Assembly (NCBI GenBank): GCA_002269645.1
Contig: NIVC01003268.1
Coordinates: 44,001 to 108,000 of the forward strand
DNA length: 64,000 nucleotides
From: Macrostomum lignano
Lineage: Eukaryota
Direction: 5' to 3'
Below the pieces are notes generated by a model. That model was not told the origin of the DNA. It saw only the letters and a list, made by a program, of their open reading frames with translations, and ran no database searches. The translations under genes and the position numbers were made by a program. Of this stretch, positions 1 to 64,000 are shown piece after piece; positions within the stretch are counted from its first letter, which is position 1; every line of letters begins with the position of its first letter.

Positions 1-1790
1 TGTGCTGTCTGTTCTATCAGTATTGTGCTGTCTGTTCTATCAGTATTGTGCTGTCTGTTCTGTCAGTATTGTGCTGTCTGTTCTATCAGTATTGTGCTGT
101 CTTTTCTATCAGTATTGTGCTGTCTGTTCTATCAGTATTGTGCTGTCTGTTCTATCAGTATTGTGCTGTCTGTTCTGTCAGTATTGTGCTGTCTGTTCTA
201 TTAGTATTGTGCTGTCTGTTCTGTCAGTATTGTGCTGTCCGTTCTATCAGTATTGTGCTGTCTGTTCTGTCAGTATTGTGCTGTCTGTTCTATTAGTATT
301 GTGCTGTGTGTTGTATCAGTATTAAGCTGTCTGTTTTATCAGTATTGTGCAGTCTGTTATATCAGTATTGAGCTGTCTGTTCAATCAGTATCATGCTGTC
401 TGTTCTATCAGTATTGTGCTGTCTGTTCTATCAGTATTGTGCTGTCTGTTCTATCGGTATTGTGCTGTCTGTTCTATCAGTATCGTGCTGTCTGTTCTAT
501 CATTATTGTGCTGTCTGTTCTATCAGTATTGTGCTGTCTGTTCTATCCGTATTGTGCTGTCTGTTCTATCAGTATTGTGCTGTCTGTTCTATCAGTATTG
601 TGCTGTCTGTTCTATCAGTATTGTGCTGTCTGTTCTATCAGTATTGTGCTGTCTGTTCTATCAGTATTGTGCTGTCTGTTCTATCAGTATTGTGCTGTCT
701 GTTCTATCGGTATTGTGCTGTCCGTTCTATCAGTATTGTGCTGTCTGTTCTATCAGTATTGTGCTGTCTGTTCTATCCGTATTGTGCTGTCTGTTCTATC
801 AGTATTGTGCTGTCTGTTCTATCAGTATTGTGCTGTCTGTTCTATCAGTATTGTGCTGTCTGTTCTATCAGTATTGTGCTGTCTGTTCTATCAGTCTTGT
901 GCTGTCTGCTGTATCAGAACTGTGCTGTCTGTTCTATCAGTATTGTGCTGTCTGTTCTATCAGTATTGTGCTGTCTGTTCTATCAGTATTGTGCTGTCTG
1001 TTCTGTCAGTATTGTGCTGTCCGTTCTATCAGTATTGTGCTGTCTGTTCTATCAGTATTGTGCTGTCTGTTCTATTAGTATTGTGCTGTGTGTTGTATCA
1101 GTATTAAGCTGTCTGTTTTATCAGTATTGTGCGGTCTGTTCTATCAGTATTGTGCTGTCTGTTCTATCAGTATTGTGCTGTCTGTTCTATCAGTATTGTG
1201 CTGTCTGTTCTATCAGTATTGTGCTGTCTGTTCTATCAGTATTGTGCTGTGTGTTCTATCAGTATTGTGCTGTCTGCTGTATCAGAACTGTGCTGTCTGT
1301 TCTATCAGTATTGTGCTGTCTGTTCTATCAGTATCGTGCTGTCTGTTCTATCAGTATTGTGCTGTCTGTTCTGTCAGTATTGTGCTGTCCGTTCTATCAG
1401 TATTGTGCTGTCTGTTCTGTCAGTATTGTGCTGTCTGTTCTATTAGTATTGTGCTGTGTGTTGTATCAGTATTAAGCTGTCTGTTTTATCAGTATTGTGC
1501 TGTCTTTTCTATCAGTATTGTGCTGTCTGTTCTATCAGTATTGTGCTGTCTGTTCTATCGGTATTGTGCTGTCTGTTCTATCAGTATTGTGCTGTCTGTT
1601 CTATCAGTATTGTGTTGTCTGTTCTATCAGTATTGTGCTGTCTGTTCTATCAGTATTGTGCTGTCTGTTCTATCAGTATTGTGCTGTCTGCTGTATCAGA
1701 ACTGTGCTGTCTGTTCTATCAGTATTGTGCTGTCTGTTTTATCAGTATTGTGCTGTCTGTTCTATCAGTATTGTGCTGTCTGCTGTATTA
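1..1790. repeat. 23-bp minisatellite array (TGTGCTGTCTGTTCTATCAGTAT)n, array 1
   Basis: Unit read directly from sequence; the long LSVLSVLCCLFYQYCAVC ORFs are translation artefacts of this repeat. Confidence 0.98.
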
Positions 1791-1860
1791 GTAGTTATGG
1801 TAAACAAGCCGGCAGCCGATAGACTGCGAGGCGAGAAACGAATGTGCCAAGCGCACTGTC

Positions 1861-4735
1861 TTAATTGTAAGCGAGCAACAATAGCAGCAACCCGAACTCC
1901 AGAGTTAAAACACACACAACGTACACTGAAGTTACATGCATGCACGGAGGTAAAATGACAAACGCAACTGCATGGAATAAAAGCTCAAATACGAGTACGA
2001 ATAGAAGCTCGTGTGGCTCCCGCCGGCCGCTGGTCAGGGGCGCCGCCATTGGCTCCAGATCAGGAAGTTGCTCGACCATGGCGCTAGGAAGCTGCTCGGG
2101 CAACTCCTCCTCAGGTTCGGCCCCCTCAAGCGACCCAGGCGCACTCGGCCGGCCAGTCCACTGATTCGAGTGCGCAAGCCGCAGGCCGCCCTCCGATTGG
2201 TCCGCAGGGGCTGCCAGCGTTGTGTTCTGGTCGTGCTGCACCACGAACTTGGCCGAAACCGGAGAGGATCCCAGACGCATCCTCAGCCAGATTGGGTCAC
2301 CCACCTGCTCAGTCATGGTTACCGGTTGGCGAAGGCGATGACCGCACATCAGAATGTCCGGAGATGCCGCTCGATTTCCACTGGGCCGGCTGGTCCTGAT
2401 CGTCAGCAGCAGTTTCTGCAGGAAGTGGTCGAACGGCACCATTTTTGTCCACGCCTTGAATCCATCCTTGATGATCCTCACTAGCGTTGCTGCCTGACCG
2501 TTCGAGGCCGGATAGAACGGCGGAGTGTCCAGCTCCTGGCACCCGATGATGCGCAGCCACTGGGTCATTTTTTCCGACTTGAACTCCGGCGCATTGTCCG
2601 ACACCAGCGTCCGAGGCACTCCGTTCCTGGCGAACACCGCTCTCAAAACCCGCAGGACACTGTCCGCAGTTCGGTCTGGCACCTGGATCGCCTCAGGCTA
2701 CCCCGAGTAGGAGTCCGACAGCGGCAGCAGCAGGCCGACACCAGAAATCTCACAATGGTCCATGTGAACCCGGGACCACGGCTCACTCTCGGCTGGCCAG
2801 ATGTCGATTCTCCGCTGCAGGACTGGCCGAGTTTCTGAGCACTGCTGGCAGCGCTACACAAAGCTGCGTACTTCGCGATCGAGACCCGGCCACCAGAACT
2901 CCTTGGAGATGTGCGCCTTGGTGTTGTCGGCGCTCGGATGCACTTCGTCGTGCGCCACCTCCAGGATGCGCCTGCGGAGAACAGGGGCAGCACAATTCTG
3001 GTTCCGTGGATCACCAGACAGCGCCTCCCGGCACGCTTTGTACGGCCTCTCCACCTGCGACACCTTGTCCCACCGGCCAGTTCTGATCCTCTGCTGCAGC
3101 CGCTTCATCAACGCGCACATCCTGGTTCCCTCACGAAGATCCTGCAGAGTCACAAGAGCTCCTTCTGACACGACCTCTTCATGCTCTAGCTGGTGCACGG
3201 CGTCACTTGTAGGGTCTTGGGCAGCAAAACTCAGGTGAGACAGGGCATCTGCATCTACCATCAGTCTTCCCGGCACATACTCCACCTCGTAGTCAAAAGC
3301 AGATAGCCGCGGGGCCCAGCGAGTTAGTCTTGCCGACACTGTTATAGGGAGATGATTTTTGCTGGGATTTAAGATGTACTTCAGTGGCTCGTGGTCAGTC
3401 TGGAGCGTGAACCTCTTTCCCAGAAGCATCTTGGGGGCTCGCTCGACCGCCCAGACAATGGCCAGCGCCTCCCTCTCAATGTTGGAGTAGTTGGCCTTAG
3501 ACTTGGTCAGCGCCCGAGAGAGGTACATGACTGGGTGACCTGACTGCACCAGCACAGCGCCCAGAGACTGCTCGCTAGCATCTACTTGCAGACACACCGG
3601 CGAGTTGACATCAAATGGTTTCACACACGGATTCGAGCTCAGGCTCTGCTTCACATTGGTGAACGCCGCCTCGGCAGCCGCACTCCAGTCAAACACGCGG
3701 TCCGCTCGACAAAGTTCCTGCAGAGGCCGACACTTCTCAGCAAAGTTGGGAACCAATCGACAATAGAACTGCGCCAAATCCAGAAACCGCTCGAGATCCT
3801 TCTTGCTTTTCGGAGCCTCCACATCCTGAATCTTCTGCACCATTCCCGGATCCGGCTTGATCCCCTCTTCATCGATGATGTGGCCCAGGAACTTCAGGCT
3901 ACTGGCCTCCATAATGCACTTCGCTTCGTTGATTTTAATATTGTCCACAGCTTGTCCAGCACCTTCTCCCTGATAGTCTGCAGCTCCGCCTTTGACACCG
4001 CTCCCATGAGCACATCGTCCTGGTACACGATGACACTTGGGTGCTCACCCAGCAGCTTCTCCATCTCGCGCTGGAACACAGACGGAGAAACCTTAATGCC
4101 GTACGACAGCCTGTTGAAGCGGTAACAGTCGAAAGGGGTTTTGATCGTAGTGATGTCCTTCGACTGTTCTCCAGTGGCACCTGGTAGTAGGCGTCGGACA
4201 GAAGAACTTCTTGTTTGCCATCTTTGAGAAGGCTGTCTCGATGGACGGAGTCAAGTACGTCTGGTCCTGCACCCACTGATTGACGGCAGTGTAACCTCCG
4301 CAGATCCTCACGGACATCTTGTCGGACTTAACCGTCACCACTATGGGGCTGCCCCACTCTAAGGACGTCAGGTTCTCAACTATGCATGCCTTCTCCATCA
4401 GGTCCATCTCCTTCTTCACCAGTGGACGCAGCGCCAGCGGCAGCTCTCTGGCTGTTTGGAAAATCGGCCGGCTCCTGCCTTCAACAGAGTCTCACCAACT
4501 GCTCCATTGATGCCCAGCAAGCTCTCGTATATGTTGTTGCTGAGTGGCTTGGCCTCATCCGAATGGTGAGCAGGCAGCGAGCAAAGCAGATCTCAGCTGA
4601 GTAACCCAAGTTCTGCTGGCCTTCGATGACGGGCAGCTCCGCCGCAACGAAGCGGCCATCAGGGCCGCCAGTCTTCACCAGGCACTCCAGCATGCCGAGC
4701 TGCTTCATCGCATGCCCGTCGTACGCAAGCGTCAG
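1861..4735 (-). mobile_element. Degenerate Ty3/Gypsy LTR-retrotransposon pol (partial protease, RT, RNase H, integrase)
   Basis: RT YQDD motif (3894-4079); RNase H LQVDAS...YSNIEREALAIVWA...LQTDH (2854-3948); integrase LVSDNAPEF...PASNGQ (1861-2682). Order RT-RH-INT; several frameshifts. Confidence 0.93.
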
Positions 4736-4739
4736 GGAC

Positions 4740-5005
4740 TTTAGTTAAGCTTAGTTTAGTTTAGTTTAGTTTAGTTTAGCTTAGTTTAGCTTAGCTTAGT
4801 TTAGTTTAGTTTAGTTTAGTTTAGTTTAGTTTAGTTTAGTTTAGTTTAGTTTAGTTTAGTTTAGTTTAGTTTAGTTTAGTTTAGTTTAGTTTAGTTTAGT
4901 TTAGTTTAGTTTAGTTTAGTTTAGTTTAGTTTGTTTAGTTTAGTTTAGTTTAGTTTAGTTTAGTTTAGTTTAGTTTAGTTTAGTTTAGTTTAGTTTAGTT
5001 TAGTT
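4740..5005. repeat. (GTTTA)n pentamer microsatellite
   Basis: Direct reading; truncates the Gypsy relic in the protease region. Confidence 0.97.
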
Positions 5006-6365
5006 CAGTTTCGAAAATGAATAATAGGAGGATTGAGGAAGTGGCGACTAAAAGTAGTATGTTTAGAAAGTTGAGAGATAATATTAACTTGGAAATACTT
5101 CCGCTGCGATATGATAATAGAAGCTGAGAAATTTTTTTCACTCAAAATGATTGATTGGTGGATTTCCAGTAAGATTTGCCAAACCATTTTTTGCCCATCG
5201 AACGATCAGTACTAAGAGGGAAGTCACTCCTACCCACTCCAGAAAACTTACTTGGCTGCGCCATTCCGGAGCAACGCAGAAACAGGAACTTCAACAGCAT
5301 GAACAAAAAATTTGTTGCACACATTCTCAAACAAGAATCAAGTCGTCAGCTCTCTTGAAGGTCGAGTTATTCAACGATTCTGCCCGTAGGTGGAAATTTC
5401 GCGTAAGCGCTAATAAACTTACACCTTTCCACCTACGCCTTTCCACCAATCAGCTCTTTAGTAACAGTGAGTTCAATGATGTTGTGCAATTATTGCAATA
5501 CTTTAATACAAAAATATAAGCCTATGCTTGTTTTAGGCCTTCATTTTTACGGAAGGAAATTTAAAGTGGTTTATAAATGAAAATTATGTAATGAAAAATC
5601 TCTATCGGGTGTCCAGACGATCGCAGTTGCCTTGTTGCCATACCTTCAAGAGGCCGACGGCGTCACCCTGATGATGGATTGATTGAGAGTCTGGCTAAGC
5701 AGGTCCAGTCGTTGAGGTTATCTCATCATTGATACTCCCACTCAGAGCGCACAGAGGTGTATAAAAAGGCCCATAAGAAAAATCCAAAAAATTATCCGGC
5801 AGAGAGTGAATCTCACCTTAGAATTTCCACATCTAAAGCTACCAGGCTATCGCAAGAAACCAGTATTGTGTAGACTTTTTTTCAAAAAAAACATACACAA
5901 CATCGCACTACGTATGCTGCTGATTGAACCAATCTAAAAGCACCAACTTGGACACAGTTCGCATTGCAGACTGCAACAACAAAGCACCAGAACTTCCGAA
6001 AGGTCATCAGCACAAACAGAAAATAACGCAGCAAGGCAGGTAAAATTGATGCGCTGCATGGCGCAAAGGTTTCGAGTGACGCATGCAGTACCTCGGGATT
6101 CCAGACACTGTCTGGCAGAGAAAAAAGTGCATTTAGTCACGGGATTCTGGCCAACCGAATCCCCAGCTGAGGCAGACAGCCTGATGCAAATGGCAAACCG
6201 CGTGACGCATCTGGAATGCGAAGTGCAGCCTGCAGTCACGTGAAATTTATGCCATGGGCAGGGAATACTTCTTCTCGTAATGCGGCCATTTTATGCAGGA
6301 TGCAGCTTACCGACAGATTCCTTCCTCAGATTACCGACGCAACAACGAAAGGGGAACTTGACTCG

Positions 6366-9300
6366 ATGCAGCTCTTTCAGTTGCGAGTTTCTGCAGCGTT
6401 GGCTCTGCTGTTCTGCTTCTTCTTCTTCTTCTTCTTCGGGCGTGCTCGGGCCAGGGCCCATGGCACCGGGCGTCAGATGGCGCCCGCCTTCCCGAGGAAG
6501 TTCAACACCGCGACGCAGTTCTCGAAAACTGCCGCGGGCTCCGGGCTTGGCCCCCAGAGGCGGCAGCGGTGAGATGTCAGGGCGGGGCAGGAGATCAGCA
6601 GATGGGCCGCCGTCTCCTCTCCATCGCCACAGAAGCGGCAGGTGGGGGCCACGTCATCGCCGATGGCGGCCTGGAAGCCCCGCAGAGCCGGGCAGCGGTC
6701 GGCGCGCAGCTGGCAGATCAGCCGCTCCTGCCGCCGCGTGGGGTCGCTCGTCGGCGGAGGCGGCAGGCGGCCCGCCGTGCAGGCAAGGTGCCAGGCAAGC
6801 GAGCTCGTGCTCACCGCCTCGGTGGCCGCCGCGTTGTAGATCTGGTGCCAGCGGGCGAGGCAGTGGCGGCGGACGGCAGCCTGCGCGGCAGCTAGCGGGA
6901 CGGGCGCGGTGCCTTGCGCCAGCGTGGTGCCTTGCTTGGCGATCGCGTCCACGGCCTCGTTGCCTGGGATTCCCGCGTGGCCAGGCACCCAGTGCAGGTG
7001 GACCGAGGTTCCCCGGGCCGCGAGGTCGGCGAGGCTGGCCCAGACGGCGTCGATCATGGTGGCACCCGTCGACCCGGGGGCGCTCAGGGAGTCGGAGCAG
7101 ATGCGGACCGGCGACAGCTCTGCCGGGTCCGGGGCCGCGAGCACCCACCGAAGGGCCTCAGCGATGGCCACTAACTCGGCGTGGAAGCTGGACGTCACAT
7201 GGCCAGCAGCGACGCACAGCGTCGTGTTGGGCTCGACCAGGACGCCACTGCCGCCGTCCAGGATGCCGTCCTTCGCCGCTCCGTCGGTCCAGATCACGGT
7301 GCTGGCGGGCGGCAGGGCGGCAAGCGTCTGCTGCGCCGCGGCTCTCCGGGCCTCCGGCAGGTCCCCCCGCGAGGTCGGGGAGGCCAACTGCAGCCCGAGG
7401 GTGACGGAGTCCAGAACAGCCCAGGGAGGTGTCGTCGGGACAGCGTGGACGGGCTCTCGCGGGAAGCCGCTCAGGCCCGCAGCTCTGCATACACTGGCCG
7501 CCGTCTCGCGCCAGCCGCGGGCGCTTTGGAGGCGGCGGCGCGGGCCGACGCTGGCCGCGCCGGCGCGCAGCGGGTTGTCATGCGGCAGCCTGAGGGCGCG
7601 CTCATGGAGGAGGCCAGCGTGCATCTCCTCGCGGACTGCCATCGGCGGCAATCCGGCCTCGCGCTCCAGCACCTCCGACCTGGTGTTCCAGGTGGTCGCT
7701 GCTGTTCTGCTCGCTGGCAGCCGGCCAGGTCTCCCAGTGCGCTCCCGCTGACTCTCCGCGGCCCCGCTTCGTGGCGCAGCTCAGCGTGAACGGCTGCGCG
7801 CTGTTCGTACACGACACGGGAGCGAGCGACGGTCCGCACTCGGCAGTCGAGCCGCTCATGTGCGTGACGGACAGCCTGAGAGGCATTGTTCCCCGATTCG
7901 ACTTCATCACCCAGCAGCTGTACTCCAGCGTTCCTGTATTGATGAGGGATGCTGGGATGCTCGCAGAGGCTCAGCGTCAACTGCGGCATCTGTCACCGAG
8001 GTCTGTGAGCTTCGCCACGGTGACCAACATCAGCGTCTCAGCCGACACCCGCTCATCGGTTCGGGTTTTGAGCTTCCTGTGGACTCCGGATGAGCCAGTA
8101 GCCACTATGAGATTCGGATTTGGAGAGAAGATCCGATATGAAGTTCTACATCTCCGAGAAAACATCATTCTAAGACTTCTGAATATCGATCCAATGAGAA
8201 CCTTACTAATTCAAAGTACCCAGACGCGGATCGTCGAGAAAAATAATGAAAGTTCAATAATCGAGACTCTAAAAAATGTAAAACTCTCAGCTACTCTTCT
8301 GTTGAGTTTCTGTTTCCATGAGGGTCAGAGCCGCATCATGCTGCAAAACGACAGCTTCATTGAAGTCGGCTTGTGCAGGAAAAAATTCTTACCCGTGTGC
8401 CGACAGCTGCGGTTCAGTCGGTACGTCAAACTTGAGAACTGCTCTGTCCGAGTGCACGAGACGCTCGACACGATGGGCCACTTCCTCATCGAGCCTCTGC
8501 TGTGCCACAACATCTCCAGCTTGAGCAGCGAGTCAGTCAGGTATGACTACAGCCGAGACATGCACTACCTTAAGCTGGATCTGGTGCTGCAAGATGAGGC
8601 CACACGCGATGCTGTGAGGACTCAGTTGGCCGACTTGTCGCCTCGCTCGGTCGACTTCATGCGGCTGTGGACTGCTGAGAGATCGGTGAGCTCTTCGTTG
8701 AGTGCTCGGTTCGAGGTCGGTCCGCTGATGGCGGCGGCAGACTGGAGGTCCGCTCAGCTGCGGCTGCTCTTCTCTCCTATCTCTCCTCCTTTCTCTCTAT
8801 TCTTCCATCTCTAATCTGTTCACTCTCGTCTCTGCTCTGCACTCTTTTCTTTCCCCACTTTTGACTGCTAATTTTCCTTTCTTCTCTTTTATTCTCTTCC
8901 CTCTTCTATACTCTCTCTCTAAAAAGCAGCCTAACTTTAAAAGCGCACATCGCTGTTCAGGATTAACCTTTGAACTTGAAATTTCACACGATTGTGTTAC
9001 AGATTATTGTCTGTGTCAAACTTAAAGAGGATTAATAAAAGTAGAGCGGCGCTAAGGAGGATTTAGTGAAAAATCCTGCTTTTCTAGCAGTTTTTTGCTT
9101 TTTTGAGTAGAAAGACTTAGACTTAGGAAATTTTAAGGTAAGCCTAAGACATTCTCCGTAGTGAGTTCAGGGTGGGTGCAAAAATTGGTTTGATTTGCTT
9201 GAGCGGTTTGGGAGTCCATAGCGATCAAAATTGTACACAGACAGACACACAGACAGACACAGACAGAGTTTTGATTTTTATAGGTGTAGATAGAAGATTT

Positions 9301-12250
9301 TGCGGCTGCTAGGTGTCAAGCTGTACATTTTCAAATGTTTCGGCAGGTAAGCGAACAGATATTAAGACCTGCTAACTTAGGAATCAGAATTCAGAACTGA
9401 TACAGTTGCATAGTGGCTCCAAGGCGCTGTTTATAGATACCAAATTTGAGTCTCCAGTTGAGTTATTGGTACAGCGGTACTCAAATATTGCCTAAGAATA
9501 GCCTTTTGAAATTCAGAAGCAATCTTCTCAAAAATACGCATTTCTAGCTGTCGTATCGAAAGATTTATGGAGTTCACTCGCTGTTTTATTTTTATCGATT
9601 GACTGACAATACTTCATTGAAACGTGTGCGTTCTTTTAAGTTTAAGCTGCCGGACGGTCAGCTGAGCTGACCATGGACCAACAGCCTTTTCTGGTGGTAA
9701 TTTTTTGTAGTCAATGGTAAAAGAAAAATGATGTAGACGTTCCTGCCGAGCATGGTCAGCAGCACTGAACATTTACGAAAAATGGGTGAAAAACTTATCT
9801 GCAATGGAATGCAGCGACTCGGTTTCAGCATTCTCAGTGATGACATCATCAGTCTCAGAATCGGATGTATGCAAGATTTCTATGGTTGTAGCTGATTCAC
9901 TTATCAATAAAATGATGCACTACTCGTATTAAACCCCGAAAATGCGGTGGCCTGCTCTGCAGGCCATAGCTAATGGTCTATGGCTTGCGAATCATTTGAA
10001 TGCTGTTTCGAAAATAAGTCTGCATAACCGTAGCTTGCGGCTTTGGCCTGCTCAGCAGGACATGCCTATTTTTTATACAGAAAACATTTGTGAATCACAG
10101 TCAACGAGTCTTTCTATCGAGCATTAAGATTCCAGCAATAGTCTATAACTAGCCCAGCTGACCATTTCGGCAGGAACGGAGCTTTTGTATTTCTAGCTCC
10201 GGCGCAAATAGGTTTTAAACACTGCCTTTGTCTTTGACGCATTTTAGCTAAAACCGTTTGTAAATCGATCATGCCATTTAAAAATGGCAACGTTTAAAAG
10301 TAGACAAAGTTGACTTGTAATGTGTCAATCTGTTGCACATCTTATCAAGGACAATTTCTTTTCAGAAAGACATGGCATTTCTGGCTCAATCGTCAAACAA
10401 ATAGTATTTTGCGTACATATGAAGTGAGATTTTGAATTCATTCGAAAGACGTATTTTAAATGCGTGCTCATTTGTATTTTTGTTCTTGTCATTCCTTCGT
10501 AGCCCTGTGCCGTTTAAACAAGTAATTGACGACTTCCAGGACTGCTGTGCTGGCGGAGCCCGCTGACCTGTGGCGACACGTGCAGTGGCGGGTGACATCG
10601 CTGGTTGCTGGGCAGTGCCTCTCCAAGTCCAGCCAAATCACTTCATCATGGAGAATGACACCGCCTGTAAGCGACAGCTGCTACAGTCTGAAGTCCTGCG
10701 CCAGGCTGCAATGCGCCTCTGCTCAACGCACAGCGAACTCTTCCAGTGCGGTTCAACTGCAGCCAGACGGTCGCTGCTTCGTGAAGTTTCAGCAGCGACT
10801 TACTGGCAGAGTGAGTTTTCAGCGAAACTGGACTGAGTACGAGACTGGGTTCGGTGACGGCACTGACTTCTGGATCGGTGAGTGGCTTGTCAATTGATGT
10901 GCGTCAGGAACTGAAGCAGGTCTTATCAACTGCCATAGGAGTGTCATTTAGGCCGTACAATCAATAACGTTCGTTGGTTGGTGGCTGTGGAAATTTTACG
11001 CTCGTAGTTCTTCGGACCGCCCTGCAGCTAAGTGGAAATTTTAGCAAAACTTTTTTTCCTACATCTTTTCCAGCTTTTCGAAACTTGTATGTCTTTATCT
11101 TAAAAATCTGTATTTATATCCTAAGTAAGTAAGTATTCCTCTGTAGGCTCTGCGCTGAATTGGATGTCATGTTACAAACAAGTAATTATTCGTACGACGC
11201 TCGAATCCAACAAACAACAGCAACAACAAAGTACGCTGCCCAGCATGCAAGTCACAGTTAGAGCAGGGCGTGTCAGATGGCGCGTCCCAGATCTTGAGAG
11301 CAGACAAAGTTCGCCCCGTTGGCAGTGTCGAGCTCCCTGGCGTGGCATAGCATGCATTAAATTATTAAGCTGAATAAATGAAAATGTAAAATATAATCAA
11401 ATGCCTTAAAAATTTTAATTAACTGTTAAATAAACCATTCAATTAATTATCTAGAGGCACATTGATATAAAAGATCCAGCAAAGTTGCAAGTAAAAATGA
11501 TTCAAGTTTTTGTGCGACTCAACTTTAAATTTCTAACCCCACTGTCCCAATGCAAATTCTAGCCAAGCTTAAAATCAAAATATGAGGAGATAGGGCAGTC
11601 TGAGTGGAGAAGAGCAGATAAAAGGCCGTACAGCTGAAACATTGCCAGCTTCCAAGTGAGCTGCATCAATAGAATTCATTGGCGCCTCAATCCAGACTGC
11701 CTGGGCAAGTCAGGCCTAAAATTATGGAAAATATATTTTCATCAATTTTGAGTCACGACTCACCTGACAGCAGCGGCGACAAGCCGAGCAGAAGTGACTC
11801 AGACTCAGCCACTCTCCTCCCGCAGGCCTCTCCGCCATCCACTCGCTCAGCCAGGGCGGCGCCACCCTCAGAGTGGAGATGAAGCAGTGGAACGGCTCTG
11901 AGCTGCATGCGGAGTACGCGGGATTCCAGGTGGGAGACGCCAGCACTGGGTATCGGATGACGTACCGAGAGATGCTGAGGGACAGGTCCAGTGTCAGCTG
12001 GGATGCTTTGCAGCTCAGCAAAGGCATGCGGTTCTCCACGATGGACAGGGACAATGACGTATGGGATGCTCAGTCATGCTCAAACACACTCGGAAATGCA
12101 GGCTGGTGGTTTCATTACTGCCGCCACTTCAACCCTAATGGATTTTATCCTTCGCAAGAAAGGATAGATATAATTGGCAATATGGTGTGGTACATTTCTT
12201 ATAGTAAGAAACTGTCTCTTCGTGAAGTGCGGCTGATGCTACAGATTTGA
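6366..12250 (+). pseudogene. Secreted fibrinogen-related (FReD) gene, copy 1: exon 1 6366-~8770 (interrupted by LINE), exon 2 10540-10877, exon 3 11826-12250
   Basis: Signal peptide MQLFQLRVSAALALL.. is split by the LINE. Exon 2 encodes FQQRLTGRVSFQRNWTEYETGFGDGTDFWIG. Exon 3 encodes FSTMDRDND..C..GWWF..C..FNPNG. The exon 1 donor is replaced by CT-rich sequence at ~8770. Confidence 0.88.
6418..7698 (-). mobile_element. 5'-truncated RNase H-bearing non-LTR retrotransposon (I-group-like LINE)
   Basis: ORF 6473-7672 has RNase H (WTDG..AELVAI..SDS..HWVPGHAGIPGNEAVD) and a C-terminal CRFC..ETAAHLLISCP knuckle. There is a (GAA)n tail at 6418-6437 and a 13-bp TSD CTGCTGTTCTGCT at 6405-6417 and 7699-7711. 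Confidence 0.93.
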
Positions 12251-12734
12251 GCATAAGAATTGAGCGACTTGTCGATGTACCCTGTTTATTCAAGTAATTT
12301 TTTATCGGACTTATGCTAAAAATTCTAAAATATTTTGTAGGAGAATAACAAGCATGTTCCTGCAAAATATTAACCGCAAAATACCGATTTTTAAAGTCTC
12401 TTTGATGCAAGAGTTTTACTGAATGAAAACACTCGACAGCTTAAAAACTAAAAACAATATTTTTGCTTGTTTAAACTTAATAAACTCATTTTTATATACT
12501 TAGACTTTTTTCAACAATATGCTAAAAGACAAACCATCCTAACGCAACGCATCTGTGCAACTCAAATACAGAGTTGTTGTTCGCCACTTTTCCTTCACAT
12601 TTTTTGCATTCGAATTTCCTACAAATTGCAAGCTGAAAGCCTCAAGTTTGTTGCTACGAGCGTATGAAGCTTTTCTGAAGTCTTGCTTTTCTGATACTGA
12701 CTGATAATCCCCTATAGATGCCTGTGATTTGAGC

Positions 12735-12995
12735 GCATTTTAAATGGATTTATACACAAGCACATGTGATGAACGGGAGGGAGGAGACTTCAGGTTAGTT
12801 GCCTCACCTGGGTTCGTGTACTGAACCTTTAGCGCTACGGTCCTCCAACCTACTAGCGTACGAAGCAAAAGTCGGTTGAGATCTCGGAACGGCCCAGGCT
12901 CGGCTCGGTCGTCGGCACGGCTCGGTCGTCGGCTCGGCTTCAAGACGAAGATCGCCACTACATTTATACGCGCAGTCTCAAAGCGTTGACCGGGG
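12735..12995 (-). mobile_element. Possible LTR fragment preceding array 2
   Basis: 260-bp segment absent from the equivalent junction at ~30160; TATAAAT-like motifs on the minus strand; lies 3' of the minus-strand Gypsy relic. Confidence 0.35.
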
Positions 12996-13002
12996 AGGGG
13001 CG

Positions 13003-13540
13003 TTGCTGTCTGTTCTATTAGTATTGTGCAGTCTGTTCTATCAGTATTGTGCTGTCTGTTCTATCAGTATTGTGCTGTCTGTTCTATCAGTATTATGCTG
13101 TCTGTTCTATCAGTATTGTGCTGTCTGTTCTATCAGTATTGTGCTGTCTGTTCTATCAGTATTGTGCTGTCTGTTCTATCAGTATTGTGCTGTCTGTTCT
13201 ATCAGTATTGTGCTGTCTGTTCTATCAGTATTGTGCTGTCTGTTCTATCAGTATTGTGCTGTCTGTTCTATCAGTATTGTGCTGTCTGTTCTATCAGTAT
13301 TGTGCTGTCTGTTCTATCAGTATTGTGCTGTCTGTTCTATTAGTATTGTGCTGTCTGTTCTATCAGTATTGTGCTGTCTGTTCTATCAGTATTGTGCTGT
13401 CTGTTCTATCAGTATTGTGCTGTCTGTTCTATCAGTATCGTGCTGTCTGTTCTATCAGTATTGTGCTTTCTGTTCTATTAGTATTGTGCTGTTTGTTCTA
13501 TCAGTATTGTGCTGTCTGTTCTATCAGTATTGTGCTGTTT
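13003..13540. repeat. 23-bp minisatellite array 2 (same unit as array 1)
   Basis: Direct reading. Confidence 0.98.
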
Positions 13541-13559
13541 TTCAGGTTTTTTCAGAGTT

Positions 13560-14850
13560 ATGACATAATTTATGCAAGCAGACGCGCTCCACGGAACTTC
13601 ACTTACCTGTGGGTCATTTCGGAGCCGCACTGAGTTCTCTGAGTCGCAACGCAAGACGCATCGGTCGAGCAAAGTCTTCAGTTTAGAGTTCGCCTGCCAA
13701 GGCCTCATCAGGGCTGCTGAAAACACCGCTTTCAAGACAGGAAGCCCAGCTCGCATTGCTGAGATTAACCCGAGTCCAGCACGCGCTGGTATTGCAAATC
13801 TGACGACTGCTGGCTGGCATCCAACCGCAGAATCACAGGCGAGTTGACGTTTAACAGTTTCACACTTTCACACGCTGCTTCACGTTGGTGAATGATGCCT
13901 TGACAGCCACTCTGTAGTCAAACACGCGCTCCACTTTACGAAGTTCCTGCAGAGGCCGCCAATTTTCAGCAAAGTTGGGAAGAAGTCGCCTTCAGAGGTG
14001 CAAAATCCCCACACCGGTCGAGATCCTTCCTGCTTCTCATAGCTTCTGCATCCTGAATCATCTGCACCAATCCCGGATCCGGCCTTATCCTCTCCTCATC
14101 GATGATGTGGCCCAGGAACTTCAAACTGCTGGCCTTCATAATGCACTTCGCTTTGTTGATTTTCACATTAGCCTCTCTCAGATTGTCCAGCATTTTCTCT
14201 CCGATATTCTAAAGCTCCGCCTTCGACACCGCTCCCACGAGCACATCGTCCTAATGTACGATGACGCTTAGGTTGCTCACCCAGCAGCTTCTTCATCTCG
14301 CGCTAAAACACTGACGAAGACACTTTGATGCCGTACGGCAGCCTGTTAACACGGTAGCAGCCGAAAGGTGTGTTGATGGTGGTGATATTCTTTGACTCAT
14401 TTTTCAGCGGAACCTGGTAGTAAGCGTTAGACAAGTTCACTCGGCATAACAACATCATCTTGTTTGCCGTGTTTGAGAATGCTGTCTCGATTGACGGAAT
14501 CAGATACGTCTGATCCTGCACCCACTTATTGACGACAGTTTAGTCTCTGCAGATCCTCACTGACATCTTGTCGGACTTCATCGTCACTACTATTGGACTG
14601 TCCCACTTTTTAACCGGATCTCGCCAACTGCTCCCTTGATGACCAACAAGCTCTCGTAACTGTTGCTTCTGGACAGCTTGGCTTCATTTGAATGGTGAGC
14701 AGGCAGCGAGCTGAGCAGATCTCAGCTGAGTAACCCAAGTTCTGCTAGTCTTCAATGACGGGCAGCTCCGCCGCAACGAAGCGGCCATCAGGGCCGCCAG
14801 TCTTCACCAGGCACTCCAGCATGCCGAGCTGCTTCATAGCATGCCCGTCG
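13560..14850 (-). mobile_element. Second, internally deleted copy of the Gypsy pol relic
   Basis: Nucleotide and peptide similarity to 3650-4735 (KASSLKFLGHIIDEE; YYQVPL; GCYRVNRLPYGIKVSSSVF); most of RNase H and integrase missing. Confidence 0.9.
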
Positions 14851-14860
14851 CACGCCAGCA

Positions 14861-15109
14861 TTTAGTTTAGTTTAGTTTTGTTTAGTTTTGTTTTGTTTTG
14901 TTTACTGTTTTAAGTTTTGTTTTGCTTTGTTTTGTTTTGTTTTGTTTTGTTTTGTTTTGTTTTGTTTTGTTTTGTTTTGTTTTGTTTTGTTTTGTTTTGT
15001 TTTGTTTTGTTTTGTTTTGTTTTGTTTTGTTTTGTTTTGTTTTGTTTTGTTTTGTTTTGTTTTGTTTTGTTTTGTTTTGTTTTGTTTTGTTTTGTTTTGT
15101 TTTGTTTTG

Positions 15110-15140
<31 letters not shown>

Positions 15141-15680
15141 TTGTTTGTTTTGTTTGTTTTGTTTGTTTTGTTTTGTTTTGTTTTGTTTTGTTTTGTTTTG
15201 TTTTGTTTTGTTTTGTTTTGTTTTGTTTTGTTTTGTTTTGTTTTGTTTTGTTTTGTTTTGTTTTGTTTTGTTTTGTTTTGTTTTGTTTTGTTTTGTTTTG
15301 TTTTGTTTTGTTTTGTTTTGTTTTGTTTTGTTTTGTTTTGTTTTGTTTTGTTTTGTTTTGTTTTGTTTTGTTTTATTTTATTTTTTTTGTTTTGTTTACT
15401 TTTTTAAGTTTTGTTTTGTTTTTTTTGTTTTGTTTTGTTTTGTTTTGTTTTGTTTTGTTTTGTTTTGTTTTGTTTTGTTTTGTTTTGTTTTGTTTTGTTT
15501 TGTTTTGTTTTGTTTTGTTTTGTTTTGTTTTGTTTTGTTTTGTTTTGTTTTGTTATGTTTTGTTTTGTTTTGTTTTGTTTTATTTTTTTTTGTTTTGTTT
15601 ACTTTTTTAAGTTTTGTTTTGTTTTGTTTTGTTTTGTTTTGTTTTGTTTTGTTTTGTTTTGTTTTGTTTTGTTTTGTTTA
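14861..15680. repeat. (GTTTT)n pentamer microsatellite
   Basis: Direct reading; starts with a few GTTTA units; same Gypsy breakpoint as 4740. Confidence 0.97.
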
Positions 15681-15699
15681 GCACCTGCCGGATCTCTTT

Positions 15700-16130
15700 C
15701 TGGCACCTGCTGGCTAGCGGGCAATGCCTGATGCAACGCAGGGACCTCTTCAGCTTGGCCAGAGGCGGTCAGTGGCACAAGGACGACTAAAGTAACGTAT
15801 ATATCTACTTAAGTAGTCCTTGTGGCACAGCTAAAATTTTTCTTACCATCTGAAGTTGCCGCACGTACTCGGTGATCTGACCCACGGACAACTCTATTGA
15901 GACTTTGCTCCGGACCTGCTGTTCGCTGAGGCCGTCAGTGAGACGCATTCTGATCAGTTGCTCAGCTTGATCGACATTCTCGCCCCTCAGCCTCTCGAAT
16001 TCGCAGACCACCGCCTGCTCTCAAAGTCGGGGATCGAAACCGGCAACCGTCTCGCCCTCATGCATGGACATGAAAGCCGCTCGTTTGGCATATGACAGCC
16101 TCCTTTTGGGTTTTAGAGGCGTCACGAGGT
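15700..16130 (-). mobile_element. Probable Gypsy gag remnant
   Basis: ORF 15805-16011 (CEF..EQLIRMRLTDGLSEQQVRSK) resembles the Gypsy gag C-terminal region and is positioned 5' of the pol relic. Confidence 0.5.
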
Positions 16131-18308
16131 TGGTTCACAGTTTTATTCAATATTAAAAAAGCTCATGAGGTTTCGTCTGCCGAGAGAGACAGGATGCATT
16201 CAGAATGGATTTTTGTAGTGAAGAGCTAGGGCTGTTGATTGCTGCATTGCTGAATGTGATGCATAGCTGCATCAGTTTGTGTATTGCAAGTGCATTTTAG
16301 GCGATCAGTAGCTTCACAATTTCATAAAAGATGTAGCAGCCGCCGAAAACTCGAAGCCTATTTAATGCTCTATGAAATCAAATTTTTAAAAGAGGTGAGA
16401 CCAATGCGCTCTGACTGCAGGAAAAACATTCAGAACGTTGATCTATCTCTGACATGAGGCCAAAACTTTTGAGTGTACTGCAGGGTGCATTTCTTCTTGC
16501 ACTGGTATTCAAATTTAGGCTCGGGTTTATAATAGTATAACCTGGTGAGACAAGTTGAATATTTTAGTAAATTCATTTTTAGGAGCGTCTGCACCCAGAA
16601 ATGTTGGTTAAAATTGTTGGGATATGGACTTTTTAGCCAATTGAAAGAGGTGAAAATGCGTACAAAAATAGATAATAGGAGAATTGAGGATGGCGAGTAA
16701 AAGTAGTATGGTTGGAAAGTTTTGAGTGAAAGATGATCACGTTGATAATTTTGAAATTTCGATGCAATGGGATAATGGAGGCTGTGAAGGTATATTTATC
16801 CCTTAAAATGATTGATTGGTAGATTAGCAGTAGGAATTCGAAGCTTCTTCCGCTCGTCGAGCTACTCAGACGGGAATCCCCGGCGATTTACTTTGCTGCA
16901 CCAGTGCGGAGCAACGCAGGAAAAGTCAATTCAAGACAATGTGCTCAAATTTTGTTGTGCACCTTCTCCAACAACAATAAAGTCAGCAGCCTTCTGGAAC
17001 GTCAAAGTATTCAACGATTCTGCCAGAAATTAGCAATCAATGTTTTCTATAAGCGCCAGTGAATTCAATACTCCACTGTGCGCCAATCAGCACTGCGTCT
17101 CGGTGTGACCTCCCTATTTTATCGGAACGTCAAACACATGTCTGCAACAGCTCTGGCTTAGATGGTAATTGGAATGTACACTGGCTGAGCGTCTGGATCT
17201 TTAACATGGGCACCGGGTTTCTATGGACACAGTACTGCGAATTTCTGTGACGGCTTTGATCAAGCCTCCACGGAGGGCAAACCTGAATTTCTCGGTGTCC
17301 TCACCTGGTTTCTCAGGCATTCGTTCATCGCAGACACACATGAAATCAAGTATAATTTACTCTTTTTATTAAACAATCTACTATTTGCTAAACAATGTTC
17401 CTACACGTGTAAGTAGTAAATTTTGTTTAGTTTGCAGTATTTCCTGTCGTAATTTAGCGCTATTTTTCCTTTTTTGTTTCGATAGTTTATATTACCCGAT
17501 GTTGAGTAACACTCGAAATGTATGTCAGTGAATTCAATGCGGTTCTGCAATTTTTTTAATGCTAAAATACAATAATATGAGCAAATGCTTATTTACAGAA
17601 GAGATTTATGCAAAAAGTTAAGAGATTCAGAAATATGATGAAATCTCTATCCGGTGTCAAGACGATGGCAGTTGCCTGGCTGCCACCCGTTCAAGAAGTC
17701 CACGGCGTCACCTGATGACGGATTGTTTGAGGGTTTTGCTGAGGAGGTCCAGTCGTTGAGGTTTCTCATTATTGAAACTCTCATAAAATGAGAGTCTTGG
17801 GAACTATTGGAAGAATCCGGAAAAACTGTCCAGCAAGGAACAAATCCCAGCTTCGAAGTTTCATATCAAAAGCAAACTGGCTTTCGCAAGAACCCAGCAT
17901 TGCATAGAATTACCTAAAAGCCATTGCACAAGAAAACACTGCGCGTGCTGCACACTGAATAAATATGAAAACACAGACTTGGACACAGTTCGCATTGCAG
18001 ACTGCAAAAGCAAAGCCCCAGAACTTCTGAAAGGTCATCCAGCAAAAACCGAAAATCCCGCAGCAAGGCAGGTAAAATTGATGCGCTGCATGGCGCAAAG
18101 GTTTCGAGTGACGCATGCAGTGCCTCGGGATTCCAGACACTGTCTGGCAGAGATAAAAGTGCATTTAGTCACGGGATTCTGGCCAACCGAATCCCCAGCA
18201 GAGGCAAACAGTCTGATGCAAATGGCAAACCGCGTGACGCGTCTGGAATGCGAAGTGCAGCCTGCAGTCACGTGAAATTGATCCCATGGGCAGGGAATGC
18301 TTCTTCTC

Positions 18309-18316
18309 TATATAAA
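18309..18316 (+). promoter_or_regulatory. TATA box of FReD copy 2
   Basis: TATATAAA 80 bp upstream of ATG 18389; conserved in copy 3. Confidence 0.65.
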
Positions 18317-20214
18317 TGCAGCCATTTTACAGAATGCAGCTGCAATCCTCAGATTACCGATACAACAACGAAAGGCGAACTTGACTCGATGCAGCTCTTT
18401 CAGTTGCGAGTTTCTGCAGCGTTGGCTCTGCTACTCTGCTCGCTGGCAGCCGGTCAGGTCTCCCAGTGCGCTCCCGCTGACTCTCCGCGGCTCCGCTTCG
18501 TGGCGCAGCTCAGCGTGAACGGCTGCGCGCTGTTCGTGCACGACACGGGAGCGAGCGACGGTCCGCACTTGGCAGTCGAGCCGCTCATGTGCGTGACGGA
18601 CAGCCTGAGAGGCATTGTTCCCCGATTCGACTTCATCACCCAGCAGCTGTACTTCAGCGTTCCTGTATTGATGAAGGATTCTGGGATGCTTGCAGAGGCT
18701 CAGCGTCAACTGCGGCATCTGTCACCGAGGTCTGTGAGCTTCGCCACGGTGACCAACATCAGCGTCTCAGCCGACACCTGCTCATCGGTTCGGGTTTTGG
18801 GCTTCCTGTGGACTCCGGATGAGTCAGTAGCCACTCTGAGACTCAACTTTGGAGAGAACATTCGATATGAAACTCTACATCCCGAAAACATTGTTCTAAG
18901 ACTTCTGAATATCGACTCAATGAGAAACTTCCTAAATCAAAATACCCAGATGCAGAGTCGAGAAAACAAAGAAAATTCAACAATCGATGCTCTTAAAAGG
19001 GTGAAGCTCTCAGCTACTCTTCTGTCGAATGGTTGTTTCCATGAGGCTCAGAGCCGCGTCATGCTGCAAAACGACAGCTTCATTGATGTCAGCGTGTACA
19101 AGCAAAAATTCTTACCCGCGTGCCGACAGCTGCGGTTCACTCGGTACGTCAATCTCGAGAACTGCTCTGCCCAAGTGCACCAGAGACTCGACATTGAGGG
19201 CCACTTCCTTATCGAGCCTCCGCTGTGCCACAACATCTCCAGCTTGAGCAGCGAGTCAGTCAGGTATGACTACAGCCGAGACATGCACTACCTGAAGCTG
19301 GATCTGGTGCTGCAAGATGAGGCCACACGCGATGCTGTGAGGACTCAGTTGGCCGACTTGTCGCCTCGCTCGGTCGACTTCATGCGGCTGTGGACTGCTG
19401 AGAGATCGGTGAGCTCTTCGTTGAGTGCTCGGTTCGAGGTCGGTCCGCTGATTGCGTCGGCAGACTGGAGGTCCGCTCAGCTGCGGCTGCTCTGCGGAAA
19501 CTGGACGGAGTGCCGCGATCTCAGGTTGGCTGACATTTTGTTATAGGTTGAAACCTTTGAAGACTTTATCTTTCGTTTACCGTGATTTTATATTTTATAC
19601 TTTTGCTTTCAAGCTGCTCTTCTCTAAACACGTCATTATGAGTTTTGTAGTGAGATTAAAAAAACTTTTTAGTATCAGTTTGGAAGAAGAGTAAATTTAA
19701 GTCTGTAAGTTTCAGGTGGCCCGAATTTATGACGTTAAAACACACAAGCACAAATAGCATCGTTTTATAGTTTATAAAATAATTGCATGTTAGCGGCATA
19801 TTTACTATTTACCACATATACCCAAACTATAATATTTTACATTATTTACCATTACTTGCTTTCGACGCCGCTTGCTTGTTTGACTTTATCTATTTATTTA
19901 TTCTTAGCACTGTGCCGTTTACAAAAAACAATTGACGACTTCCAGGGCTGCTGTGCTGGCGGAGCCCGCTGACCTGTGGCGACACGTGCAGTGGCGGGTG
20001 ACTTCGCTGGTTGCTGAGCAGTGCCTCCTAAAGTCCAACCGAATCACTTCATCATGGAGATACAGTCTGAAGATACAGTCAGCTGCTCCAGTCTGAAGTC
20101 TTGCGCCAGGCTGCAATGCGCCTCTGCTCAACGCACAGCGAACTCTTCCAGTGCGTTTCAACTGCAGCCAGACGGTCGCTGCTTCCTGAAGATTCAGCAG
20201 CGACTTACTGGCAG

Positions 20215-22648
20215 GGCTGCGGTTTGCGCTAGGCTTGCCTTGAGCAAACCGGCTTTAGTGCCCAAGTGCGCTGCGTCTGTGGTGCGCCCCCCCCCCGCCG
20301 CGTGTGTACGTTCTGTGTTGTTTAGGTGGGTGCCCACCCCTCCGCCGGTGGGGGGGGGGGTATTTTACTCCAGCCGCGCTGCTGCGTTGGCAGTGTTTTC
20401 GCGCAGTTCAAGAGGTTGCCCGAGGAGAAGGCGAGGAACCTCGCTGAGTTGTTAGCATCTGAAAGGAGCAAAACCAGGATCAGCAAGCGGGCTTTGCAAC
20501 GCTTGATCGGCAAGCTTGGCTGGGCAGCACAGGTGATTCGCAAAGGAAAAACTTTTCTGCGTGATCTGATCGAAGTGTGCAACGCTATGCGGCCTGACGA
20601 GAGAATTAAAGTCAGCTTACAGCTCTGTGACCAATTCTGCTAGTGGATTGTAGCGCTGGAGTCGGCCCGGTGGGTGGAGCTCTGGCCTGTTTTCAAGAAC
20701 CATGTGGCCATCGAGTCCGATGCATGTGGCAGAGGCGGGGCAGCGGTGCTTCGAAGGTCAGATGGCAGTTGGGACTGGTGCTACATCAATTGGAGCCAGG
20801 ATGGGGCCGGAGTGTTCGCTGATCTGCCAATCAACTACAAAGAGGCGGTGGCTCCTTTGCTGTCAATCCTGCGCTGGAGGGAAGAGCTGAAAGGCTGTAA
20901 CGTTAGCGTTTATTGTGACAACATGGCGGCCTGTCATATTATCAATAATGGCACTTCGAGGTGTCCTGTCGTGCAGAGGCTACTGCAAACGATTGCGTTG
21001 ATGTCTTTACGGCATGGTCTGAGTGTGCGAGCCTTTCATGTGCCGGGAGAGTTTCAAATTCTCGCCGATGCAGCGTCTCGGTTGCACGAGCGCAGTCAGT
21101 TGATTATTTTTTATTTCGCTGCTATGGCAACTTGTGCCCGTTTGCTTTGCAATCAATGCATCGACATGCTTTCTGCCCTGCCTCTGCCCACTTTCTTCAT
21201 TTTCAGGCCGTCCAGCTGCGCCAGACTCTCTCAGCCGCCGGGCCGCGTCGCTGCTAGGCGTCTCTTATGCACCACGGTCAAGGCAGGCGGTGGCGAGGCA
21301 CATCCGTGAGTGGCTAGCTTACTGCAAGCAGACCCGCTGCAGTCCTGTATCCTGTCCGCTGAACAGCCTGCTCGACTACCTGGCCAGCCTAGTCGGGACG
21401 CGTTTGCGTGCGTACGGCAGCGTTGCTTCTGTCGCCAGCTGGCTGTCCGTTTGGTTTCGCGTCAACTCTGCACCAGACCTGACGAAGCATGCCGCAACGA
21501 CTCTCCTCCTGCGAGGTGCCAAGCGAGAGCTGGGACTTCGGGTGTCGAGAAAACGACCAGTATCGCCGCTCATGTTGTCGGAGATTCATCAGCGAGTCAG
21601 TCGTTCTGACGGGCTTCAGCTGGCATGCTGGGCAGTCGCCATCTGCTGTTGGTGGGGCATGCTCCGAAAATCCAGCGTGCTACCGACTTCGGGAAAAGGT
21701 CCGGCACGTGTGCGCTGCGCTGACATCTTTCGACACCCGCGAGGTCTGATCTTGCGCCTGGAGCAAGGGAAGACTCTCCAGTTCAAAGAGCGGGTGCACC
21801 AGGTGCTTCTACCAAGGCTAGTGAGGCGGACGTCGCTGTGCCCGGTGTTAGCAATCGAGCAGCACGCAAGATTCAATAATCTGCAATCGGCTGATGCGCC
21901 TCTGTTCACTTATCGCGACGCCGGAGGCAACCAGCGGCTGCTGACAGGCAGGCAGCTCGATCGCTTCCTAGCGGACAAGCTAGGGGCTGCGGGCTTCAGG
22001 CGTGAGCACTTCTCAGCCCACAGCCTCCGCCGTGGCGGCGCGACCTGGGCCTCGGTGTTGGGTGTGCCGGTGCCCGACATCATGCGGATCGGTGACTGGA
22101 AGAGCGACTCAGTGCAGCGGTATCTCCCGCAGTCGCAGCAGGGCTTGGCAGCTTCCGTCGTGTTTGCTAGAGGTGTGGGATCCCTCGTTTGACGTTGGCA
22201 TCAGCTTTACGATGTTCCGTTTCCTTCAATTTTTTCTTTCGCGCGCTTTCCCGTTGTTGTTTCGGCTTTGGAGGCCTCGTTACTGCTTTCGCTTTCGCCA
22301 ACATCGCGTATTCGTGTTTTGCTTTGGGGCACTAAGGCTGCGGTTTGCGCTAGGCTTGCCTTGAGCAAACCGGCTTTAGTGCCCAAGTGCGCTGCGTCTG
22401 TGGTGCGCCCCCCCCGCCGCGTGTGTACGTTCTGTGTTGTTTAGGCGGGCGCCCACCCCTCCGCCGGTGGGGGGGGGGTATTTTACTCCAGCCGCGCTGC
22501 TGCGTTGGCAGTGTTTTCGCGCAGTTCTTTTTTTTTTCTTCTTCTTTTATCCTTATTCTTTTAATCAATAAAATATAAATAAAGAGGCCTCGTTACTGCT
22601 TTCGCTTTCGCCAACATCGCGTATTCGTGTTTTGCTTTGGGGCACTAA
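20215..22648 (+). mobile_element. Ngaro-type tyrosine-recombinase retrotransposon A, internally deleted (no gag or RT core)
   Basis: Split direct repeats A1 20215-20409, B1 22271-22335, A2 22336-22527, B2 22584-22648. RNase H 20326-21309 (ESDA..INYKEA..YCDN..ADAASR, one in-frame TAG). YR ORF 21134-22192 (R..K..HSLRRGGA..GDW.S..Y). No TSD. Confidence 0.93.
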
Positions 22649-23046
22649 AGTGAGTTTTCAGCGAAACTGGACTGAGTACGAGACAGGCTTCGGTGACGGC
22701 ACTGACTTCTGGATCGGTGAGTGGCTTGTCAATTGGTGTGCGTCAGGAACCGAAGCAGGTCTTATCAACTGCCAAACGAGTGTCATTTAGGCCGGACAAT
22801 CAATAACGTTCGCTGGTTGGTGGCTCTATCAATTTTAGTGCCTCCATTTCTCTTAGGCTCTTTGTGAGCCTGGAGTGAAATGGGTGTTAGCCATCCACCC
22901 CTCGCACTGTACATTGTGCCGCCTTTGTGCTCCGTCCTCTCTACCCCCGTGGGGTGGGGGGGGTTTGCTCACCCGCTTATTTATTTGCACGCCGCCTTCT
23001 GTGCCCCGTCGCTCGCTTTGGCTTTGCAGCTCAAAATTTTACCATT

Positions 23047-24111
23047 ATGGAAAGTGCACGCAATTTTACAACTAAACAGCTCAAACAAGAGCTAGCTCAG
23101 CGAGGCCTCTCACAAGCTGGTCGTAAACAACAACTCTATGAGCGTCTACACAGACACCTGTGTGCTATGTCTGAGTATCCAGCTGCAGCAAAAAGTCACG
23201 ACGCAAGCCTCAACTCAGGCACCATCGACGGTGGACATTCGACGGGTGGACACGGAGCTTCAGGGAGCGCGGCGAGCGACCTGGCGGCTCTGAGGAAGGA
23301 GGTCGAGCAGCTGGAGATTGAAGCCCTGACTCGGCGCCGCGCACAACTGCAAAGCGAGCTCAATCAGTCGCAGAACCACCGGTCTCAGGAACCTCCACAA
23401 CAAGGTGAGCGGAGAGAAAATGCTGGCTTGCATGAGGCGTTTTTGTTAGGCGGCGCTCTTACAGATCCCGGCAGAAGCCAGTGTGACAAAAAGACTAGCA
23501 GGGCTTATCTGATTCGCGATTTTGTCAAGCCCAGTTCAAATCAACCTAATGAGAGCCTCACAGCCTGCATGGAGAACGGCAACCTGGTCTTTAAGAAGCA
23601 GCCACCCAGCTTGGGGAAAATCTCTGTCGGCCAGTGGATTGCAGGGAACTCTAAGATTTTGCTTCGACTAGTTGATGATGGGTCGCTGATTCACATTAAT
23701 GAGGATGGATCTGTCAATGTTGACGAACTAAAAGGCTATCTGGAGTACTCACAGAAGATCGGCGAGCTCTTAGACGCTAACTACAGCCCAAGTGTCGTGT
23801 GGGAATTCGATGAGGATTACAGAAAGTTGATCGCCGACTCGGATTCGCATCGATGGGGCTGCGAGCCTCCACAGCTGTACCACCGACACCTTAATGCACC
23901 AAGAAACTTAAAAGTCACCCTAAGCAGACCAGCATCCAACCAGTCGCAAGCTCCCATCTGCCTAAGCTACAACTCCCCTGCCGGCTGCCAGCGGTCCTCC
24001 TGTAGGTACCGTCACGTCTGCAAGCTGCGCGACTGCGGCCGGCCGCACCCCGCACACCAGCACCGTCCGGCCAGCGTCGGCGGCGACGCTGTGGAGGGAG
24101 CAAAAAACTAG
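23047..24111 (+). CDS. Ngaro B gag-like protein with N-terminal SAP-like motif and C-terminal CCCH/CCHH zinc finger
   Basis: FTTKQLKQELAQRGLSQAGRKQQLYERL matches the SAP pattern; C-terminus CLSYNSPAGCQRSSCRYRHVCKLRDCGRPHPAHQH. Confidence 0.8.
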   Translation: MESARNFTTKQLKQELAQRGLSQAGRKQQLYERLHRHLCAMSEYPAAAKSHDASLNSGTIDGGHSTGGHGASGSAASDLAALRKEVEQLEIEALTRRRAQLQSELNQSQNHRSQEPPQQGERRENAGLHEAFLLGGALTDPGRSQCDKKTSRAYLIRDFVKPSSNQPNESLTACMENGNLVFKKQPPSLGKISVGQWIAGNSKILLRLVDDGSLIHINEDGSVNVDELKGYLEYSQKIGELLDANYSPSVVWEFDEDYRKLIADSDSHRWGCEPPQLYHRHLNAPRNLKVTLSRPASNQSQAPICLSYNSPAGCQRSSCRYRHVCKLRDCGRPHPAHQHRPASVGGDAVEGAKN

Positions 24112-24164
24112 ATCTTTTTTATAGCCGCCCTGCTTTTAACCCCCGTTCGCCGTCACCTTTTATC

Positions 24165-25868
24165 TTGCCTCCATCTGCTCATTGCCCTGCTCGCACCCTG
24201 CTCTCTCCACCGCGCCGCGCTCTGTCGTCCGACATGAACCTTGCCGCCTGGGAGCCGCTGCTTCTGGGTGACCAAGACGAAGATTTTCTTCGCAGCGGCC
24301 TTAGCTACGGCTTTCGGCTCATCAATAGATCGCCGCCTTTTCTTGCCCGCTCCGCCAACTACCGATCGGCCTTGGACCAAGCCAAGCAGGTTGGTGAACA
24401 GCTCGCCGAGGAGCTCCGTCTCGGCCGCTTGCAGCTCGCCAATGGCCCTGTCATGGTGAACGCCATCGGGGCGATTCCAAAATCTGACGGCAGTGTCCGG
24501 GTCATTCATGACCTTTCTAGACCTTCGGGGTCCTCCGTCAACGACAGCTATGAGCAGGAAAAGGGGCTGCGCTTCGCCTCTGTCCAAGACCTGACCCGCT
24601 ATCTTCGCCCAAACTCGTTTATCGGCAAAATCGACCTCAAGCAGGCCTATCGTTCCGTCGGTATTCACCCTGACGACCAGGTGCTCACGGGCCTCAGCTG
24701 GAGGTTCTCTGCCGACAGCGATGACTCGGTGCTCGTTGACACTCGGTTGCCCTTTGGTGCTCGAGCGTCATGTGAGATTTTCCATCGCTTATCGGCCTGC
24801 ATCAAGCGCCACATGTTCAGCATTGGCTTCACAGCTACCGTCAACTACTTGGACGACTGGGCAGTCGCCGGTGATACTGAAGAAGCGGCTCAGGAGGCCT
24901 TCAATTATCTGGTTGATCTGCTGCAGAACTTAGGCTTCGACATCAACTGGCAGAAGACCGTGGCTCCAGCTCAACACGTTGTGTTTCTCGGCGTGCTGGT
25001 TGACACTGTGAACGGCACCCTGCCACTTCCAAGCAACAAGAAAGATGACATTCGGAAACTGCTGAACGATTGCCTGTCATGTGACGTTTTTAAACTGAAG
25101 CAGCTCGAAAAACTGGCCGGTAAGTTGTGCTGGCTCAGCCAGATCAACAGGCTGTTGCGTCCTTTCCTGCGCCCGCTCTTCGACATCCTCAGCTGCAGAA
25201 TGGACACCCGGCTGCCATCTGAGCTTCGCAACCTCTTCCTCTGGTGGCTGCGCGTCGTGAGTTCTCTGCCGCCGACGGTCATTCGCCCCCGTTTTCGTCA
25301 ACTTGTGGCCATCGAATCTGATAGCAGTTGCGAGGGTGCTGCTGGCATCGTCTTTGGCAGCGAATTCAGTGACTGGACGTACTTCAGCTGGGAGAAGGAC
25401 TTTGAGAGCAAGTTCCGCGACCTTCACATCAACCACAAGGAGGCGCTGGCTCCGCTGCTTACCATCCTGCGCTTCCGCGAGCAGCTTAGGAACAGCCGCG
25501 TGGTGATTTACTCGGACAGCACTGCTGCCGTCGGCATGGTCAATAAGCTGTCCTGTCGGCATCCTCTGCTCATTCGCATCTATCAGACCGTTGCTCTCGT
25601 GTGCCTCACGTCGGGAATTCAGCTCCAGGCGTTCCACCTTCCTGGCCAGATGCAGCTGCTGTGCGACTCCGCTTCTAGAATGGGGGGCTCGAGCAGAGAG
25701 CTCATTAATTTTTGCTGCCGTCTTTACGGCTCTTTATGCATTTGTCCTTTCGAATTTGCTTCCCACACCATTTCTGCCGTGTCTCGCACCGCTCTTCATT
25801 CGCAGGTCGCAGCCGCGCTCCGCTCCGCTCCACCGTGTCTGTGTCCGCTCTGTGCCGCCTGTCACTAG
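24165..25868 (+). CDS. Ngaro B reverse transcriptase / RNase H
   Basis: KIDLKQAY, RLPFG, NYLDD, ESDSS, INHKEA, YSDS, CDSASR motifs. Confidence 0.92.
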   Translation: MPPSAHCPARTLLSPPRRALSSDMNLAAWEPLLLGDQDEDFLRSGLSYGFRLINRSPPFLARSANYRSALDQAKQVGEQLAEELRLGRLQLANGPVMVNAIGAIPKSDGSVRVIHDLSRPSGSSVNDSYEQEKGLRFASVQDLTRYLRPNSFIGKIDLKQAYRSVGIHPDDQVLTGLSWRFSADSDDSVLVDTRLPFGARASCEIFHRLSACIKRHMFSIGFTATVNYLDDWAVAGDTEEAAQEAFNYLVDLLQNLGFDINWQKTVAPAQHVVFLGVLVDTVNGTLPLPSNKKDDIRKLLNDCLSCDVFKLKQLEKLAGKLCWLSQINRLLRPFLRPLFDILSCRMDTRLPSELRNLFLWWLRVVSSLPPTVIRPRFRQLVAIESDSSCEGAAGIVFGSEFSDWTYFSWEKDFESKFRDLHINHKEALAPLLTILRFREQLRNSRVVIYSDSTAAVGMVNKLSCRHPLLIRIYQTVALVCLTSGIQLQAFHLPGQMQLLCDSASRMGGSSRELINFCCRLYGSLCICPFEFASHTISAVSRTALHSQVAAALRSAPPCLCPLCAACH

Positions 25869-26800
25869 CGCCTAGTTCCAGGAAGTCCTATGCGAGCCGC
25901 TTACAAGCCTGGAACGAATTCTGCCGGCAGCGTCGAGTTCCCGCGACCGCCGCCTCCGAGTCTGATGTCTGCCAATTTGTCTCGTTCCTGTTACAACGTG
26001 GACCGGCGTCCTACTCCAGTGTGCAGTCAAGCCTCAGCGCGGTGTCTTACCTACATAGGGCTTCCGCGTCACCAGACCCGACCAAGGGCAGCGCTCGCCT
26101 GGCTCTCGTGTGTCGCGGGGCTCGGCGTCTTCTGAGCCGGCAGCCTCGGCGTGCGACGCCGCTGAAGCCCAGCCACCTCCGCCTGCTTTGCAGCTCCACC
26201 GAGCTACGTCATTCGCTGCCGCCCCGTCTGCTGGCCGCCTTCAAGGCAGCATTGCTGGTGGCCTGGTGGGGAGTCCTTAGGCTCGGCGAGCTCTTACCAT
26301 CCACCGCTGCGGACGCTCTTCCCCGGAGCTGCCTATCAGCGTGCCCCGGTGGTCTGCGGCTGGTGCTCAACAGGTCAAAGACAAACCAATTCAAGGAGCG
26401 GCAACTGGAATTATTTCTGCCGCAGGCCTCTGAATGCCTGCTTATCTGTCCCGCTTCCGCACTAGCAACTCATCTGCGCGAGAATCAAATCTACGGACCG
26501 CAGCAGCCCCTGTTTTCTGTCCTAGGCAGCCGCGGCCGGACTCTCTTGTCTGCCGCTATGTTCATCCGGCTCCTAAAGCGGGGCATGTCTATGTGCGGCT
26601 TTGGCGAGTGCGGCTTCTCGGGTCACAGTCTGCGTAGAGGCGGGGCCAGCGCTGCCTTTCAGTCAGGCCTCTCAATCGCCGACATCCGTTGCATGGGCGA
26701 CTGGCGTTCAGACTGCGTCTTTCGGTATTTCTCTGATGAGGCGTCGTTTGCCCGCCGTCGGGCAGCAGCTCGGCAGGTCGCTGCCCGCCTGGCCTCTTGA
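25712..26800 (+). CDS. Ngaro B tyrosine recombinase
   Basis: LRLGEL, RSKTNQF, GHSLRRGGA, GDWRS..VFRY motifs. Confidence 0.92.
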   Translation: MLPSLRLFMHLSFRICFPHHFCRVSHRSSFAGRSRAPLRSTVSVSALCRLSLAPSSRKSYASRLQAWNEFCRQRRVPATAASESDVCQFVSFLLQRGPASYSSVQSSLSAVSYLHRASASPDPTKGSARLALVCRGARRLLSRQPRRATPLKPSHLRLLCSSTELRHSLPPRLLAAFKAALLVAWWGVLRLGELLPSTAADALPRSCLSACPGGLRLVLNRSKTNQFKERQLELFLPQASECLLICPASALATHLRENQIYGPQQPLFSVLGSRGRTLLSAAMFIRLLKRGMSMCGFGECGFSGHSLRRGGASAAFQSGLSIADIRCMGDWRSDCVFRYFSDEASFARRRAAARQVAARLAS

Positions 26801-27664
26801 CTGCTTACTCGCTCGTTTTATTGACCCTTTGGCGTTTTACCTTGGCGTTCGTGGCCTGGCTTCGCTTACTTTTGCTGCCTCCTTGTTTTTATCTTCCTGT
26901 TCTCTCCTTTTCTCCTCCTTTTTTTCGGGGTTGGGGTCGCTTTCCCCACCTCTCGCGCTGCTTCGGGCCATAAGCCTTTGCCTGCCTGCTGTTCGTCTCT
27001 TTCGCTGTTGGGGTGTGATTGGTTAATGCCTCCATTTCTCTTAGGCTTCATCAATTTTAGCAATTTTTTCTATCAATTTTAGCTTAACTTTTTTCTTTTT
27101 TTCTGGTGAGCGGCTTCTTTCATCGATTTTTCATATTGCGTGTCAGGAATGGAAGCAGATCTTGTGCACTTATTAGCAGAAGGCTAGTTGACTAATTCTA
27201 AGTGAATGGTGGAATGCATTCAATTGATGGAGGGGTTTGAAGGATTGCTCAGCTGCATAAAAATGTTCAGTTAACGTTGCGTCATAAGCTGGGTGATGCT
27301 CAATTTTGTATTGGCGTTGCGAGGTCTTGTGCGGCTTCAGTAAAACTTCTTTTTTCATGGAGTGCACCAAAAAGATGAGACCGATGAGACGCTTTTTTCA
27401 TTCTTAGATCGAGGAGAGACGTGAATACATGCTTCCCCATAATTTTGAGGGAAACAGGAATATTGAGCTGCATTTTTTTCAATGAAATCCAAAGTATTAC
27501 GAAGGAGTTAAAGATTCGCTAGTGGTTGATTTAGTATAGCTCGCAGACCAAGCATTAAGCACAGCTGCTACAAAGACCCATACATTGTGCAAGAAACAAT
27601 TCATATTTGATGCATGCAATAATCTGAAGACAGACTCGTCGTAGGCGTCACAGGGACAAAGAGC

Positions 27665-27905
27665 CTGTTTGAGGTTGAAGGCGAAGATCCGTAGGCTCTT
27701 CCTGTTTGAGGTTGAAGGCGAAGATCCGTAGGCTCTTCCTGTTTGAGGTTGAAGGCGAAGATCCGTAGGCTCTTCCTGTTTGAGGTTGAAGGCGAAGATC
27801 CGTAGGCTCTTCCTGTTTGAGGTTGAAGGCGAAGATCCGTAGGCTCTTCCTGTTTGAGGTTGAAGGCGAAGATCCGCAGGCTCTTCCTGTTTGAGGTTGA
27901 AGATT
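27665..27905. repeat. 37-bp tandem repeat, ~6.5 copies
   Basis: Unit CTGTTTGAGGTTGAAGGCGAAGATCCGTAGGCTCTTC; period 27665 to 27702. Confidence 0.95.
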
Positions 27906-27949
27906 CGCAGGTTTGCTGAGAGAGCTGCTGCTGGCTTCATGCACAGTTT

Positions 27950-28550
27950 TGTGACGACTGCTTTACTCTGGTTGCTGTCATCTGTTTGCGCTTGTGCCAA
28001 TCATGAGCAGCTCTCATGCCGACTGCTTTTCTCTGGTTGCTGTCATATGTTTGCGCTTGTGCCAATCATGAGCAGCGCTCTCATGCCGACTGCTTTTCTC
28101 TGGTTGCTGTCATCTGTTTGCGCTTGTGCCAATCATGAGCAGCTCTCATGCCGACTGCTTTTCTCTGGTTGCTGTCATATGTTTGCGCTTGTGCCAATCA
28201 TGAGCAGCGCTCTCATGCCGACTGCTTTACTCTGGTTGCTGTCATATGTTTGCGCTTGTGCCAATCATGAGCAGCGCTCTCATGCCGACTGCTTTACTCT
28301 GGTTGCTGTCATATGTTTGCGCTTGTGCCAATCATGAGCAGCGCTCTCATGCCGACTGCTTTTCTCTGGTTGCTGTCATATGTTTGCGCTTGTGCCAATC
28401 ATGAGCAGCTCTCATGCCGACTGCTTTTCTCTGGTTGCTGTCATATGTTTGCGCTTGTGCCAATCATGAGCAGCTCTCATGCCGACTGCTTTACTCTGGT
28501 TGCTGTCATCTGTTTGCGCTTGTGCCAATCATGAGCAGCTCTCATGCCGA
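27950..28550. repeat. 65/67-bp tandem repeat, ~9 copies, each with CCAATCA
   Basis: Unit GACTGCTTT(A/T)CTCTGGTTGCTGTCAT(A/C)TGTTTGCGCTTGTGCCAATCATGAGCAG(CG)CTCTCATGCC. Confidence 0.93.
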
Positions 28551-30179
28551 CGCGCTCCTTTGTCAGTGAAACCAAATTGTTTCTGTCAAAGCGCGCTCGT
28601 TTAGTCAACTGCGCGCTCGTGTCCCAAAAAATATTCAGACGACGCGTTTGAGTATTCCGCCAGTTCAACCCTGCAATTATGAATTGGGATGTTGCATTTT
28701 TTATAAGAACGCCACCTCGAATTTTTTAATTGAATGACAGCATTTGCATCCCCAAACAGGACACCAGCCCACGCACGCAGAGCCAAGCACTCCCCCCATC
28801 TGTCCGCGCTCTGTTGGGGGAGAGAGAACGAAACCAAAATGACACTAGCAGGACAAAGGAGTAAAAATTGGTTAGGGACTTGTCGAAGCCATTCACAGAC
28901 CAGCATATACTCGCCTACAATCCTATATACATAAATGATGACCCGCTCTTAAGTATATTCAATGTTGAAACTCTGAGCTTTCAAAGAAAGGGCAGTCTGA
29001 GTAGAGGAGCAAAAAGACCGTCCAGCTGAAATATCACCAGCTTTCAAGTTGGCTGCATAAGCAGAGGTCATTTGCGCATTAATCCAGATTTTCAGCACGA
29101 GACATGTTAAACGCTTAACATAATTTATATGCACTTTTGTTATGCAACACCTTTTGCGTGTTCATCAGCATCCAAATTTCGACTTACCTGGCAGCAGCGG
29201 CGACAAGCCGAGCAGAAGTGACTCAGACTCAGCCGCTGTCCTCCCGCAGGTCTCTCCGCCATCCACTCGCTCAGCCAGGGCGGCGTCACCCTCAGAGAGG
29301 AGATGAAGCTGTGGAACGGCTCTGAGCTGCATGCGGAGTACGCGGGATTCCAGGTGGGAGACGCCAGCACTGGGTATCGGATGACGTACCGAGAGATGCT
29401 AAGGCACAGGTCCAGTGCCACCTTTGACGTTTTGGAGCGCAGCAAAGGCACGCAGTTCTCCACGATGGACAGGGACAACATCAAAGAGAGAAGTCCTTTA
29501 TGCTTCAAGTCTATAGGAAAGAGAGCCTGGTGGTTTGACAGCTGCTACTACTTCAACCCTAATGGACTTTTCCCTACGCGAGAAACAGTAGATTTTAGAT
29601 ATAATAATTTTAGGTATATGAGCTGGCGGCATGGCTCTGCCCGTCTGTCTTTTCGTGAAGTGCGGCTGATGCTGCAGATTTGAGCATCAAAACTTGAGCA
29701 ACTCAGTGGCCCACTCTGTTGACTCAAATACAATTTTTTCGGACTCTAGCTAGCCTGCTGCTACTTAATAATTTTAAAATATTTTTCAAAGTCTCCCTGA
29801 TTGCAAGAGTTTTGCTGACTGAAAAAACTCGTGCGCAAAAAAACTGTGAAACTGTGAAACTTACAACTTTTTGTAAGTTTAAACTTAATAAGCTCATTTT
29901 ACGTGTAAAAGACGCAGACTGTTTTCAACAATCAGCGTATTGAAAAAGGCGAACTATCGTAAGTCTGGAAATCTGTGTAACTCAAACGCAGAGACTTTGT
30001 TCGCAAATTTCTTTTCATCTTTAATTTTTTACACACGAATTTCTCACATATTGAAGCATCAGCTGAAAGCCTCAACGTTGTTGCTACAAGCGCATGAGTT
30101 TTTTCTGAAGTCTTGCTTTTCTGATACTGATAAATTCCCTATAGATGCCTGTGATTTGAGCCTATGTAAAGTGCTGCTT

Positions 30180-31030
30180 CTGCTGTCTGTTCTATCAGTA
30201 TCGTGCTGCCTGTTCTATCAGTATTGTGCTGTCTGATCTATCAGTATTGTGCTGTCTGTTCTATCAGTATTGTGCTGTCTGTTCTATCAGTATTGTGTTG
30301 TCTGTTCTATCAGTATTGTGCTGTCTGATCTATCAGTATTTTGCTGTGTGTTCTACCAGTATTTTGCTGTGTGTTCTATCAGTATTGTGCTGTCTGTTCT
30401 ATCAGTATTGTGTTGTCTGTTCTATCAGTATTGTGCTGTCTGTTCTATCAGTATTGTGCTGTCCGTTCTATCAGTATTGTGCTGTCTGTTCTATCGGTAT
30501 TGTGCTGTCTGTTCTATCAGTATTGTGCTGTCTGTTCTATCAGTATTGTGCTGTCTGTTCTATCAGTATTGTGCTGTCTGTTCTATCAGTATTGTGCTGT
30601 GTGCTCTATCAGTATTGTGCTGTCTGTTCTATCAGTATTGTGCTGTCTGTTCTATCAGTATTGTGCTGTCTGTTCTATCAGTATTGTGCTGTCTGTTCTA
30701 TCAGTATTGTGCTGTCTGTTCTATCAGTATTGTGCTGTCTGTTCTATCAGTATTGTGCTGTCCGTTCTATCAGTATTGTGCTGTCTGTTCTATCAGTATT
30801 GTGCTGTCTGTTCTATCAGTATTGTGCTGTCTGTTCTATCAGTTTTGTGCTGTCTGTTCTATCAGTATTGTGCTGTCTGTTCTATCAGTATTGTGCTGTC
30901 TGTACTATCAGTATTGTGCTGTGTGTTCTATCAGTATTGTGTTGTCTGTTCTATCAGTATTGTGCTGTCTGTTCTATCAGTATTGTGCTGTCTGTTCTAT
31001 CAGTATTGTGCTGTCTGTTTTTATCAGTTT
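30180..31030. repeat. 23-bp minisatellite array 3
   Basis: Direct reading; same unit as arrays 1 and 2. Confidence 0.98.
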
Positions 31031-31439
31031 TTATCAGCATCGGGCTCGTTGCCGTGAGAGGCAGGAGTTCAGCTCGACAGAAGCTCAGATACTCGACTGA
31101 ATGAGCCCAACTGCAGCCATTCTGAACTGTGTGTCGTTTAGACTTGCCTACAATGAGTTACTCTTTGCACAGAGCGCTCAAGTTAACAATCAGGACAGGT
31201 ACCACATACTTATTTGTCTTAGCTGTATAGGGGCTCCGGGCATCCGGATACGGCGGGAAGGCGTCGCCGCCCATTCCGCTAACCCCTGGCGACCACGGGC
31301 AGCTGGTGCTGCGGTGTCGCATAGGGAGATCCGGTGTTGCCGCTGTCTGCAGCGCGGTCCCCTTCCGGAGAGTCCAGTAGGTCGCTCTCCCGGTAGCCGG
31401 TAGCGAACGAGCTGGCAGAGATTCTCGGGTCTGAAAGCA

Positions 31440-31860
31440 TCGGAGATGTCCAGATTTAAGCTGAGGTACGTGAGCCAGTCCTGAGTAAAGGCAGGAAATC
31501 ACATATGAAGTGCTCCCACTCTTGATGCTTTCGAGAGGCAGAATGGGCATTCCTCGCTACTGATTTTCTCATGAGGTGACGATGCCTGGCAAAGCAGCCA
31601 TGTCCCACGAGGGCCATGGTCTCCGCCCTGATATTCCTCCGGGTGAGTCCAAGCAGGGCCCTGCGGAGGGCAGGAAAAGGACAGGGGAACAGCCGCGCGC
31701 GATTGCCGGCAGTCGGTGGCATTAGCTGATGCACCTCTCCCAGTGCTTTGAAGTCACCCACTGGTTGATCCGATAGGTGATAACGGCGGCGGGGGTTGGG
31801 GCCTCATTGAGTATCTCAAGCCTTCGGTCATCATCCAGACGCCGTGGGCAACTTAGTAGA
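31440..31860 (-). mobile_element. Degenerate 3' end of a non-LTR retrotransposon
   Basis: LTRRNIR..ALVGHGCFARH..EHFICD resembles the C-terminal zinc-knuckle region of RNase H-type LINEs. Confidence 0.55.
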
Positions 31861-34037
31861 CGGCACGAAGAAACTATTGACATCGAAACGAAATTTTTTT
31901 CACAGGTGCACATGAAATCAAGTAGAAGTTACTATAACGATAAGAAAAATTTCCTCAACGTGTAATAAACACTTTTTTCGAGTTAATAAGAGTAGCTGTC
32001 ATGATTTCGCACTATATTTTTTTGTTTTAATAGGTTTTTTTACCCGATCTTAGTGTAGAGATATCAAAACCCAGCAGACTACTAGAAGTAAAAGGATAAA
32101 ATTACAAATGCAAACTTAAAAATAGCATGCGCCATACTCAATGTTTATTAATACCAGTAATATGACGAAAACAGCGAGTGACTATTCCTTTTCTATTCAA
32201 AACCTCACCGTTCAAAGGACGACGGTTGTAAAGACTTCACTTAGTTTGTGTGGCAGAAAGATGCTTTTGCGATAGCATGATAAAATCATTCATATATGTA
32301 TTTGTCGAAATGGTATTTTAACCGATCAATAATTTGGGGACTGTAAATAGATATATTAGTCACGTGCACGTACGCACAAAAGAACAAGCGAAGGAGAGAG
32401 TTAAAGAACACGATGGTAAAGTGTACGCAGCAACCCCCAGCATCCCACACAACACAAGCCAAGTCACTACAACGGTCAAATCCATTTCTTGATATCATCA
32501 ATAAAACCGGTTTGGGGCTCAAAGGTCGACTTATATTGGGTATAAATGCAAGTGAAAAATCCGAGCTGAAACCTCAGACTTGGAGCAGCCTCGTGAAGGC
32601 CTCAAGAGATATTGGGCTTTGGTAGAGCAACCAAACGAGGCAATATCTCTGAAGGAGACAAATACCAATTGGTAAGCCTTTGTACGTGTCTGAGGTATTT
32701 GATTATTGAGAGCTGCGTTATTGCCGGCCGTTACTGACCAGTGGAATTCTATTGAGTATTTGAATTTGGGGCCTCCCTATTCCTAAGGGATTGAATAGGA
32801 TCTGCGGACCGATTCCGATACTCTTAGAGGATTATTGGGTGATTTATTTTGATACCCTAGACTCCTAGAGTAACAGATAAGGGCACGCGAATCTAATTCT
32901 GTTATTTCTAGAAGTCGCCCTTTCTAGAGGACCTCGTCATTGTTATCGAGCTGACTTTGTTACTAGGGCACATCTCGGAGTTCTGGACTCGAGGAATACT
33001 TCGACGTCGACGGATTAAGTTGTTACGCTCTCATTCTCGGCCGACTTTAGAATTACGAAGGAAGACCACATAGAGGAGACGAACTCTACAGACCCGACCG
33101 ACAAAGAAGAGGAGCCCGCACCAGTAAGTGATCAATGAATTCTGTTCCCAGGACTGAGGTCTGGAAGTGGGAGTTTACGAGTGACTGATCACCACTCTTA
33201 AACTTTTCATTAAGTTCAATCTTCGTAACAGTGAGTTCAATGCTGTTTATTAATCTTTTTATTACTAAAATACAATAGATATGGCTGGCTTTATGTAATA
33301 AAACATACAAATAATACGATAAACAATCACTACCGAGGGTCCAGACGAGCGCAGTTGCCTTGTTGCCATGCCTTCAAGAGGCCGACGGCGTCACCCTGAT
33401 GACAGACTGAATAAGAGTCTTGCTGAGGAGGTACCAGCCGTTGAGGTTTTCTCATTATTGAGATTCTGACATGGGCGTAAAGGGGTGCATTAAATACGCC
33501 GGCGCCCATGGGAAGAATCCGAAAATCCGGAAAATTTGTTCGGGATGAGAGGAAAATCAGCGTTAAAAGTTTTAATTCTAAAACAACCCCGATATCTAAA
33601 GAAACCGAAACTATCAAAAATTACCTGTATTACCTGAATTACCTGGGCCAATGTACAAGATAATACGGCTTGCGCTGCAGATTGAAGAAATCTAAAAAGA
33701 CAAACTTTGACACAGTTCGCACTGCAGACGAAAAAAAATAAAACGCAAAAATTTTTCGACACGACATGCAGTGTAAACAGAAACTCCTGCAGCAAGGCAG
33801 GTAGAATTGATGCGCTGCATGGCGCAAAGGCTGCGAGTGACGCATGCAGTACCTGAGGATTCCATACACTGTCTGGCAGAGATAAAAGTGCATTTAGTCA
33901 CGGGATTCTGGCCAACCGTATCCCCAGCTGAGGCAAACAGTCTGATGCAAATGGCAAACCGCGTGACGCGTCTGGAATGCAAAGTGCAGCCTGCAGTCAC
34001 GTGAAATTTATGCCATAGGCAGGGAATGCTTCTTCTG

Positions 34038-34045
34038 TATATAAA
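34038..34045 (+). promoter_or_regulatory. TATA box of FReD copy 3
   Basis: TATATAAA 80 bp upstream of ATG 34118. Confidence 0.65.
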
Positions 34046-34117
34046 TGCAGCCATTTTACAGAATGCAGCTGCAATCCTCAGATTACCGATACAACAACGA
34101 AAGGTGAACTTGACTCG

Positions 34118-37100
34118 ATGCAGCTCTTTCAGTTGCGAGTTTCTGCAGCGTTGGCTCTGCTGCTCTGCTCGCTGGCAGCCGGCCAGGTCTCCCAGTGCGC
34201 TCCCGCTGTCTCTCCGAGGCTCCGCTTCGTGGCACAGCTCAGCGTGAACGGCTGCGCGCTGTTCGTGCACGACACGGGAGCGAGCGACGGTCCGCACTTG
34301 GCAGTCGAGCCGCTCATGTGCGTGACGGACAGCCTGAGAGGCATTGTTCCCCGATTCGACTTCATCACCCAGCAGCTGTACTTGAGCGTTCCTGTATTGA
34401 TGAGGGATGCTGGGATGCTCGCAGAGGCTCAGCGTCAACTGCGGCATCTGTCAGCGAGGTCTGTGAGATTCGCCACGGTGACCAACATCAGCGTCTCAGC
34501 CGACACCCGCTCATCGGTTCGGGTTTTGAGCTTCCTGTGGACTCCGGATGAGCCAGTAGCCACCCTGAGACTCGGCTTCAAAAGGATTGTTGTCAAGACC
34601 GATTCAAGTAAAGCTTCAGGTTCAAGAATTTTACAGGAAAGTTTACCTCTCCAGTTCTTTCAATCAGTGTATAACCAGCTGAAGCGCAGTGATGAGTTTG
34701 GAAGCTCACCACAAGAGGCTCTTGAAAAGGTGAAGATATCAGCTTTTATCATTTAAAACGGATCTTGTCATGAGGTTCAGAGCCGCGTCATGCTGCAAAA
34801 CGACAGCTTCATCGAAGTCGGCTTGTACAGGAAAAAATTCTTACCCGTGTGCCGACAGCTGCGGTTCATTCGCTACGTCAAACTCGAGAACTGCTCTGCC
34901 CGAGTGCACCAGAGACTCGACATCAAGGGCCACTTCCTCATCGAGCCTCTGCTGTGCCACAACATCTCCAGCTTGAGCAGCGAGTCAGTCAGGTATGACT
35001 ACAGCCGAGACATGCACTACCTGAAGCTGGATCTGGTGCTGCAAGATGAGGCCACACGCGATGCTGTGAGGACTCAGTTGGCCGACTTGTCGCCTCGCTC
35101 GGTCGATTTCATGCGGCTGTGGACTGCTGAGAGATCGGTGAGCTCTTCGTTGAGTGCTCGGATCGAGGTCGGTCTGCTGATGGCATCGGCAGACTGGAGG
35201 TCCGCTCAGCTGCGGCTGCTCTGCGGAACCTTTACGAAGTGCCGCGATCTCAGGTTGGTCGGAATTTTCTGAGGGGTTTTCAGCTTTTATTGCACCAGAT
35301 TCAAAAAAGAGTTTACTTTCTAGACTCTCTTTACTTCACAGGACTTCTTGAGTGTTTGCAAGAGTAATACAAAATCCCTTTTAGTGTCAGCTTGGTTGCT
35401 ATTGAGCGATCAGATCAGGCTATCAATGCTTTTGTATTGGTTTTTTTTTCTTTTTTAAACTTTTTCGGCGTTCAAAAATGGATTTGACAATATCCAGGTC
35501 TGCTGTGCTGACGGAGCCCGCTGACCTGTGGCGACACGTGCAGTGGCGGGTGACGTCGCTGGTTGCTGAGCAGTGCCACTCCAAGTCCAGCCAAATCACT
35601 TCATCATGGAGAATGAAAGCGTCTGAAGGTGCAGTCAGCTGCTCCAGTCTGAAGTCCTGCGTCAGACTGCACAGCGCCTCTGCTCCACGCACAGCGGCGT
35701 TTCAAATCCTGCCAGACGGTCGCTGCTTCGTGAAGTTTCAGCAGCGACTTACTGGCAGAGTGAGTTTCCAACGAAGCTGGACTGAGTACGAGACTGGCTT
35801 CGGTGACAGCACTGACTTCTGGATTGGTGAGCGGCGTTTGTGTATCAGCTAATATTGTGTGACGGAGGGTTGGTAGCAGATCTTGTTAATCTTATGGTGA
35901 AATTATGGTTGATTCATGCACTTTCAACTGACGTAATACGGACTGAAAGATTAACTGCCCGGCTAAATAAAAAAGTTAAGTTGAAATTGCGCCATGATGG
36001 CAATCGTCAACACTGGCCTTTTCCGCCTGATTGGCGTTTCGGGTCCTTGTTTTTGGTCCTTGGTTTTTTATACAGCTAGGACTATCAATGCCAAATAGTT
36101 TTTTTCAGATGACTAAAATGTCATCCAGGATTCATCAATGAAAAGTATTTGACACTCCGTCCAGACAACGAAAATGTCGAAAAATGGAAGTCCCAAAGCT
36201 ACTTTAAAGCATAAGGCAGTAGACAGCGGTTCAGTCCAGCCAGAGCAGCACCAGCCAGAGCAGCACCAGCTAGAGCAGCACCAGCCAGAGCAGCACCAGC
36301 CAGAGCAGCACCAGCCAGAGCAGCACCAGCCAGAGCAGCACCAGCTTCTACGAGTACAACCATCGTTGCAGTTTTTGCGTATATTTCTATGAAGTTTGCA
36401 TAAAAAACCTTGTTCCCCGACTCAAAACATTAGCTAGTAAATTTTGCGCTGTTCACGTCACGTATAATATTAATGGCCTCATGAGGCCTTATGATAGATA
36501 CATGGCGTACTTAAGAAAGGTTAGAACTTATTGACTTATTAAAAAAATCCAAAAAAAATTCCTTTCGTGCGCGCCCTTCTACGAGATATTTATCTGAGTC
36601 GCAGTCAAGTTTCCGAAGCGATGCATTCAGATGACATTTCGCTTCAGTCCTGGCCTGATACAATTAAAACCCGTCTTGAAGTCTCAGAACAGCCGGCCAC
36701 TCATCTGGGATATCAGAAGACTTTGAATGGATAATTTAGTCAGTAAACGAATTTAGCTGCACCATCTGCTATGGAACGCACATTGTAAAAAATTTATCTC
36801 AGGATCCAAATGACGAATCACCTGACAGCAGCGGCGACTAGCCGAGCAGAAGTGACTCAGACTCAGCCGCTCTCCTCCCGCAGGCCTCTCCGCCATCCAC
36901 TCGCTCAGCCAGGGCGGCGCCACCCTCAGAGTGGAGATGAAGCTGTGGAACGGCTCTGAGCTGCATGCGGAGTACGCTGGATTCCAGGTGGGAGACGCCA
37001 GCACTGGGTATCGGATGACGTACCGAGAGATGCTGAGGGACAGGTTAAATGTCAGCTATGTCGCTTTGGAGAACAGCAAAGGCATGCGGTTCTCTACGAT

Positions 37101-37302
37101 GGACAGGGACAATGACGTACACAGAGGAATCTCATGCTCAAACAGATGGGGAAAAGCAGGCTGGTGGTTTAATGCTTGTCTACACGTCAACCCTAACGGA
37201 CTTTTTCCTTCGCGGGAGACAACAGATGGCAGCTATATCGTCTGGAACTCTGGCTCTGTCTGGCTGCTTCTTCGTGAAGTGCGGCTGATGCTGCAGATTT
37301 GA
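34118..37302 (+). pseudogene. Secreted FReD gene, copy 3: exons 34118-35253, 35498-35826, 36884-37302 (627 aa if the TAA at 34754 is read as sense)
   Basis: Exon lengths 1136+329+419=1884 nt, phases 2 and 1 consistent, GT-AG sites. The only lesion is an in-frame TAA at 34754-34756. Confidence 0.88.
36235..36345. repeat. 15-bp repeat (CCAGAGCAGCACCAG)n, short array
   Basis: Direct reading; lies in intron 2 of copy 3. Confidence 0.95.
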
Positions 37303-37679
37303 GCATCAAAAATTGAGCAACTCAGTGGCGCACCCTGTTGATTCAGATACTGATTTTTTGGACTTAAGCCAAAAATTATTGGGAGACTAACAAGCCTGCT
37401 TCTGCTAGTTATTACCTGCAAAATATGGATTATTACGTCTCCCTGATTGCAAGAGATTTACTGACCGAAAACACTCGAGCGCATAAAAAGTGAAACCAAT
37501 ATTTATACTCAATAAACTCATTTTAATAGACGCAAACTTTATTAATAAGCAAATTATAAAAGGCTGAATACTTCAACTAAAAAATCTGAGCAGCTACTCA
37601 CTTTATTCATACGGCCAAATGTTCGAGAATTTCTTTTTAAATTCGTTTTTTACACTGGAATTTTAGTAATGATTTTTTA

Positions 37680-38060
37680 TGAGCACCAGCCAGAGCAGCA
37701 CCAGCCAGAGCAGCACCAGTCAGAGCAGCACCAGCCAGAGCAGCACCAGCCAGAGCAGCACCAGCCAGAGCAGCACCAGCCAGAGAAGCACCAGCCAGAG
37801 CAGCACCAGCCAGAGCAGCACCAGCCAGAGCAGCACCAGCCAGAGCAGCACCAGCCAGAGCAGCACCAGCCAGAGCAGCACCAGCCAGAGCAGCACCAGC
37901 CAGAGCAGCACCAGCCAGAGCAGCACCAGCCAGAGAAGCACCAGCCAGAGCAGCACCAGCCAGAGCAGCACCAGCCAGAGAAGCACCAGCCAGAGCAGCA
38001 CCAACCAGAGAAGCACCAGCCAGAGCAGCACCAGCCAGAGCAGCACCAGCCAGAGCAGCA
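37680..38060. repeat. 15-bp repeat (CCAGAGCAGCACCAG)n, long array
   Basis: Direct reading; QPEQH, SSTSQ and WLVLL ORFs are artefacts. Confidence 0.96.
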
Positions 38061-38344
38061 GCAGTCGTGGCAGCACCGGCCGACTCAGTTCTTCAGCTGA
38101 TGCTTGCAACTGACTGACTCATAAATTAATTTTGTCTTAGACTTCTCCTTACTTCTTCTTTACCTTAGATTTTTTCATTTAGTCAAGTTTGCGAACAGAA
38201 GTATTTAGATGACATTTCGCTTCAGTACTGACCTGATACAATTAAAAACCCGTCTTGCAATCTCGGAACATCCGGCCACTCAGCTGGGATATCAGAAGGT
38301 TTAAAATGGATAGTTTAGGCAATTAACAAATTTTAATTTAGGCA

Positions 38345-38665
38345 ATCCAGGTAGGAGACGCCAGCACTGGGTATCGGATGACGTACCGAGAGATGCTGAC
38401 GGACAGGTCCAGTGTCAGCTGGGATGCTTTGGAGCTCAGCAAAGACATGCGGTTCTCCACGATGGACAGGGACAATGACGTATGGGATGCTGGTTCATGC
38501 TCCAATAAATATGGAAAAGGAGGCTGGTGGCTTAAACGCTGCCATCAATTCAACCCTAACTGACTTTATCCTTCAGGGGATTTAGCACATCACAGGAATA
38601 CGGTCAGGCACTCTGGCTCTGCCTATCGAACTTTTCGTGAAATGAGGCTGATGCTGCAGAGTTGA
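38345..38665 (+). pseudogene. Orphan 5'-deleted fourth copy of the FReD terminal exon
   Basis: QVGDASTGYRMTYREM..FSTMDRDND..GGWW..C..FNPN* ..REMRLMLQS; lacks the splice acceptor; in-frame TGA. Confidence 0.85.
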
Positions 38666-40034
38666 GAATCAAAAATTGAGCAACTCGTTGGCGCACTCTG
38701 TTGACTCAAATATGTTTTTTTTATCGGATAACTGCCAGACATTAGTACGACTCGTAATAATACTTTTGCAAATTATGAGTCACATATTATCGATTTTTTC
38801 GATATCTTTCTGATTGCAAGAGTTTTACCTACTGAAAAGAGTCGAGCGCATAAAGAAACTGAAAACAATATTTTTCGTGATTTTTAACTCAATAAAATCA
38901 TATTTTCAACCATAAGCTAATTCAAAAAAGTAAAACATCCAAATAAACAAACGTTTTTCGTAAGTCTCAGTCAGTTTAAAATTTTTACACTTGAATTTTC
39001 CACGAATTTAAAAACAAACCAAAAGCATCAATGCTTTGTTGCTACGGAGCGCATGAGGCTTTTTTGAAGTGTTGCTTTTCTGATAGAATTTGATCGATTT
39101 TCTGTTTTTTTTGCTTCTTGTCAATGAGGCACGCAGACTCATTTTTTTGTATTCACAGCTTTATCGATAATCAATAAATAATCAATAATCAATAAATAAT
39201 AATCAATAATCAATATTCAATAGTATATAATAATCAATAGTATAAATAATCAATAAAGAATTGAACCAGATTGAAGTGCGGAAAAGTGCTTTTATTGTTG
39301 GTGATGTGCAGGATCAAAAAATACGACCAATCAATTTTAATTTATTTGCGTTGACATATTTGCTATTGTCATGAGCGCTACTCAATACCTGTCTACTGCA
39401 TCTGGTCTCATATGCATTCTACCAACGTACAAAAGTAAAATGTACTATTTAAATTCTGAGCTGTAGATTTCACTTTAAATTATAGTGTCAAAATAGAAGA
39501 TTGCAATGAAGCATACGGTAGGTAAACATAAACATGGTGTGGAGTCCAGGACTAATGTGCTCTATATACAAACTTATCGTCATTTTTCCAGTGCTGGAAT
39601 GTTGGGGTCGGTGGGTAGGTTTTTACTTGAACTAATTGTAATTCGGTAAAGTGTATAATAGTCTTCACCAGACATACATGGTAAAACAAAATCGCACAAC
39701 AGTTCTACTGTAAAGTGCAGATGAAGCAAGTTCAGTTCAGCTTCGTCTCGCTTCGAACCGCTCGTGAGCAGTAAAATTCGCAGAAAAATTTCACTTTTCT
39801 TCAGCTGTTTGCTGCTGTTCCTGCAAGTTGGGAATAAATTTGATTTAAAATTAGATTAATAAGGAATCTTACTACATATATCAGCTTGTCGCTTTTATAA
39901 CATATTTTACAGCTGGATGTGTCAAGGCCGAAATCTGCACAGTGGAAGGACTAAATGTTTAATTTCATGGAAATATGAAAATGACGACTGTTCTTACCTT
40001 TTTTAACGTGGTTTGGAACAAAAGGGAGCCGGAT

Positions 40035-40640
<606 letters not shown>

Positions 40641-41290
40641 AGATATACAAGTCGTCTTAAATTAAATAAACTGCAATTCAAGCGGTAAAACTGCGAAAGC
40701 GGCCCCTATGTGCTTCAAAATCTGTTCAAGTGAAAGATGGAGCAGACTCCACAGCTGCCTCTATCAAAGCTTCATGGCATCGGCATGCATTGGGTGCAGG
40801 AAAATCGGTCCTGGTTACAAATCATAAGCGGCTATACAACACAGACACAAATCAGCCTATGAAGATCATTTAAACGTCTCTACCAGGTGTAGTGTTGAAA
40901 TTTTGGCTCTGAATCACAACTGATTGCTGCTATCGACTAAAGAGTAGCTAAATGAAATAGCAAACCTGTTTCAGCTTCTCGTAGTGGTCAAGAGAACTCT
41001 TCAGTGGCGTCACCATGACTTCCGTGATGCGAGGGAACGGCTGCCAAATGTACGTAGTTATTTAATAGTGTGACAGCCGGGTTGCGTTGCACAGTATTCA
41101 TGAAAATGTAAATAAAAATCTTTACGAGTACTTTTCTACGTAGAGACTACTCAAAAAGACGGTGCACTTTCAAACCGTGAACATTCACTGACTGTTGCTG
41201 CTCCACGAGGTACATACTAATCGGCTTCGGTTTTCTTGAATATTTATCTTGGGAAATAATCATCTATGCTTGTTTTGACGTTTAAACGTT

Positions 41291-44200
41291 TCATTTACCT
41301 ACTGCACAGTAGAGCAAAGCAAGTTTTAACAGAAAGGAAAGCGGTAACATTGGGATGATCAGCTTTGAAACTTCACATGAGTCATTTTTCAAAGCTCTAT
41401 GATTTTGATAGTCCTTCCACTGTTGATTCGGCCAGTCTGCTAGCAAATAAACTGTTTCAAAACCCTTCGGCTGTCTTGCCTGCTTTCGTCTGGCTTCCTC
41501 TTGCTCTTTGAGTGTCTCGTACTTGTGCAGAGAGGATTTCAGCTGCTGCACCATGGAGTCCGAGAGCGCGGGGAAGAGCTGATGAGTGCGACAGGAGTTG
41601 GATGGGTGCTCAGACGTCAGACACTGTCGTTGAACTGAGATGGCCTTATGTAGCTGAGGTCAGTACTGACATCATTTCTGTCTATGAGCTTCATATTCAC
41701 TAATCCTCTCAACAGATATCCAACCCATCCCTTTTGATTTCAAGTCTTAAGTCATAGAAGGTTTGTGTTCTTTGTATCGGGTTGTATCCTAATGGTTAGA
41801 CTCAGAAAAATTTGTGCCTAGCATTATCAGCATTAGCTGGAGTAATTACGAGTGTGTCTGGCGACCCTCCAGTCATTGGACTGAACAGCCGTACGCAGCG
41901 CAGATGCACCGCGCAAGCGTTTCGGCTGAGCTGTCGGTTGCCCATATGCACACTGAGCAGGTGTAGTACTAGTAATTCAATCAACAATTATTTGACTATA
42001 AGAAAGGAAGAACAACGCTTTTGTTTAAACTGGCTACAGTTTGTGAAGTGAGAACAAAACAGCCGCAGTTGATACAAATGAATGTTAAGTTTTGTGTCTT
42101 TCATGTCGCCTTATCCCTTATCCGACTGCAGTGCAAGCTACATGCAGGGTACCAAAATTATAATGACCTCACCGTATCTCAGCCTCACCTTAGCAACCGC
42201 CTCAAACATTGGAATGAGTACGAATCGGATGAAACCAATCTGAGCTGTTGGCTTTGTCACCTTCTCTCGGTCCATGAAGGGGGCCACGGGTAGGCCTTCG
42301 ATTTTTTCTCGATCCGACTGATGTCAAAAAATGTTTTGAAACGTTGGTGCAGTGACTTTCTACTCATGGTTACGTATAGTAGTATGTTTCACTCGCAAAG
42401 TGGCTGGCTGATTAATTGAACTAACCTGATTAAAATACTCCTCCAGCAAGCAGTCGACCCATGGCTCGCTGACCTCCATTGGGCGAACTTCATTGGAGAT
42501 GTCGCAGCACTTGATCAGCACCATTTTCAGCTGCGAAAATGCAGAATAGCTGTTATACATATATGCGACTGGAAGTCCTATGAACTCTGTCTAAACTAAA
42601 ATCTGAATGCAGCGTGAACTCACCGTGTCCAAGTGATCCTTCTTGGAGAAATCGAAGCCCTCCTCAGTGCGCTTCTTGAAGTTCTCCAGGATCTCAGCGT
42701 GTCGAGCCATGTCGGTGGCCAGAATCAGCATCGTCATGCCCTGGGCATTAATTGATAAAGACAGTTAGTCAGTTCGCTCGGGGGCTGTAGTGTGGGCAGT
42801 CAGTCGGCAGTCTATCCGTAGGCAGTGCAAGCAGTTACGCCATGGCACGCGCCCACACTGGGTGTACAGACGCCTTGATTTTCTCTATTTTCAGACACGT
42901 TCACACGTACACTCTCTGTGTTTGGAGGCTTGGCTTTCACGTTAATTTTGCAACAAGTTACAGGCCAATTTAATCAAATTTTACTTAAAAAATAAATTCA
43001 TTCGAAAGTAAACAAGGGCCGCTTGATAAATACTCGTATTATTGTAAACTTGCATCCACACTCCTCTCAAGAGTTCGCCTCTTGATTTGGCCATCACGAG
43101 CACGAGTCGAGGATTCCCTAGGATTACAGCTTTTTTAATTATTTAGAAACTTTTGTTTTACCAAGAGAGATAACAATAGCTTGTACTAACCTTGCGAATA
43201 CGCTGAAAGGCCTCCTTGTCTACATTGGCGAATATATTGGTCTCCGGATTGTTGAGTATCTGGAAAGCCACAGCGCAGTGATGATTCTCTAGTGGGCTGA
43301 TGTCGTTATAACGGATGGCAAGCTCAGTTCTAGCATTGATTTGGTAGGTGTTGTTGTAGCCCGGGTGGTCAAGGTCGTGGCAAATCGCGGCCGTGATGAG
43401 GATGCCCAGATCCTCCTTGGGCAGCAGAGAGTCCAGGCCGCACAGGTGAATCATGCCGTACATCATTTGCGACACACAGAAGCAGTGGCGAAAGTTGTGG
43501 AACGGGTTGTTCCGATAGTTGGCCTGGATGCACAGCTGTGTGTCGAATTATACTTTTGACTTTTAGCAACTCAGTAGCAATTTTGATCGATTAAAAACTA
43601 AACAAAACGACTGAAAACTAAAGCCTAAACAAAAATTGATCACAAGATAGCTCGCTCTAGAATCCTCAATCCTTGTTCTAAAAATAGCCTTCTTCAATAA
43701 TTAGAGGGCATTGCGTTCTGAGTGAAGACGTCATTAGCTAACTTTTTGTGGAAGGCTAGACTGTTGAGCAGAAGACTTACCAGCCAGCGTTTCAGAGTCA
43801 CCGGGTTCATGTTGAACTCTTGCAGCAGATCCAGCTCGTGATACATGTGCTCCAATAGACTGAGCATCTGAAAGAATTGCGTGTACGGTTTTTAAATTAT
43901 TAGTAAATTAGTGCGGCTTATGGTACAATCAGGTTTTTAAGCATCAGTTATCAAGCTTACTTCGTTTGGTTCCCAGTGCCAATTATCGAACGTTGGCTTT
44001 TTAAGGTACTCGACTGTTTCTTGCGACAAAATGTACTGAAATCGATTAGAAATTCATGGAGTTTGTTTAGAAATGTTTCAAAAGAAGCAGGGGGCTGTGT
44101 GCACCCATAAGCAAAATTGTCACACAACCGGCGAGAAGCATCACTACACAGACTCCCCTGAGCAGGCACACAAGCGCGCGGATACGTACTCACAGGCACA

Positions 44201-47002
44201 CTCACAGGGGCCCTAAATTTATTTATAGTTAGGCATGTACTCTTCCCTGTGACTTGGGGGTGAGCCCTCAAATTAAGCCTAGCCGAACAAAGCCACGCCG
44301 AGATTCCAATTTAGCCCCAAATTAATGTGACTGCATTTGGTATGGGGCCTGGGATGCTGGGACTTCTGCACTGCACTTTTAGATTCTCTAAAAGATATTT
44401 GTACAGCTGCTGAGCCTCAAACCTTTTGAAAAGCCGGCACACGCTTCATGCTAACAAATTTGATTCCATTGTCCGCCGTCAAAACAATATCCTCGCTGTC
44501 TTGCGATGACATTGGAACCCTGCAATTGAATTTTTTTTTAAATTGGCTTAACCCTAGGTTTCTATGACAACGGCATGAAGGAAACATGATAGATTCATCA
44601 AGTTGATTCCATTAAGTCTAAGTAGAGCTAAATGTAAGGCATTCAAGATTTAGTGAGTCGCACCGACTCAGCCAGAATTACAATGCGTATTTACACGCCC
44701 TAGCAAGCATCGAATTTAGCAGCAAGTCGTAAAAAAAGAGCAGAGCTCGAGAAATCAAGCTCGTGAGACTTTATCCACCTGTAGCATCGATATTCTTTAG
44801 AATTCTTTAGTTATTCGCGACGAGAACTGAGTACTATTCCGTGCCTCTCCTTGATCAGTTGCCGCCAGGGACGAGCAGAGCCTTGGACTCTAAGTGCGAC
44901 TATCCGACCAACTCATGCCAAAGAAGCCATCTCAGTCGAAATTCCCGGCGGGTTCAGATGAGGAGACCAGTCTAGCGAACTACATTGAGAACTAGCGCGG
45001 ACTTCCTTACTTTCTTGTTTCTCAAGTTGATTTAGTAAGATTTCACAGTACGTGGCCACTTCATTTAACTACACGTACTGGTGCCACACAAGCGTGCAAT
45101 GAGATAATGGATGCACCAAACAAGAACATTTTGTTTGTCTACTGAAGGCAAACATTGAAACAACACAATCTCGAAATTGAAAAAAGGTAACGGCTCGTAT
45201 CATACACTCGAAAATAATTACTCTGCTCTTGTTTACTTTGCCATCTGTCTCCCCCGCTAAAAACTTGAGTCCTCACTTCAGTTCCAGTTCCCTTTACTCA
45301 GCTTTGCAGTAAACCTGATGCACTTTTTCTCTCTCTCAATCCAGACAAAACCGACTCACAGCTTTGAGCCGGTTTCAGACGCCTGGCTCAGCTTCTTGCC
45401 CTGCTGCCAGACTTGGTCGCGGACTTCGCTGATCTCCTTCTTGCAGCGCTCGATTTCCACAAGTTTCAGCGATTCGCCTGAAAAGTTTTCGGCGATTCTA
45501 GATTATATATGTGTGTAGATGTTATGCATTTTCACCAGACTTGTACGGTGGTAAGAAACTCACTTTCAAGTCTCTTCTCAATTATATTGAGCCGTTTGTC
45601 CAGTTCAGTTCTGAACTCCTCCATGCGAAAAGCTCTGAAATGCGCACCGGTTTAACGATTTTGTTTAAATCTCATTCGGACCGACGATAGAAATAAATCA
45701 AAGTGAATTCCTGCCTGTTAAACTGCTCTCCAACTTTGCTGAGCACCAGGCTCAGAGCTTGCACCTCGGTATCTCCGGAGTCGCCAGCTTTCGTTACGTT
45801 GACGCGGTAAGCCGAGCTGAAAGCGGTTACAGAAATTATTAATTTTTTTTAGAGTCAGAGGGGTTGTGTGCACCCTGGCGCACTTTAAGCGACATAAGCA
45901 CACAACCGGCGAGAGGCATTACTGCCCATTCCGCCGACTCCCCTGAGCAGGCATACAAGCGCGCGGATACGTACGCAGGCACACACTCACACAGGAGTGT
46001 ACAGCGGCCCTAACTTTATATTATCGTTAGGCATGTACACTTCACTGCGCCTCGGGGGTTGGCTCTCAAGGCCGTTAATTGCACGAGCAGAGCCAAGCCG
46101 AGATTCCAATTCAGTCCCAAATTAATTTGACTGCACTTGGAATCGAGCCTGGGTCGCTGGCACACCAGAGCAGCTGCGCTACCGCTGGGCTACGGCCCCC
46201 CAGCGGTTACAGCAAGCTTTTAAAGTTCCTATGCAACAGTTTTACTCTTAAACCCATTAGCCTGTCATTCCTTACTCAGTTGTGTTCTGCGGCATGTCTG
46301 GCACAATGGGCACGTGACCACCTTCGGAAGTTTTGAGAACAATTTGCGAGCTGCGCTTCACTTGGGCCACCTGACAAATCAGGTCGTGAATGTCCTGCGA
46401 CGAGCAGTGCGGGCTGAATACGATCTGAAATAGTGAGTAGTGGACGGAACTGAATAACGTGCTTTGAGCATATACACCGGGTTCATAACAATAAGTGGTT
46501 CGTGGGTGTGATCGTGGTTCAGATGAAAAGTACTATTAAGCCATAGCATCAGATAATTGGCTCCAATCGCGAGCTCATTAAGCCCAGCTGGACAATTGTT
46601 TACGGTCTATAAATTTAGCATTTCATCTGAGTGATCATCCGAAAAATATTTACCTCACCTGTGCAGTTTTTGCAGGACTTAATTATTTTATGATCCGAAA
46701 GAAGCAATCCAACCCTGCTGACCCAATCTAATTTTAGCCAGCATTTTTATGCCTATCAATTATCTGAAGTTCTCGAAAGCACCCCCCTCCCATCTGGTTG
46801 CATTAACAGCGCCGCAGCTGAGGCCATGTTTTGCTGCCGATGTGATGAAATAGTTACCCATACGTTCGTATATCGATATGTTTTTGTAAGCAGCTATAGG
46901 CTCGACATGCGCTATAAAACAGCCGCTGAATGAACTCACCGACTCTGTTTTGCCGTTCACGCTCAAGAATATCGATCTCGACGTAGCCACTCCGTTGCCC
47001 AT
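41291..47002 (-). CDS. PDE9A: High-affinity cGMP phosphodiesterase PDE9A-like, multi-exon
   Basis: Exons read by hand: 47002-46940 ([21 protein letters not shown]), ~46425-46275 ([17 protein letters not shown]), ~45810-45715, 45634-~45564, ~45477-45360, 44519-44423, 44035-43961 ([13 protein letters not shown]), 43867-43781, 43535-43191 (HNFRH, HDLDH), 42740-42624 (ATDMARH), 42530-42426 (KCCDISNE), 42317-42189 (TAQIGF), 41578-downstream. The exact 3' end is uncertain. Confidence 0.92.
44085..44380 (-). mobile_element. Degenerate SINE copy in PDE9 intron
   Basis: Collinear similarity to 45850-46200 (GACTCCCCTGAGCAGG, TTAGGCATGTAC, GCCGAGATTCCAATT). Confidence 0.75.
45850..46200 (-). mobile_element. 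tRNA-derived SINE
   Basis: Minus-strand head GGGGGCCGTAGCCCAGCGGTAG..GGCTCGATTCC has Pol III A- and B-box-like motifs, followed by a body repeated elsewhere in the window and an A/T-rich tail. Confidence 0.78.
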
Positions 47003-48049
47003 GACCGATGAGATGAGAATTTTTAGACAAAGCTTAAATAAAATTGAACACTTGTTTAATCGATTTGTATGTTTGAGTACTTCGAGAAACCCTGAGCAGC
47101 TGCTGTGTCGCTTGACCGTCGGAAAACTGGATTCTCGATTCCCATAGGGGTGTTTTTATAGGTAGAGCTCGCCTCGGCTATGGGGCAGCTCGGATTGGGC
47201 CAGGCGATGATGACGGCGGAACTGAGAGCGGAGAATAGGAAAGTAGAAGGGATTTGAGACCGAGGGAAAGAGGGTAATGGGGAAGCGGCCGGACTGCCTG
47301 CCGGGTATTTCATTAGCGCCGGCCTGTTCCTCTCTGTAAACGGATTATTCCCTCCTCATACACCTGCTTTCCCACCTGGAGTCCAATTGACTCGCGAACT
47401 TGGTCTGGATAGAAAATTTGGGAAACGGAGGCCGCTGGGGAGAGGGGGGGTTTCTGCTAGGCAGTCATCTAAAACAGAAGAATACGAGCAGCAGGAAGGA
47501 CAGCGTGTTGTCGCACCTTCGCAAGTTTTTTGTCGAGCTTAGATGAAGATGTTCCTCTCTGTTTCTCTGTCCCATATGTAGGTAGACTTTCCAGGCTTTT
47601 CTTTGCAGTAAAGTTGCCAATTTATTTCGCTAGCTTTCGAATTAGCTTGGAACGCACGTTCAAGGCGCGTGCACAAAACGCGTATAGCTATACATGTAGC
47701 TCTGCGACATCGATGCAAACGAAATACAGATAATTAAAAGAACTTGCTCTGCTAGTCTAATAACCCTGCCTTTGATGCTTTCACTGGTTCTGCGACAACT
47801 GCAACGTCCGACGGTAGCAAAGGATTGATCAATTTTATGGGAGATGCTGCTTAAGAGTCTTATCTAGGTTTTTACTGGCTATTTCGTACATGCAAGAGCT
47901 GTGCATTTACAACTTTATTCGTTCATTGCATGAAAAATGGTACAAAAATTGCTTTCTAGCAGGAAAAAGAAGATAAACAGCTGATCTTTAGCCGTGAAGC
48001 GGTTTTATTAAGCTAACTATCCTCTATTCTTAGAGACAGAACAGAGACA

Positions 48050-49130
48050 AAGACAGAGTAAACCGTCTGACCCTCGCGCTCGCGATCCCGTGGTTCGATT
48101 CCGTGTGTCATTTATTTATTTATTGCATTCATTAATAGCTTCTGCACGCAAAATTTAGCTGGTGGATTGTCTGGGCGCCAACCTCCAAGATACAAACGAC
48201 AGAAAATGTACATGCCTAAAAAACTCTGGGCGCCAACCTCCAAGATACAAACGACAGAAAATGTACATACCTAAAAAACTCTGGGCGCCAACCTCCAAGA
48301 TACAAACGACAGAAAATGTACATACCTAAAAAACTCTGGGCGCCAACCTCCAAGATACAAACGACAGAAAATGTACATACCTAAAAAACTCTGGGCGCCA
48401 ACCTCCAAGATACAAACGACAGAAAATGTACATACCTAAAAAACTCTGGGCGCCAACCTCCAAGATACAAACGACAGAAAATGTACAGGCCTAAAAAACT
48501 CTGGGCGCCAACCTCCAAGATACAAACGACAGAAAATGTACATACCTAAAAAACTCTGGGCGCCAACCTCCAAGATACAAACGACAGAAAATGTACATGC
48601 CTAAAAAACTCTGGGCGCCAATCTCCTAGATACAAACGACAGAAAATGTACAGGCCTAAAAAACTCTGGGCGCCAACCTCCAAGATACAAACGACAGAAA
48701 ATGTACAGGCCTAAAAAACTCTGGGCGCCAACCTCCAAGATACAAACGACAGAAAATGTACATACCTAAAAAACTCTGGGCGCCAACCTCCAAGATACAA
48801 ACGACAGAAAATGTACATGCCTAAAAAACTCTGGGCGCCAATCTCCTAGATACAAACGACAGAAAATGTACAGGCCTAAAAAACTCTGGGCGCCAACCTC
48901 CAAGATACAAACGACAGAAAATGTACATGCCTACAAAGGTTTAGGGCCTCTGCACACCTGTGAGCTTGTTGTGAAAGTGTGCCCGGAAAACAGCAGTATA
49001 GGCGCCCTGTGTACACGTGTGTGCTCAGTGCTCTCAGGAGTCAGCAGAATCGGTTAAATCGCCTCAGCGCTGGTTTTGGGACGATGTTGCGGAAGGTGCT
49101 GCGCCAGGCTGCTGCCAGCCCTCCTTAATT
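48050..49130 (+). mobile_element. Diverged SINE copy with internal tandem expansion
   Basis: B-box GGTTCGATTCC at ~48086; body motifs (GCCAACC..TGTACATGCCTA, TTTAGGGCC, GGAGTC, TGCGCCAGG) in the same order as the 46200 SINE. Confidence 0.65.
48171..48930. repeat. 55-bp tandem repeat, ~14 copies
   Basis: Unit CTGGGCGCCAACCTCCAAGATACAAACGACAGAAAATGTACA(T/G)(A/G)CCTAAAAAACT; period 48171 to 48226; no spacers. Confidence 0.97.
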
Positions 49131-49931
49131 TAATATTATTACTTTTATCATGAAATATGATATGACGCAGTCTGTAATACTCAAAACTATTAAGGTATTA
49201 ACCGTATAAACAGAAGTAAGGCGAACATGTACTCGTAGCATTTTACACGTACATGTGCTTACAGGATCCGTCTTTTACTCTTCCATGGATACATCTCCGT
49301 GATTGTTTTTACTAGAATATCCTCGGGTCTGTCTTGGGACTCTGAGGTATCTAAGATGCACTGTCTCATGGTGGGTTCTCTCGGCCGTTTCTTGGCGGAC
49401 GCCCCTATACCCCTGTTCCCTACGCCGGTGAATGCTTTTTCCAAGGGCTGTCATTCATCGAGCTTCTGGAGGAGCACAACTTGTCGTGGTACGATTAGAA
49501 AAACAAACAAACTATTGGCATTTGGCGAATATTCTATCATGTCTGCCATCAGGAATCGCTTTTAGAAAATATCAAAGCCTTCTGTCACCTGACGCGTCAC
49601 CCACTGGGCTGCCAGGAGATAACTCACATCGTTTTTAATCCGGAGGATGCCGTGCTAAATTATATCTTTCAGATTTTAAATTCATCCCAGGAGTAGCTAA
49701 TTTGAATTCTCTCGGGACAGACAGCCCCGCCAATGGGGATTAGCAGACAGTGGTGACATATGCCACGCCAGAACGGCCGAATGAAGCAGCGAGCTGGTCG
49801 AGCTGATGTGACTGAGTTAATCTGATAATAACAAGTTATTAAATATTGATATTTCATCAAGTCTTGACTGATTGAAAAATCGGCACGACATTCTGCCACC
49901 CGCTCGACATCATTGAAACGTCTTTAAAAAG

Positions 49932-50700
49932 TCCCTGTCGCTTGATGCATGGGTGCCACTGTCACTTGATGCGCGTCCCTGTTGCTTGATTATAATCCCT
50001 GTCACTTGATGCATGGGTGCCACTGTCACTTGATGCGCGTCCCTGTTGCTTGATTATCATCCCTGTCACTTGATGCGCTCCCTGTTGCTTGATTATCATC
50101 CCTGTCACTTGATGCGCGTCCCTGTTGCTTGATGCGCGTCCCTGTTGCTTGATTATCATCCCTGTCACTTGATGCGCGGCCCTGTTGTTTGATTTAAGTT
50201 CCTGTCGCTTGATGCATATGCGTCCCTGTCGCTCGATGCATATGCGCCCCTGTCGCTTGATGCATATGCGCCCCTGTCGCTTGATGCATATGCGTCCCTG
50301 TCGCTTGATTATCGTCCCTTCGCTTGATGCATATGCGTCCCTGTCGCTTGATTATCGTCCCTTCGCTTGATGCATATGCGTCCCTGTCGCTTGATGCATG
50401 GGCGTCTCTGTTGCTTGATTTGCGTTCCTTTCGCTTGATGCACGGGCGTCCCTGCATTTCGTTTGATTATCATCCCTGTCGCTTGATGCACGGGCGTCCC
50501 TGCATTTCGCTTGATTATCATCCCTGTCGCTTGATGCATGGGCGTCCCTGTTGCTTGATTTGCGTTCCTGTCGCTTGATGCATGGGCGTCTCTGTTGCTT
50601 GATTATCGTCCCTGTCGCTTGGTGCATGGGCGCGTCCCTGTTGCTTGATTTGCGCTCCTGACGCTTTATTATGGGCGTAGCTGCTGTCGCTTGATGAGTT
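49932..50700. repeat. Composite minisatellite, ~20-24-bp units around core CCCTGT(C/T)(G/A)CTTGAT
   Basis: Direct reading; variant units arranged in higher-order blocks. Confidence 0.92.
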
Positions 50701-51924
50701 GAGCTGCCACGCGTTTGTTTATCTTGGTTATATGTTTTTCAATTAGTTTTTAAGAGAAGCACAATTTATGCGGTGGCGATTAGGGGGCGATATCTGGCTG
50801 CCCTCTGCGTACGCCACCGCTGCGCAGTTTCGAAAACACCGAGCTACATGTAATATATGTGGTTTTTTTAACGTCAGTTCATCTCAAAGAGCTGACAGAT
50901 ATTATGATACACGTATCAAGTGAGGCATATCGATGATCTAACAAGCTCTTTTAGCAATCAAAACCCTACACGATTGATATTCAAAACGCCAGTAAAGATG
51001 CAAAAGGTATGTGCGATAACAGAAGTCGGTCAACATCTGGGCGTTAGAATGAGCCTCTTTAAGCCTCAATAAAGTGAACCTAATAAAGCATATTACTAGA
51101 AAATCTAAAAGTATGTATGTATGTATTTTGATCAGTTAATCGATCACTCTAAAGCAACAGTTATTGAATAGAAAATCTGTTCAATTGCGTTATTGGATAT
51201 GCTTATATCATTTTATTCTCAAGATCAGACAATGGATAAAATTGCATGCTAAAAAAGATTTTAATATAATATAATTTAACCTGCTTGATGGTTCTGTACA
51301 CCATGCGGCTGTATTCTATACTATAATTCATCTGACAGTTACATAGAACCATAAAGCGTTTATTTATGTTCGTATGCTCTAAAAAATTGACCTTTATTAC
51401 CAATTGATACCATATACATGTATTGTTAAAATGCGTGTAGACATACAAATTCCACGGGGGGCCGCGTGTGATGGCCAGCTCTGACATATGTAGGATAGCT
51501 ACATGTACACGTGGAAGTCTATACGATCTTCATGGTACCAGCAATTTTATTAGACAACGTTTGCTATACAAGTACATGTTTACATGTACCCGCGTTTGTA
51601 AGCAAAACAGTGTGGCTAGCTAAGTTATAACCCACGCTTGGCAGCAGGATATACATGTACATGCTCTGCAAAGTCAAGCTGACAGCTAAAAAATAGTGAC
51701 ATGTACATGTAAGTTGTCCTTGCGCAACTAATAGTAATAAAATAATACGTAAAATATTTGTTAAAATTTACAAAACGCTCATCGGTAGTCGCGGTGCTTG
51801 ATTTAAATAGATCGACAATGAATGAGTCATGTAAAATAAAGCACGCATTTGTTTCCCGATTGATATTCGCATTGAAATTCAAATTTTAACAAAAGCAAAA
51901 TACTAAAAGCAACCCGTAGCATGA

Positions 51925-52748
51925 AACTTTTCACAGAGTAAACTGCAACCGTGAAACGACTATTGGTCAAGTTTCAGCTCGATATGTAACTTTGGCTCTG
52001 AGCAGGGGCGATTTTCGATGTGTTCCATTTAAAATACATGTGATTCCAAAATTCATATTGAAATTCGAGTACAGGTACTTCTGCTTCACCGATCTTGACG
52101 AAACTTTACACAGAGTAAACTGCAACCGTGAAACGACTATTGGTCAAGTTTCAGCTCGATATGTAACTTTGGCTCTGAGCAGGGGCGATTTTCGATGTGT
52201 TCCATTTAAAATACATGTGATTCCAAAATTCATATTGATATTCGAGTACAGGTACTTCTGCTTCACTAATCTTGACGAAACTTTACACAGAGTAAACTGC
52301 AACCGTAAAACGACTATTGGTTAAGTTTCAGCTCGATATGTAACTTTGGCTCTGAGCAGGAGCGATTTTCGATGTGTTCTATTTAAAATACATGTGATTC
52401 CAAAATTCATATTGAAATTCGAGTACAGGTACTTCTGCTTCACCGATCTTGACGAAACTTTACACAGAGTAAACTGCAACCGTGAAACGACTATTGGTCA
52501 AGTTTCAGCTCGATATGTAACTTTGGCTCTGAGCAGGGGCGATTTTCGATGTGTTCCATTTAAAATACATGTGATTCCAAAATTCACATTGATATTCGAG
52601 TACAGGTACTTCTGCATCACTAATCTTGACGAAACTTTACACAGAGTAAACTGCAACCATGAAACGACGATTGGTCAAGTTTCAGCTCGATATGTAACTT
52701 TGGCTCTAAGCAGGAGCGATTTTCGATGTGTTCTATTTAAAATACATG
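51925..52748. repeat. 177-bp satellite, ~4.6 copies
   Basis: TGGTCAAGTTTCAGCTCGATATG recurs at 51964 and 52141 (period 177); the last unit stops abruptly at ..AATACATG (52748). Confidence 0.96.
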
Positions 52749-52796
52749 AGTAGAAGGCATGAGGGGGCTTCTGGGACAAAATTTTTCACCTCCTCC

Positions 52797-52995
52797 ATAA
52801 TCCACCTAAATCCATCCATATTATCCCCGACAGAACCAGAAAAAAAGGGGGGTCGCACTTACTCCAAAAACTTCGAACATAATCCCATTAATCCATCCAT
52901 ATTATCCCCGAAAGAATCATGAAAAAGGGGAGGGGCCGCACTTGCTCCGAAAACTTCGAACATAATCCACCTAAATCCATCCATATTATCCCTGA
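52797..52995. repeat. ~82-bp subterminal repeats of the Polinton (2.5 copies)
   Basis: CATAATCC(A/C)..TAATCCATCCATATTATCCC recurs at ~52797, ~52879 and ~52962. Confidence 0.85.
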
Positions 52996-53208
52996 CAGAA
53001 TCAGAGCAGGTGTCCACTGATACCTGTTATGCTCACTGACACAGACATAATCCACTGACATCCATCCATAGCATCTTCGAAACAATCAGAAAAAAATATG
53101 CATTCTTCTCCCCACATTCAATTCGCAACATGAAACCAGATCCAAAGACTTTGAATCCCCTAACCCAGGGTCCTTACCCTTTGAAAAAAAATTAAATTTT
53201 CTCTAAAA

Positions 53209-53448
53209 ATGTTTCCAGTTGTCTCTCCAGGTTCTTATTATACTCAGCCTAATCCATTGTACAAATCCAAGTACCAATGCAAACTTGAATGCAGCGAATA
53301 CATGAGAAAATATTGGCCCAACGTTGATATCAATGTCCCTAATATTAATCTAGCTCTCCAAAGACATTGGTTTCATAAGTATGGAGTAACCTATGCAAAA
53401 GATTATGACAGCTACTATAACTTTGCAGAAATCATTAGGCAGTTGTGA
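53209..53448 (+). CDS. 79-aa Polinton ORF, possible degenerate RNase T2 C-terminal half
   Basis: AAAAATG start context as in neighbouring viral genes; MRKYWPNV..RHWFHKYG..SYYNFA pattern. Confidence 0.5.
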   Translation: MFPVVSPGSYYTQPNPLYKSKYQCKLECSEYMRKYWPNVDINVPNINLALQRHWFHKYGVTYAKDYDSYYNFAEIIRQL

Positions 53449-53452
53449 TTTC

Positions 53453-54316
53453 TCACATTCTCTGAATGATTAACGTCAATACAAACTCTTCCCCATTAAA
53501 ATCAACGCCCATCCCATCTTCAGTCTCAAACTGTAGCACAATCTCGTGAATCTCCTTATTACTCAATACAACTCTTTTCACTGGATTTGGTTTCTCTACC
53601 ACCATCTGTCCTCCAGCTACAGAGTTGGAGATGTTGTACAAAATATTAGTTCGCTTTCCCTTAAATACCCAATCAAGACTGAGATTAGTTCTGATTAGAA
53701 TATTCAAACCCTTTACAATGTCTGCTATATTGGGTGCTAAGAACAAACCGCGTACACTTTCCCGGGCCATGCTAACGGCCCCCGATGCTTGAGTGACAGT
53801 CCGCGCTGTGGATTCTGCCTTATAAACTTTCTTCACGAATCCTAATTCCCTATACCAAGTGTCATCTTTAAACTCAACCTCCGCATCTTTGTGAACTTGC
53901 ATGACCACTCTCATTACAGTGAGATCATAGGTTAGTTTAACAGGGAACAGTTTCTTCTCTGGCTTACTCATATCAGGTGTCTCAAAATGGCCTCTTTTAG
54001 TAAAGACGTTTTCTAGAAAGTAATTGTAGGTATCCACACTTTGCGTGCTCACAGGGAATACCACAGGTTCTGCTGCTGCACCTTTCCATTTGTAATAAAA
54101 CTTATTATTTGCTGCCGTCACATTGGGAACGTTTGACCAACCAGTGAAGTCGTTAAGATAGACATGGTAATTAGCACCTGGATCCAGGCTAATCGCCTGC
54201 TCTAATTTTTGAACAAATATCCCGTTTGAGTCATTAATCCGCCCAGTTATTGTAATAGGAATGCTCTCCTTGGAGTGCGAAATAATATTGTTTAGTCTTT
54301 CGGCTATAGCTTCCAT
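53453..54316 (-). CDS. Putative minor capsid (penton / PX-like) protein
   Basis: Intact beta-rich ~287-aa ORF next to the MCP, ending EIVLQFETEDGMGVDFNGEEFVLTLII, like Polinton penton C-termini; probable start AAAAAAATG at 54316. Confidence 0.72.
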   Translation of the reverse strand: MEAIAERLNNIISHSKESIPITITGRINDSNGIFVQKLEQAISLDPGANYHVYLNDFTGWSNVPNVTAANNKFYYKWKGAAAEPVVFPVSTQSVDTYNYFLENVFTKRGHFETPDMSKPEKKLFPVKLTYDLTVMRVVMQVHKDAEVEFKDDTWYRELGFVKKVYKAESTARTVTQASGAVSMARESVRGLFLAPNIADIVKGLNILIRTNLSLDWVFKGKRTNILYNISNSVAGGQMVVEKPNPVKRVVLSNKEIHEIVLQFETEDGMGVDFNGEEFVLTLIIQRM

Positions 54317-54340
54317 TTTTTTCACCCACAAAAAAAATAT

Positions 54341-55627
54341 TTAAACTTTACTGGATGAATTGTTGATCATGTTAAGCTTCACCTTCCTCTCAAATGCATA
54401 GATAATGTACAGGTCCACGGGTGTTGCGGCAGTCCTTTCAATGTTAGTCACGATATTCACAGGGCTGTTATCAGTAGGCATTTGTCTGGCAGACACATCA
54501 GCGCCAAACATTGGATATAGAGTTCCATATTGAAGAGCAGTGATAGCAATTCCATTGTTCTCTTTCACAGCCAAGTCGACCAACTCGCTGTAAAATTTGC
54601 TAATCTTGTTCTGACTGAAATCTCCATTTTGTGGCAGTGCAGGGTAAAGATTATCACTGATTTCATGCTGAATGGACCGCACGTCTCCATGCATGTAGCG
54701 TATAATGCTATTTGGGTTTCTCATGTTAATAATAATATACCGTGGATTGCTGCATGATCCCTCTTTAATGCAGATGTTTGTTCTAGTTTCGTTTCGCTCA
54801 TCTCGACACATGTAGGCCGTGTATGCAACATCAATGTCCTTCTCTATTGCCTTAAGATAATCCGCTTTTAGTGCAGTCTTTGGCTCAATGACTTCCAAAT
54901 ACAGCTCGATTCCGGTTAGCTTCACCTCCATCCTTGTGTGATCCGCCCCAGTCCACAACACTCTACTGCGATCATCTCTAGTCATCCTAAAGGTGTAGCT
55001 AAAGTTACTAGTCAGTCGATTAAATGTATTACAGAATCCACTCATGAATCTCAGTGGTACAAATACATCAACAGACCGATACAGCGGGTTTTTAGCAGCA
55101 TCATCTGCACTTTGCAATGCATAGTTGTATCTCTTCTTCCTCTTTTTATAGCCACTGTCATTGGTGTCTCCTTCTTTTTCATCTGCGATAAAACCCGCAC
55201 CACTTCCCAACTGAATAAAATCAGGATTCTCGATCAAACAATGAGCGTCATAGACAATTCCAAAGTTGGCGATTCGCTCCAACTCAGTGCTCCCATTCGA
55301 TACACTAAACTCCTTGAACATGTACGCCCAAAAGTTACTGATCAGAGCCACATCCGCATCATGCTTGTCAACGTTAGCACGAGCCGCATCCGCACCACCC
55401 TTTGTCTTGAATTGAAATGTCATATGGAAGCCGCTCTTAAGACTGTGCACACTAACCAAAGACGAACATCCATTGTATGTAAATGTCAGTGTTTGGCCAG
55501 GACCAAGATTAGTTTCATTCTGATTTTCCTGACTGGGAACTCTTACCTGAGTCGCTTTGATTGTGCTATCATCACTCAAAATAGGCTTGTTAATTTTGTA
55601 GAAAACTGGTGTCAGTGGGTCGTTCAT
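54341..55627 (-). CDS. Major capsid protein (double jelly-roll, PY-like)
   Basis: 428 aa, intact; LISNFWAYMFKEFSVSNGSTELE, YPALPQNGDFSQNKISKFY and PMFGADVS resemble Polinton MCP motifs. Confidence 0.82.
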   Translation of the reverse strand: MNDPLTPVFYKINKPILSDDSTIKATQVRVPSQENQNETNLGPGQTLTFTYNGCSSLVSVHSLKSGFHMTFQFKTKGGADAARANVDKHDADVALISNFWAYMFKEFSVSNGSTELERIANFGIVYDAHCLIENPDFIQLGSGAGFIADEKEGDTNDSGYKKRKKRYNYALQSADDAAKNPLYRSVDVFVPLRFMSGFCNTFNRLTSNFSYTFRMTRDDRSRVLWTGADHTRMEVKLTGIELYLEVIEPKTALKADYLKAIEKDIDVAYTAYMCRDERNETRTNICIKEGSCSNPRYIIINMRNPNSIIRYMHGDVRSIQHEISDNLYPALPQNGDFSQNKISKFYSELVDLAVKENNGIAITALQYGTLYPMFGADVSARQMPTDNSPVNIVTNIERTAATPVDLYIIYAFERKVKLNMINNSSSKV

Positions 55628-55657
55628 TTTTTAACTAAAAATAAAATAAAATAAGAA

Positions 55658-56842
55658 ATGAAGCGAAAAAGTACACAGTAGATATCTGAATTGGAGAAGT
55701 TAGCACAAGCAGAGAAACGAGTTACCGAGCTAATAAATAAGGAGCAACAATCCTACAATGAGTTTGTCCAAGCAGCCACCGAATTTCACAAACCCGGATA
55801 CACAGAAGCGAAGAAAAACCTCGACACTGTGAAGGAAGCAGTTGATGATATTCAAGAGAGCCACTTGCAAAACACATTGGGTAAAATCCCATCTTCACCA
55901 GGACAACCACAGGCTCAGGAACCAGGACAACCGGTGCAGATGAAAGTGACGGATAACTTTTTTGGCCCCGTAGTGGATGATGGAAAATATATTTTTGGAA
56001 TTAGCGCCTGGCGAAAAGAAATTACCAAGGAACCGGTGGATTACAACATTGAAGTGACAAAGGAAAACATTTCAATCAATAAAGGCGCAAAAACTAAAAG
56101 AATCCAGTTCACTCAAACTTTACTTGATTACATGACTAAAAATCTAGAGAATACGTCTAAAAAGCAGCTCAAAAATTACAAAGATCTTGTTACCTTTGCT
56201 CTCGATAGGGATATAGATATGCTCAAGAACAACGGTGTTTTGAAAATTTTACATGAAAACGGGATTGTCTTGAACAGATTTAGAAAATACAAATACTTTA
56301 AACAATGGTTTGGTTTGCCGGATCAGGAAGAGGTCATAAGACAACAACAACAAAAACAACAGCAACAACAGCAACCGCCACAACAGCAGCAACATTTCAC
56401 AGAAGAACAAGTACTCAGGCAACTGGAAAATGCAGATCCGACTCAAGTAGCTAAATATAAAAATGATCACCCAACAGACTGGCAACACTTAGAACAACAC
56501 TCTCCAGATCGAATGAACAGAATCAAGCAAAGAGTTTTCACACCTCAACAAAGACAGGCGCCACATGACAGTTCCATCTCTGAAAGTGAGCAGTCTTTTG
56601 GATCACCTCCCCAGCAGCCACAAGCCCAACCAACTCCACAACCCCAAGACCAACCACCCAAATCTGGAAAAGGAATAGCTGAAATCTACAAGCGAGTAGC
56701 GGTTCTTCTAGGAGCGGCAAAGACCGGAATGAAAGACGAGAATAGAAAAGAATTTGTCAACATCCTGGACAAAATGCTTGAGAGAAAATACATCGATAAA
56801 AGGGCGAGAGAGCTTCTGCTTTCGCGGTTCAACAAAAAATAA
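55658..56842 (+). CDS. Polinton PZ-like / putative core protein with Q/P-rich region
   Basis: C-terminal KSGKGI..RVAVLLGAAKTG..KEFVNILDKM motif; ATG 55658 is in frame but followed by a TAG at codon 8. Confidence 0.6.
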
Positions 56843-56858
56843 TTTATTTCAAGTAAAA

Positions 56859-57239
56859 ATGCCACTTATTTTCGAAAAAGACATTGACAAATACTATGAC
56901 AAAGAGGAACTTAATCTTATTAAACGCGGATCTGGACTTTTCCCTGCAGGCCACTATCCAAGAAAAGAGCGCTCCGGGAATGGCCTTGCCGATTTGATCG
57001 CTCAGGGGGCTAAGATTTTTAAGGTCATTGGAGAGAACAAAGAGAACATCAAGAACGTTGCCGAAGCGGCTGGCAGTGTAGCCACAGCAGCCAAAAAGAT
57101 AAAGGATACTGTAACACCTAAACAAGAGATTCAACCTCCACTGGCCCCGCTGGCCCCAAACCCAGACAGTGTGGACCCTGCAGTCTATGAGAAGATGAGA
57201 GCAAGCATTAAAAAAGGAAGTGGTTTCAAATTTGACTAA
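56859..57239 (+). CDS. 126-aa putative virion internal protein with three GxG motifs
   Basis: AAAAATG start; KRGSG, RSGNG and KKGSG motifs; amphipathic LADLIAQGAKIFKVIG segment. Confidence 0.65.
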   Translation: MPLIFEKDIDKYYDKEELNLIKRGSGLFPAGHYPRKERSGNGLADLIAQGAKIFKVIGENKENIKNVAEAAGSVATAAKKIKDTVTPKQEIQPPLAPLAPNPDSVDPAVYEKMRASIKKGSGFKFD

Positions 57240-57287
57240 AGGTACTTTCCGAGGGTACAAGAAATGTAAAGGTACAAGACTAGTCTC

Positions 57288-57448
57288 AAAATGACATATC
57301 TAAGTCCCAAAATGACACAATTAAGTACCAAAATGACACATCTAAGTCCCAAAATGACACATCTAAGTCCCAAAATGACACATTTAAGTCCCAAAATGAC
57401 ACATCTAAGTCCCAAAATGACACATCTAAGTCCCGAAATGACACATCT
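57288..57448. repeat. 21-bp tandem repeat (AAAATGACACATCTAAGTCCC) x~7.5 inside the Polinton
   Basis: Direct reading; intergenic, upstream of the ATPase. Confidence 0.95.
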
Positions 57449-57489
57449 AAATTATTTATTATTTAATTTTTTTTTCATCATAGAAAAAA

Positions 57490-58289
57490 ATGGACTTTTC
57501 AAACGACTTCAATCCTCACTGGACGCGTAATCAGATTAAGTTTTCTCATCATGAGTCAATCCCGAGTCACTTCAGATGCATTGTTGTTGGTTCGTCAGGT
57601 TCAGGTAAAACATTCAGAGTCTTTAACATGCTTCTTAGACCTGGATTTATCGACTATGACACTCTGCACATCTACTCTCCCACACTGTATCAAGATGAGT
57701 ATAGAATGCTGATTGCAGGGCTTCAAAACAAGCTGAACAAAGAGGACATTATTGCATGTTTTAATAACCAAATGAGCCTTCCAGTAACCCTGAAATTGTA
57801 GCTGCCGAATATGCAAAGCACCTCAAAGACAATGAAAAATGGCAGAACATTAAAGTGTTCACCTATGGAGATCCACAGGCTGATCCAAAGACCAAATTTC
57901 TACCCCAACCAGATGAGCTAGAAAAGGGGAGAAAGCATTTGATCGTCTTTGATGATTGTATGACAGGCCCACAGAAGCAGATAGAAAACTATTTTACAAG
58001 AGGGCGACATAACAATTGTAATGTAATTTACATTGCACAGAACTGGTTCGAGCTCCCGAACAAAACAATTCGTGGGAACTGCAATCTGATTCTCCTGTTT
58101 CCAACCATTCCACAGGACAGGTTAAAAAGATTTTACAATGAGGTCATTGCGCCTGCCTATTTCATAAATCCAACAAAAAACTCAAGCAGAAAGATTTCAC
58201 AAGAGGAATTCGTTAATCTTTGCTATGACAAGTGGAATCAGCCTTACCAGTTTGTGATTATCAGCAAAGAAAAAAGAACTGTAATTTAA
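57490..58289 (+). CDS. A32/FtsK-like genome packaging ATPase (one frameshift ~57770)
   Basis: Walker A VVGSSGSGKT; Walker B LIVFDD; RGRHNNCNVIYIAQ; TIRGN. Confidence 0.9.
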
Positions 58290-58305
58290 AATTTGCTATT
58301 AAAAG

Positions 58306-59043
58306 ATGTCGATAAACTTTGCAGGTGAATCCATTTCTGGCAACAGCGCTCTTACATCAGCTCAGATATCCATCCTTGACAGGCGATATATCAACAGCGA
58401 CGAAAAGATCCCAGAGATCAAACTGAATAAAAACAGACTGAAAGCCCTAGAGCGCTCCATGCACCAGTTGCAAATAAACATGGAAGATCTCAGGCTTAAA
58501 GTAGCTAGGCAGAAGTTTGAAAGTGATAAGCTTTATGTGCCGTTGTTAAACAAAACTAATGAACTTAGGTCAGAAATAACTTCGATAGTCTCGCTAATCA
58601 ACGGCTTGAGATCATCAGTTAATCTTCTGGGAAATTCCACTGATAGACGGATGCGTATTCTTGAAGGAGGAGTTTTCACAAACACAGCTAAAGTAAATAA
58701 TTTAGAAGAGTTCATGAACCAGTCAACAGCGTTGCATGATAGAATTAAAGAAAACGTCGCAACCATTACAGGTAAAGTCAATAATTTAGAAGAGTTCATG
58801 ACTCAGTCAACATCGTTGCATGATCGAATCAAAGAAAGACTTGAAGCATTAAAGAGAAAGGATGTATCACACAGTAGCTATCTAAACGGAATGTATAGCT
58901 CCTGGGGTAAAATACTAAGGAGGCTTGATCGTCTGGAGAGAACACTCAATCTTCGTGACATTGCTATTGATGAAGCAGAATCTGCTGCTCGTCCGGTCAT
59001 GTCTACAGATCGAGTAGAAGGAGCTCTGGACCCGCCGGAGTAA
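58306..59043 (+). CDS. 245-aa coiled-coil protein with a 28-aa internal duplication
   Basis: Intact ORF; KVNNLEEFM.QST.LHDRIKE occurs twice. Confidence 0.7.
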   Translation: MSINFAGESISGNSALTSAQISILDRRYINSDEKIPEIKLNKNRLKALERSMHQLQINMEDLRLKVARQKFESDKLYVPLLNKTNELRSEITSIVSLINGLRSSVNLLGNSTDRRMRILEGGVFTNTAKVNNLEEFMNQSTALHDRIKENVATITGKVNNLEEFMTQSTSLHDRIKERLEALKRKDVSHSSYLNGMYSSWGKILRRLDRLERTLNLRDIAIDEAESAARPVMSTDRVEGALDPPE

Positions 59044-59215
59044 TCCGGCACGCTCTCAAACGTCAGCCGCCCAGCCGCTGCCTGCTGGACTCGCGATCCT
59101 CCGGCGTCACGAGAGCCGCCTAGACAACCGGCGGTGCAGATGGAATTATCAAAAAGAAAACAGATCTTTCAACCGGATAGTTTTATAATTTTTTTATTTT
59201 TTCTAGAGAAAAAAA

Positions 59216-59966
59216 ATGGCCCAACAAAATTCTCTATACGATCAGTCTCAATACGTTGAACCTAAAATACCGACAGCACCAAACTCAATGGCACCGAATT
59301 CGAACACACAAAGCCTGAATGCACCGAATCTGAATGCACCTCAATATGAGCAGCAAAAACTCTACCCCGTCATTACTTGTAACTCTCAACAGTTTCGACT
59401 GGTAGAGATTCAAAAAATGCGCGATGATCTTGAAAAAAATATTTTCCACAACACAAAGAAAATTAAGCGCTATGACAACCACTGTAAATTTTTCGACTAC
59501 AGCAATATGATTCTAGGATCTGTGTCTGTTCTATCTGGATCTGCTGCAGCTGTCTCAGTGTTGCCAGCCATCACAGTCCCAATCGCAATTCCACTGGTTC
59601 AGTAGGTGCTGCATGTGGACTTATTTCAGCAATTACTGGAGCAGTAGCGCGAAACAGGCGAAAAAAACTAAAGCAGCTACAGGAGAAGCAAGTAAAAGAG
59701 AAAGGGGTGCACACATCAATCATAGGTACATTTCAAGGGCAATCGAGGATAAGTTCATTTCAGAGGATGAGTTCAAAACCATTCAGGATCTTTATGAACA
59801 ATCAATTCGAATGAACTTGAACATGGTCGGTACTGATGACATGAGTCAGCTGAGAAATGAACTCGAGAAAGTTCTTCAACATTATGGAAAGAAGGACAAC
59901 GAGAAGTACAACGAGAAATGCACAATGAACCCCTATGAAACACAGGTACGAATAATTTCCTTGTAG
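59216..59966 (+). CDS. PW-like membrane-associated Polinton protein (frameshifted ~59600)
   Basis: QQFRLVEI..E..KKIKRY followed by a Gly/Ala-rich hydrophobic hairpin (ILGSVSVLSGSAAAVSVLPAITVPIAIPL..) and AIEDKFISEDEF. Confidence 0.62.
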
Positions 59967-60332
59967 GTCTTTCGTGTTTTGGTCATTGCATACAAAACAG
60001 TCATGCACAGCTCACCGCAAATATCACTGCTAAGACCTTGGAGAATAAAGTCTGAGCGATAAATTTTTTTATTATTTTTTCCCTTCATATAATTTCTTAG
60101 CTCTTCTGGTACTGCCGTCCCATAGCTATCGAAGTAATAACACTTGTGCTTGCGATCGGGATCAATCACCCAGCAAACCCAATGAGATCCTGGCTTATCG
60201 GTGTGTCAAAGTTCATGATGCCGCATTCTTTCTTAGAGGAAAATCAGGCAGAGTGTCCCTCATAAATATTCCTCTAAAGTTTGGGATTTCCAGTTCGTTA
60301 GCCAAATCTTCAAGAAAGTTATTTGTTGTCAT
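59933..60332 (-). CDS. Adenain-like cysteine (maturation) protease, frameshifted
   Basis: FRGIFMRDTLP..GSHWVC..YYFDSYG..LQ..SDICGELC supplies the His/Asp/Gln/Cys catalytic set. Confidence 0.9.
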
Positions 60333-60365
60333 TTTTTATGAGGTTTATTAAACTTTCTCTTAAAC

Positions 60366-63300
60366 CTAAACCCAATATCCACCTCCTAAACCTAACCTCC
60401 AATGCCCGAACGGTAGACTGTTGATATTGTCATCAAAAATGAATCTCTTGTTATCTGCACCTGACAGTCCAATCTTCTTTTGCTGAATTGTGTGAATAAT
60501 ATGGTTTTTAGATTGTAGCTTTGAGAACTCATGTGATGTCTTTTTGTTGCAATTCAAGGCGTCTCTGTATTCAGCTTCATTAATTTCCTTCCTAACCACA
60601 CGTTTCGGAATTCCCTTTGATTTTTTATTGGGTCTGACGACTCACATTTTATAAAATAGGACTTTGCTCTCAACCCAATGAATTCAGTGATTATGTCACC
60701 AGCAATCTCGTCCTTCATTTTCCCAATCACTTTCTTGTTAGTGGCGTCAAACACTTGATCGCCATTCAGCGTCCTGCAAGATTCATCATACTCAGACAAG
60801 TCAAACAAATCTTTTTGCTGCAGCATGTCCTGATAAATGTCTTCTGTTTGAATGTCCATAATAAAACTGTCTGTGTCAGTGTACAAGAGTTTCATTTTAT
60901 CCTTGTACTGCTGCTTCATGCCATAGAAGAATTGGTACATCAGACGTTTTGATTCGTCGAGAACAGTGACACCTGTATAGATCGGCTTGCGCAGCGTCAC
61001 CTTGGTTTTGTAAAATATGATCACACCTAAGTAGCTATTAAAGATATGGAGTTCTTTGAATGTTGGCTTTGACATATTTGCCTGAATAACATCAGGCTCT
61101 GATGAGGTAACAAGTTTCAGGTTTGTTCTTTTCCGCTCATTCTCAAGAGTCTTGCCATAGACAGAGTTGTTGGCCAACTTAAAGAGGTTCTTGTCAAAGT
61201 CGTTGGTTGCTTTGTCCTAAACTGGGTGTTCTTATCAATGTAGGGTTTCATCCACGCTTCCTCTGTAAATGTAAGAGCCCTGTGAACTTTGGTGACCCTG
61301 CAACCAAGTGAGATAAAATACTGAAGCAGTTTGTAATGGATTTTGTAACGTGTCTTGTTGTTTAGATTCTGTGTTAGTTTCTCTGTATGTTCTTTTTCTG
61401 TTCCTGACAGGTGCCAAGTTCCATTATTATCATTGGGAGTTTCGATTATTTTCGGCACTTGATGTTCTCTGGGAAGGGTGGAAAGTCAGAGAAATAGTCG
61501 TGAAGCTCTGGTGGAATGTAAACATCAACTCATAAATGGCAGCCAATGAAAAGTCCCTTTGAATTCTGATGAGGGTACCATCGAAAATCTCTAACTGGAA
61601 GATCTTGACTCATCGCCCACCCGTAGAGATTATTAGCGTCCAAGTAAGTAATGTAGTTTGAGGGCTGCTCCTTATTGTAAGATTCAATGTAGGGATTGTT
61701 TGCTTTTGCATACCTGTTAACGCAAATTGAGATTCCCCCTCGCTTTGACGATTCGACAAAATTGTACATGTCAATGTCTGTAAGAAGTTCAATGTACCAA
61801 TCTGGATCTTGATCCCATTTCATTTTAAGCAAAGATTCCCAGCTAGTGGCAGGAGAGACACATAATGTGCTGGATCGAGGCCATAGCTGTGTACCAGGTG
61901 TATCTGAAGGTTTCAAACACATCGGCCAGCAGAAACACATCTGTGAAGAGGTAAAGCAGGTGATACTGGAAGAAGTTTTGACAATTAAAGTAATTATAGA
62001 CATGCTTCGCGTGCTCATAGTCTTTGTCAGAGATTCCAGAGTCTGTTAGCTTTGAAAAGAACTTCTCCTGTGGTGGTAAACCTTCTTCAAATACGTGATA
62101 CCCAGTAATATTTTCATAGGGGTAGAAGCCTTTCTTTCTTAAAGTTTAAATGATTCATCAGTGTTGTTAATTTTACTTGCAAACATCTTTGTATATGTAC
62201 ATTGTTCATCTTTTAGATTCTTGCTTAGTTCGTCTAGACTGGCAGCTAGAAATTGATATGAATCCTTCAGTCTTATTTTACCTGTACCCGAATTATCCTG
62301 TTTAATATCAACACACTTAAACTTCTCCTTGTTCTCTGCGATGCAATCAAGGTGTATGTCTGGAATCATGCCGATTTTTTCAACTATTAAATGCATGTCA
62401 TAGTTCTTTGCGTTGTGACAAAATATCGTTAGATCATGAATGTTCGATTTTAGCTTTAGATTACAGGTGTTATGCGCTGCACCTCTAAATTTCCCAGTAA
62501 AGTGGCAGTGGTCCCTAACGGTGGGGTTTTTAATATTAGTGCAAGTTAAATGTTTCCTGCAGATGTGGCAATGAGTTGCTGATAGGAAATTGCTTTCATC
62601 CTCCTCAGTCATCATTATTGGAACAGGTTGAAGGGTGCTAATCACTTTTTGCAACTCTAACATTCTGGCAATAAACTGCTCCACACACTGCTCTCCAAAG
62701 AAATAATTATACTCAACAAGTCCTTTTGTATTAATAAAGGCATATGCTACTGAATTGGGGACATGTTTTTGAGTTTGAGTTTGTTTTTGAGTTTCCGGCA
62801 TGATTGAGCATTCGAAATCAGCATATACAACAAATGGGAGCTTCTCCATCTTGTGATAGTTCTTAAACCGGAGATACTTCTCTTCAGCTGAAGGAAGAGA
62901 GCAGTTTGTCGGGTGATCCTCGCATGATAATTCATGCTCTGTTAGTTTTTCAAAGCGTTCAGGTCCACTGTAATGCTTAAGGCACAAGCGGCAGATGGCA
63001 ACAGCCTCGTGATGATTATTCAACTGCTTGTGAATGAGTCTTGAAAGATCTTTAATCCAAACATAGTGAGCCTCCTCTAGTAAATTACCAATCACTAGAA
63101 GATCCACTTCAGTCCGCCTTTTCCCCTCGGGATCTAAAACGTCTTTGCTACATCTGACCGGTTGAACTTTCTCAGTTTTTTCACTCCACTCAAAGACTGT
63201 GATTCTAATTTTGTTATTAAACACTTCTTCTAGCTTTGGATCTGAGAGATCGCCAAGCCTCCTTTGTCAAACCTGATTCCCTTCTTTTCGCATTGATGAG

Positions 63301-64000
63301 ATAGTAGTTGAAATAATTTTGATAATTTGAGGTTCTTTCGGGGTGGTGAGGTACACTAAAAAGTGCAGAAAGAACTGCCCATAGAGCACAGCAATTGTCT
63401 TTATTTTTAACATTTATGCAAGCTTTTTTGCCGGCTAGCTTGTGTGGAGCTCTATATAAGAGGAGGCTTTAAGTGGGTCATATTTCATGACCATGACAGT
63501 CGCTCTTTGAATCCCCACGACCCATCCGGAACCTCTGGATGTAAACGCTTCAATTTTCTTAGTGACATCTTGAAGGAAAGGATCCAGTGTGTCTGTAGGG
63601 GTGAATGGCTTTGCCTTTGTTGTCATGTAATACTCGAGATGCTCAGTGGGTTTCGCAGGCATATAAAACGCAATCTTGAATGATATCTGTAGTTTAAAGT
63701 CTTGCGTGTTTTGAGTGTGTGATCAACAACTGATTGGATGCTGTCTTTATAGTCGTAATGTTTGCGGTGGTATCCTTAATTGGGATTGTGTACTCTATGT
63801 AATGTTCTGTAAACTTCTCTGTGCAAAATTAATCTCTTCAGTGGCAAGCTCCGACTCTTTTAAATGGATTAATTGCTCTAATTTCTCTTGTTCCTGCTTA
63901 TTTTGTGGGTACTTTGCTTTTTCACCAGTGAGAGTTTCATATTTGTTAACTAAGTTGCGACTCCTCTCTTGGTGTTCCTTTGCAGAATTTTTTATAGGCG
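60366..64000 (-). CDS. polB: Protein-primed family B DNA polymerase (multiple frameshifts; N-terminus beyond the window)
   Basis: GSGW..YDPLKASSYI; C..C..VRDHCHFTGKFRGAAH..CN; HNAKNYD; YLDANNLYG; ANNSVYGK; YTDTDS; FIGLRAKSY. Confidence 0.93.

What the first reader, a model, noticed from the sequence alone, without database searches (positions are those of the whole stretch)
11826..38665. Four FReD terminal exons with conserved framework but hypervariable ligand-binding subdomain
All copies share HAEYAGFQVGDASTGYRMTYREM and REVRLMLQI. Between FSTMDRDN and the end they differ strongly: DVWDAQSCSNTLGNAGWWFHYCRHF; IKERSPLCFKSIGKRAWWFDSCYYF; DVHRGISCSNRWGKAGWWFNACLHV; DVWDAGSCSNKYGKGGWWLKRCHQF. 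In ficolins and tachylectin-5 this P-subdomain binds calcium and acetylated ligands. The pattern suggests a diversifying pattern-recognition family, analogous to but architecturally different from snail IgSF-FREPs.
Basis: partly seen in the sequence, partly recalled or inferred. Interest (0 to 1): 0.78.

Follow-up and report, generated by a model that had tools for sequence, protein, structure and literature searches.

The report
Flatworm fibrinogen-type lectin gene array, decaying copy
The four segments are the last exons of tandem copies of a Macrostomum flatworm gene family for secreted fibrinogen-domain (lectin-like) proteins whose predicted ligand pocket varies strongly between copies; in this window every copy is broken, and intact twins exist elsewhere in the genome.

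Summary
The window is Macrostomum lignano DNA and holds a tandem array of three full genes plus one fragment of a genus-specific family. Each gene encodes a signal peptide, two copies of a ~165-aa repeat with no Pfam or PDB match, and a fibrinogen-related domain (FReD). The flagged segments are exon 3 of copies 1-3. The fourth is a 5'-truncated pseudo-exon with an internal stop.

Paralogues are 95-100% identical over most of the gene, synonymous sites included. The P-subdomain diverges as fast as the 3'UTR. Its variable positions coincide with the Ca2+ loop and the S1 pocket residues of FIBCD1, TL5A and the ficolins.

A site model on the variable part alone finds about 25% of codons at omega about 2.6-2.9 (2dlnL 14.5). 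None of 56 null simulations reached that value. Pairwise counts show only dN about equal to dS, so diversifying selection is suggested, not proven.

All three full copies here carry disabling lesions. Counterpart contigs 95-97% identical are intact where readable.

Published expression is mixed (non-specific, tail, testis region, up in grouped worms), so an immune role is untested and a reproductive role is a live rival.

The parts
6366..6417 (+). Copy 1, exon 1, 5' piece (start Met and first part of the signal peptide), cut off by an insertion
   Evidence: Met found at 6366. Collinear with intact L002 copy 1'.
6418..7698 (-). 1281-bp GC-rich LINE-like insertion inside copy 1 exon 1. It has 13-bp target-site duplications CTGCTGTTCTGCT at 6405-6417 and 7699-7711, a (TTC)n end, and an RNase H ORF on the - strand.
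   Evidence: Junctions compared with L002, which lacks the insert. Pfam RNase_H E=1.4e-12. GC 0.67.
7699..8770 (+). Copy 1, rest of exon 1 (the two N-terminal repeats). The last 32 nt and the splice donor are lost through a 1.36-kb deletion relative to L002.
   Evidence: L002 11145-12504 is absent here; CTCT microhomology at the junction.
10540..10877 (+). Copy 1, exon 2 (linker plus start of the FReD)
   Evidence: Acceptor ..CTTCCAG| and donor G|GTGAGT. Junctions match annotated protein P0004.
11826..12250 (+). Copy 1, exon 3 (terminal; FReD B/P subdomains). The hypervariable part is 12056-12217.
   Evidence: Pfam E=1.6e-36 for exons 2+3. AATAAA at 12479.
18389..19524 (+). Copy 2, exon 1, open reading frame intact
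19946..20214 (+). Copy 2, exon 2, 5' piece. It is 4 nt shorter than L002 copy 2' near 20056-20075, which shifts the frame.
20215..22648 (+). DIRS-like retroelement fragment inserted in copy 2 exon 2. It has 195-bp terminal direct repeats at 20215-20409 and 22336-22527.
   Evidence: Self-BLAST. Weak Pfam hits, below the curated cut-offs, to RT_RNaseH and Phage_integrase. Absent from L002.
22649..22716 (+). Copy 2, exon 2, 3' piece
29250..29683 (+). Copy 2, exon 3 (terminal). The hypervariable part is 29480-29650. The third Asp of the Ca2+ motif is replaced (DRDNI), and there is no AATAAA within 800 nt.
34118..35253 (+). Copy 3, exon 1, with an in-frame TAA at 34754-34756 where the counterpart protein P0001 has Ser
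35498..35826 (+). Copy 3, exon 2
36884..37302 (+). Copy 3, exon 3 (terminal). The hypervariable part is 37114-37269.
   Evidence: AATAAA at 37511.
38342..38665 (+). Copy 4: a 5'-truncated exon-3 fragment with an internal TGA at 38561-38563. It is a pseudogene fragment shared with L001.
11755..11825 (+). Last ~70 nt of intron 2, 74-99% identical between paralogues although the rest of the intron is unalignable. The same holds at 29180-29249 and 36813-36883.
   Evidence: Read as part of the gene-conversion tract or as a conserved splicing element.
13004..13538 (.). 23-bp minisatellite that follows each gene unit (also at 1-1793 and 30181-31028)
   Evidence: Also present in L002.

Best explanation
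Window 3.5-39 kb is one subgenomic copy of a tandem array of a Macrostomum-specific gene family.

**Gene and protein.** Each gene has three exons. It encodes a secreted protein made of a signal peptide, two copies of a ~165-aa alpha/beta repeat of unknown fold separated by a variable helical insert, a linker, and a C-terminal fibrinogen-related domain. The four flagged segments are the last exon, which encodes the end of the B-subdomain and the whole P-subdomain.

**Evolution (shown).**
- Paralogues are kept nearly identical over most of their length, at synonymous sites and in the last ~70 nt of intron 2 as well. The most likely cause is gene conversion between tandem and dispersed copies.
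- Two patches escape this: the insert between the repeats, and the P-subdomain.
- In the P-subdomain the scaffold residues (FSTMDxDND, Cys...GWWF..Cys, NPNG) stay fixed.
- The Ca2+-loop side chains and the residues that line the S1 ligand pocket in FIBCD1, TL5A and the ficolins change freely.

**Mechanism (inferred).** The family is a germline-encoded repertoire of lectin-like binding heads with different ligand specificities, mounted on a common stalk. It is maintained by birth-and-death evolution, with some positive selection on pocket residues. The canonical acetyl pocket is not kept, so most members probably do not bind N-acetyl groups in the ficolin manner.

**This window (shown).** All three full-length copies are disabled and the fourth is a fragment.
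- Copy 1 has a LINE-like insertion and a deletion.
- Copy 2 has a frameshift and a DIRS-like insertion.
- Copy 3 has a nonsense codon.
- In the paralogous blocks of the public assembly, copies 1' and 3' are intact throughout, and copy 2' is intact over exons 1-2, the only part held.
- This array is therefore a decaying duplicate in a neopolyploid genome.

The biological role (defence or reproduction) is not shown.
For: **Organism and family.**
- One search returned 22 hits. The 21 that carry a source name are all M. lignano, and all 22 carry PF00147. The best is 96% identical over 100% of the query.
- L001 and L002 are collinear with the window at 95-97% identity.
- The M. lignano genome consists of three paralogous copies with about 2.2% SNP divergence and many indels (PMC10733133).

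**Gene model.** GT-AG junctions agree with the annotated proteins P0001 and P0004.

**FReD.** Pfam E=1.6e-36. PDB hits at E 2e-25 and weaker.

**N-terminal repeat.**
- No Pfam hit.
- Only 13 hits among 1.84e9 representatives. Eleven are named M. lignano and two, from Logan and JGI, carry no name.
- Two copies in FReD proteins and six in secreted proteins that end in a C-type lectin domain.
- AF2 model pLDDT 94.3, with no PDB match (best E 0.14, TM at most 0.26).

**Mosaic evolution.**
- dS is 0.03-0.09 in the framework and 0.2-1.0 in the variable parts.
- Identity profile: intron 45-60%, intron tail 74-99%, framework 95-99%, variable parts 62-74%, 3'UTR 58-76%.
- Fisher tests on synonymous differences.
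- Nearest neighbours shift along the CDS, and L005 is a clear mosaic.

**Selection.**
- Variable-partition M2a versus M1a gives 2dlnL 14.5 (27% of codons at omega 2.6), 7.8 without the pseudogenes, 10.9 for V1 alone and 11.1 for gap-free columns.
- The null simulations reach at most 6.1 in 56 replicates.
- About 45% of variable-part codons are at omega 0.1-0.2, so the fold is under constraint.

**Pocket mapping.** FIBCD1 residues from PMC3908420, placed by spacing from the conserved Asp and Cys landmarks.

**Lesions.**

**The variability predates the lesions.** Copies 1 and 3 differ from their intact counterparts by 4 and 1 amino acids in exon 3.
Against: - Pairwise counts give dN about equal to dS in the variable part (pN 0.26-0.46, pS 0.25-0.44).
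- An a-priori set of 13 pocket and Ca-loop codons has twice the pN of the rest but also a higher pS (omega 0.25-0.94). Positive selection therefore rests on the site model alone.
- That model used 7-10 sequences, a tree length of 8-10 substitutions per codon, an uncertain alignment after NPNG, and a family in which recombination is evident.
- Gene conversion is inferred from patterns and not demonstrated tract by tract. Strong nucleotide-level constraint could contribute.
- No binding, oligomerisation or expression-site data exist for any member.
- The published orthogroup annotation (tail, testes, non-specific; up in grouped worms) does not point to defence.
- The small lesions (4-nt deletion, TAA) could be assembly errors. 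The two transposon insertions and the 1.36-kb deletion are unlikely to be.
Confidence: 0.6

Rival explanations
1. The variability is pseudogene decay. The copies in the window are dead genes, and their P-subdomains drift neutrally.
For: - All three full copies carry disabling lesions and copy 4 is a fragment.
- Copy 2 has lost a Ca2+-binding Asp and its AATAAA, and it shows the highest dN.
- The variable part diverges at about the 3'UTR rate.
Against: - The same P-subdomain sequences occur in intact annotated counterparts: P0004 for copy 1 and P0001 for copy 3, with 4 and 1 amino-acid differences in exon 3. The paralogue differences therefore predate the lesions.
- About 45% of variable-part codons are at omega 0.1-0.2, and the Cys, GWWF and NPNG scaffold is fixed.
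- Decay would not spare the framework.
- The LRT stays positive without the pseudogenes (2dlnL 7.8).
Confidence: 0.1
2. The contrast is produced only by gene conversion. The framework is homogenised, and the P-subdomain merely keeps old, neutral divergence because conversion tracts stop there. Variation is not selected for.
For: - Framework dS is about ten times lower than variable-part dS.
- The intron tail is homogenised too.
- The CDS is a mosaic.
- dN is about equal to dS in pairwise counts.
Against: - Neutrality of the whole patch is contradicted by strongly constrained scaffold codons interleaved with the variable ones.
- The site model rejects the model with omega at most 1.
- Variable positions cluster on predicted pocket residues rather than at random.
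- Why conversion should stop at exactly the two surface patches needs selection against homogenisation.
Confidence: 0.25
3. The family is reproduction-related rather than immune, for example seminal-fluid, sperm or female-tract interaction proteins. In that case the fast-evolving pocket reflects sexual selection or conflict.
For: - Orthogroup OG0000014 (73 genes in M. lignano, M. hystrix and M. spirale) carries the positional classes Non-Specific, Tail and Testes.
- At least one member is up-regulated in octets versus isolated worms (PMC7336406, Tables S1 and S5).
Against: - The annotation is mixed and at orthogroup level.
- No ISH pattern and no germline or neoblast FACS annotation is recorded.
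- Many members are 'Non-Specific'.
- FReD and C-type lectin heads on a shared stalk resemble humoral lectins.
Confidence: 0.3

Closest known systems
Ficolins, tachylectin-5A and FIBCD1 (FReD lectins with Ca2+ site and S1 acetyl pocket)
   Same: - Same C-terminal FReD fold family (Pfam PF00147; PDB hits to ficolin-1, -2, -3 and FIBCD1).
- The D-x-D Ca2+ motif, the Cys-Cys bridge between the Ca site and the pocket, GWW and NPNG are conserved.
- The proteins are secreted.
   Different: - There is no collagen-like stalk or coiled coil. Two novel ~165-aa repeats take its place.
- The Pfam match starts at profile position 35, so the A-subdomain is atypical and lacks GGGW.
- The acetyl-pocket residues are not conserved: the Ala432 equivalent is Met, and the His415 and Tyr405 equivalents vary.
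Biomphalaria FREPs and other expanded invertebrate FReD families (bivalves, mosquitoes, amphioxus, ticks)
   Same: A lineage-specific expansion of FReD genes with sequence diversity concentrated in part of the molecule, in tandem arrays, with signs of gene conversion. The comparison with those families rests on my own knowledge. Ixoderins and shrimp FREPs appeared among the search results.
   Different: - No IgSF domain.
- The diversity here is germline variation between paralogues. Nothing suggests somatic diversification.
- A second hypervariable patch lies in the N-terminal stalk.
- The family is restricted to Macrostomum.
Collectin/ficolin pairing in vertebrates (one stalk type, two lectin heads)
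   Same: The same N-terminal repeat module is joined either to a FReD (two repeats) or to a C-type lectin domain (six repeats) in secreted M. lignano proteins.
   Different: The stalk is not collagen. Its fold has no solved relative. Oligomerisation and effector recruitment are unknown.

Membership tests
Fibrinogen-related domain (Pfam PF00147 Fibrinogen_C) | Match to the family HMM above the curated cut-off | tested here: met
   Copy 1 exons 2+3 score 126.7 bits, E=1.6e-36 (cut-off 22). Copy 3 scores 126 bits. Copy 2 exon 3 alone scores 68 bits. PDB FReDs match at E 2e-25 to 1e-15.
Fibrinogen-related domain | P-subdomain disulfide (Cys401-Cys414 of FIBCD1) and the GWW / NxNG scaffold | tested here: met
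   Both Cys, GWWF and NPNG are present in copies 1-3. Copy 4 reads GWWL and has NPN followed by a TGA. Across the family these are invariant or nearly so. Paralogue L004 has Tyr in place of the second Cys.
Ca2+-dependent FReD lectins (ficolin / TL5A / FIBCD1 type) | Ca2+ site Asp393 / Asp395 equivalents (D-x-D) | tested here: met
   DRDND is present in copies 1, 3 and 4 and in most paralogues. Copy 2 has DRDNI, and P0002 also lacks the motif.
Acetyl-group-binding FReD lectins (S1 site of TL5A, M-ficolin, FIBCD1) | Conserved pocket Tyr405, His415, Tyr431, Ala432, Trp/Tyr443 | tested here: not met
   Mapped by spacing from the conserved Cys and Asp landmarks.
- Tyr405 equivalent: L/I/W/Y/F/C.
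- His415 equivalent: R/Y/L/H/P/M/N.
- Ala432 equivalent: Met in most, Ile in copy 3, Thr in copy 4.
- Trp443 equivalent: W/Y in most, but K or R in copies 1 and 2.
. The mapping is sequence-based and has not been checked on a structure.
Snail FREPs | One or two N-terminal IgSF domains upstream of the FReD | tested here: not met
   No Ig or any other Pfam domain in the 379-aa N-terminal part. It consists of two copies of a repeat with an alpha/beta AF2 model and no PDB match.
Ficolins | Collagen-like Gly-X-Y stalk | tested here: not met
   No Gly-X-Y run in any family protein (sequences). No Collagen Pfam hit.
Diversifying immune recognition family | Excess of non-synonymous change at binding-site codons | tested here: inconclusive
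   The site model on the variable partition is significant (2dlnL 14.5, 7.8, 10.9 and 11.1 in four data sets; 0 of 56 null replicates reached 14.5). NG86 pairwise omega is 0.25-0.94 for the a-priori pocket codons and 0.4-2.6 for the region.
Diversifying immune recognition family | Expression in immune or barrier tissues and induction by microbes; binding to microbial ligands | not testable with these tools
   Only an orthogroup-level annotation exists: Non-Specific, Tail and Testes, plus OvI_up (PMC7336406).

The most novel reading that the evidence does not exclude
Macrostomum has built its own counterpart of the vertebrate collectin/ficolin system. In this reading a lineage-specific repeat domain of a so far unseen fold serves as a common stalk for two unrelated lectin heads, FReD (two repeats) and C-type lectin (six repeats). 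The FReD branch is then a germline repertoire whose pocket residues and a stalk insert are kept diverse against pervasive gene conversion. Truncated copies such as copy 4 might serve as sequence donors.
Probability: 0.2. Interest if true: 0.75.

Novelty: new variant of a known kind. Interest (0 to 1): 0.5.

Why it matters
Expanded FReD families with variable binding sites are a recurring invertebrate answer to recognition problems. None has been described in a free-living flatworm, and no paper found in the searches treats this family.

- M. lignano is transgenic-ready and RNAi-tractable, so a germline repertoire of lectin heads with about 20 or more members could be tested for function directly.
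- The N-terminal repeat gives a confident model with no solved relative, and it is shared with C-type lectin proteins. That makes it a candidate new domain family.
- The locus shows how gene conversion, patch-wise escape from it and post-polyploidy gene loss act together. One array is decaying while its paralogous copies remain intact.

Tried and rejected
- **Whole-exon site model.** It gave 2dlnL 86. I rejected this as evidence because the framework has about ten times lower dS, which violates the constant-synonymous-rate and single-tree assumptions. I redid the test on the variable partition alone.
- **First bootstrap.** The parametric bootstrap timed out and was rerun single-threaded.
- **Full-length AF2 model.** P0004 with 13 sequences was poor (pLDDT 57) and was not used for fold search or site mapping.
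- **DNA for three more paralogues.** P0002, P0003 and P0008 are not on record.
- **Literature.** Searches for Macrostomum with fibrinogen, ficolin or the gene IDs in main texts found nothing relevant. The IDs were also absent from the supplements of PMC5816591 and PMC12896417.
- **UniProt models as evidence of transcription.** I considered that P0007, P0013 and P0015 prove transcription of the window copies. I rejected this. They skip the stop or change frame, which looks like gene-prediction workarounds. P0015 joins copy 3, the 15-bp repeat and copy 4.
- **Chance.** Chance similarity and simple pseudogene drift as the source of the pattern are rejected, as set out under the rival explanations.

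Full report
**1. What is in the sequence**

Stop-free stretches around them are 11798-12250, 29222-29683, 36856-37302 and 38342-38563.

The first three are preceded by an identical polypyrimidine tract and AG (...CTCCTCCCGCAG|G). Copies 1 and 3 have AATAAA 229 and 209 nt after the stop.

The fourth segment is different. So the window holds three complete terminal exons and one truncated pseudo-exon. The statement that all copies share both framework peptides holds for three of the four.

**2. Source and gene structure**

A protein search with the conceptual product of copy 3 returned 22 proteins. The 21 that carry a source name are all from Macrostomum lignano, and all 22 carry PF00147. The best is 96% identical over its full length.

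Self-comparison shows a tandem segmental duplication (units at about 3566-13538, 13805-31031 and 33229-37543, plus a fragment at 38181-39085). Each unit is followed by a 23-bp minisatellite.

Each unit is a three-exon gene with GT-AG introns. The junctions agree with the annotated proteins P0001 and P0004.
- Exon 1 encodes a signal-peptide-like N-terminus (MQLFQLRVSAALALLLCSLAAGQ) and about 355 aa without any Pfam match.
- Exon 2 encodes a linker and the start of the FReD.
- Exon 3 encodes the rest of the FReD.

Pfam Fibrinogen_C matches at E=1.6e-36. Solved FReDs (fibrinogen alphaE C, angiopoietin-2, ficolin-1, -2 and -3, FIBCD1, tenascin) match at E 2e-25 to 1e-15.

**3. The N-terminal part**

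It consists of two copies of a repeat of about 165 aa.
- A search of 1.84 billion representative proteins found only 13 relatives. Eleven are named M. lignano; two, from Logan and JGI, carry no name.
- Some relatives are secreted proteins of 1285-1462 aa with six repeats and a C-terminal C-type lectin domain.
- An AF2 model of one repeat, built from 29 diverse repeat units, is confident (pLDDT 94.3, pTM 0.85).
- The model has no match among PDB structures (best E 0.14, TM at most 0.26).

The architecture is therefore unlike snail IgSF-FREPs and unlike ficolins.

**4. The copies in this window are broken**

The window is collinear with contigs of the public assembly GCA_002269645.1 at 95-97% identity: L002 for window 1-29251, and L001 for window 30840-47330.
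- **Copy 1.** It carries a 1281-bp LINE-like insertion in the signal-peptide region (6418-7698; 13-bp target-site duplication; RNase H ORF on the - strand). A 1.36-kb deletion also removes the last 32 nt of exon 1 and its donor.
- **Copy 2.** It has a 4-nt deficit in exon 2 that shifts the frame, and a 2.4-kb DIRS-like insertion in the same exon (20215-22648).
- **Copy 3.** It has TAA at 34754-34756 where P0001 has Ser.

These lesions are documented. The counterparts are intact: P0004 for copy 1, P0001 for copy 3, and exons 1-2 of copy 2' (L002 ends inside its exon 3). Copy 4 is the same fragment in L001.

The published analysis of this genome describes three paralogous copies of most regions, with about 2.2% SNP divergence and many indels (PMC10733133). 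That fits. The window is one paralogous block in which the array is decaying.

**5. Is the P-subdomain hypervariable, and why**

*Divergence profile.*
- Among close paralogues, the first 49 codons of exon 3 have dS 0.03-0.09 and dN 0.01-0.05.
- The 25 codons after FSTMDRDN have dS 0.17-1.06 and dN 0.19-0.77.
- The stretch after NPNG has dS 0.13-0.88 and dN 0.27-0.79.
- Mean nucleotide identity is 45-60% in intron 2, 74-99% in its last ~70 nt, and 95-99% in the framework. It is 62-74% in the variable parts, 94% over LREVRLMLQI, and 58-76% in the 3'UTR.
- Synonymous differences are significantly fewer in the framework in all ten pairs, at p between 3e-4 and 5e-2.

*Whole coding sequence.* Paralogues differ by 0-5% along most of the coding sequence. 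The two exceptions are the insert between the repeats (18-68%) and the P-subdomain (16-31%). Nearest neighbours change along the gene, and L005 is a clear mosaic.

*Reading.* Most of the gene is homogenised, most simply by gene conversion, and two patches escape. The variable part is therefore 'hyper'variable relative to a homogenised background. Its absolute rate is about the neutral one.

**6. Selection**

A site model on the whole exon gave 2dlnL 86, but the heterogeneity in dS confounds it. The variable partition was therefore tested alone, with its own tree.

| Data set | M2a versus M1a, 2dlnL |
|---|---|
| Variable partition, 10 sequences | 14.5 |
| Variable partition, 7 putatively intact sequences | 7.8 |
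| First variable stretch alone (25 codons) | 10.9 |
| Gap-free columns | 11.1 |
| Framework partition | 0 (omega 0.2) |

- In the 10-sequence run, M0 omega is 0.72. M2a puts 44% of codons at omega 0.18, 29% at 1 and 27% at 2.6.
- Fifty-six data sets simulated under M1a reached at most 6.1, with a 95th percentile of 5.8.
- Against this, pN is about equal to pS in the variable part.
- A pocket and Ca-loop codon set defined from FIBCD1 has twice the pN of the rest (0.46-0.49 against 0.24-0.27). Its pS is also higher, which gives omega 0.25-0.94.

I conclude that constraint on the scaffold is shown, that concentration of replacements at predicted contact positions is shown, and that positive selection is suggested but not secured.

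**7. Mapping to known binding sites**

In FIBCD1, Ca2+ is held by Asp393, Asp395 and the carbonyls of Ser397 and Asn399. The Cys401-Cys414 bridge links the Ca site to the S1 pocket. Tyr405, His415, Tyr431, Ala432 and Trp443 form the acetyl pocket (PMC3908420).

I placed the equivalents here by spacing from the conserved Asp and Cys residues.
- The stretch VWDAQ corresponds to residues 396-400.
- The residue four after the first Cys corresponds to Tyr405.
- The residues flanking the second Cys correspond to Asn413 and His415.
- The Tyr of the consensus YM (NM in copy 1, YI in copy 3) corresponds to Tyr431, and the residue after it to Ala432.
- W/Y near the C-terminus corresponds to Trp443.

The sites with posterior above 0.9 in the site models fall on or next to these positions. 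Because Ala432 is replaced by Met and the Tyr405 and His415 equivalents vary, the canonical acetyl pocket is not retained. Copy 2 also lacks the Asp395 equivalent.

**8. Function**

No paper found in the searches describes this family.

In Brand et al. 2020 the family is OrthoFinder group OG0000014 (PMC7336406).
- It holds 73 genes from M. lignano, M. hystrix and M. spirale, and none from M. pusillum.
- Its positional classes are Non-Specific, Tail and Testes.
- Its social signal is up in octets versus isolated worms.
- No ISH pattern and no germline or neoblast FACS annotation is recorded.

The family is thus expressed and genus-restricted. The data do not favour defence over reproduction.

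**9. Verdict**

- The family is a new variant of a known kind: an expanded FReD lectin-like family on a novel stalk, in a flatworm.
- The proteins are already in databases as uncharacterised.
- The diversifying-selection claim is partly supported.
- The immune claim is untested.
- The particular copies in this window are pseudogenes.

Noticed in passing
window ~53000-64000 (runs off the window end): A Polinton/Maverick-like element.
- ORFs resembling protein-primed DNA polymerase B lie at 60557-63266 on the - strand (weak Pfam DNA_pol_B_2).
- A double-jelly-roll capsid-like ORF lies at 54344-55630 on the - strand (weak DJR-like_dom).
- An ORF with a P-loop motif GSGKT lies at 57484-58286 on the + strand, and a short Cys-protease-like ORF at 59936-60205 on the - strand. 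Neither has a Pfam hit; I read them by eye as a packaging ATPase and an adenain-like protease.
- A 336-bp piece (54022-54357) is 94% identical to L003 2046-2379, next to FReD gene fragments.

The element was searched piece by piece only, and was neither assembled nor printed.
   Followed up: partly
window 22891-27000 (+), inside intron 2 of copy 2: A DIRS-like retroelement with SAP-domain, reverse transcriptase and tyrosine-recombinase (Phage_int_SAM) ORFs. It is absent from the counterpart contig L002.
   Followed up: partly
window 1864-4491 (-), with a diverged copy at 13805-15136: A Ty3/gypsy-like pol fragment (RT_RNaseH, Integrase_H2C2, rve) sits upstream of copy 1. A 78-83% identical remnant sits upstream of copy 2, so it was part of the duplicated unit.
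   Followed up: partly
window 8120-8317, 18860-19000, 34578-34769 (exon 1 of copies 1-3): A second hypervariable patch lies in the insert between the two N-terminal repeats. Its length differs and it is 18-68% divergent between paralogues, so it is essentially unalignable in some pairs, while the flanks are 0-5% divergent. Copy 3's stop codon lies at its edge.
   Followed up: partly
proteins P0024, P0026, P0032, P0033 (M. lignano; not in the window): The ~165-aa N-terminal repeat occurs six times in secreted proteins that end in a C-type lectin domain. Its AF2 model (pLDDT 94) has no PDB match. It is a candidate new domain family.
   Followed up: yes
window 11755-11825, 29180-29249, 36813-36883: The last ~70 nt of intron 2 are 74-99% identical between paralogues although the rest of the intron cannot be aligned. 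This could be a conversion tract or a conserved splicing or regulatory element. It is unexplained.
   Followed up: no
window 36236-36345 and 37682-38064: The 15-bp repeat AGCACCAGCCAGAGC lies in intron 2 of copy 3 and between copies 3 and 4. The UniProt model P0015 reads through it (QPEQH repeats) and joins copy 3 to copy 4, which is probably a gene-prediction artefact.
   Followed up: partly
window 43161-43547 (-): An exon encoding the catalytic core of a 3',5'-cyclic nucleotide phosphodiesterase (PDEase_I, E=6e-42). It belongs to a neighbouring gene that is conserved with L001.
   Followed up: no
window 1-1793, 13004-13538, 30181-31028; also 14861-15679, 27955-28551, 40037-40643, 48170-48937, 51923-52748: Tandem repeats are abundant. 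A 23-bp minisatellite follows each gene unit and is also present in L002. There are also (TTTTG)n, 67-bp, (ACAG)n, 55-bp and 177-bp arrays.
   Followed up: no
L005 12727-13065 and L004 14741-15154: Other family members also show possible loss of function. P0010 (L005) ends prematurely after NPNAVFPSREK, and P0006 (L004) has Tyr in place of the second pocket Cys.
   Followed up: no

What the first reader, a model, noticed from the sequence alone, without database searches (positions are those of the whole stretch)
18389..19524. Unrecognised tandem-duplicated domain fused to a fibrinogen domain: candidate new secreted recognition/effector family
Exon 1 encodes a signal peptide and two ~170-190-aa homologous halves. 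FVAQLSVNGCALFVH..HLAVEPLMC aligns with FTRYVNLENCSAQVH..HFLIEPPLC. RFDFITQQLYFSVPVLMKDSGMLAEAQRQLRHLSPRSVSF aligns with RYDYSRDMHYLKLDLVLQDEATRDAVRTQLADLSPRSVDF. I cannot assign it to Ig, collagen, coiled-coil or EGF, the usual FReD partners. From memory only and unverified, it loosely resembles an uncharacterised N-terminal region of some expanded Daphnia/rotifer C1q-type proteins, which would imply a shared effector module paired with interchangeable recognition domains.
Basis: partly seen in the sequence, partly recalled or inferred. Interest (0 to 1): 0.82.

Follow-up and report, generated by a model that had tools for sequence, protein, structure and literature searches.

The report
New repeat domain on flatworm lectins
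The flagged stretch is the first exon of a now-disabled Macrostomum lignano (flatworm) gene; it encodes a signal peptide and two copies of an unclassified, disulfide-closed domain of about 170 residues. In intact sister genes these sit in front of a fibrinogen-type lectin domain. The domain is real and folds confidently, but its function is untested.

Summary
Window 18389-19524 is an open first exon encoding a signal peptide and two homologous units (BLASTP E=6e-11; profile-profile E=8e-10).

- **Unit:** it runs from Cys1 to Cys6 (about 160-190 aa), and the second unit continues about 27 codons into exon 2.
- **No known relatives:** no Pfam or PDB-sequence match. An AlphaFold model built from 35 aligned units is confident (pLDDT 93.6) but has no Foldseek neighbour in the PDB. 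One uncharacterised Medusavirus protein model resembles it.
- **Distribution:** an exhaustive HMM search of 1.84 billion representatives found 13 proteins. All those whose source is named are Macrostomum lignano; two have no organism named.
- **Architectures:** one or two units plus a fibrinogen-related domain (FReD), or six units plus a C-type lectin domain. The module does pair with interchangeable lectin domains, but nothing links it to C1q proteins.
- **The window's three tandem copies are all damaged.** The flagged copy has a frameshift and a 2.4-kb retroelement in exon 2. "Copy 3" has an in-frame TAA. Copy 1 has a retrotransposon in its signal peptide.
- **Evolution:** the paralogues show gene conversion around an old, hypervariable segment.

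Most likely this is a lineage-specific secreted lectin family, analogous to snail FREP/CREP proteins. Its function is inferred, not shown.

The parts
18309..18316 (+). TATATAAA box upstream of copy 2. It is conserved before copy 3 and lost before copy 1.
   Evidence: Read directly from the sequence.
18389..18454 (+). Copy 2 (the finding): start codon and predicted signal peptide, aa 1-22.
   Evidence: Translation and coordinates. The composition is n-region, hydrophobic core, then AAG|Q. No predictor was run.
18455..18850 (+). Copy 2, unit 1 core (aa 23-154). It contains Cys1 (aa 27) and the Cys2-Cys3 pair (aa 46 and 68).
   Evidence: BLASTP and hhalign of the two halves; local HMM domain calls; Cys covariation.
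18851..19000 (+). Copy 2, hypervariable segment of unit 1 (aa 155-204). It replaces the Cys4-x5-Cys5 and helix region of the canonical unit.
   Evidence: Family alignment has no consensus here. DNA identity between copies is 35-63% here against 93-100% in the flanks. dS is 0.33-1.7 here against 0.05-0.08 in the cores.
19001..19036 (+). Copy 2, closing strand of unit 1 (VKLSATLLSNGC, aa 205-216; the Cys6 equivalent is at aa 216).
   Evidence: I matched this strand by eye to the closing strand of other units (VQWRVTSLVAEQC in unit 2), using the family alignment and the unit sequences. The unit-1 rows of the 35-unit alignment stop short of this strand, so that alignment does not cover it.
19085..19524 (+). 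Copy 2, unit 2, exon-1 part (aa 233-378). It holds Cys1 (aa 245), Cys2/3 (aa 259/280) and Cys4/5 (aa 369/375). Exon 1 ends in phase 2 at a GT donor.
   Evidence: AlphaFold model of this unit: pLDDT 93.6, pTM 0.86.
19525..19945 (+). Intron 1 of copy 2 (GT...AG).
   Evidence: Splice sites and the homologous exon 2 in copies 1 and 3 and in L001.
19946..20024 (+). Copy 2, exon-2 part of unit 2 (R379 to Cys6 at aa 405: RAAVLAEPADLWRHVQWRVTSLVAEQC).
   Evidence: Unit alignment and model; Cys6 never occurs without Cys1.
20058..20096 (+). Copy 2 lesion 1: a 4-nt deletion at about 20058/20059 shifts the frame. A premature TGA follows at 20094-20096, so the product would be 428 aa, with both units and no FReD.
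   Evidence: Alignment of exon 2 from the three copies and L001; spliced translation.
20215..22648 (+). Copy 2 lesion 2: a 2.4-kb insertion inside exon 2. It is a fragment of a DIRS-like retroelement with RNase H-like and tyrosine-recombinase ORFs.
   Evidence: Breakpoints. Pfam: RT_RNaseH and Phage_integrase, both weak.
22649..22706 (+). Copy 2, 3' remainder of exon 2 (start of the FReD: ...VSFQRNWTEYETGFGDGTDFWIG).
29250..29680 (+). Probable exon 3 of copy 2 (FReD P-subdomain). The reading frame is open but divergent (67% identity to P0001), and DRDND has become DRDNI. About 6.5 kb of intron, including a full DIRS-like element at 22927-26800, lies before it.
   Evidence: tblastn; translation; Pfam on the DIRS ORFs.
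6366..8769 (+). Copy 1, exon 1. It is interrupted at 6418-7698 by a 5'-truncated non-LTR retrotransposon on the minus strand, with an RNase H ORF and a (TTC)n end. The insert is flanked by a 13-bp target-site duplication (CTGCTGTTCTGCT at 6405-17 and 7699-7711). The last ~27 nt of the exon and the donor are lost after 8769.
10540..12250 (+). Copy 1, exons 2 (10540-10879) and 3 (11826-12250): FReD, 95-97% identical to P0001.
34118..35253 (+). Copy 3, exon 1. It has an in-frame TAA at 34754-34756, caused by C>A at 34755. The GenBank assembly has TCA (Ser) there.
35498..37302 (+). Copy 3, exons 2 (35498-35826) and 3 (36884-37302 including the stop): rest of unit 2 plus the FReD.
38345..38659 (+). 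Orphan FReD exon-3 relic with an internal stop, downstream of copy 3.
   Evidence: The same relic is present in L001.

Best explanation
**What it is.** The flagged region is exon 1 of one member of a tandem cluster, in Macrostomum lignano, of a lineage-restricted family of secreted modular lectin-type glycoproteins.

**Architecture of an intact family member.** Signal peptide, then unit 1, unit 2 and a C-terminal fibrinogen-related domain (FReD).

**The unit.** It is a previously unclassified alpha/beta domain of about 160-190 residues. Covariation of cysteine presence and absence implies that it is closed by a Cys1-Cys6 disulfide and stabilised by Cys2-Cys3 and Cys4-Cys5 pairs. The same unit occurs:
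- once before a FReD;
- twice before a FReD;
- six times, after a mucin-like stretch, before a C-type lectin domain.

**Inferred mechanism.**
- The C-terminal FReD (or C-type lectin domain) supplies calcium-dependent carbohydrate or acetyl-group binding.
- The units form a rigid, glycosylated stalk or presentation scaffold.
- In the window's subfamily, unit 1 has lost Cys4/5, and in many members Cys6. It carries a hypervariable 25-55-residue segment and an unpaired N-terminal cysteine, which could mediate oligomerisation.

**Family evolution.** Tandem duplication, gene conversion that homogenises the unit cores around old and very divergent variable segments, transposon bombardment, and pseudogenisation.

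**The flagged copy.** It is itself disabled. It could encode at most a 428-aa FReD-less protein.

**Shown versus inferred.**
- Shown: the duplication, the unit boundaries, the absence of known relatives, the architectures, the taxonomic restriction, the lesions, and the mosaic divergence.
- Inferred: secretion, the disulfide map, lectin activity, the stalk or oligomerisation role, and an immune-type function.

The confidence given is for the whole statement, including the inferred function. The descriptive part alone I would put at about 0.9.
For: - **Duplication:**
- **Unit boundaries and six-Cys pattern:**. Across 35 units, Cys2/Cys3 are both present in 27, both absent in 8, and discordant in 0. 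Cys4/Cys5 are 26/9/0. Cys6 never occurs without Cys1.
- **Confident fold:** pLDDT 93.6, pTM 0.86.
- **No known family:** Pfam, PDB profile search, Foldseek against the PDB with best E 0.099 and TM 0.2. The unit is not a degenerate FReD or C-type lectin domain.
- **Family size and taxonomy:** 13 representatives among 1.84 billion. All those with a named source are M. lignano; two have no organism named.
- **Architectures:** FReD or Lectin_C partners only.
- **Canonical FReD:** Ca-loop motif STMDRDND and C...GGWWF..C; nearest solved relatives are the fibrinogen alphaEC domain, angiopoietin-like proteins and ficolin-1.
- **An intact paralogue exists:** P0004 is encoded by three exons at 100% identity in GCA_002269645.1.
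- **Gene conversion:** dS is 0.05-0.08 in the cores and 0.33-1.7 in the variable segment. Copy 3 and its GenBank counterpart differ in patches that match other paralogues.
- **Lesions:**
Against: - There is no expression, localisation or binding data for any family member, and no paper mentions them.
- The signal peptide and the disulfide map are inferred, not computed with dedicated tools, and no model coordinates were available.
- The FReD lacks part of the usual A-subdomain (Pfam profile positions 35-203 of 221), so ligand binding could be atypical.
- dN/dS in the cores is 0.5-1.4, but this rests on few substitutions and includes pseudogenes. It says little about constraint or positive selection.
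- All three window copies are damaged, so this locus gives no evidence of current function.
- The AlphaFold DB was not searchable, so a structural relative among cellular proteins cannot be excluded. One viral predicted model does match.
Confidence: 0.55

Rival explanations
1. The N-terminal units, not the FReD, are the main variable recognition module. On this view the hypervariable segment of unit 1 is a diversified binding loop kept diverse by selection, while gene conversion shuffles the flanks. That would make the family a flatworm counterpart of the IgSF part of snail FREPs.
For: - Sequence and length hypervariability is confined to one segment between nearly identical cores.
- That segment has very old synonymous divergence (dS up to about 1.7) inside young flanks.
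- There are at least five unalignable segment types among the paralogues.
- The architecture, one or two N-terminal domains plus a FReD, and a sister family with a C-type lectin domain, parallels FREP/CREP.
Against: - dN/dS in the segment is 0.4-0.6, not above 1.
- The same pattern is expected if conversion tracts simply stop where homology is lost in an unconstrained loop.
- More divergent family members (P0022, P0023, P0028, P0029) keep a short canonical Cys4-x5-Cys5 helix region there.
- The segment had low model confidence.
- There are no binding data.
Confidence: 0.2
2. The family is structural rather than recognitive. The units would form a mucin- or SEA-like extracellular stalk in mucus, glycocalyx, adhesive or reproductive secretions, and the terminal lectin domain would merely cross-link matrix glycans.
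For: - The six-unit protein from an unidentified organism (P0024) starts with a Thr/Ser/Pro-rich repeat (…TTDVPSATTDVPS…) followed by a long array of units with a period of about 195 aa.
- There are many N-glycosylation sequons.
- The second half of the unit has a beta-alpha-beta-beta-beta-alpha-beta order. From my own knowledge this recalls the ferredoxin-like SEA domains of MUC16-type mucins.
Against: - There is no Pfam SEA match at E<=1 on any unit.
- No SEA chain appears in the PDB profile search or in the Foldseek top hits.
- Tandem clustering, conversion, variable segments and rapid pseudogenisation are more typical of recognition families.
Confidence: 0.2
3. The unit is not new. It is a very divergent member of a described extracellular domain family that the available tools could not connect.
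For: - The AlphaFold DB and HHpred-type libraries could not be searched.
- The only alignment depth comes from one lineage.
- A predicted Medusavirus stheno protein model matches at E=4.7e-5 and TM 0.55, so the fold exists outside flatworms.
Against: - Pfam (24,736 models) finds nothing on 35 units.
- The PDB profile search finds nothing.
- Foldseek with a model of pLDDT 93.6 finds nothing in 350,542 PDB chains.
- Exhaustive HMMER over 1.84 billion representatives found family members only.
Confidence: 0.15

Closest known systems
Biomphalaria glabrata FREPs and CREPs (the VIgL family: one or two IgSF domains plus a fibrinogen or C-type lectin domain). This comparison rests on my own knowledge of the literature.
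   Same: - Signal peptide, then one or two tandem N-terminal domains, then a C-terminal FReD.
- A sister architecture with a C-type lectin domain.
- A clustered multigene family with gene-conversion-type mosaicism and many pseudogenes.
   Different: - The N-terminal domains are not IgSF: there is no Pfam Ig hit, the model contains four helices, and the Fab matches have TM of only 0.2.
- The phylum differs.
- The signal peptide and both units lie in one exon, and unit 2 spans an intron.
- Up to six units occur in the C-type lectin form.
- No somatic diversification or immune role has been shown.
Ficolins, tachylectin-5, angiopoietin-like proteins and the fibrinogen alphaEC domain (solved FReD structures).
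   Same: The C-terminal domain is a bona fide FReD. The best PDB matches are 1fzd, 6y41 and 2wnp at E of about 1e-21 to 1e-22. The Ca-loop D-x-D-N-D and the C...GGWW..C motif are conserved.
   Different: - There is no collagen-like or coiled-coil oligomerisation region.
- The A-subdomain is reduced.
- The N-terminal partner is the new unit.
Tandem SEA-domain arrays of MUC16-type mucins (from my own knowledge).
   Same: Long arrays of 150-200-aa disulfide-containing alpha/beta units following a mucin-like region. The secondary-structure order in the second half of the unit is similar.
   Different: There is no sequence or structure match to SEA. The unit has an extra N-terminal beta subregion, six cysteines, and no G/SVVV autoproteolysis motif.
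Uncharacterised protein A0A7S7YF07 of Medusavirus stheno T3 (BFVD predicted model).
   Same: It is the only structural neighbour found: Foldseek E=4.7e-5, probability 1.00, TM 0.55 (normalised by the query) over 181 columns.
   Different: - 15% identity, and rmsd 5.7 Å.
- It is a 417-aa protein of unknown function and is itself only a prediction.
- It was not retrieved by any sequence search, and its sequence could not be obtained here.

Membership tests
Fibrinogen-related domain proteins (PF00147) | C-terminal domain scores above the Pfam gathering threshold for Fibrinogen_C. | tested here: met
   Copy 3 C-terminus: E=2.5e-36, 126 bits against a cut-off of 22. Relatives P0022-P0030 also match. 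PDB relatives at about E=1e-22.
Fibrinogen-related domain proteins (PF00147) | An intact FReD encoded by the flagged gene copy itself. | tested here: not met
   In copy 2, exon 2 has a frameshift and a premature TGA at 20094-20096, plus a 2.4-kb insertion at 20215-22648.
Snail FREP/CREP (VIgL) family | The N-terminal domains are immunoglobulin-superfamily domains. | tested here: not met
   No Ig-type Pfam hit on the exon-1 protein or on 35 units. The model has four helices. Fab matches have only TM 0.2 and E>0.09.
Snail FREP/CREP (VIgL) family | One or two N-terminal domains followed by a FReD, with a parallel C-type lectin form. | tested here: met
   Local HMM domain counts and Pfam partner domains.
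Ficolins | A collagen-like Gly-X-Y region N-terminal to the FReD. | tested here: not met
   The translations contain no Gly-X-Y run.
   The exhaustive HMM search found 13 proteins. All those with a named source are M. lignano and two have no organism named. Partner domains are only Fibrinogen_C and Lectin_C.
SEA domain (PF01390) | A sequence or structural match to SEA. | tested here: not met
   No Pfam hit at E<=1 on 35 units. No SEA chain in the PDB profile search or among the top 50 Foldseek PDB hits listed.
C-type lectin-like or FReD fold (the unit as a degenerate copy of its partner) | Profile-profile similarity of the unit to the family's own C-type lectin or FReD domains. | tested here: not met
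   hhalign probability 0.1% (C-type lectin) and 0.7% (FReD).
Pore-forming toxin folds (aerolysin, MACPF and similar) | Structural similarity of the unit to a solved pore-former. | tested here: not met
   Foldseek against the PDB gave no match with E<=0.001.
New fold | No structural neighbour among all predicted cellular proteins (AFDB, ESM Atlas). | not testable with these tools
   Only the PDB and BFVD were available. BFVD gave one hit.

The most novel reading that the evidence does not exclude
The unit is a genuinely new extracellular fold that arose in, or is retained only by, macrostomid flatworms. It would play the role that IgSF domains play in snail FREP/CREP proteins. The FReD and C-type lectin proteins built on it would form a diversified innate-immune receptor repertoire. 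Their hypervariable unit-1 segment would be kept polymorphic by selection while gene conversion shuffles the flanks. That would be an independent invention of the "variable scaffold plus lectin" strategy.
Probability: 0.2. Interest if true: 0.75.

Novelty: new variant of a known kind. Interest (0 to 1): 0.5.

Why it matters
Modular secreted lectins (FReD or C-type lectin joined to a scaffold domain) are the main non-self recognition molecules of invertebrates. Free-living flatworms are regeneration and stem-cell models, and to my knowledge their immune recognition molecules are poorly characterised.

This family shows that Macrostomum built such proteins on a scaffold domain that no database recognises. 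The domain is used in one, two or six copies and combined with two different lectin domains. It evolves by tandem duplication and gene conversion around a hypervariable segment.

If the family has a recognition role, it would be a second, independent example of the FREP/CREP design, and a tractable one because RNAi and transgenesis exist in M. lignano. Independently of function, the unit is a candidate for a new Pfam family and possibly a new fold.

For the flagged locus itself the practical message is more modest. All three copies here are pseudogenes or null alleles.

Tried and rejected
1. **AlphaFold on the whole exon-1 protein with 11 close paralogues.** This gave pLDDT 49.5, and the Foldseek hits were meaningless. 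I replaced it with a 35-unit alignment, which gave pLDDT 93.6.
2. **The search for homologous proteins with the unit profile.** It returned only three fragments already known, because only the 8000 candidates sharing the most words were scored. It was uninformative about breadth.
3. **Literature searches.** Searches for Macrostomum plus fibrinogen or fibrinogen-related, and for six locus tags, found nothing relevant. The one M. lignano adhesion paper mentions fibrinogen only in passing.
4. **SEA-domain, C-type lectin, FReD-degenerate, Ig and pore-former readings of the unit.** None is supported.
5. **Odd names on some cluster members.** Several carry names such as EST3, SHR-BD, CAP10 and PHM7_ext, and P0050 is a 1450-aa model with a transporter fragment. 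Pfam shows no such domains, apart from one sub-threshold sodium:dicarboxylate symporter fragment at the C-terminal end of P0050. I treat these as mis-named fragments or chimeric gene models, not additional partner domains.
6. **A small intron that might hide the copy-3 TAA.** I rejected this because the GenBank counterpart is translated straight through, with TCA at that codon.
Full report
**What is at the coordinates**

Window 18389-19524 (+) is an open 1136-nt stretch. It begins with an ATG 73 nt downstream of a TATATAAA box and ends at a GT donor. It encodes 378 residues:
- a signal-peptide-like start (MQLFQLRVSAALALLLCSLAAG|QVSQC);
- six N-glycosylation sequons;

tblastn of this product against the window finds three paralogous first exons, at 7696-8769, 18389-19522 and 34118-35251. 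Each is followed by exons that match a fibrinogen gamma C-domain query written from memory. The C-terminal part of copy 3 scores E=2.5e-36 on Pfam Fibrinogen_C. The exon-1 protein matches no Pfam family.

**Source organism**

Protein searches place the window in the free-living flatworm Macrostomum lignano. 21 proteins at 44-94% identity are all annotated only as "Fibrinogen C-terminal domain-containing" or "hypothetical". Window 30840-47330 is collinear at 97-98% identity with GenBank contig NIVC01003286.1 of assembly GCA_002269645.1.

**Is the internal duplication real?**

Yes.
- BLASTP of residues 23-204 against 205-378 gives E=6e-11, with 29% identity over 125 residues.
- hhalign of the two halves as family profiles gives 96.5% probability and E=7.9e-10.

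A local HMM built from both halves then delineated units in more distant relatives. The core is about 130 residues, and a less conserved tail follows it.

Aligning 35 units (mean identity 25%) shows six conserved cysteines. Their presence and absence covary:
- Cys2/Cys3 are both present in 27 units, both absent in 8, and never discordant.
- Cys4/Cys5 give 26/9/0.
- Cys6 never occurs without Cys1.

This implies disulfides 1-6, 2-3 and 4-5. It also sets the unit as the Cys1-to-Cys6 span of about 160-190 residues. However, unit 2 is not complete in exon 1; its last helix, strand and Cys6 (…RAAVLAEPADLWRHVQWRVTSLVAEQC) are encoded by the first 27 codons of exon 2.

**Is the unit a known domain?**

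Nothing available says so.
- Pfam finds nothing at E<=1 that is shared by the 35 units.
- A profile search of all PDB sequences gives a best E of 0.7.
- The unit is not a degenerate copy of its partner FReD or C-type lectin domains (hhalign probability below 1%).

A first AlphaFold run on the whole exon with 11 near-identical paralogues was poor (pLDDT 49.5). With the 35-unit alignment, unit 2 of the flagged copy gives pLDDT 93.6 and pTM 0.86. The model has an N-terminal beta region, followed by beta-alpha-beta-beta-beta-alpha-beta and a closing hairpin.

Foldseek of this model against 350,542 PDB chains finds nothing: best E 0.099, TM about 0.2, and no pore-former, lectin, Ig or SEA match. 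Against predicted viral structures there is a single credible hit, an uncharacterised 417-aa protein of Medusavirus stheno (E=4.7e-5, TM 0.55). The fold may therefore exist elsewhere. The AlphaFold DB could not be searched.

**Distribution and partner domains**

An exhaustive hmmsearch of the N-terminal profile against 1.84 billion cluster representatives returned only 13 proteins at E<=1e-3. All whose source is named are M. lignano. The two exceptions are a 148-aa fragment from a JGI/IMG contig with no organism named and a 1462-aa protein from SRA run SRR30276812.

Architectures found:
- two units plus FReD: the window's subfamily, and P0022, P0023, P0028 and P0029;
- one unit plus FReD: P0030;
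- six units with a period of about 195 aa plus a C-type lectin domain: P0024, P0035 and P0036 (P0026 is a 5'-truncated five-unit version). P0024 also has a Thr/Ser/Pro-rich repeat at its N-terminus.

P0024 is a 49%-identical orthologue of the M. lignano six-unit protein (P0036). It lies on a contig with an uninterrupted 4.4-kb ORF, and its source organism is not identified. No C1q partner and no Daphnia or rotifer relative was found.

**State of the genes in the window**

All three copies are damaged.
- **Copy 2 (the finding).** Exon 1 is intact, but exon 2 has a 4-nt deletion near 20058/20059 that leads to a TGA at 20094-20096. A 2.4-kb fragment of a DIRS-like retroelement is then inserted at 20215-22648. 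The rest of exon 2 lies at 22649-22706. A full DIRS-like element (22927-26800) sits in intron 2. A divergent exon 3 lies at 29250-29680. At most this copy encodes a 428-aa protein with both units and no FReD.
- **Copy 3.** It has TAA at 34754-34756. The GenBank counterpart has TCA there and encodes P0004 perfectly from three exons.
- **Copy 1.** A 1281-bp 5'-truncated non-LTR retrotransposon sits in the signal-peptide codons, flanked by a 13-bp target-site duplication. The copy has lost its TATA box, the last codons of exon 1 and the splice donor.

**How the family evolves**

Between window copies, exon-1 DNA is 93-100% identical in the unit cores. It is only 35-63% identical (copy 3 against copies 1 and 2) in about 240 nt that encode the tail of unit 1.

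Synonymous divergence is 0.05-0.08 in the cores and 0.33 to about 1.7 in that segment. The contrast is therefore one of age, not of amino-acid selection. The cores are being homogenised by gene conversion around old, very different segments.

Consistent with this, the differences between copy 3 and its GenBank counterpart come in patches that match other paralogues. For example, IEVGLYRKKF against IDVSVYKQKF.

Across annotated paralogues the segment falls into at least five unalignable types of different length. In this subfamily unit 1 has lost Cys4/5, and often Cys6, which leaves Cys1 (aa 27) without its inferred partner. The second variable region of the family lies in the ligand-binding P-subdomain of the FReD.

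**Interpretation**

The best-supported reading is a lineage-restricted family of secreted, glycosylated, modular lectin-type proteins.
- The FReD keeps the Ca-loop and the C...GGWW..C motif. Its closest solved relatives are the fibrinogen alphaEC domain, angiopoietin-like proteins and ficolin-1. This domain, or the C-type lectin domain, most likely does the binding.
- The new units most likely act as a disulfide-closed stalk or presentation scaffold, with a variable surface segment and possibly an oligomerising cysteine.

In design and evolutionary behaviour this parallels snail FREP/CREP proteins, but with a non-Ig scaffold. It is not a member of that family.

Rival readings cannot be excluded:
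- the variable segment is itself the recognition element;
- the family has a structural mucus or secretion role;
- the unit has an undetected link to a known domain.

No expression, binding or literature evidence exists for any member.

**Verdict**

The domain is new to the databases searched, but the system is a new variant of a known kind (modular invertebrate lectins). The particular locus flagged is a cluster of pseudogenes or null alleles.

Noticed in passing
window 1-1793, 13004-13538, 30181-31028: Arrays of a 23-bp satellite (TGCTGTCTGTTCTATCAGTATTG; 23-78 copies, 92-97% matches) lie upstream of each of the three gene copies. The tandemly duplicated segment therefore seems to be satellite plus gene. 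Because 3 x 23 = 69, these arrays also produce long spurious ORFs.
   Followed up: partly
window 53453-63224 (- strand): A Polinton/Maverick-like element. The ORFs have weak Pfam matches to protein-primed type-B DNA polymerase (62139-63224) and to a double-jelly-roll capsid-like domain (54341-55627). Neighbouring large ORFs of unknown function lie at 53453-54331, 55691-56842 and 58306-59043.
   Followed up: partly
window 22927-26800 (+) and 20215-22648 (+): One apparently full-length DIRS-like retroelement has a gag-like ORF, an RT/RNase H ORF and a tyrosine-recombinase ORF. A second, partial copy is the insertion inside exon 2 of gene copy 2. The partial copy starts near facing C-rich and G-rich runs (20286-20298 and 20356-20367).
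   Followed up: partly
window 6418-7698 (-): A GC-rich (about 67%) 5'-truncated non-LTR retrotransposon with an RNase H domain ORF and a (TTC)n end. It is flanked by a perfect 13-bp target-site duplication, CTGCTGTTCTGCT.
   Followed up: yes
window 1861-3948 (-): LTR-retrotransposon pol fragments: RT-RNase H, an integrase zinc-binding domain and an integrase core.
   Followed up: partly
window 36236-36345 and 37682-38064: The same 15-bp repeat (CCAGCCAGAGCAGCA and a rotated form of it) forms arrays in intron 2 of copy 3 and just downstream of that gene.
   Followed up: no
window 38345-38659; L001 14316-14630: An orphan FReD exon-3 relic with an internal stop lies downstream of copy 3. It is present in both this window and the GenBank assembly, so it is an old remnant of a further paralogue.
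   Followed up: partly
window 14861-15679, 40037-40643, 4740-5011: Long microsatellites, (TTTTG)165, (ACAG)152 and (TTTAG)55, which produce long artefactual ORFs.
   Followed up: no
window 27664-28551, 48170-48937, 49931-50695, 51923-52748: Further minisatellite arrays with periods of 37, 67/132, 55, about 20-68 and 177 bp. Their origin is unknown.
   Followed up: no
L002 (SRR30276812 contig, 4758 bp), gene 199-4587: A 49%-identical orthologue of the six-unit C-type lectin protein sits on a contig with an uninterrupted 4.4-kb ORF, from an organism I could not identify. It is the only evidence that the domain exists outside the M. lignano assemblies, apart from a 148-aa fragment (P0027) on a contig with no organism named.
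   Followed up: partly
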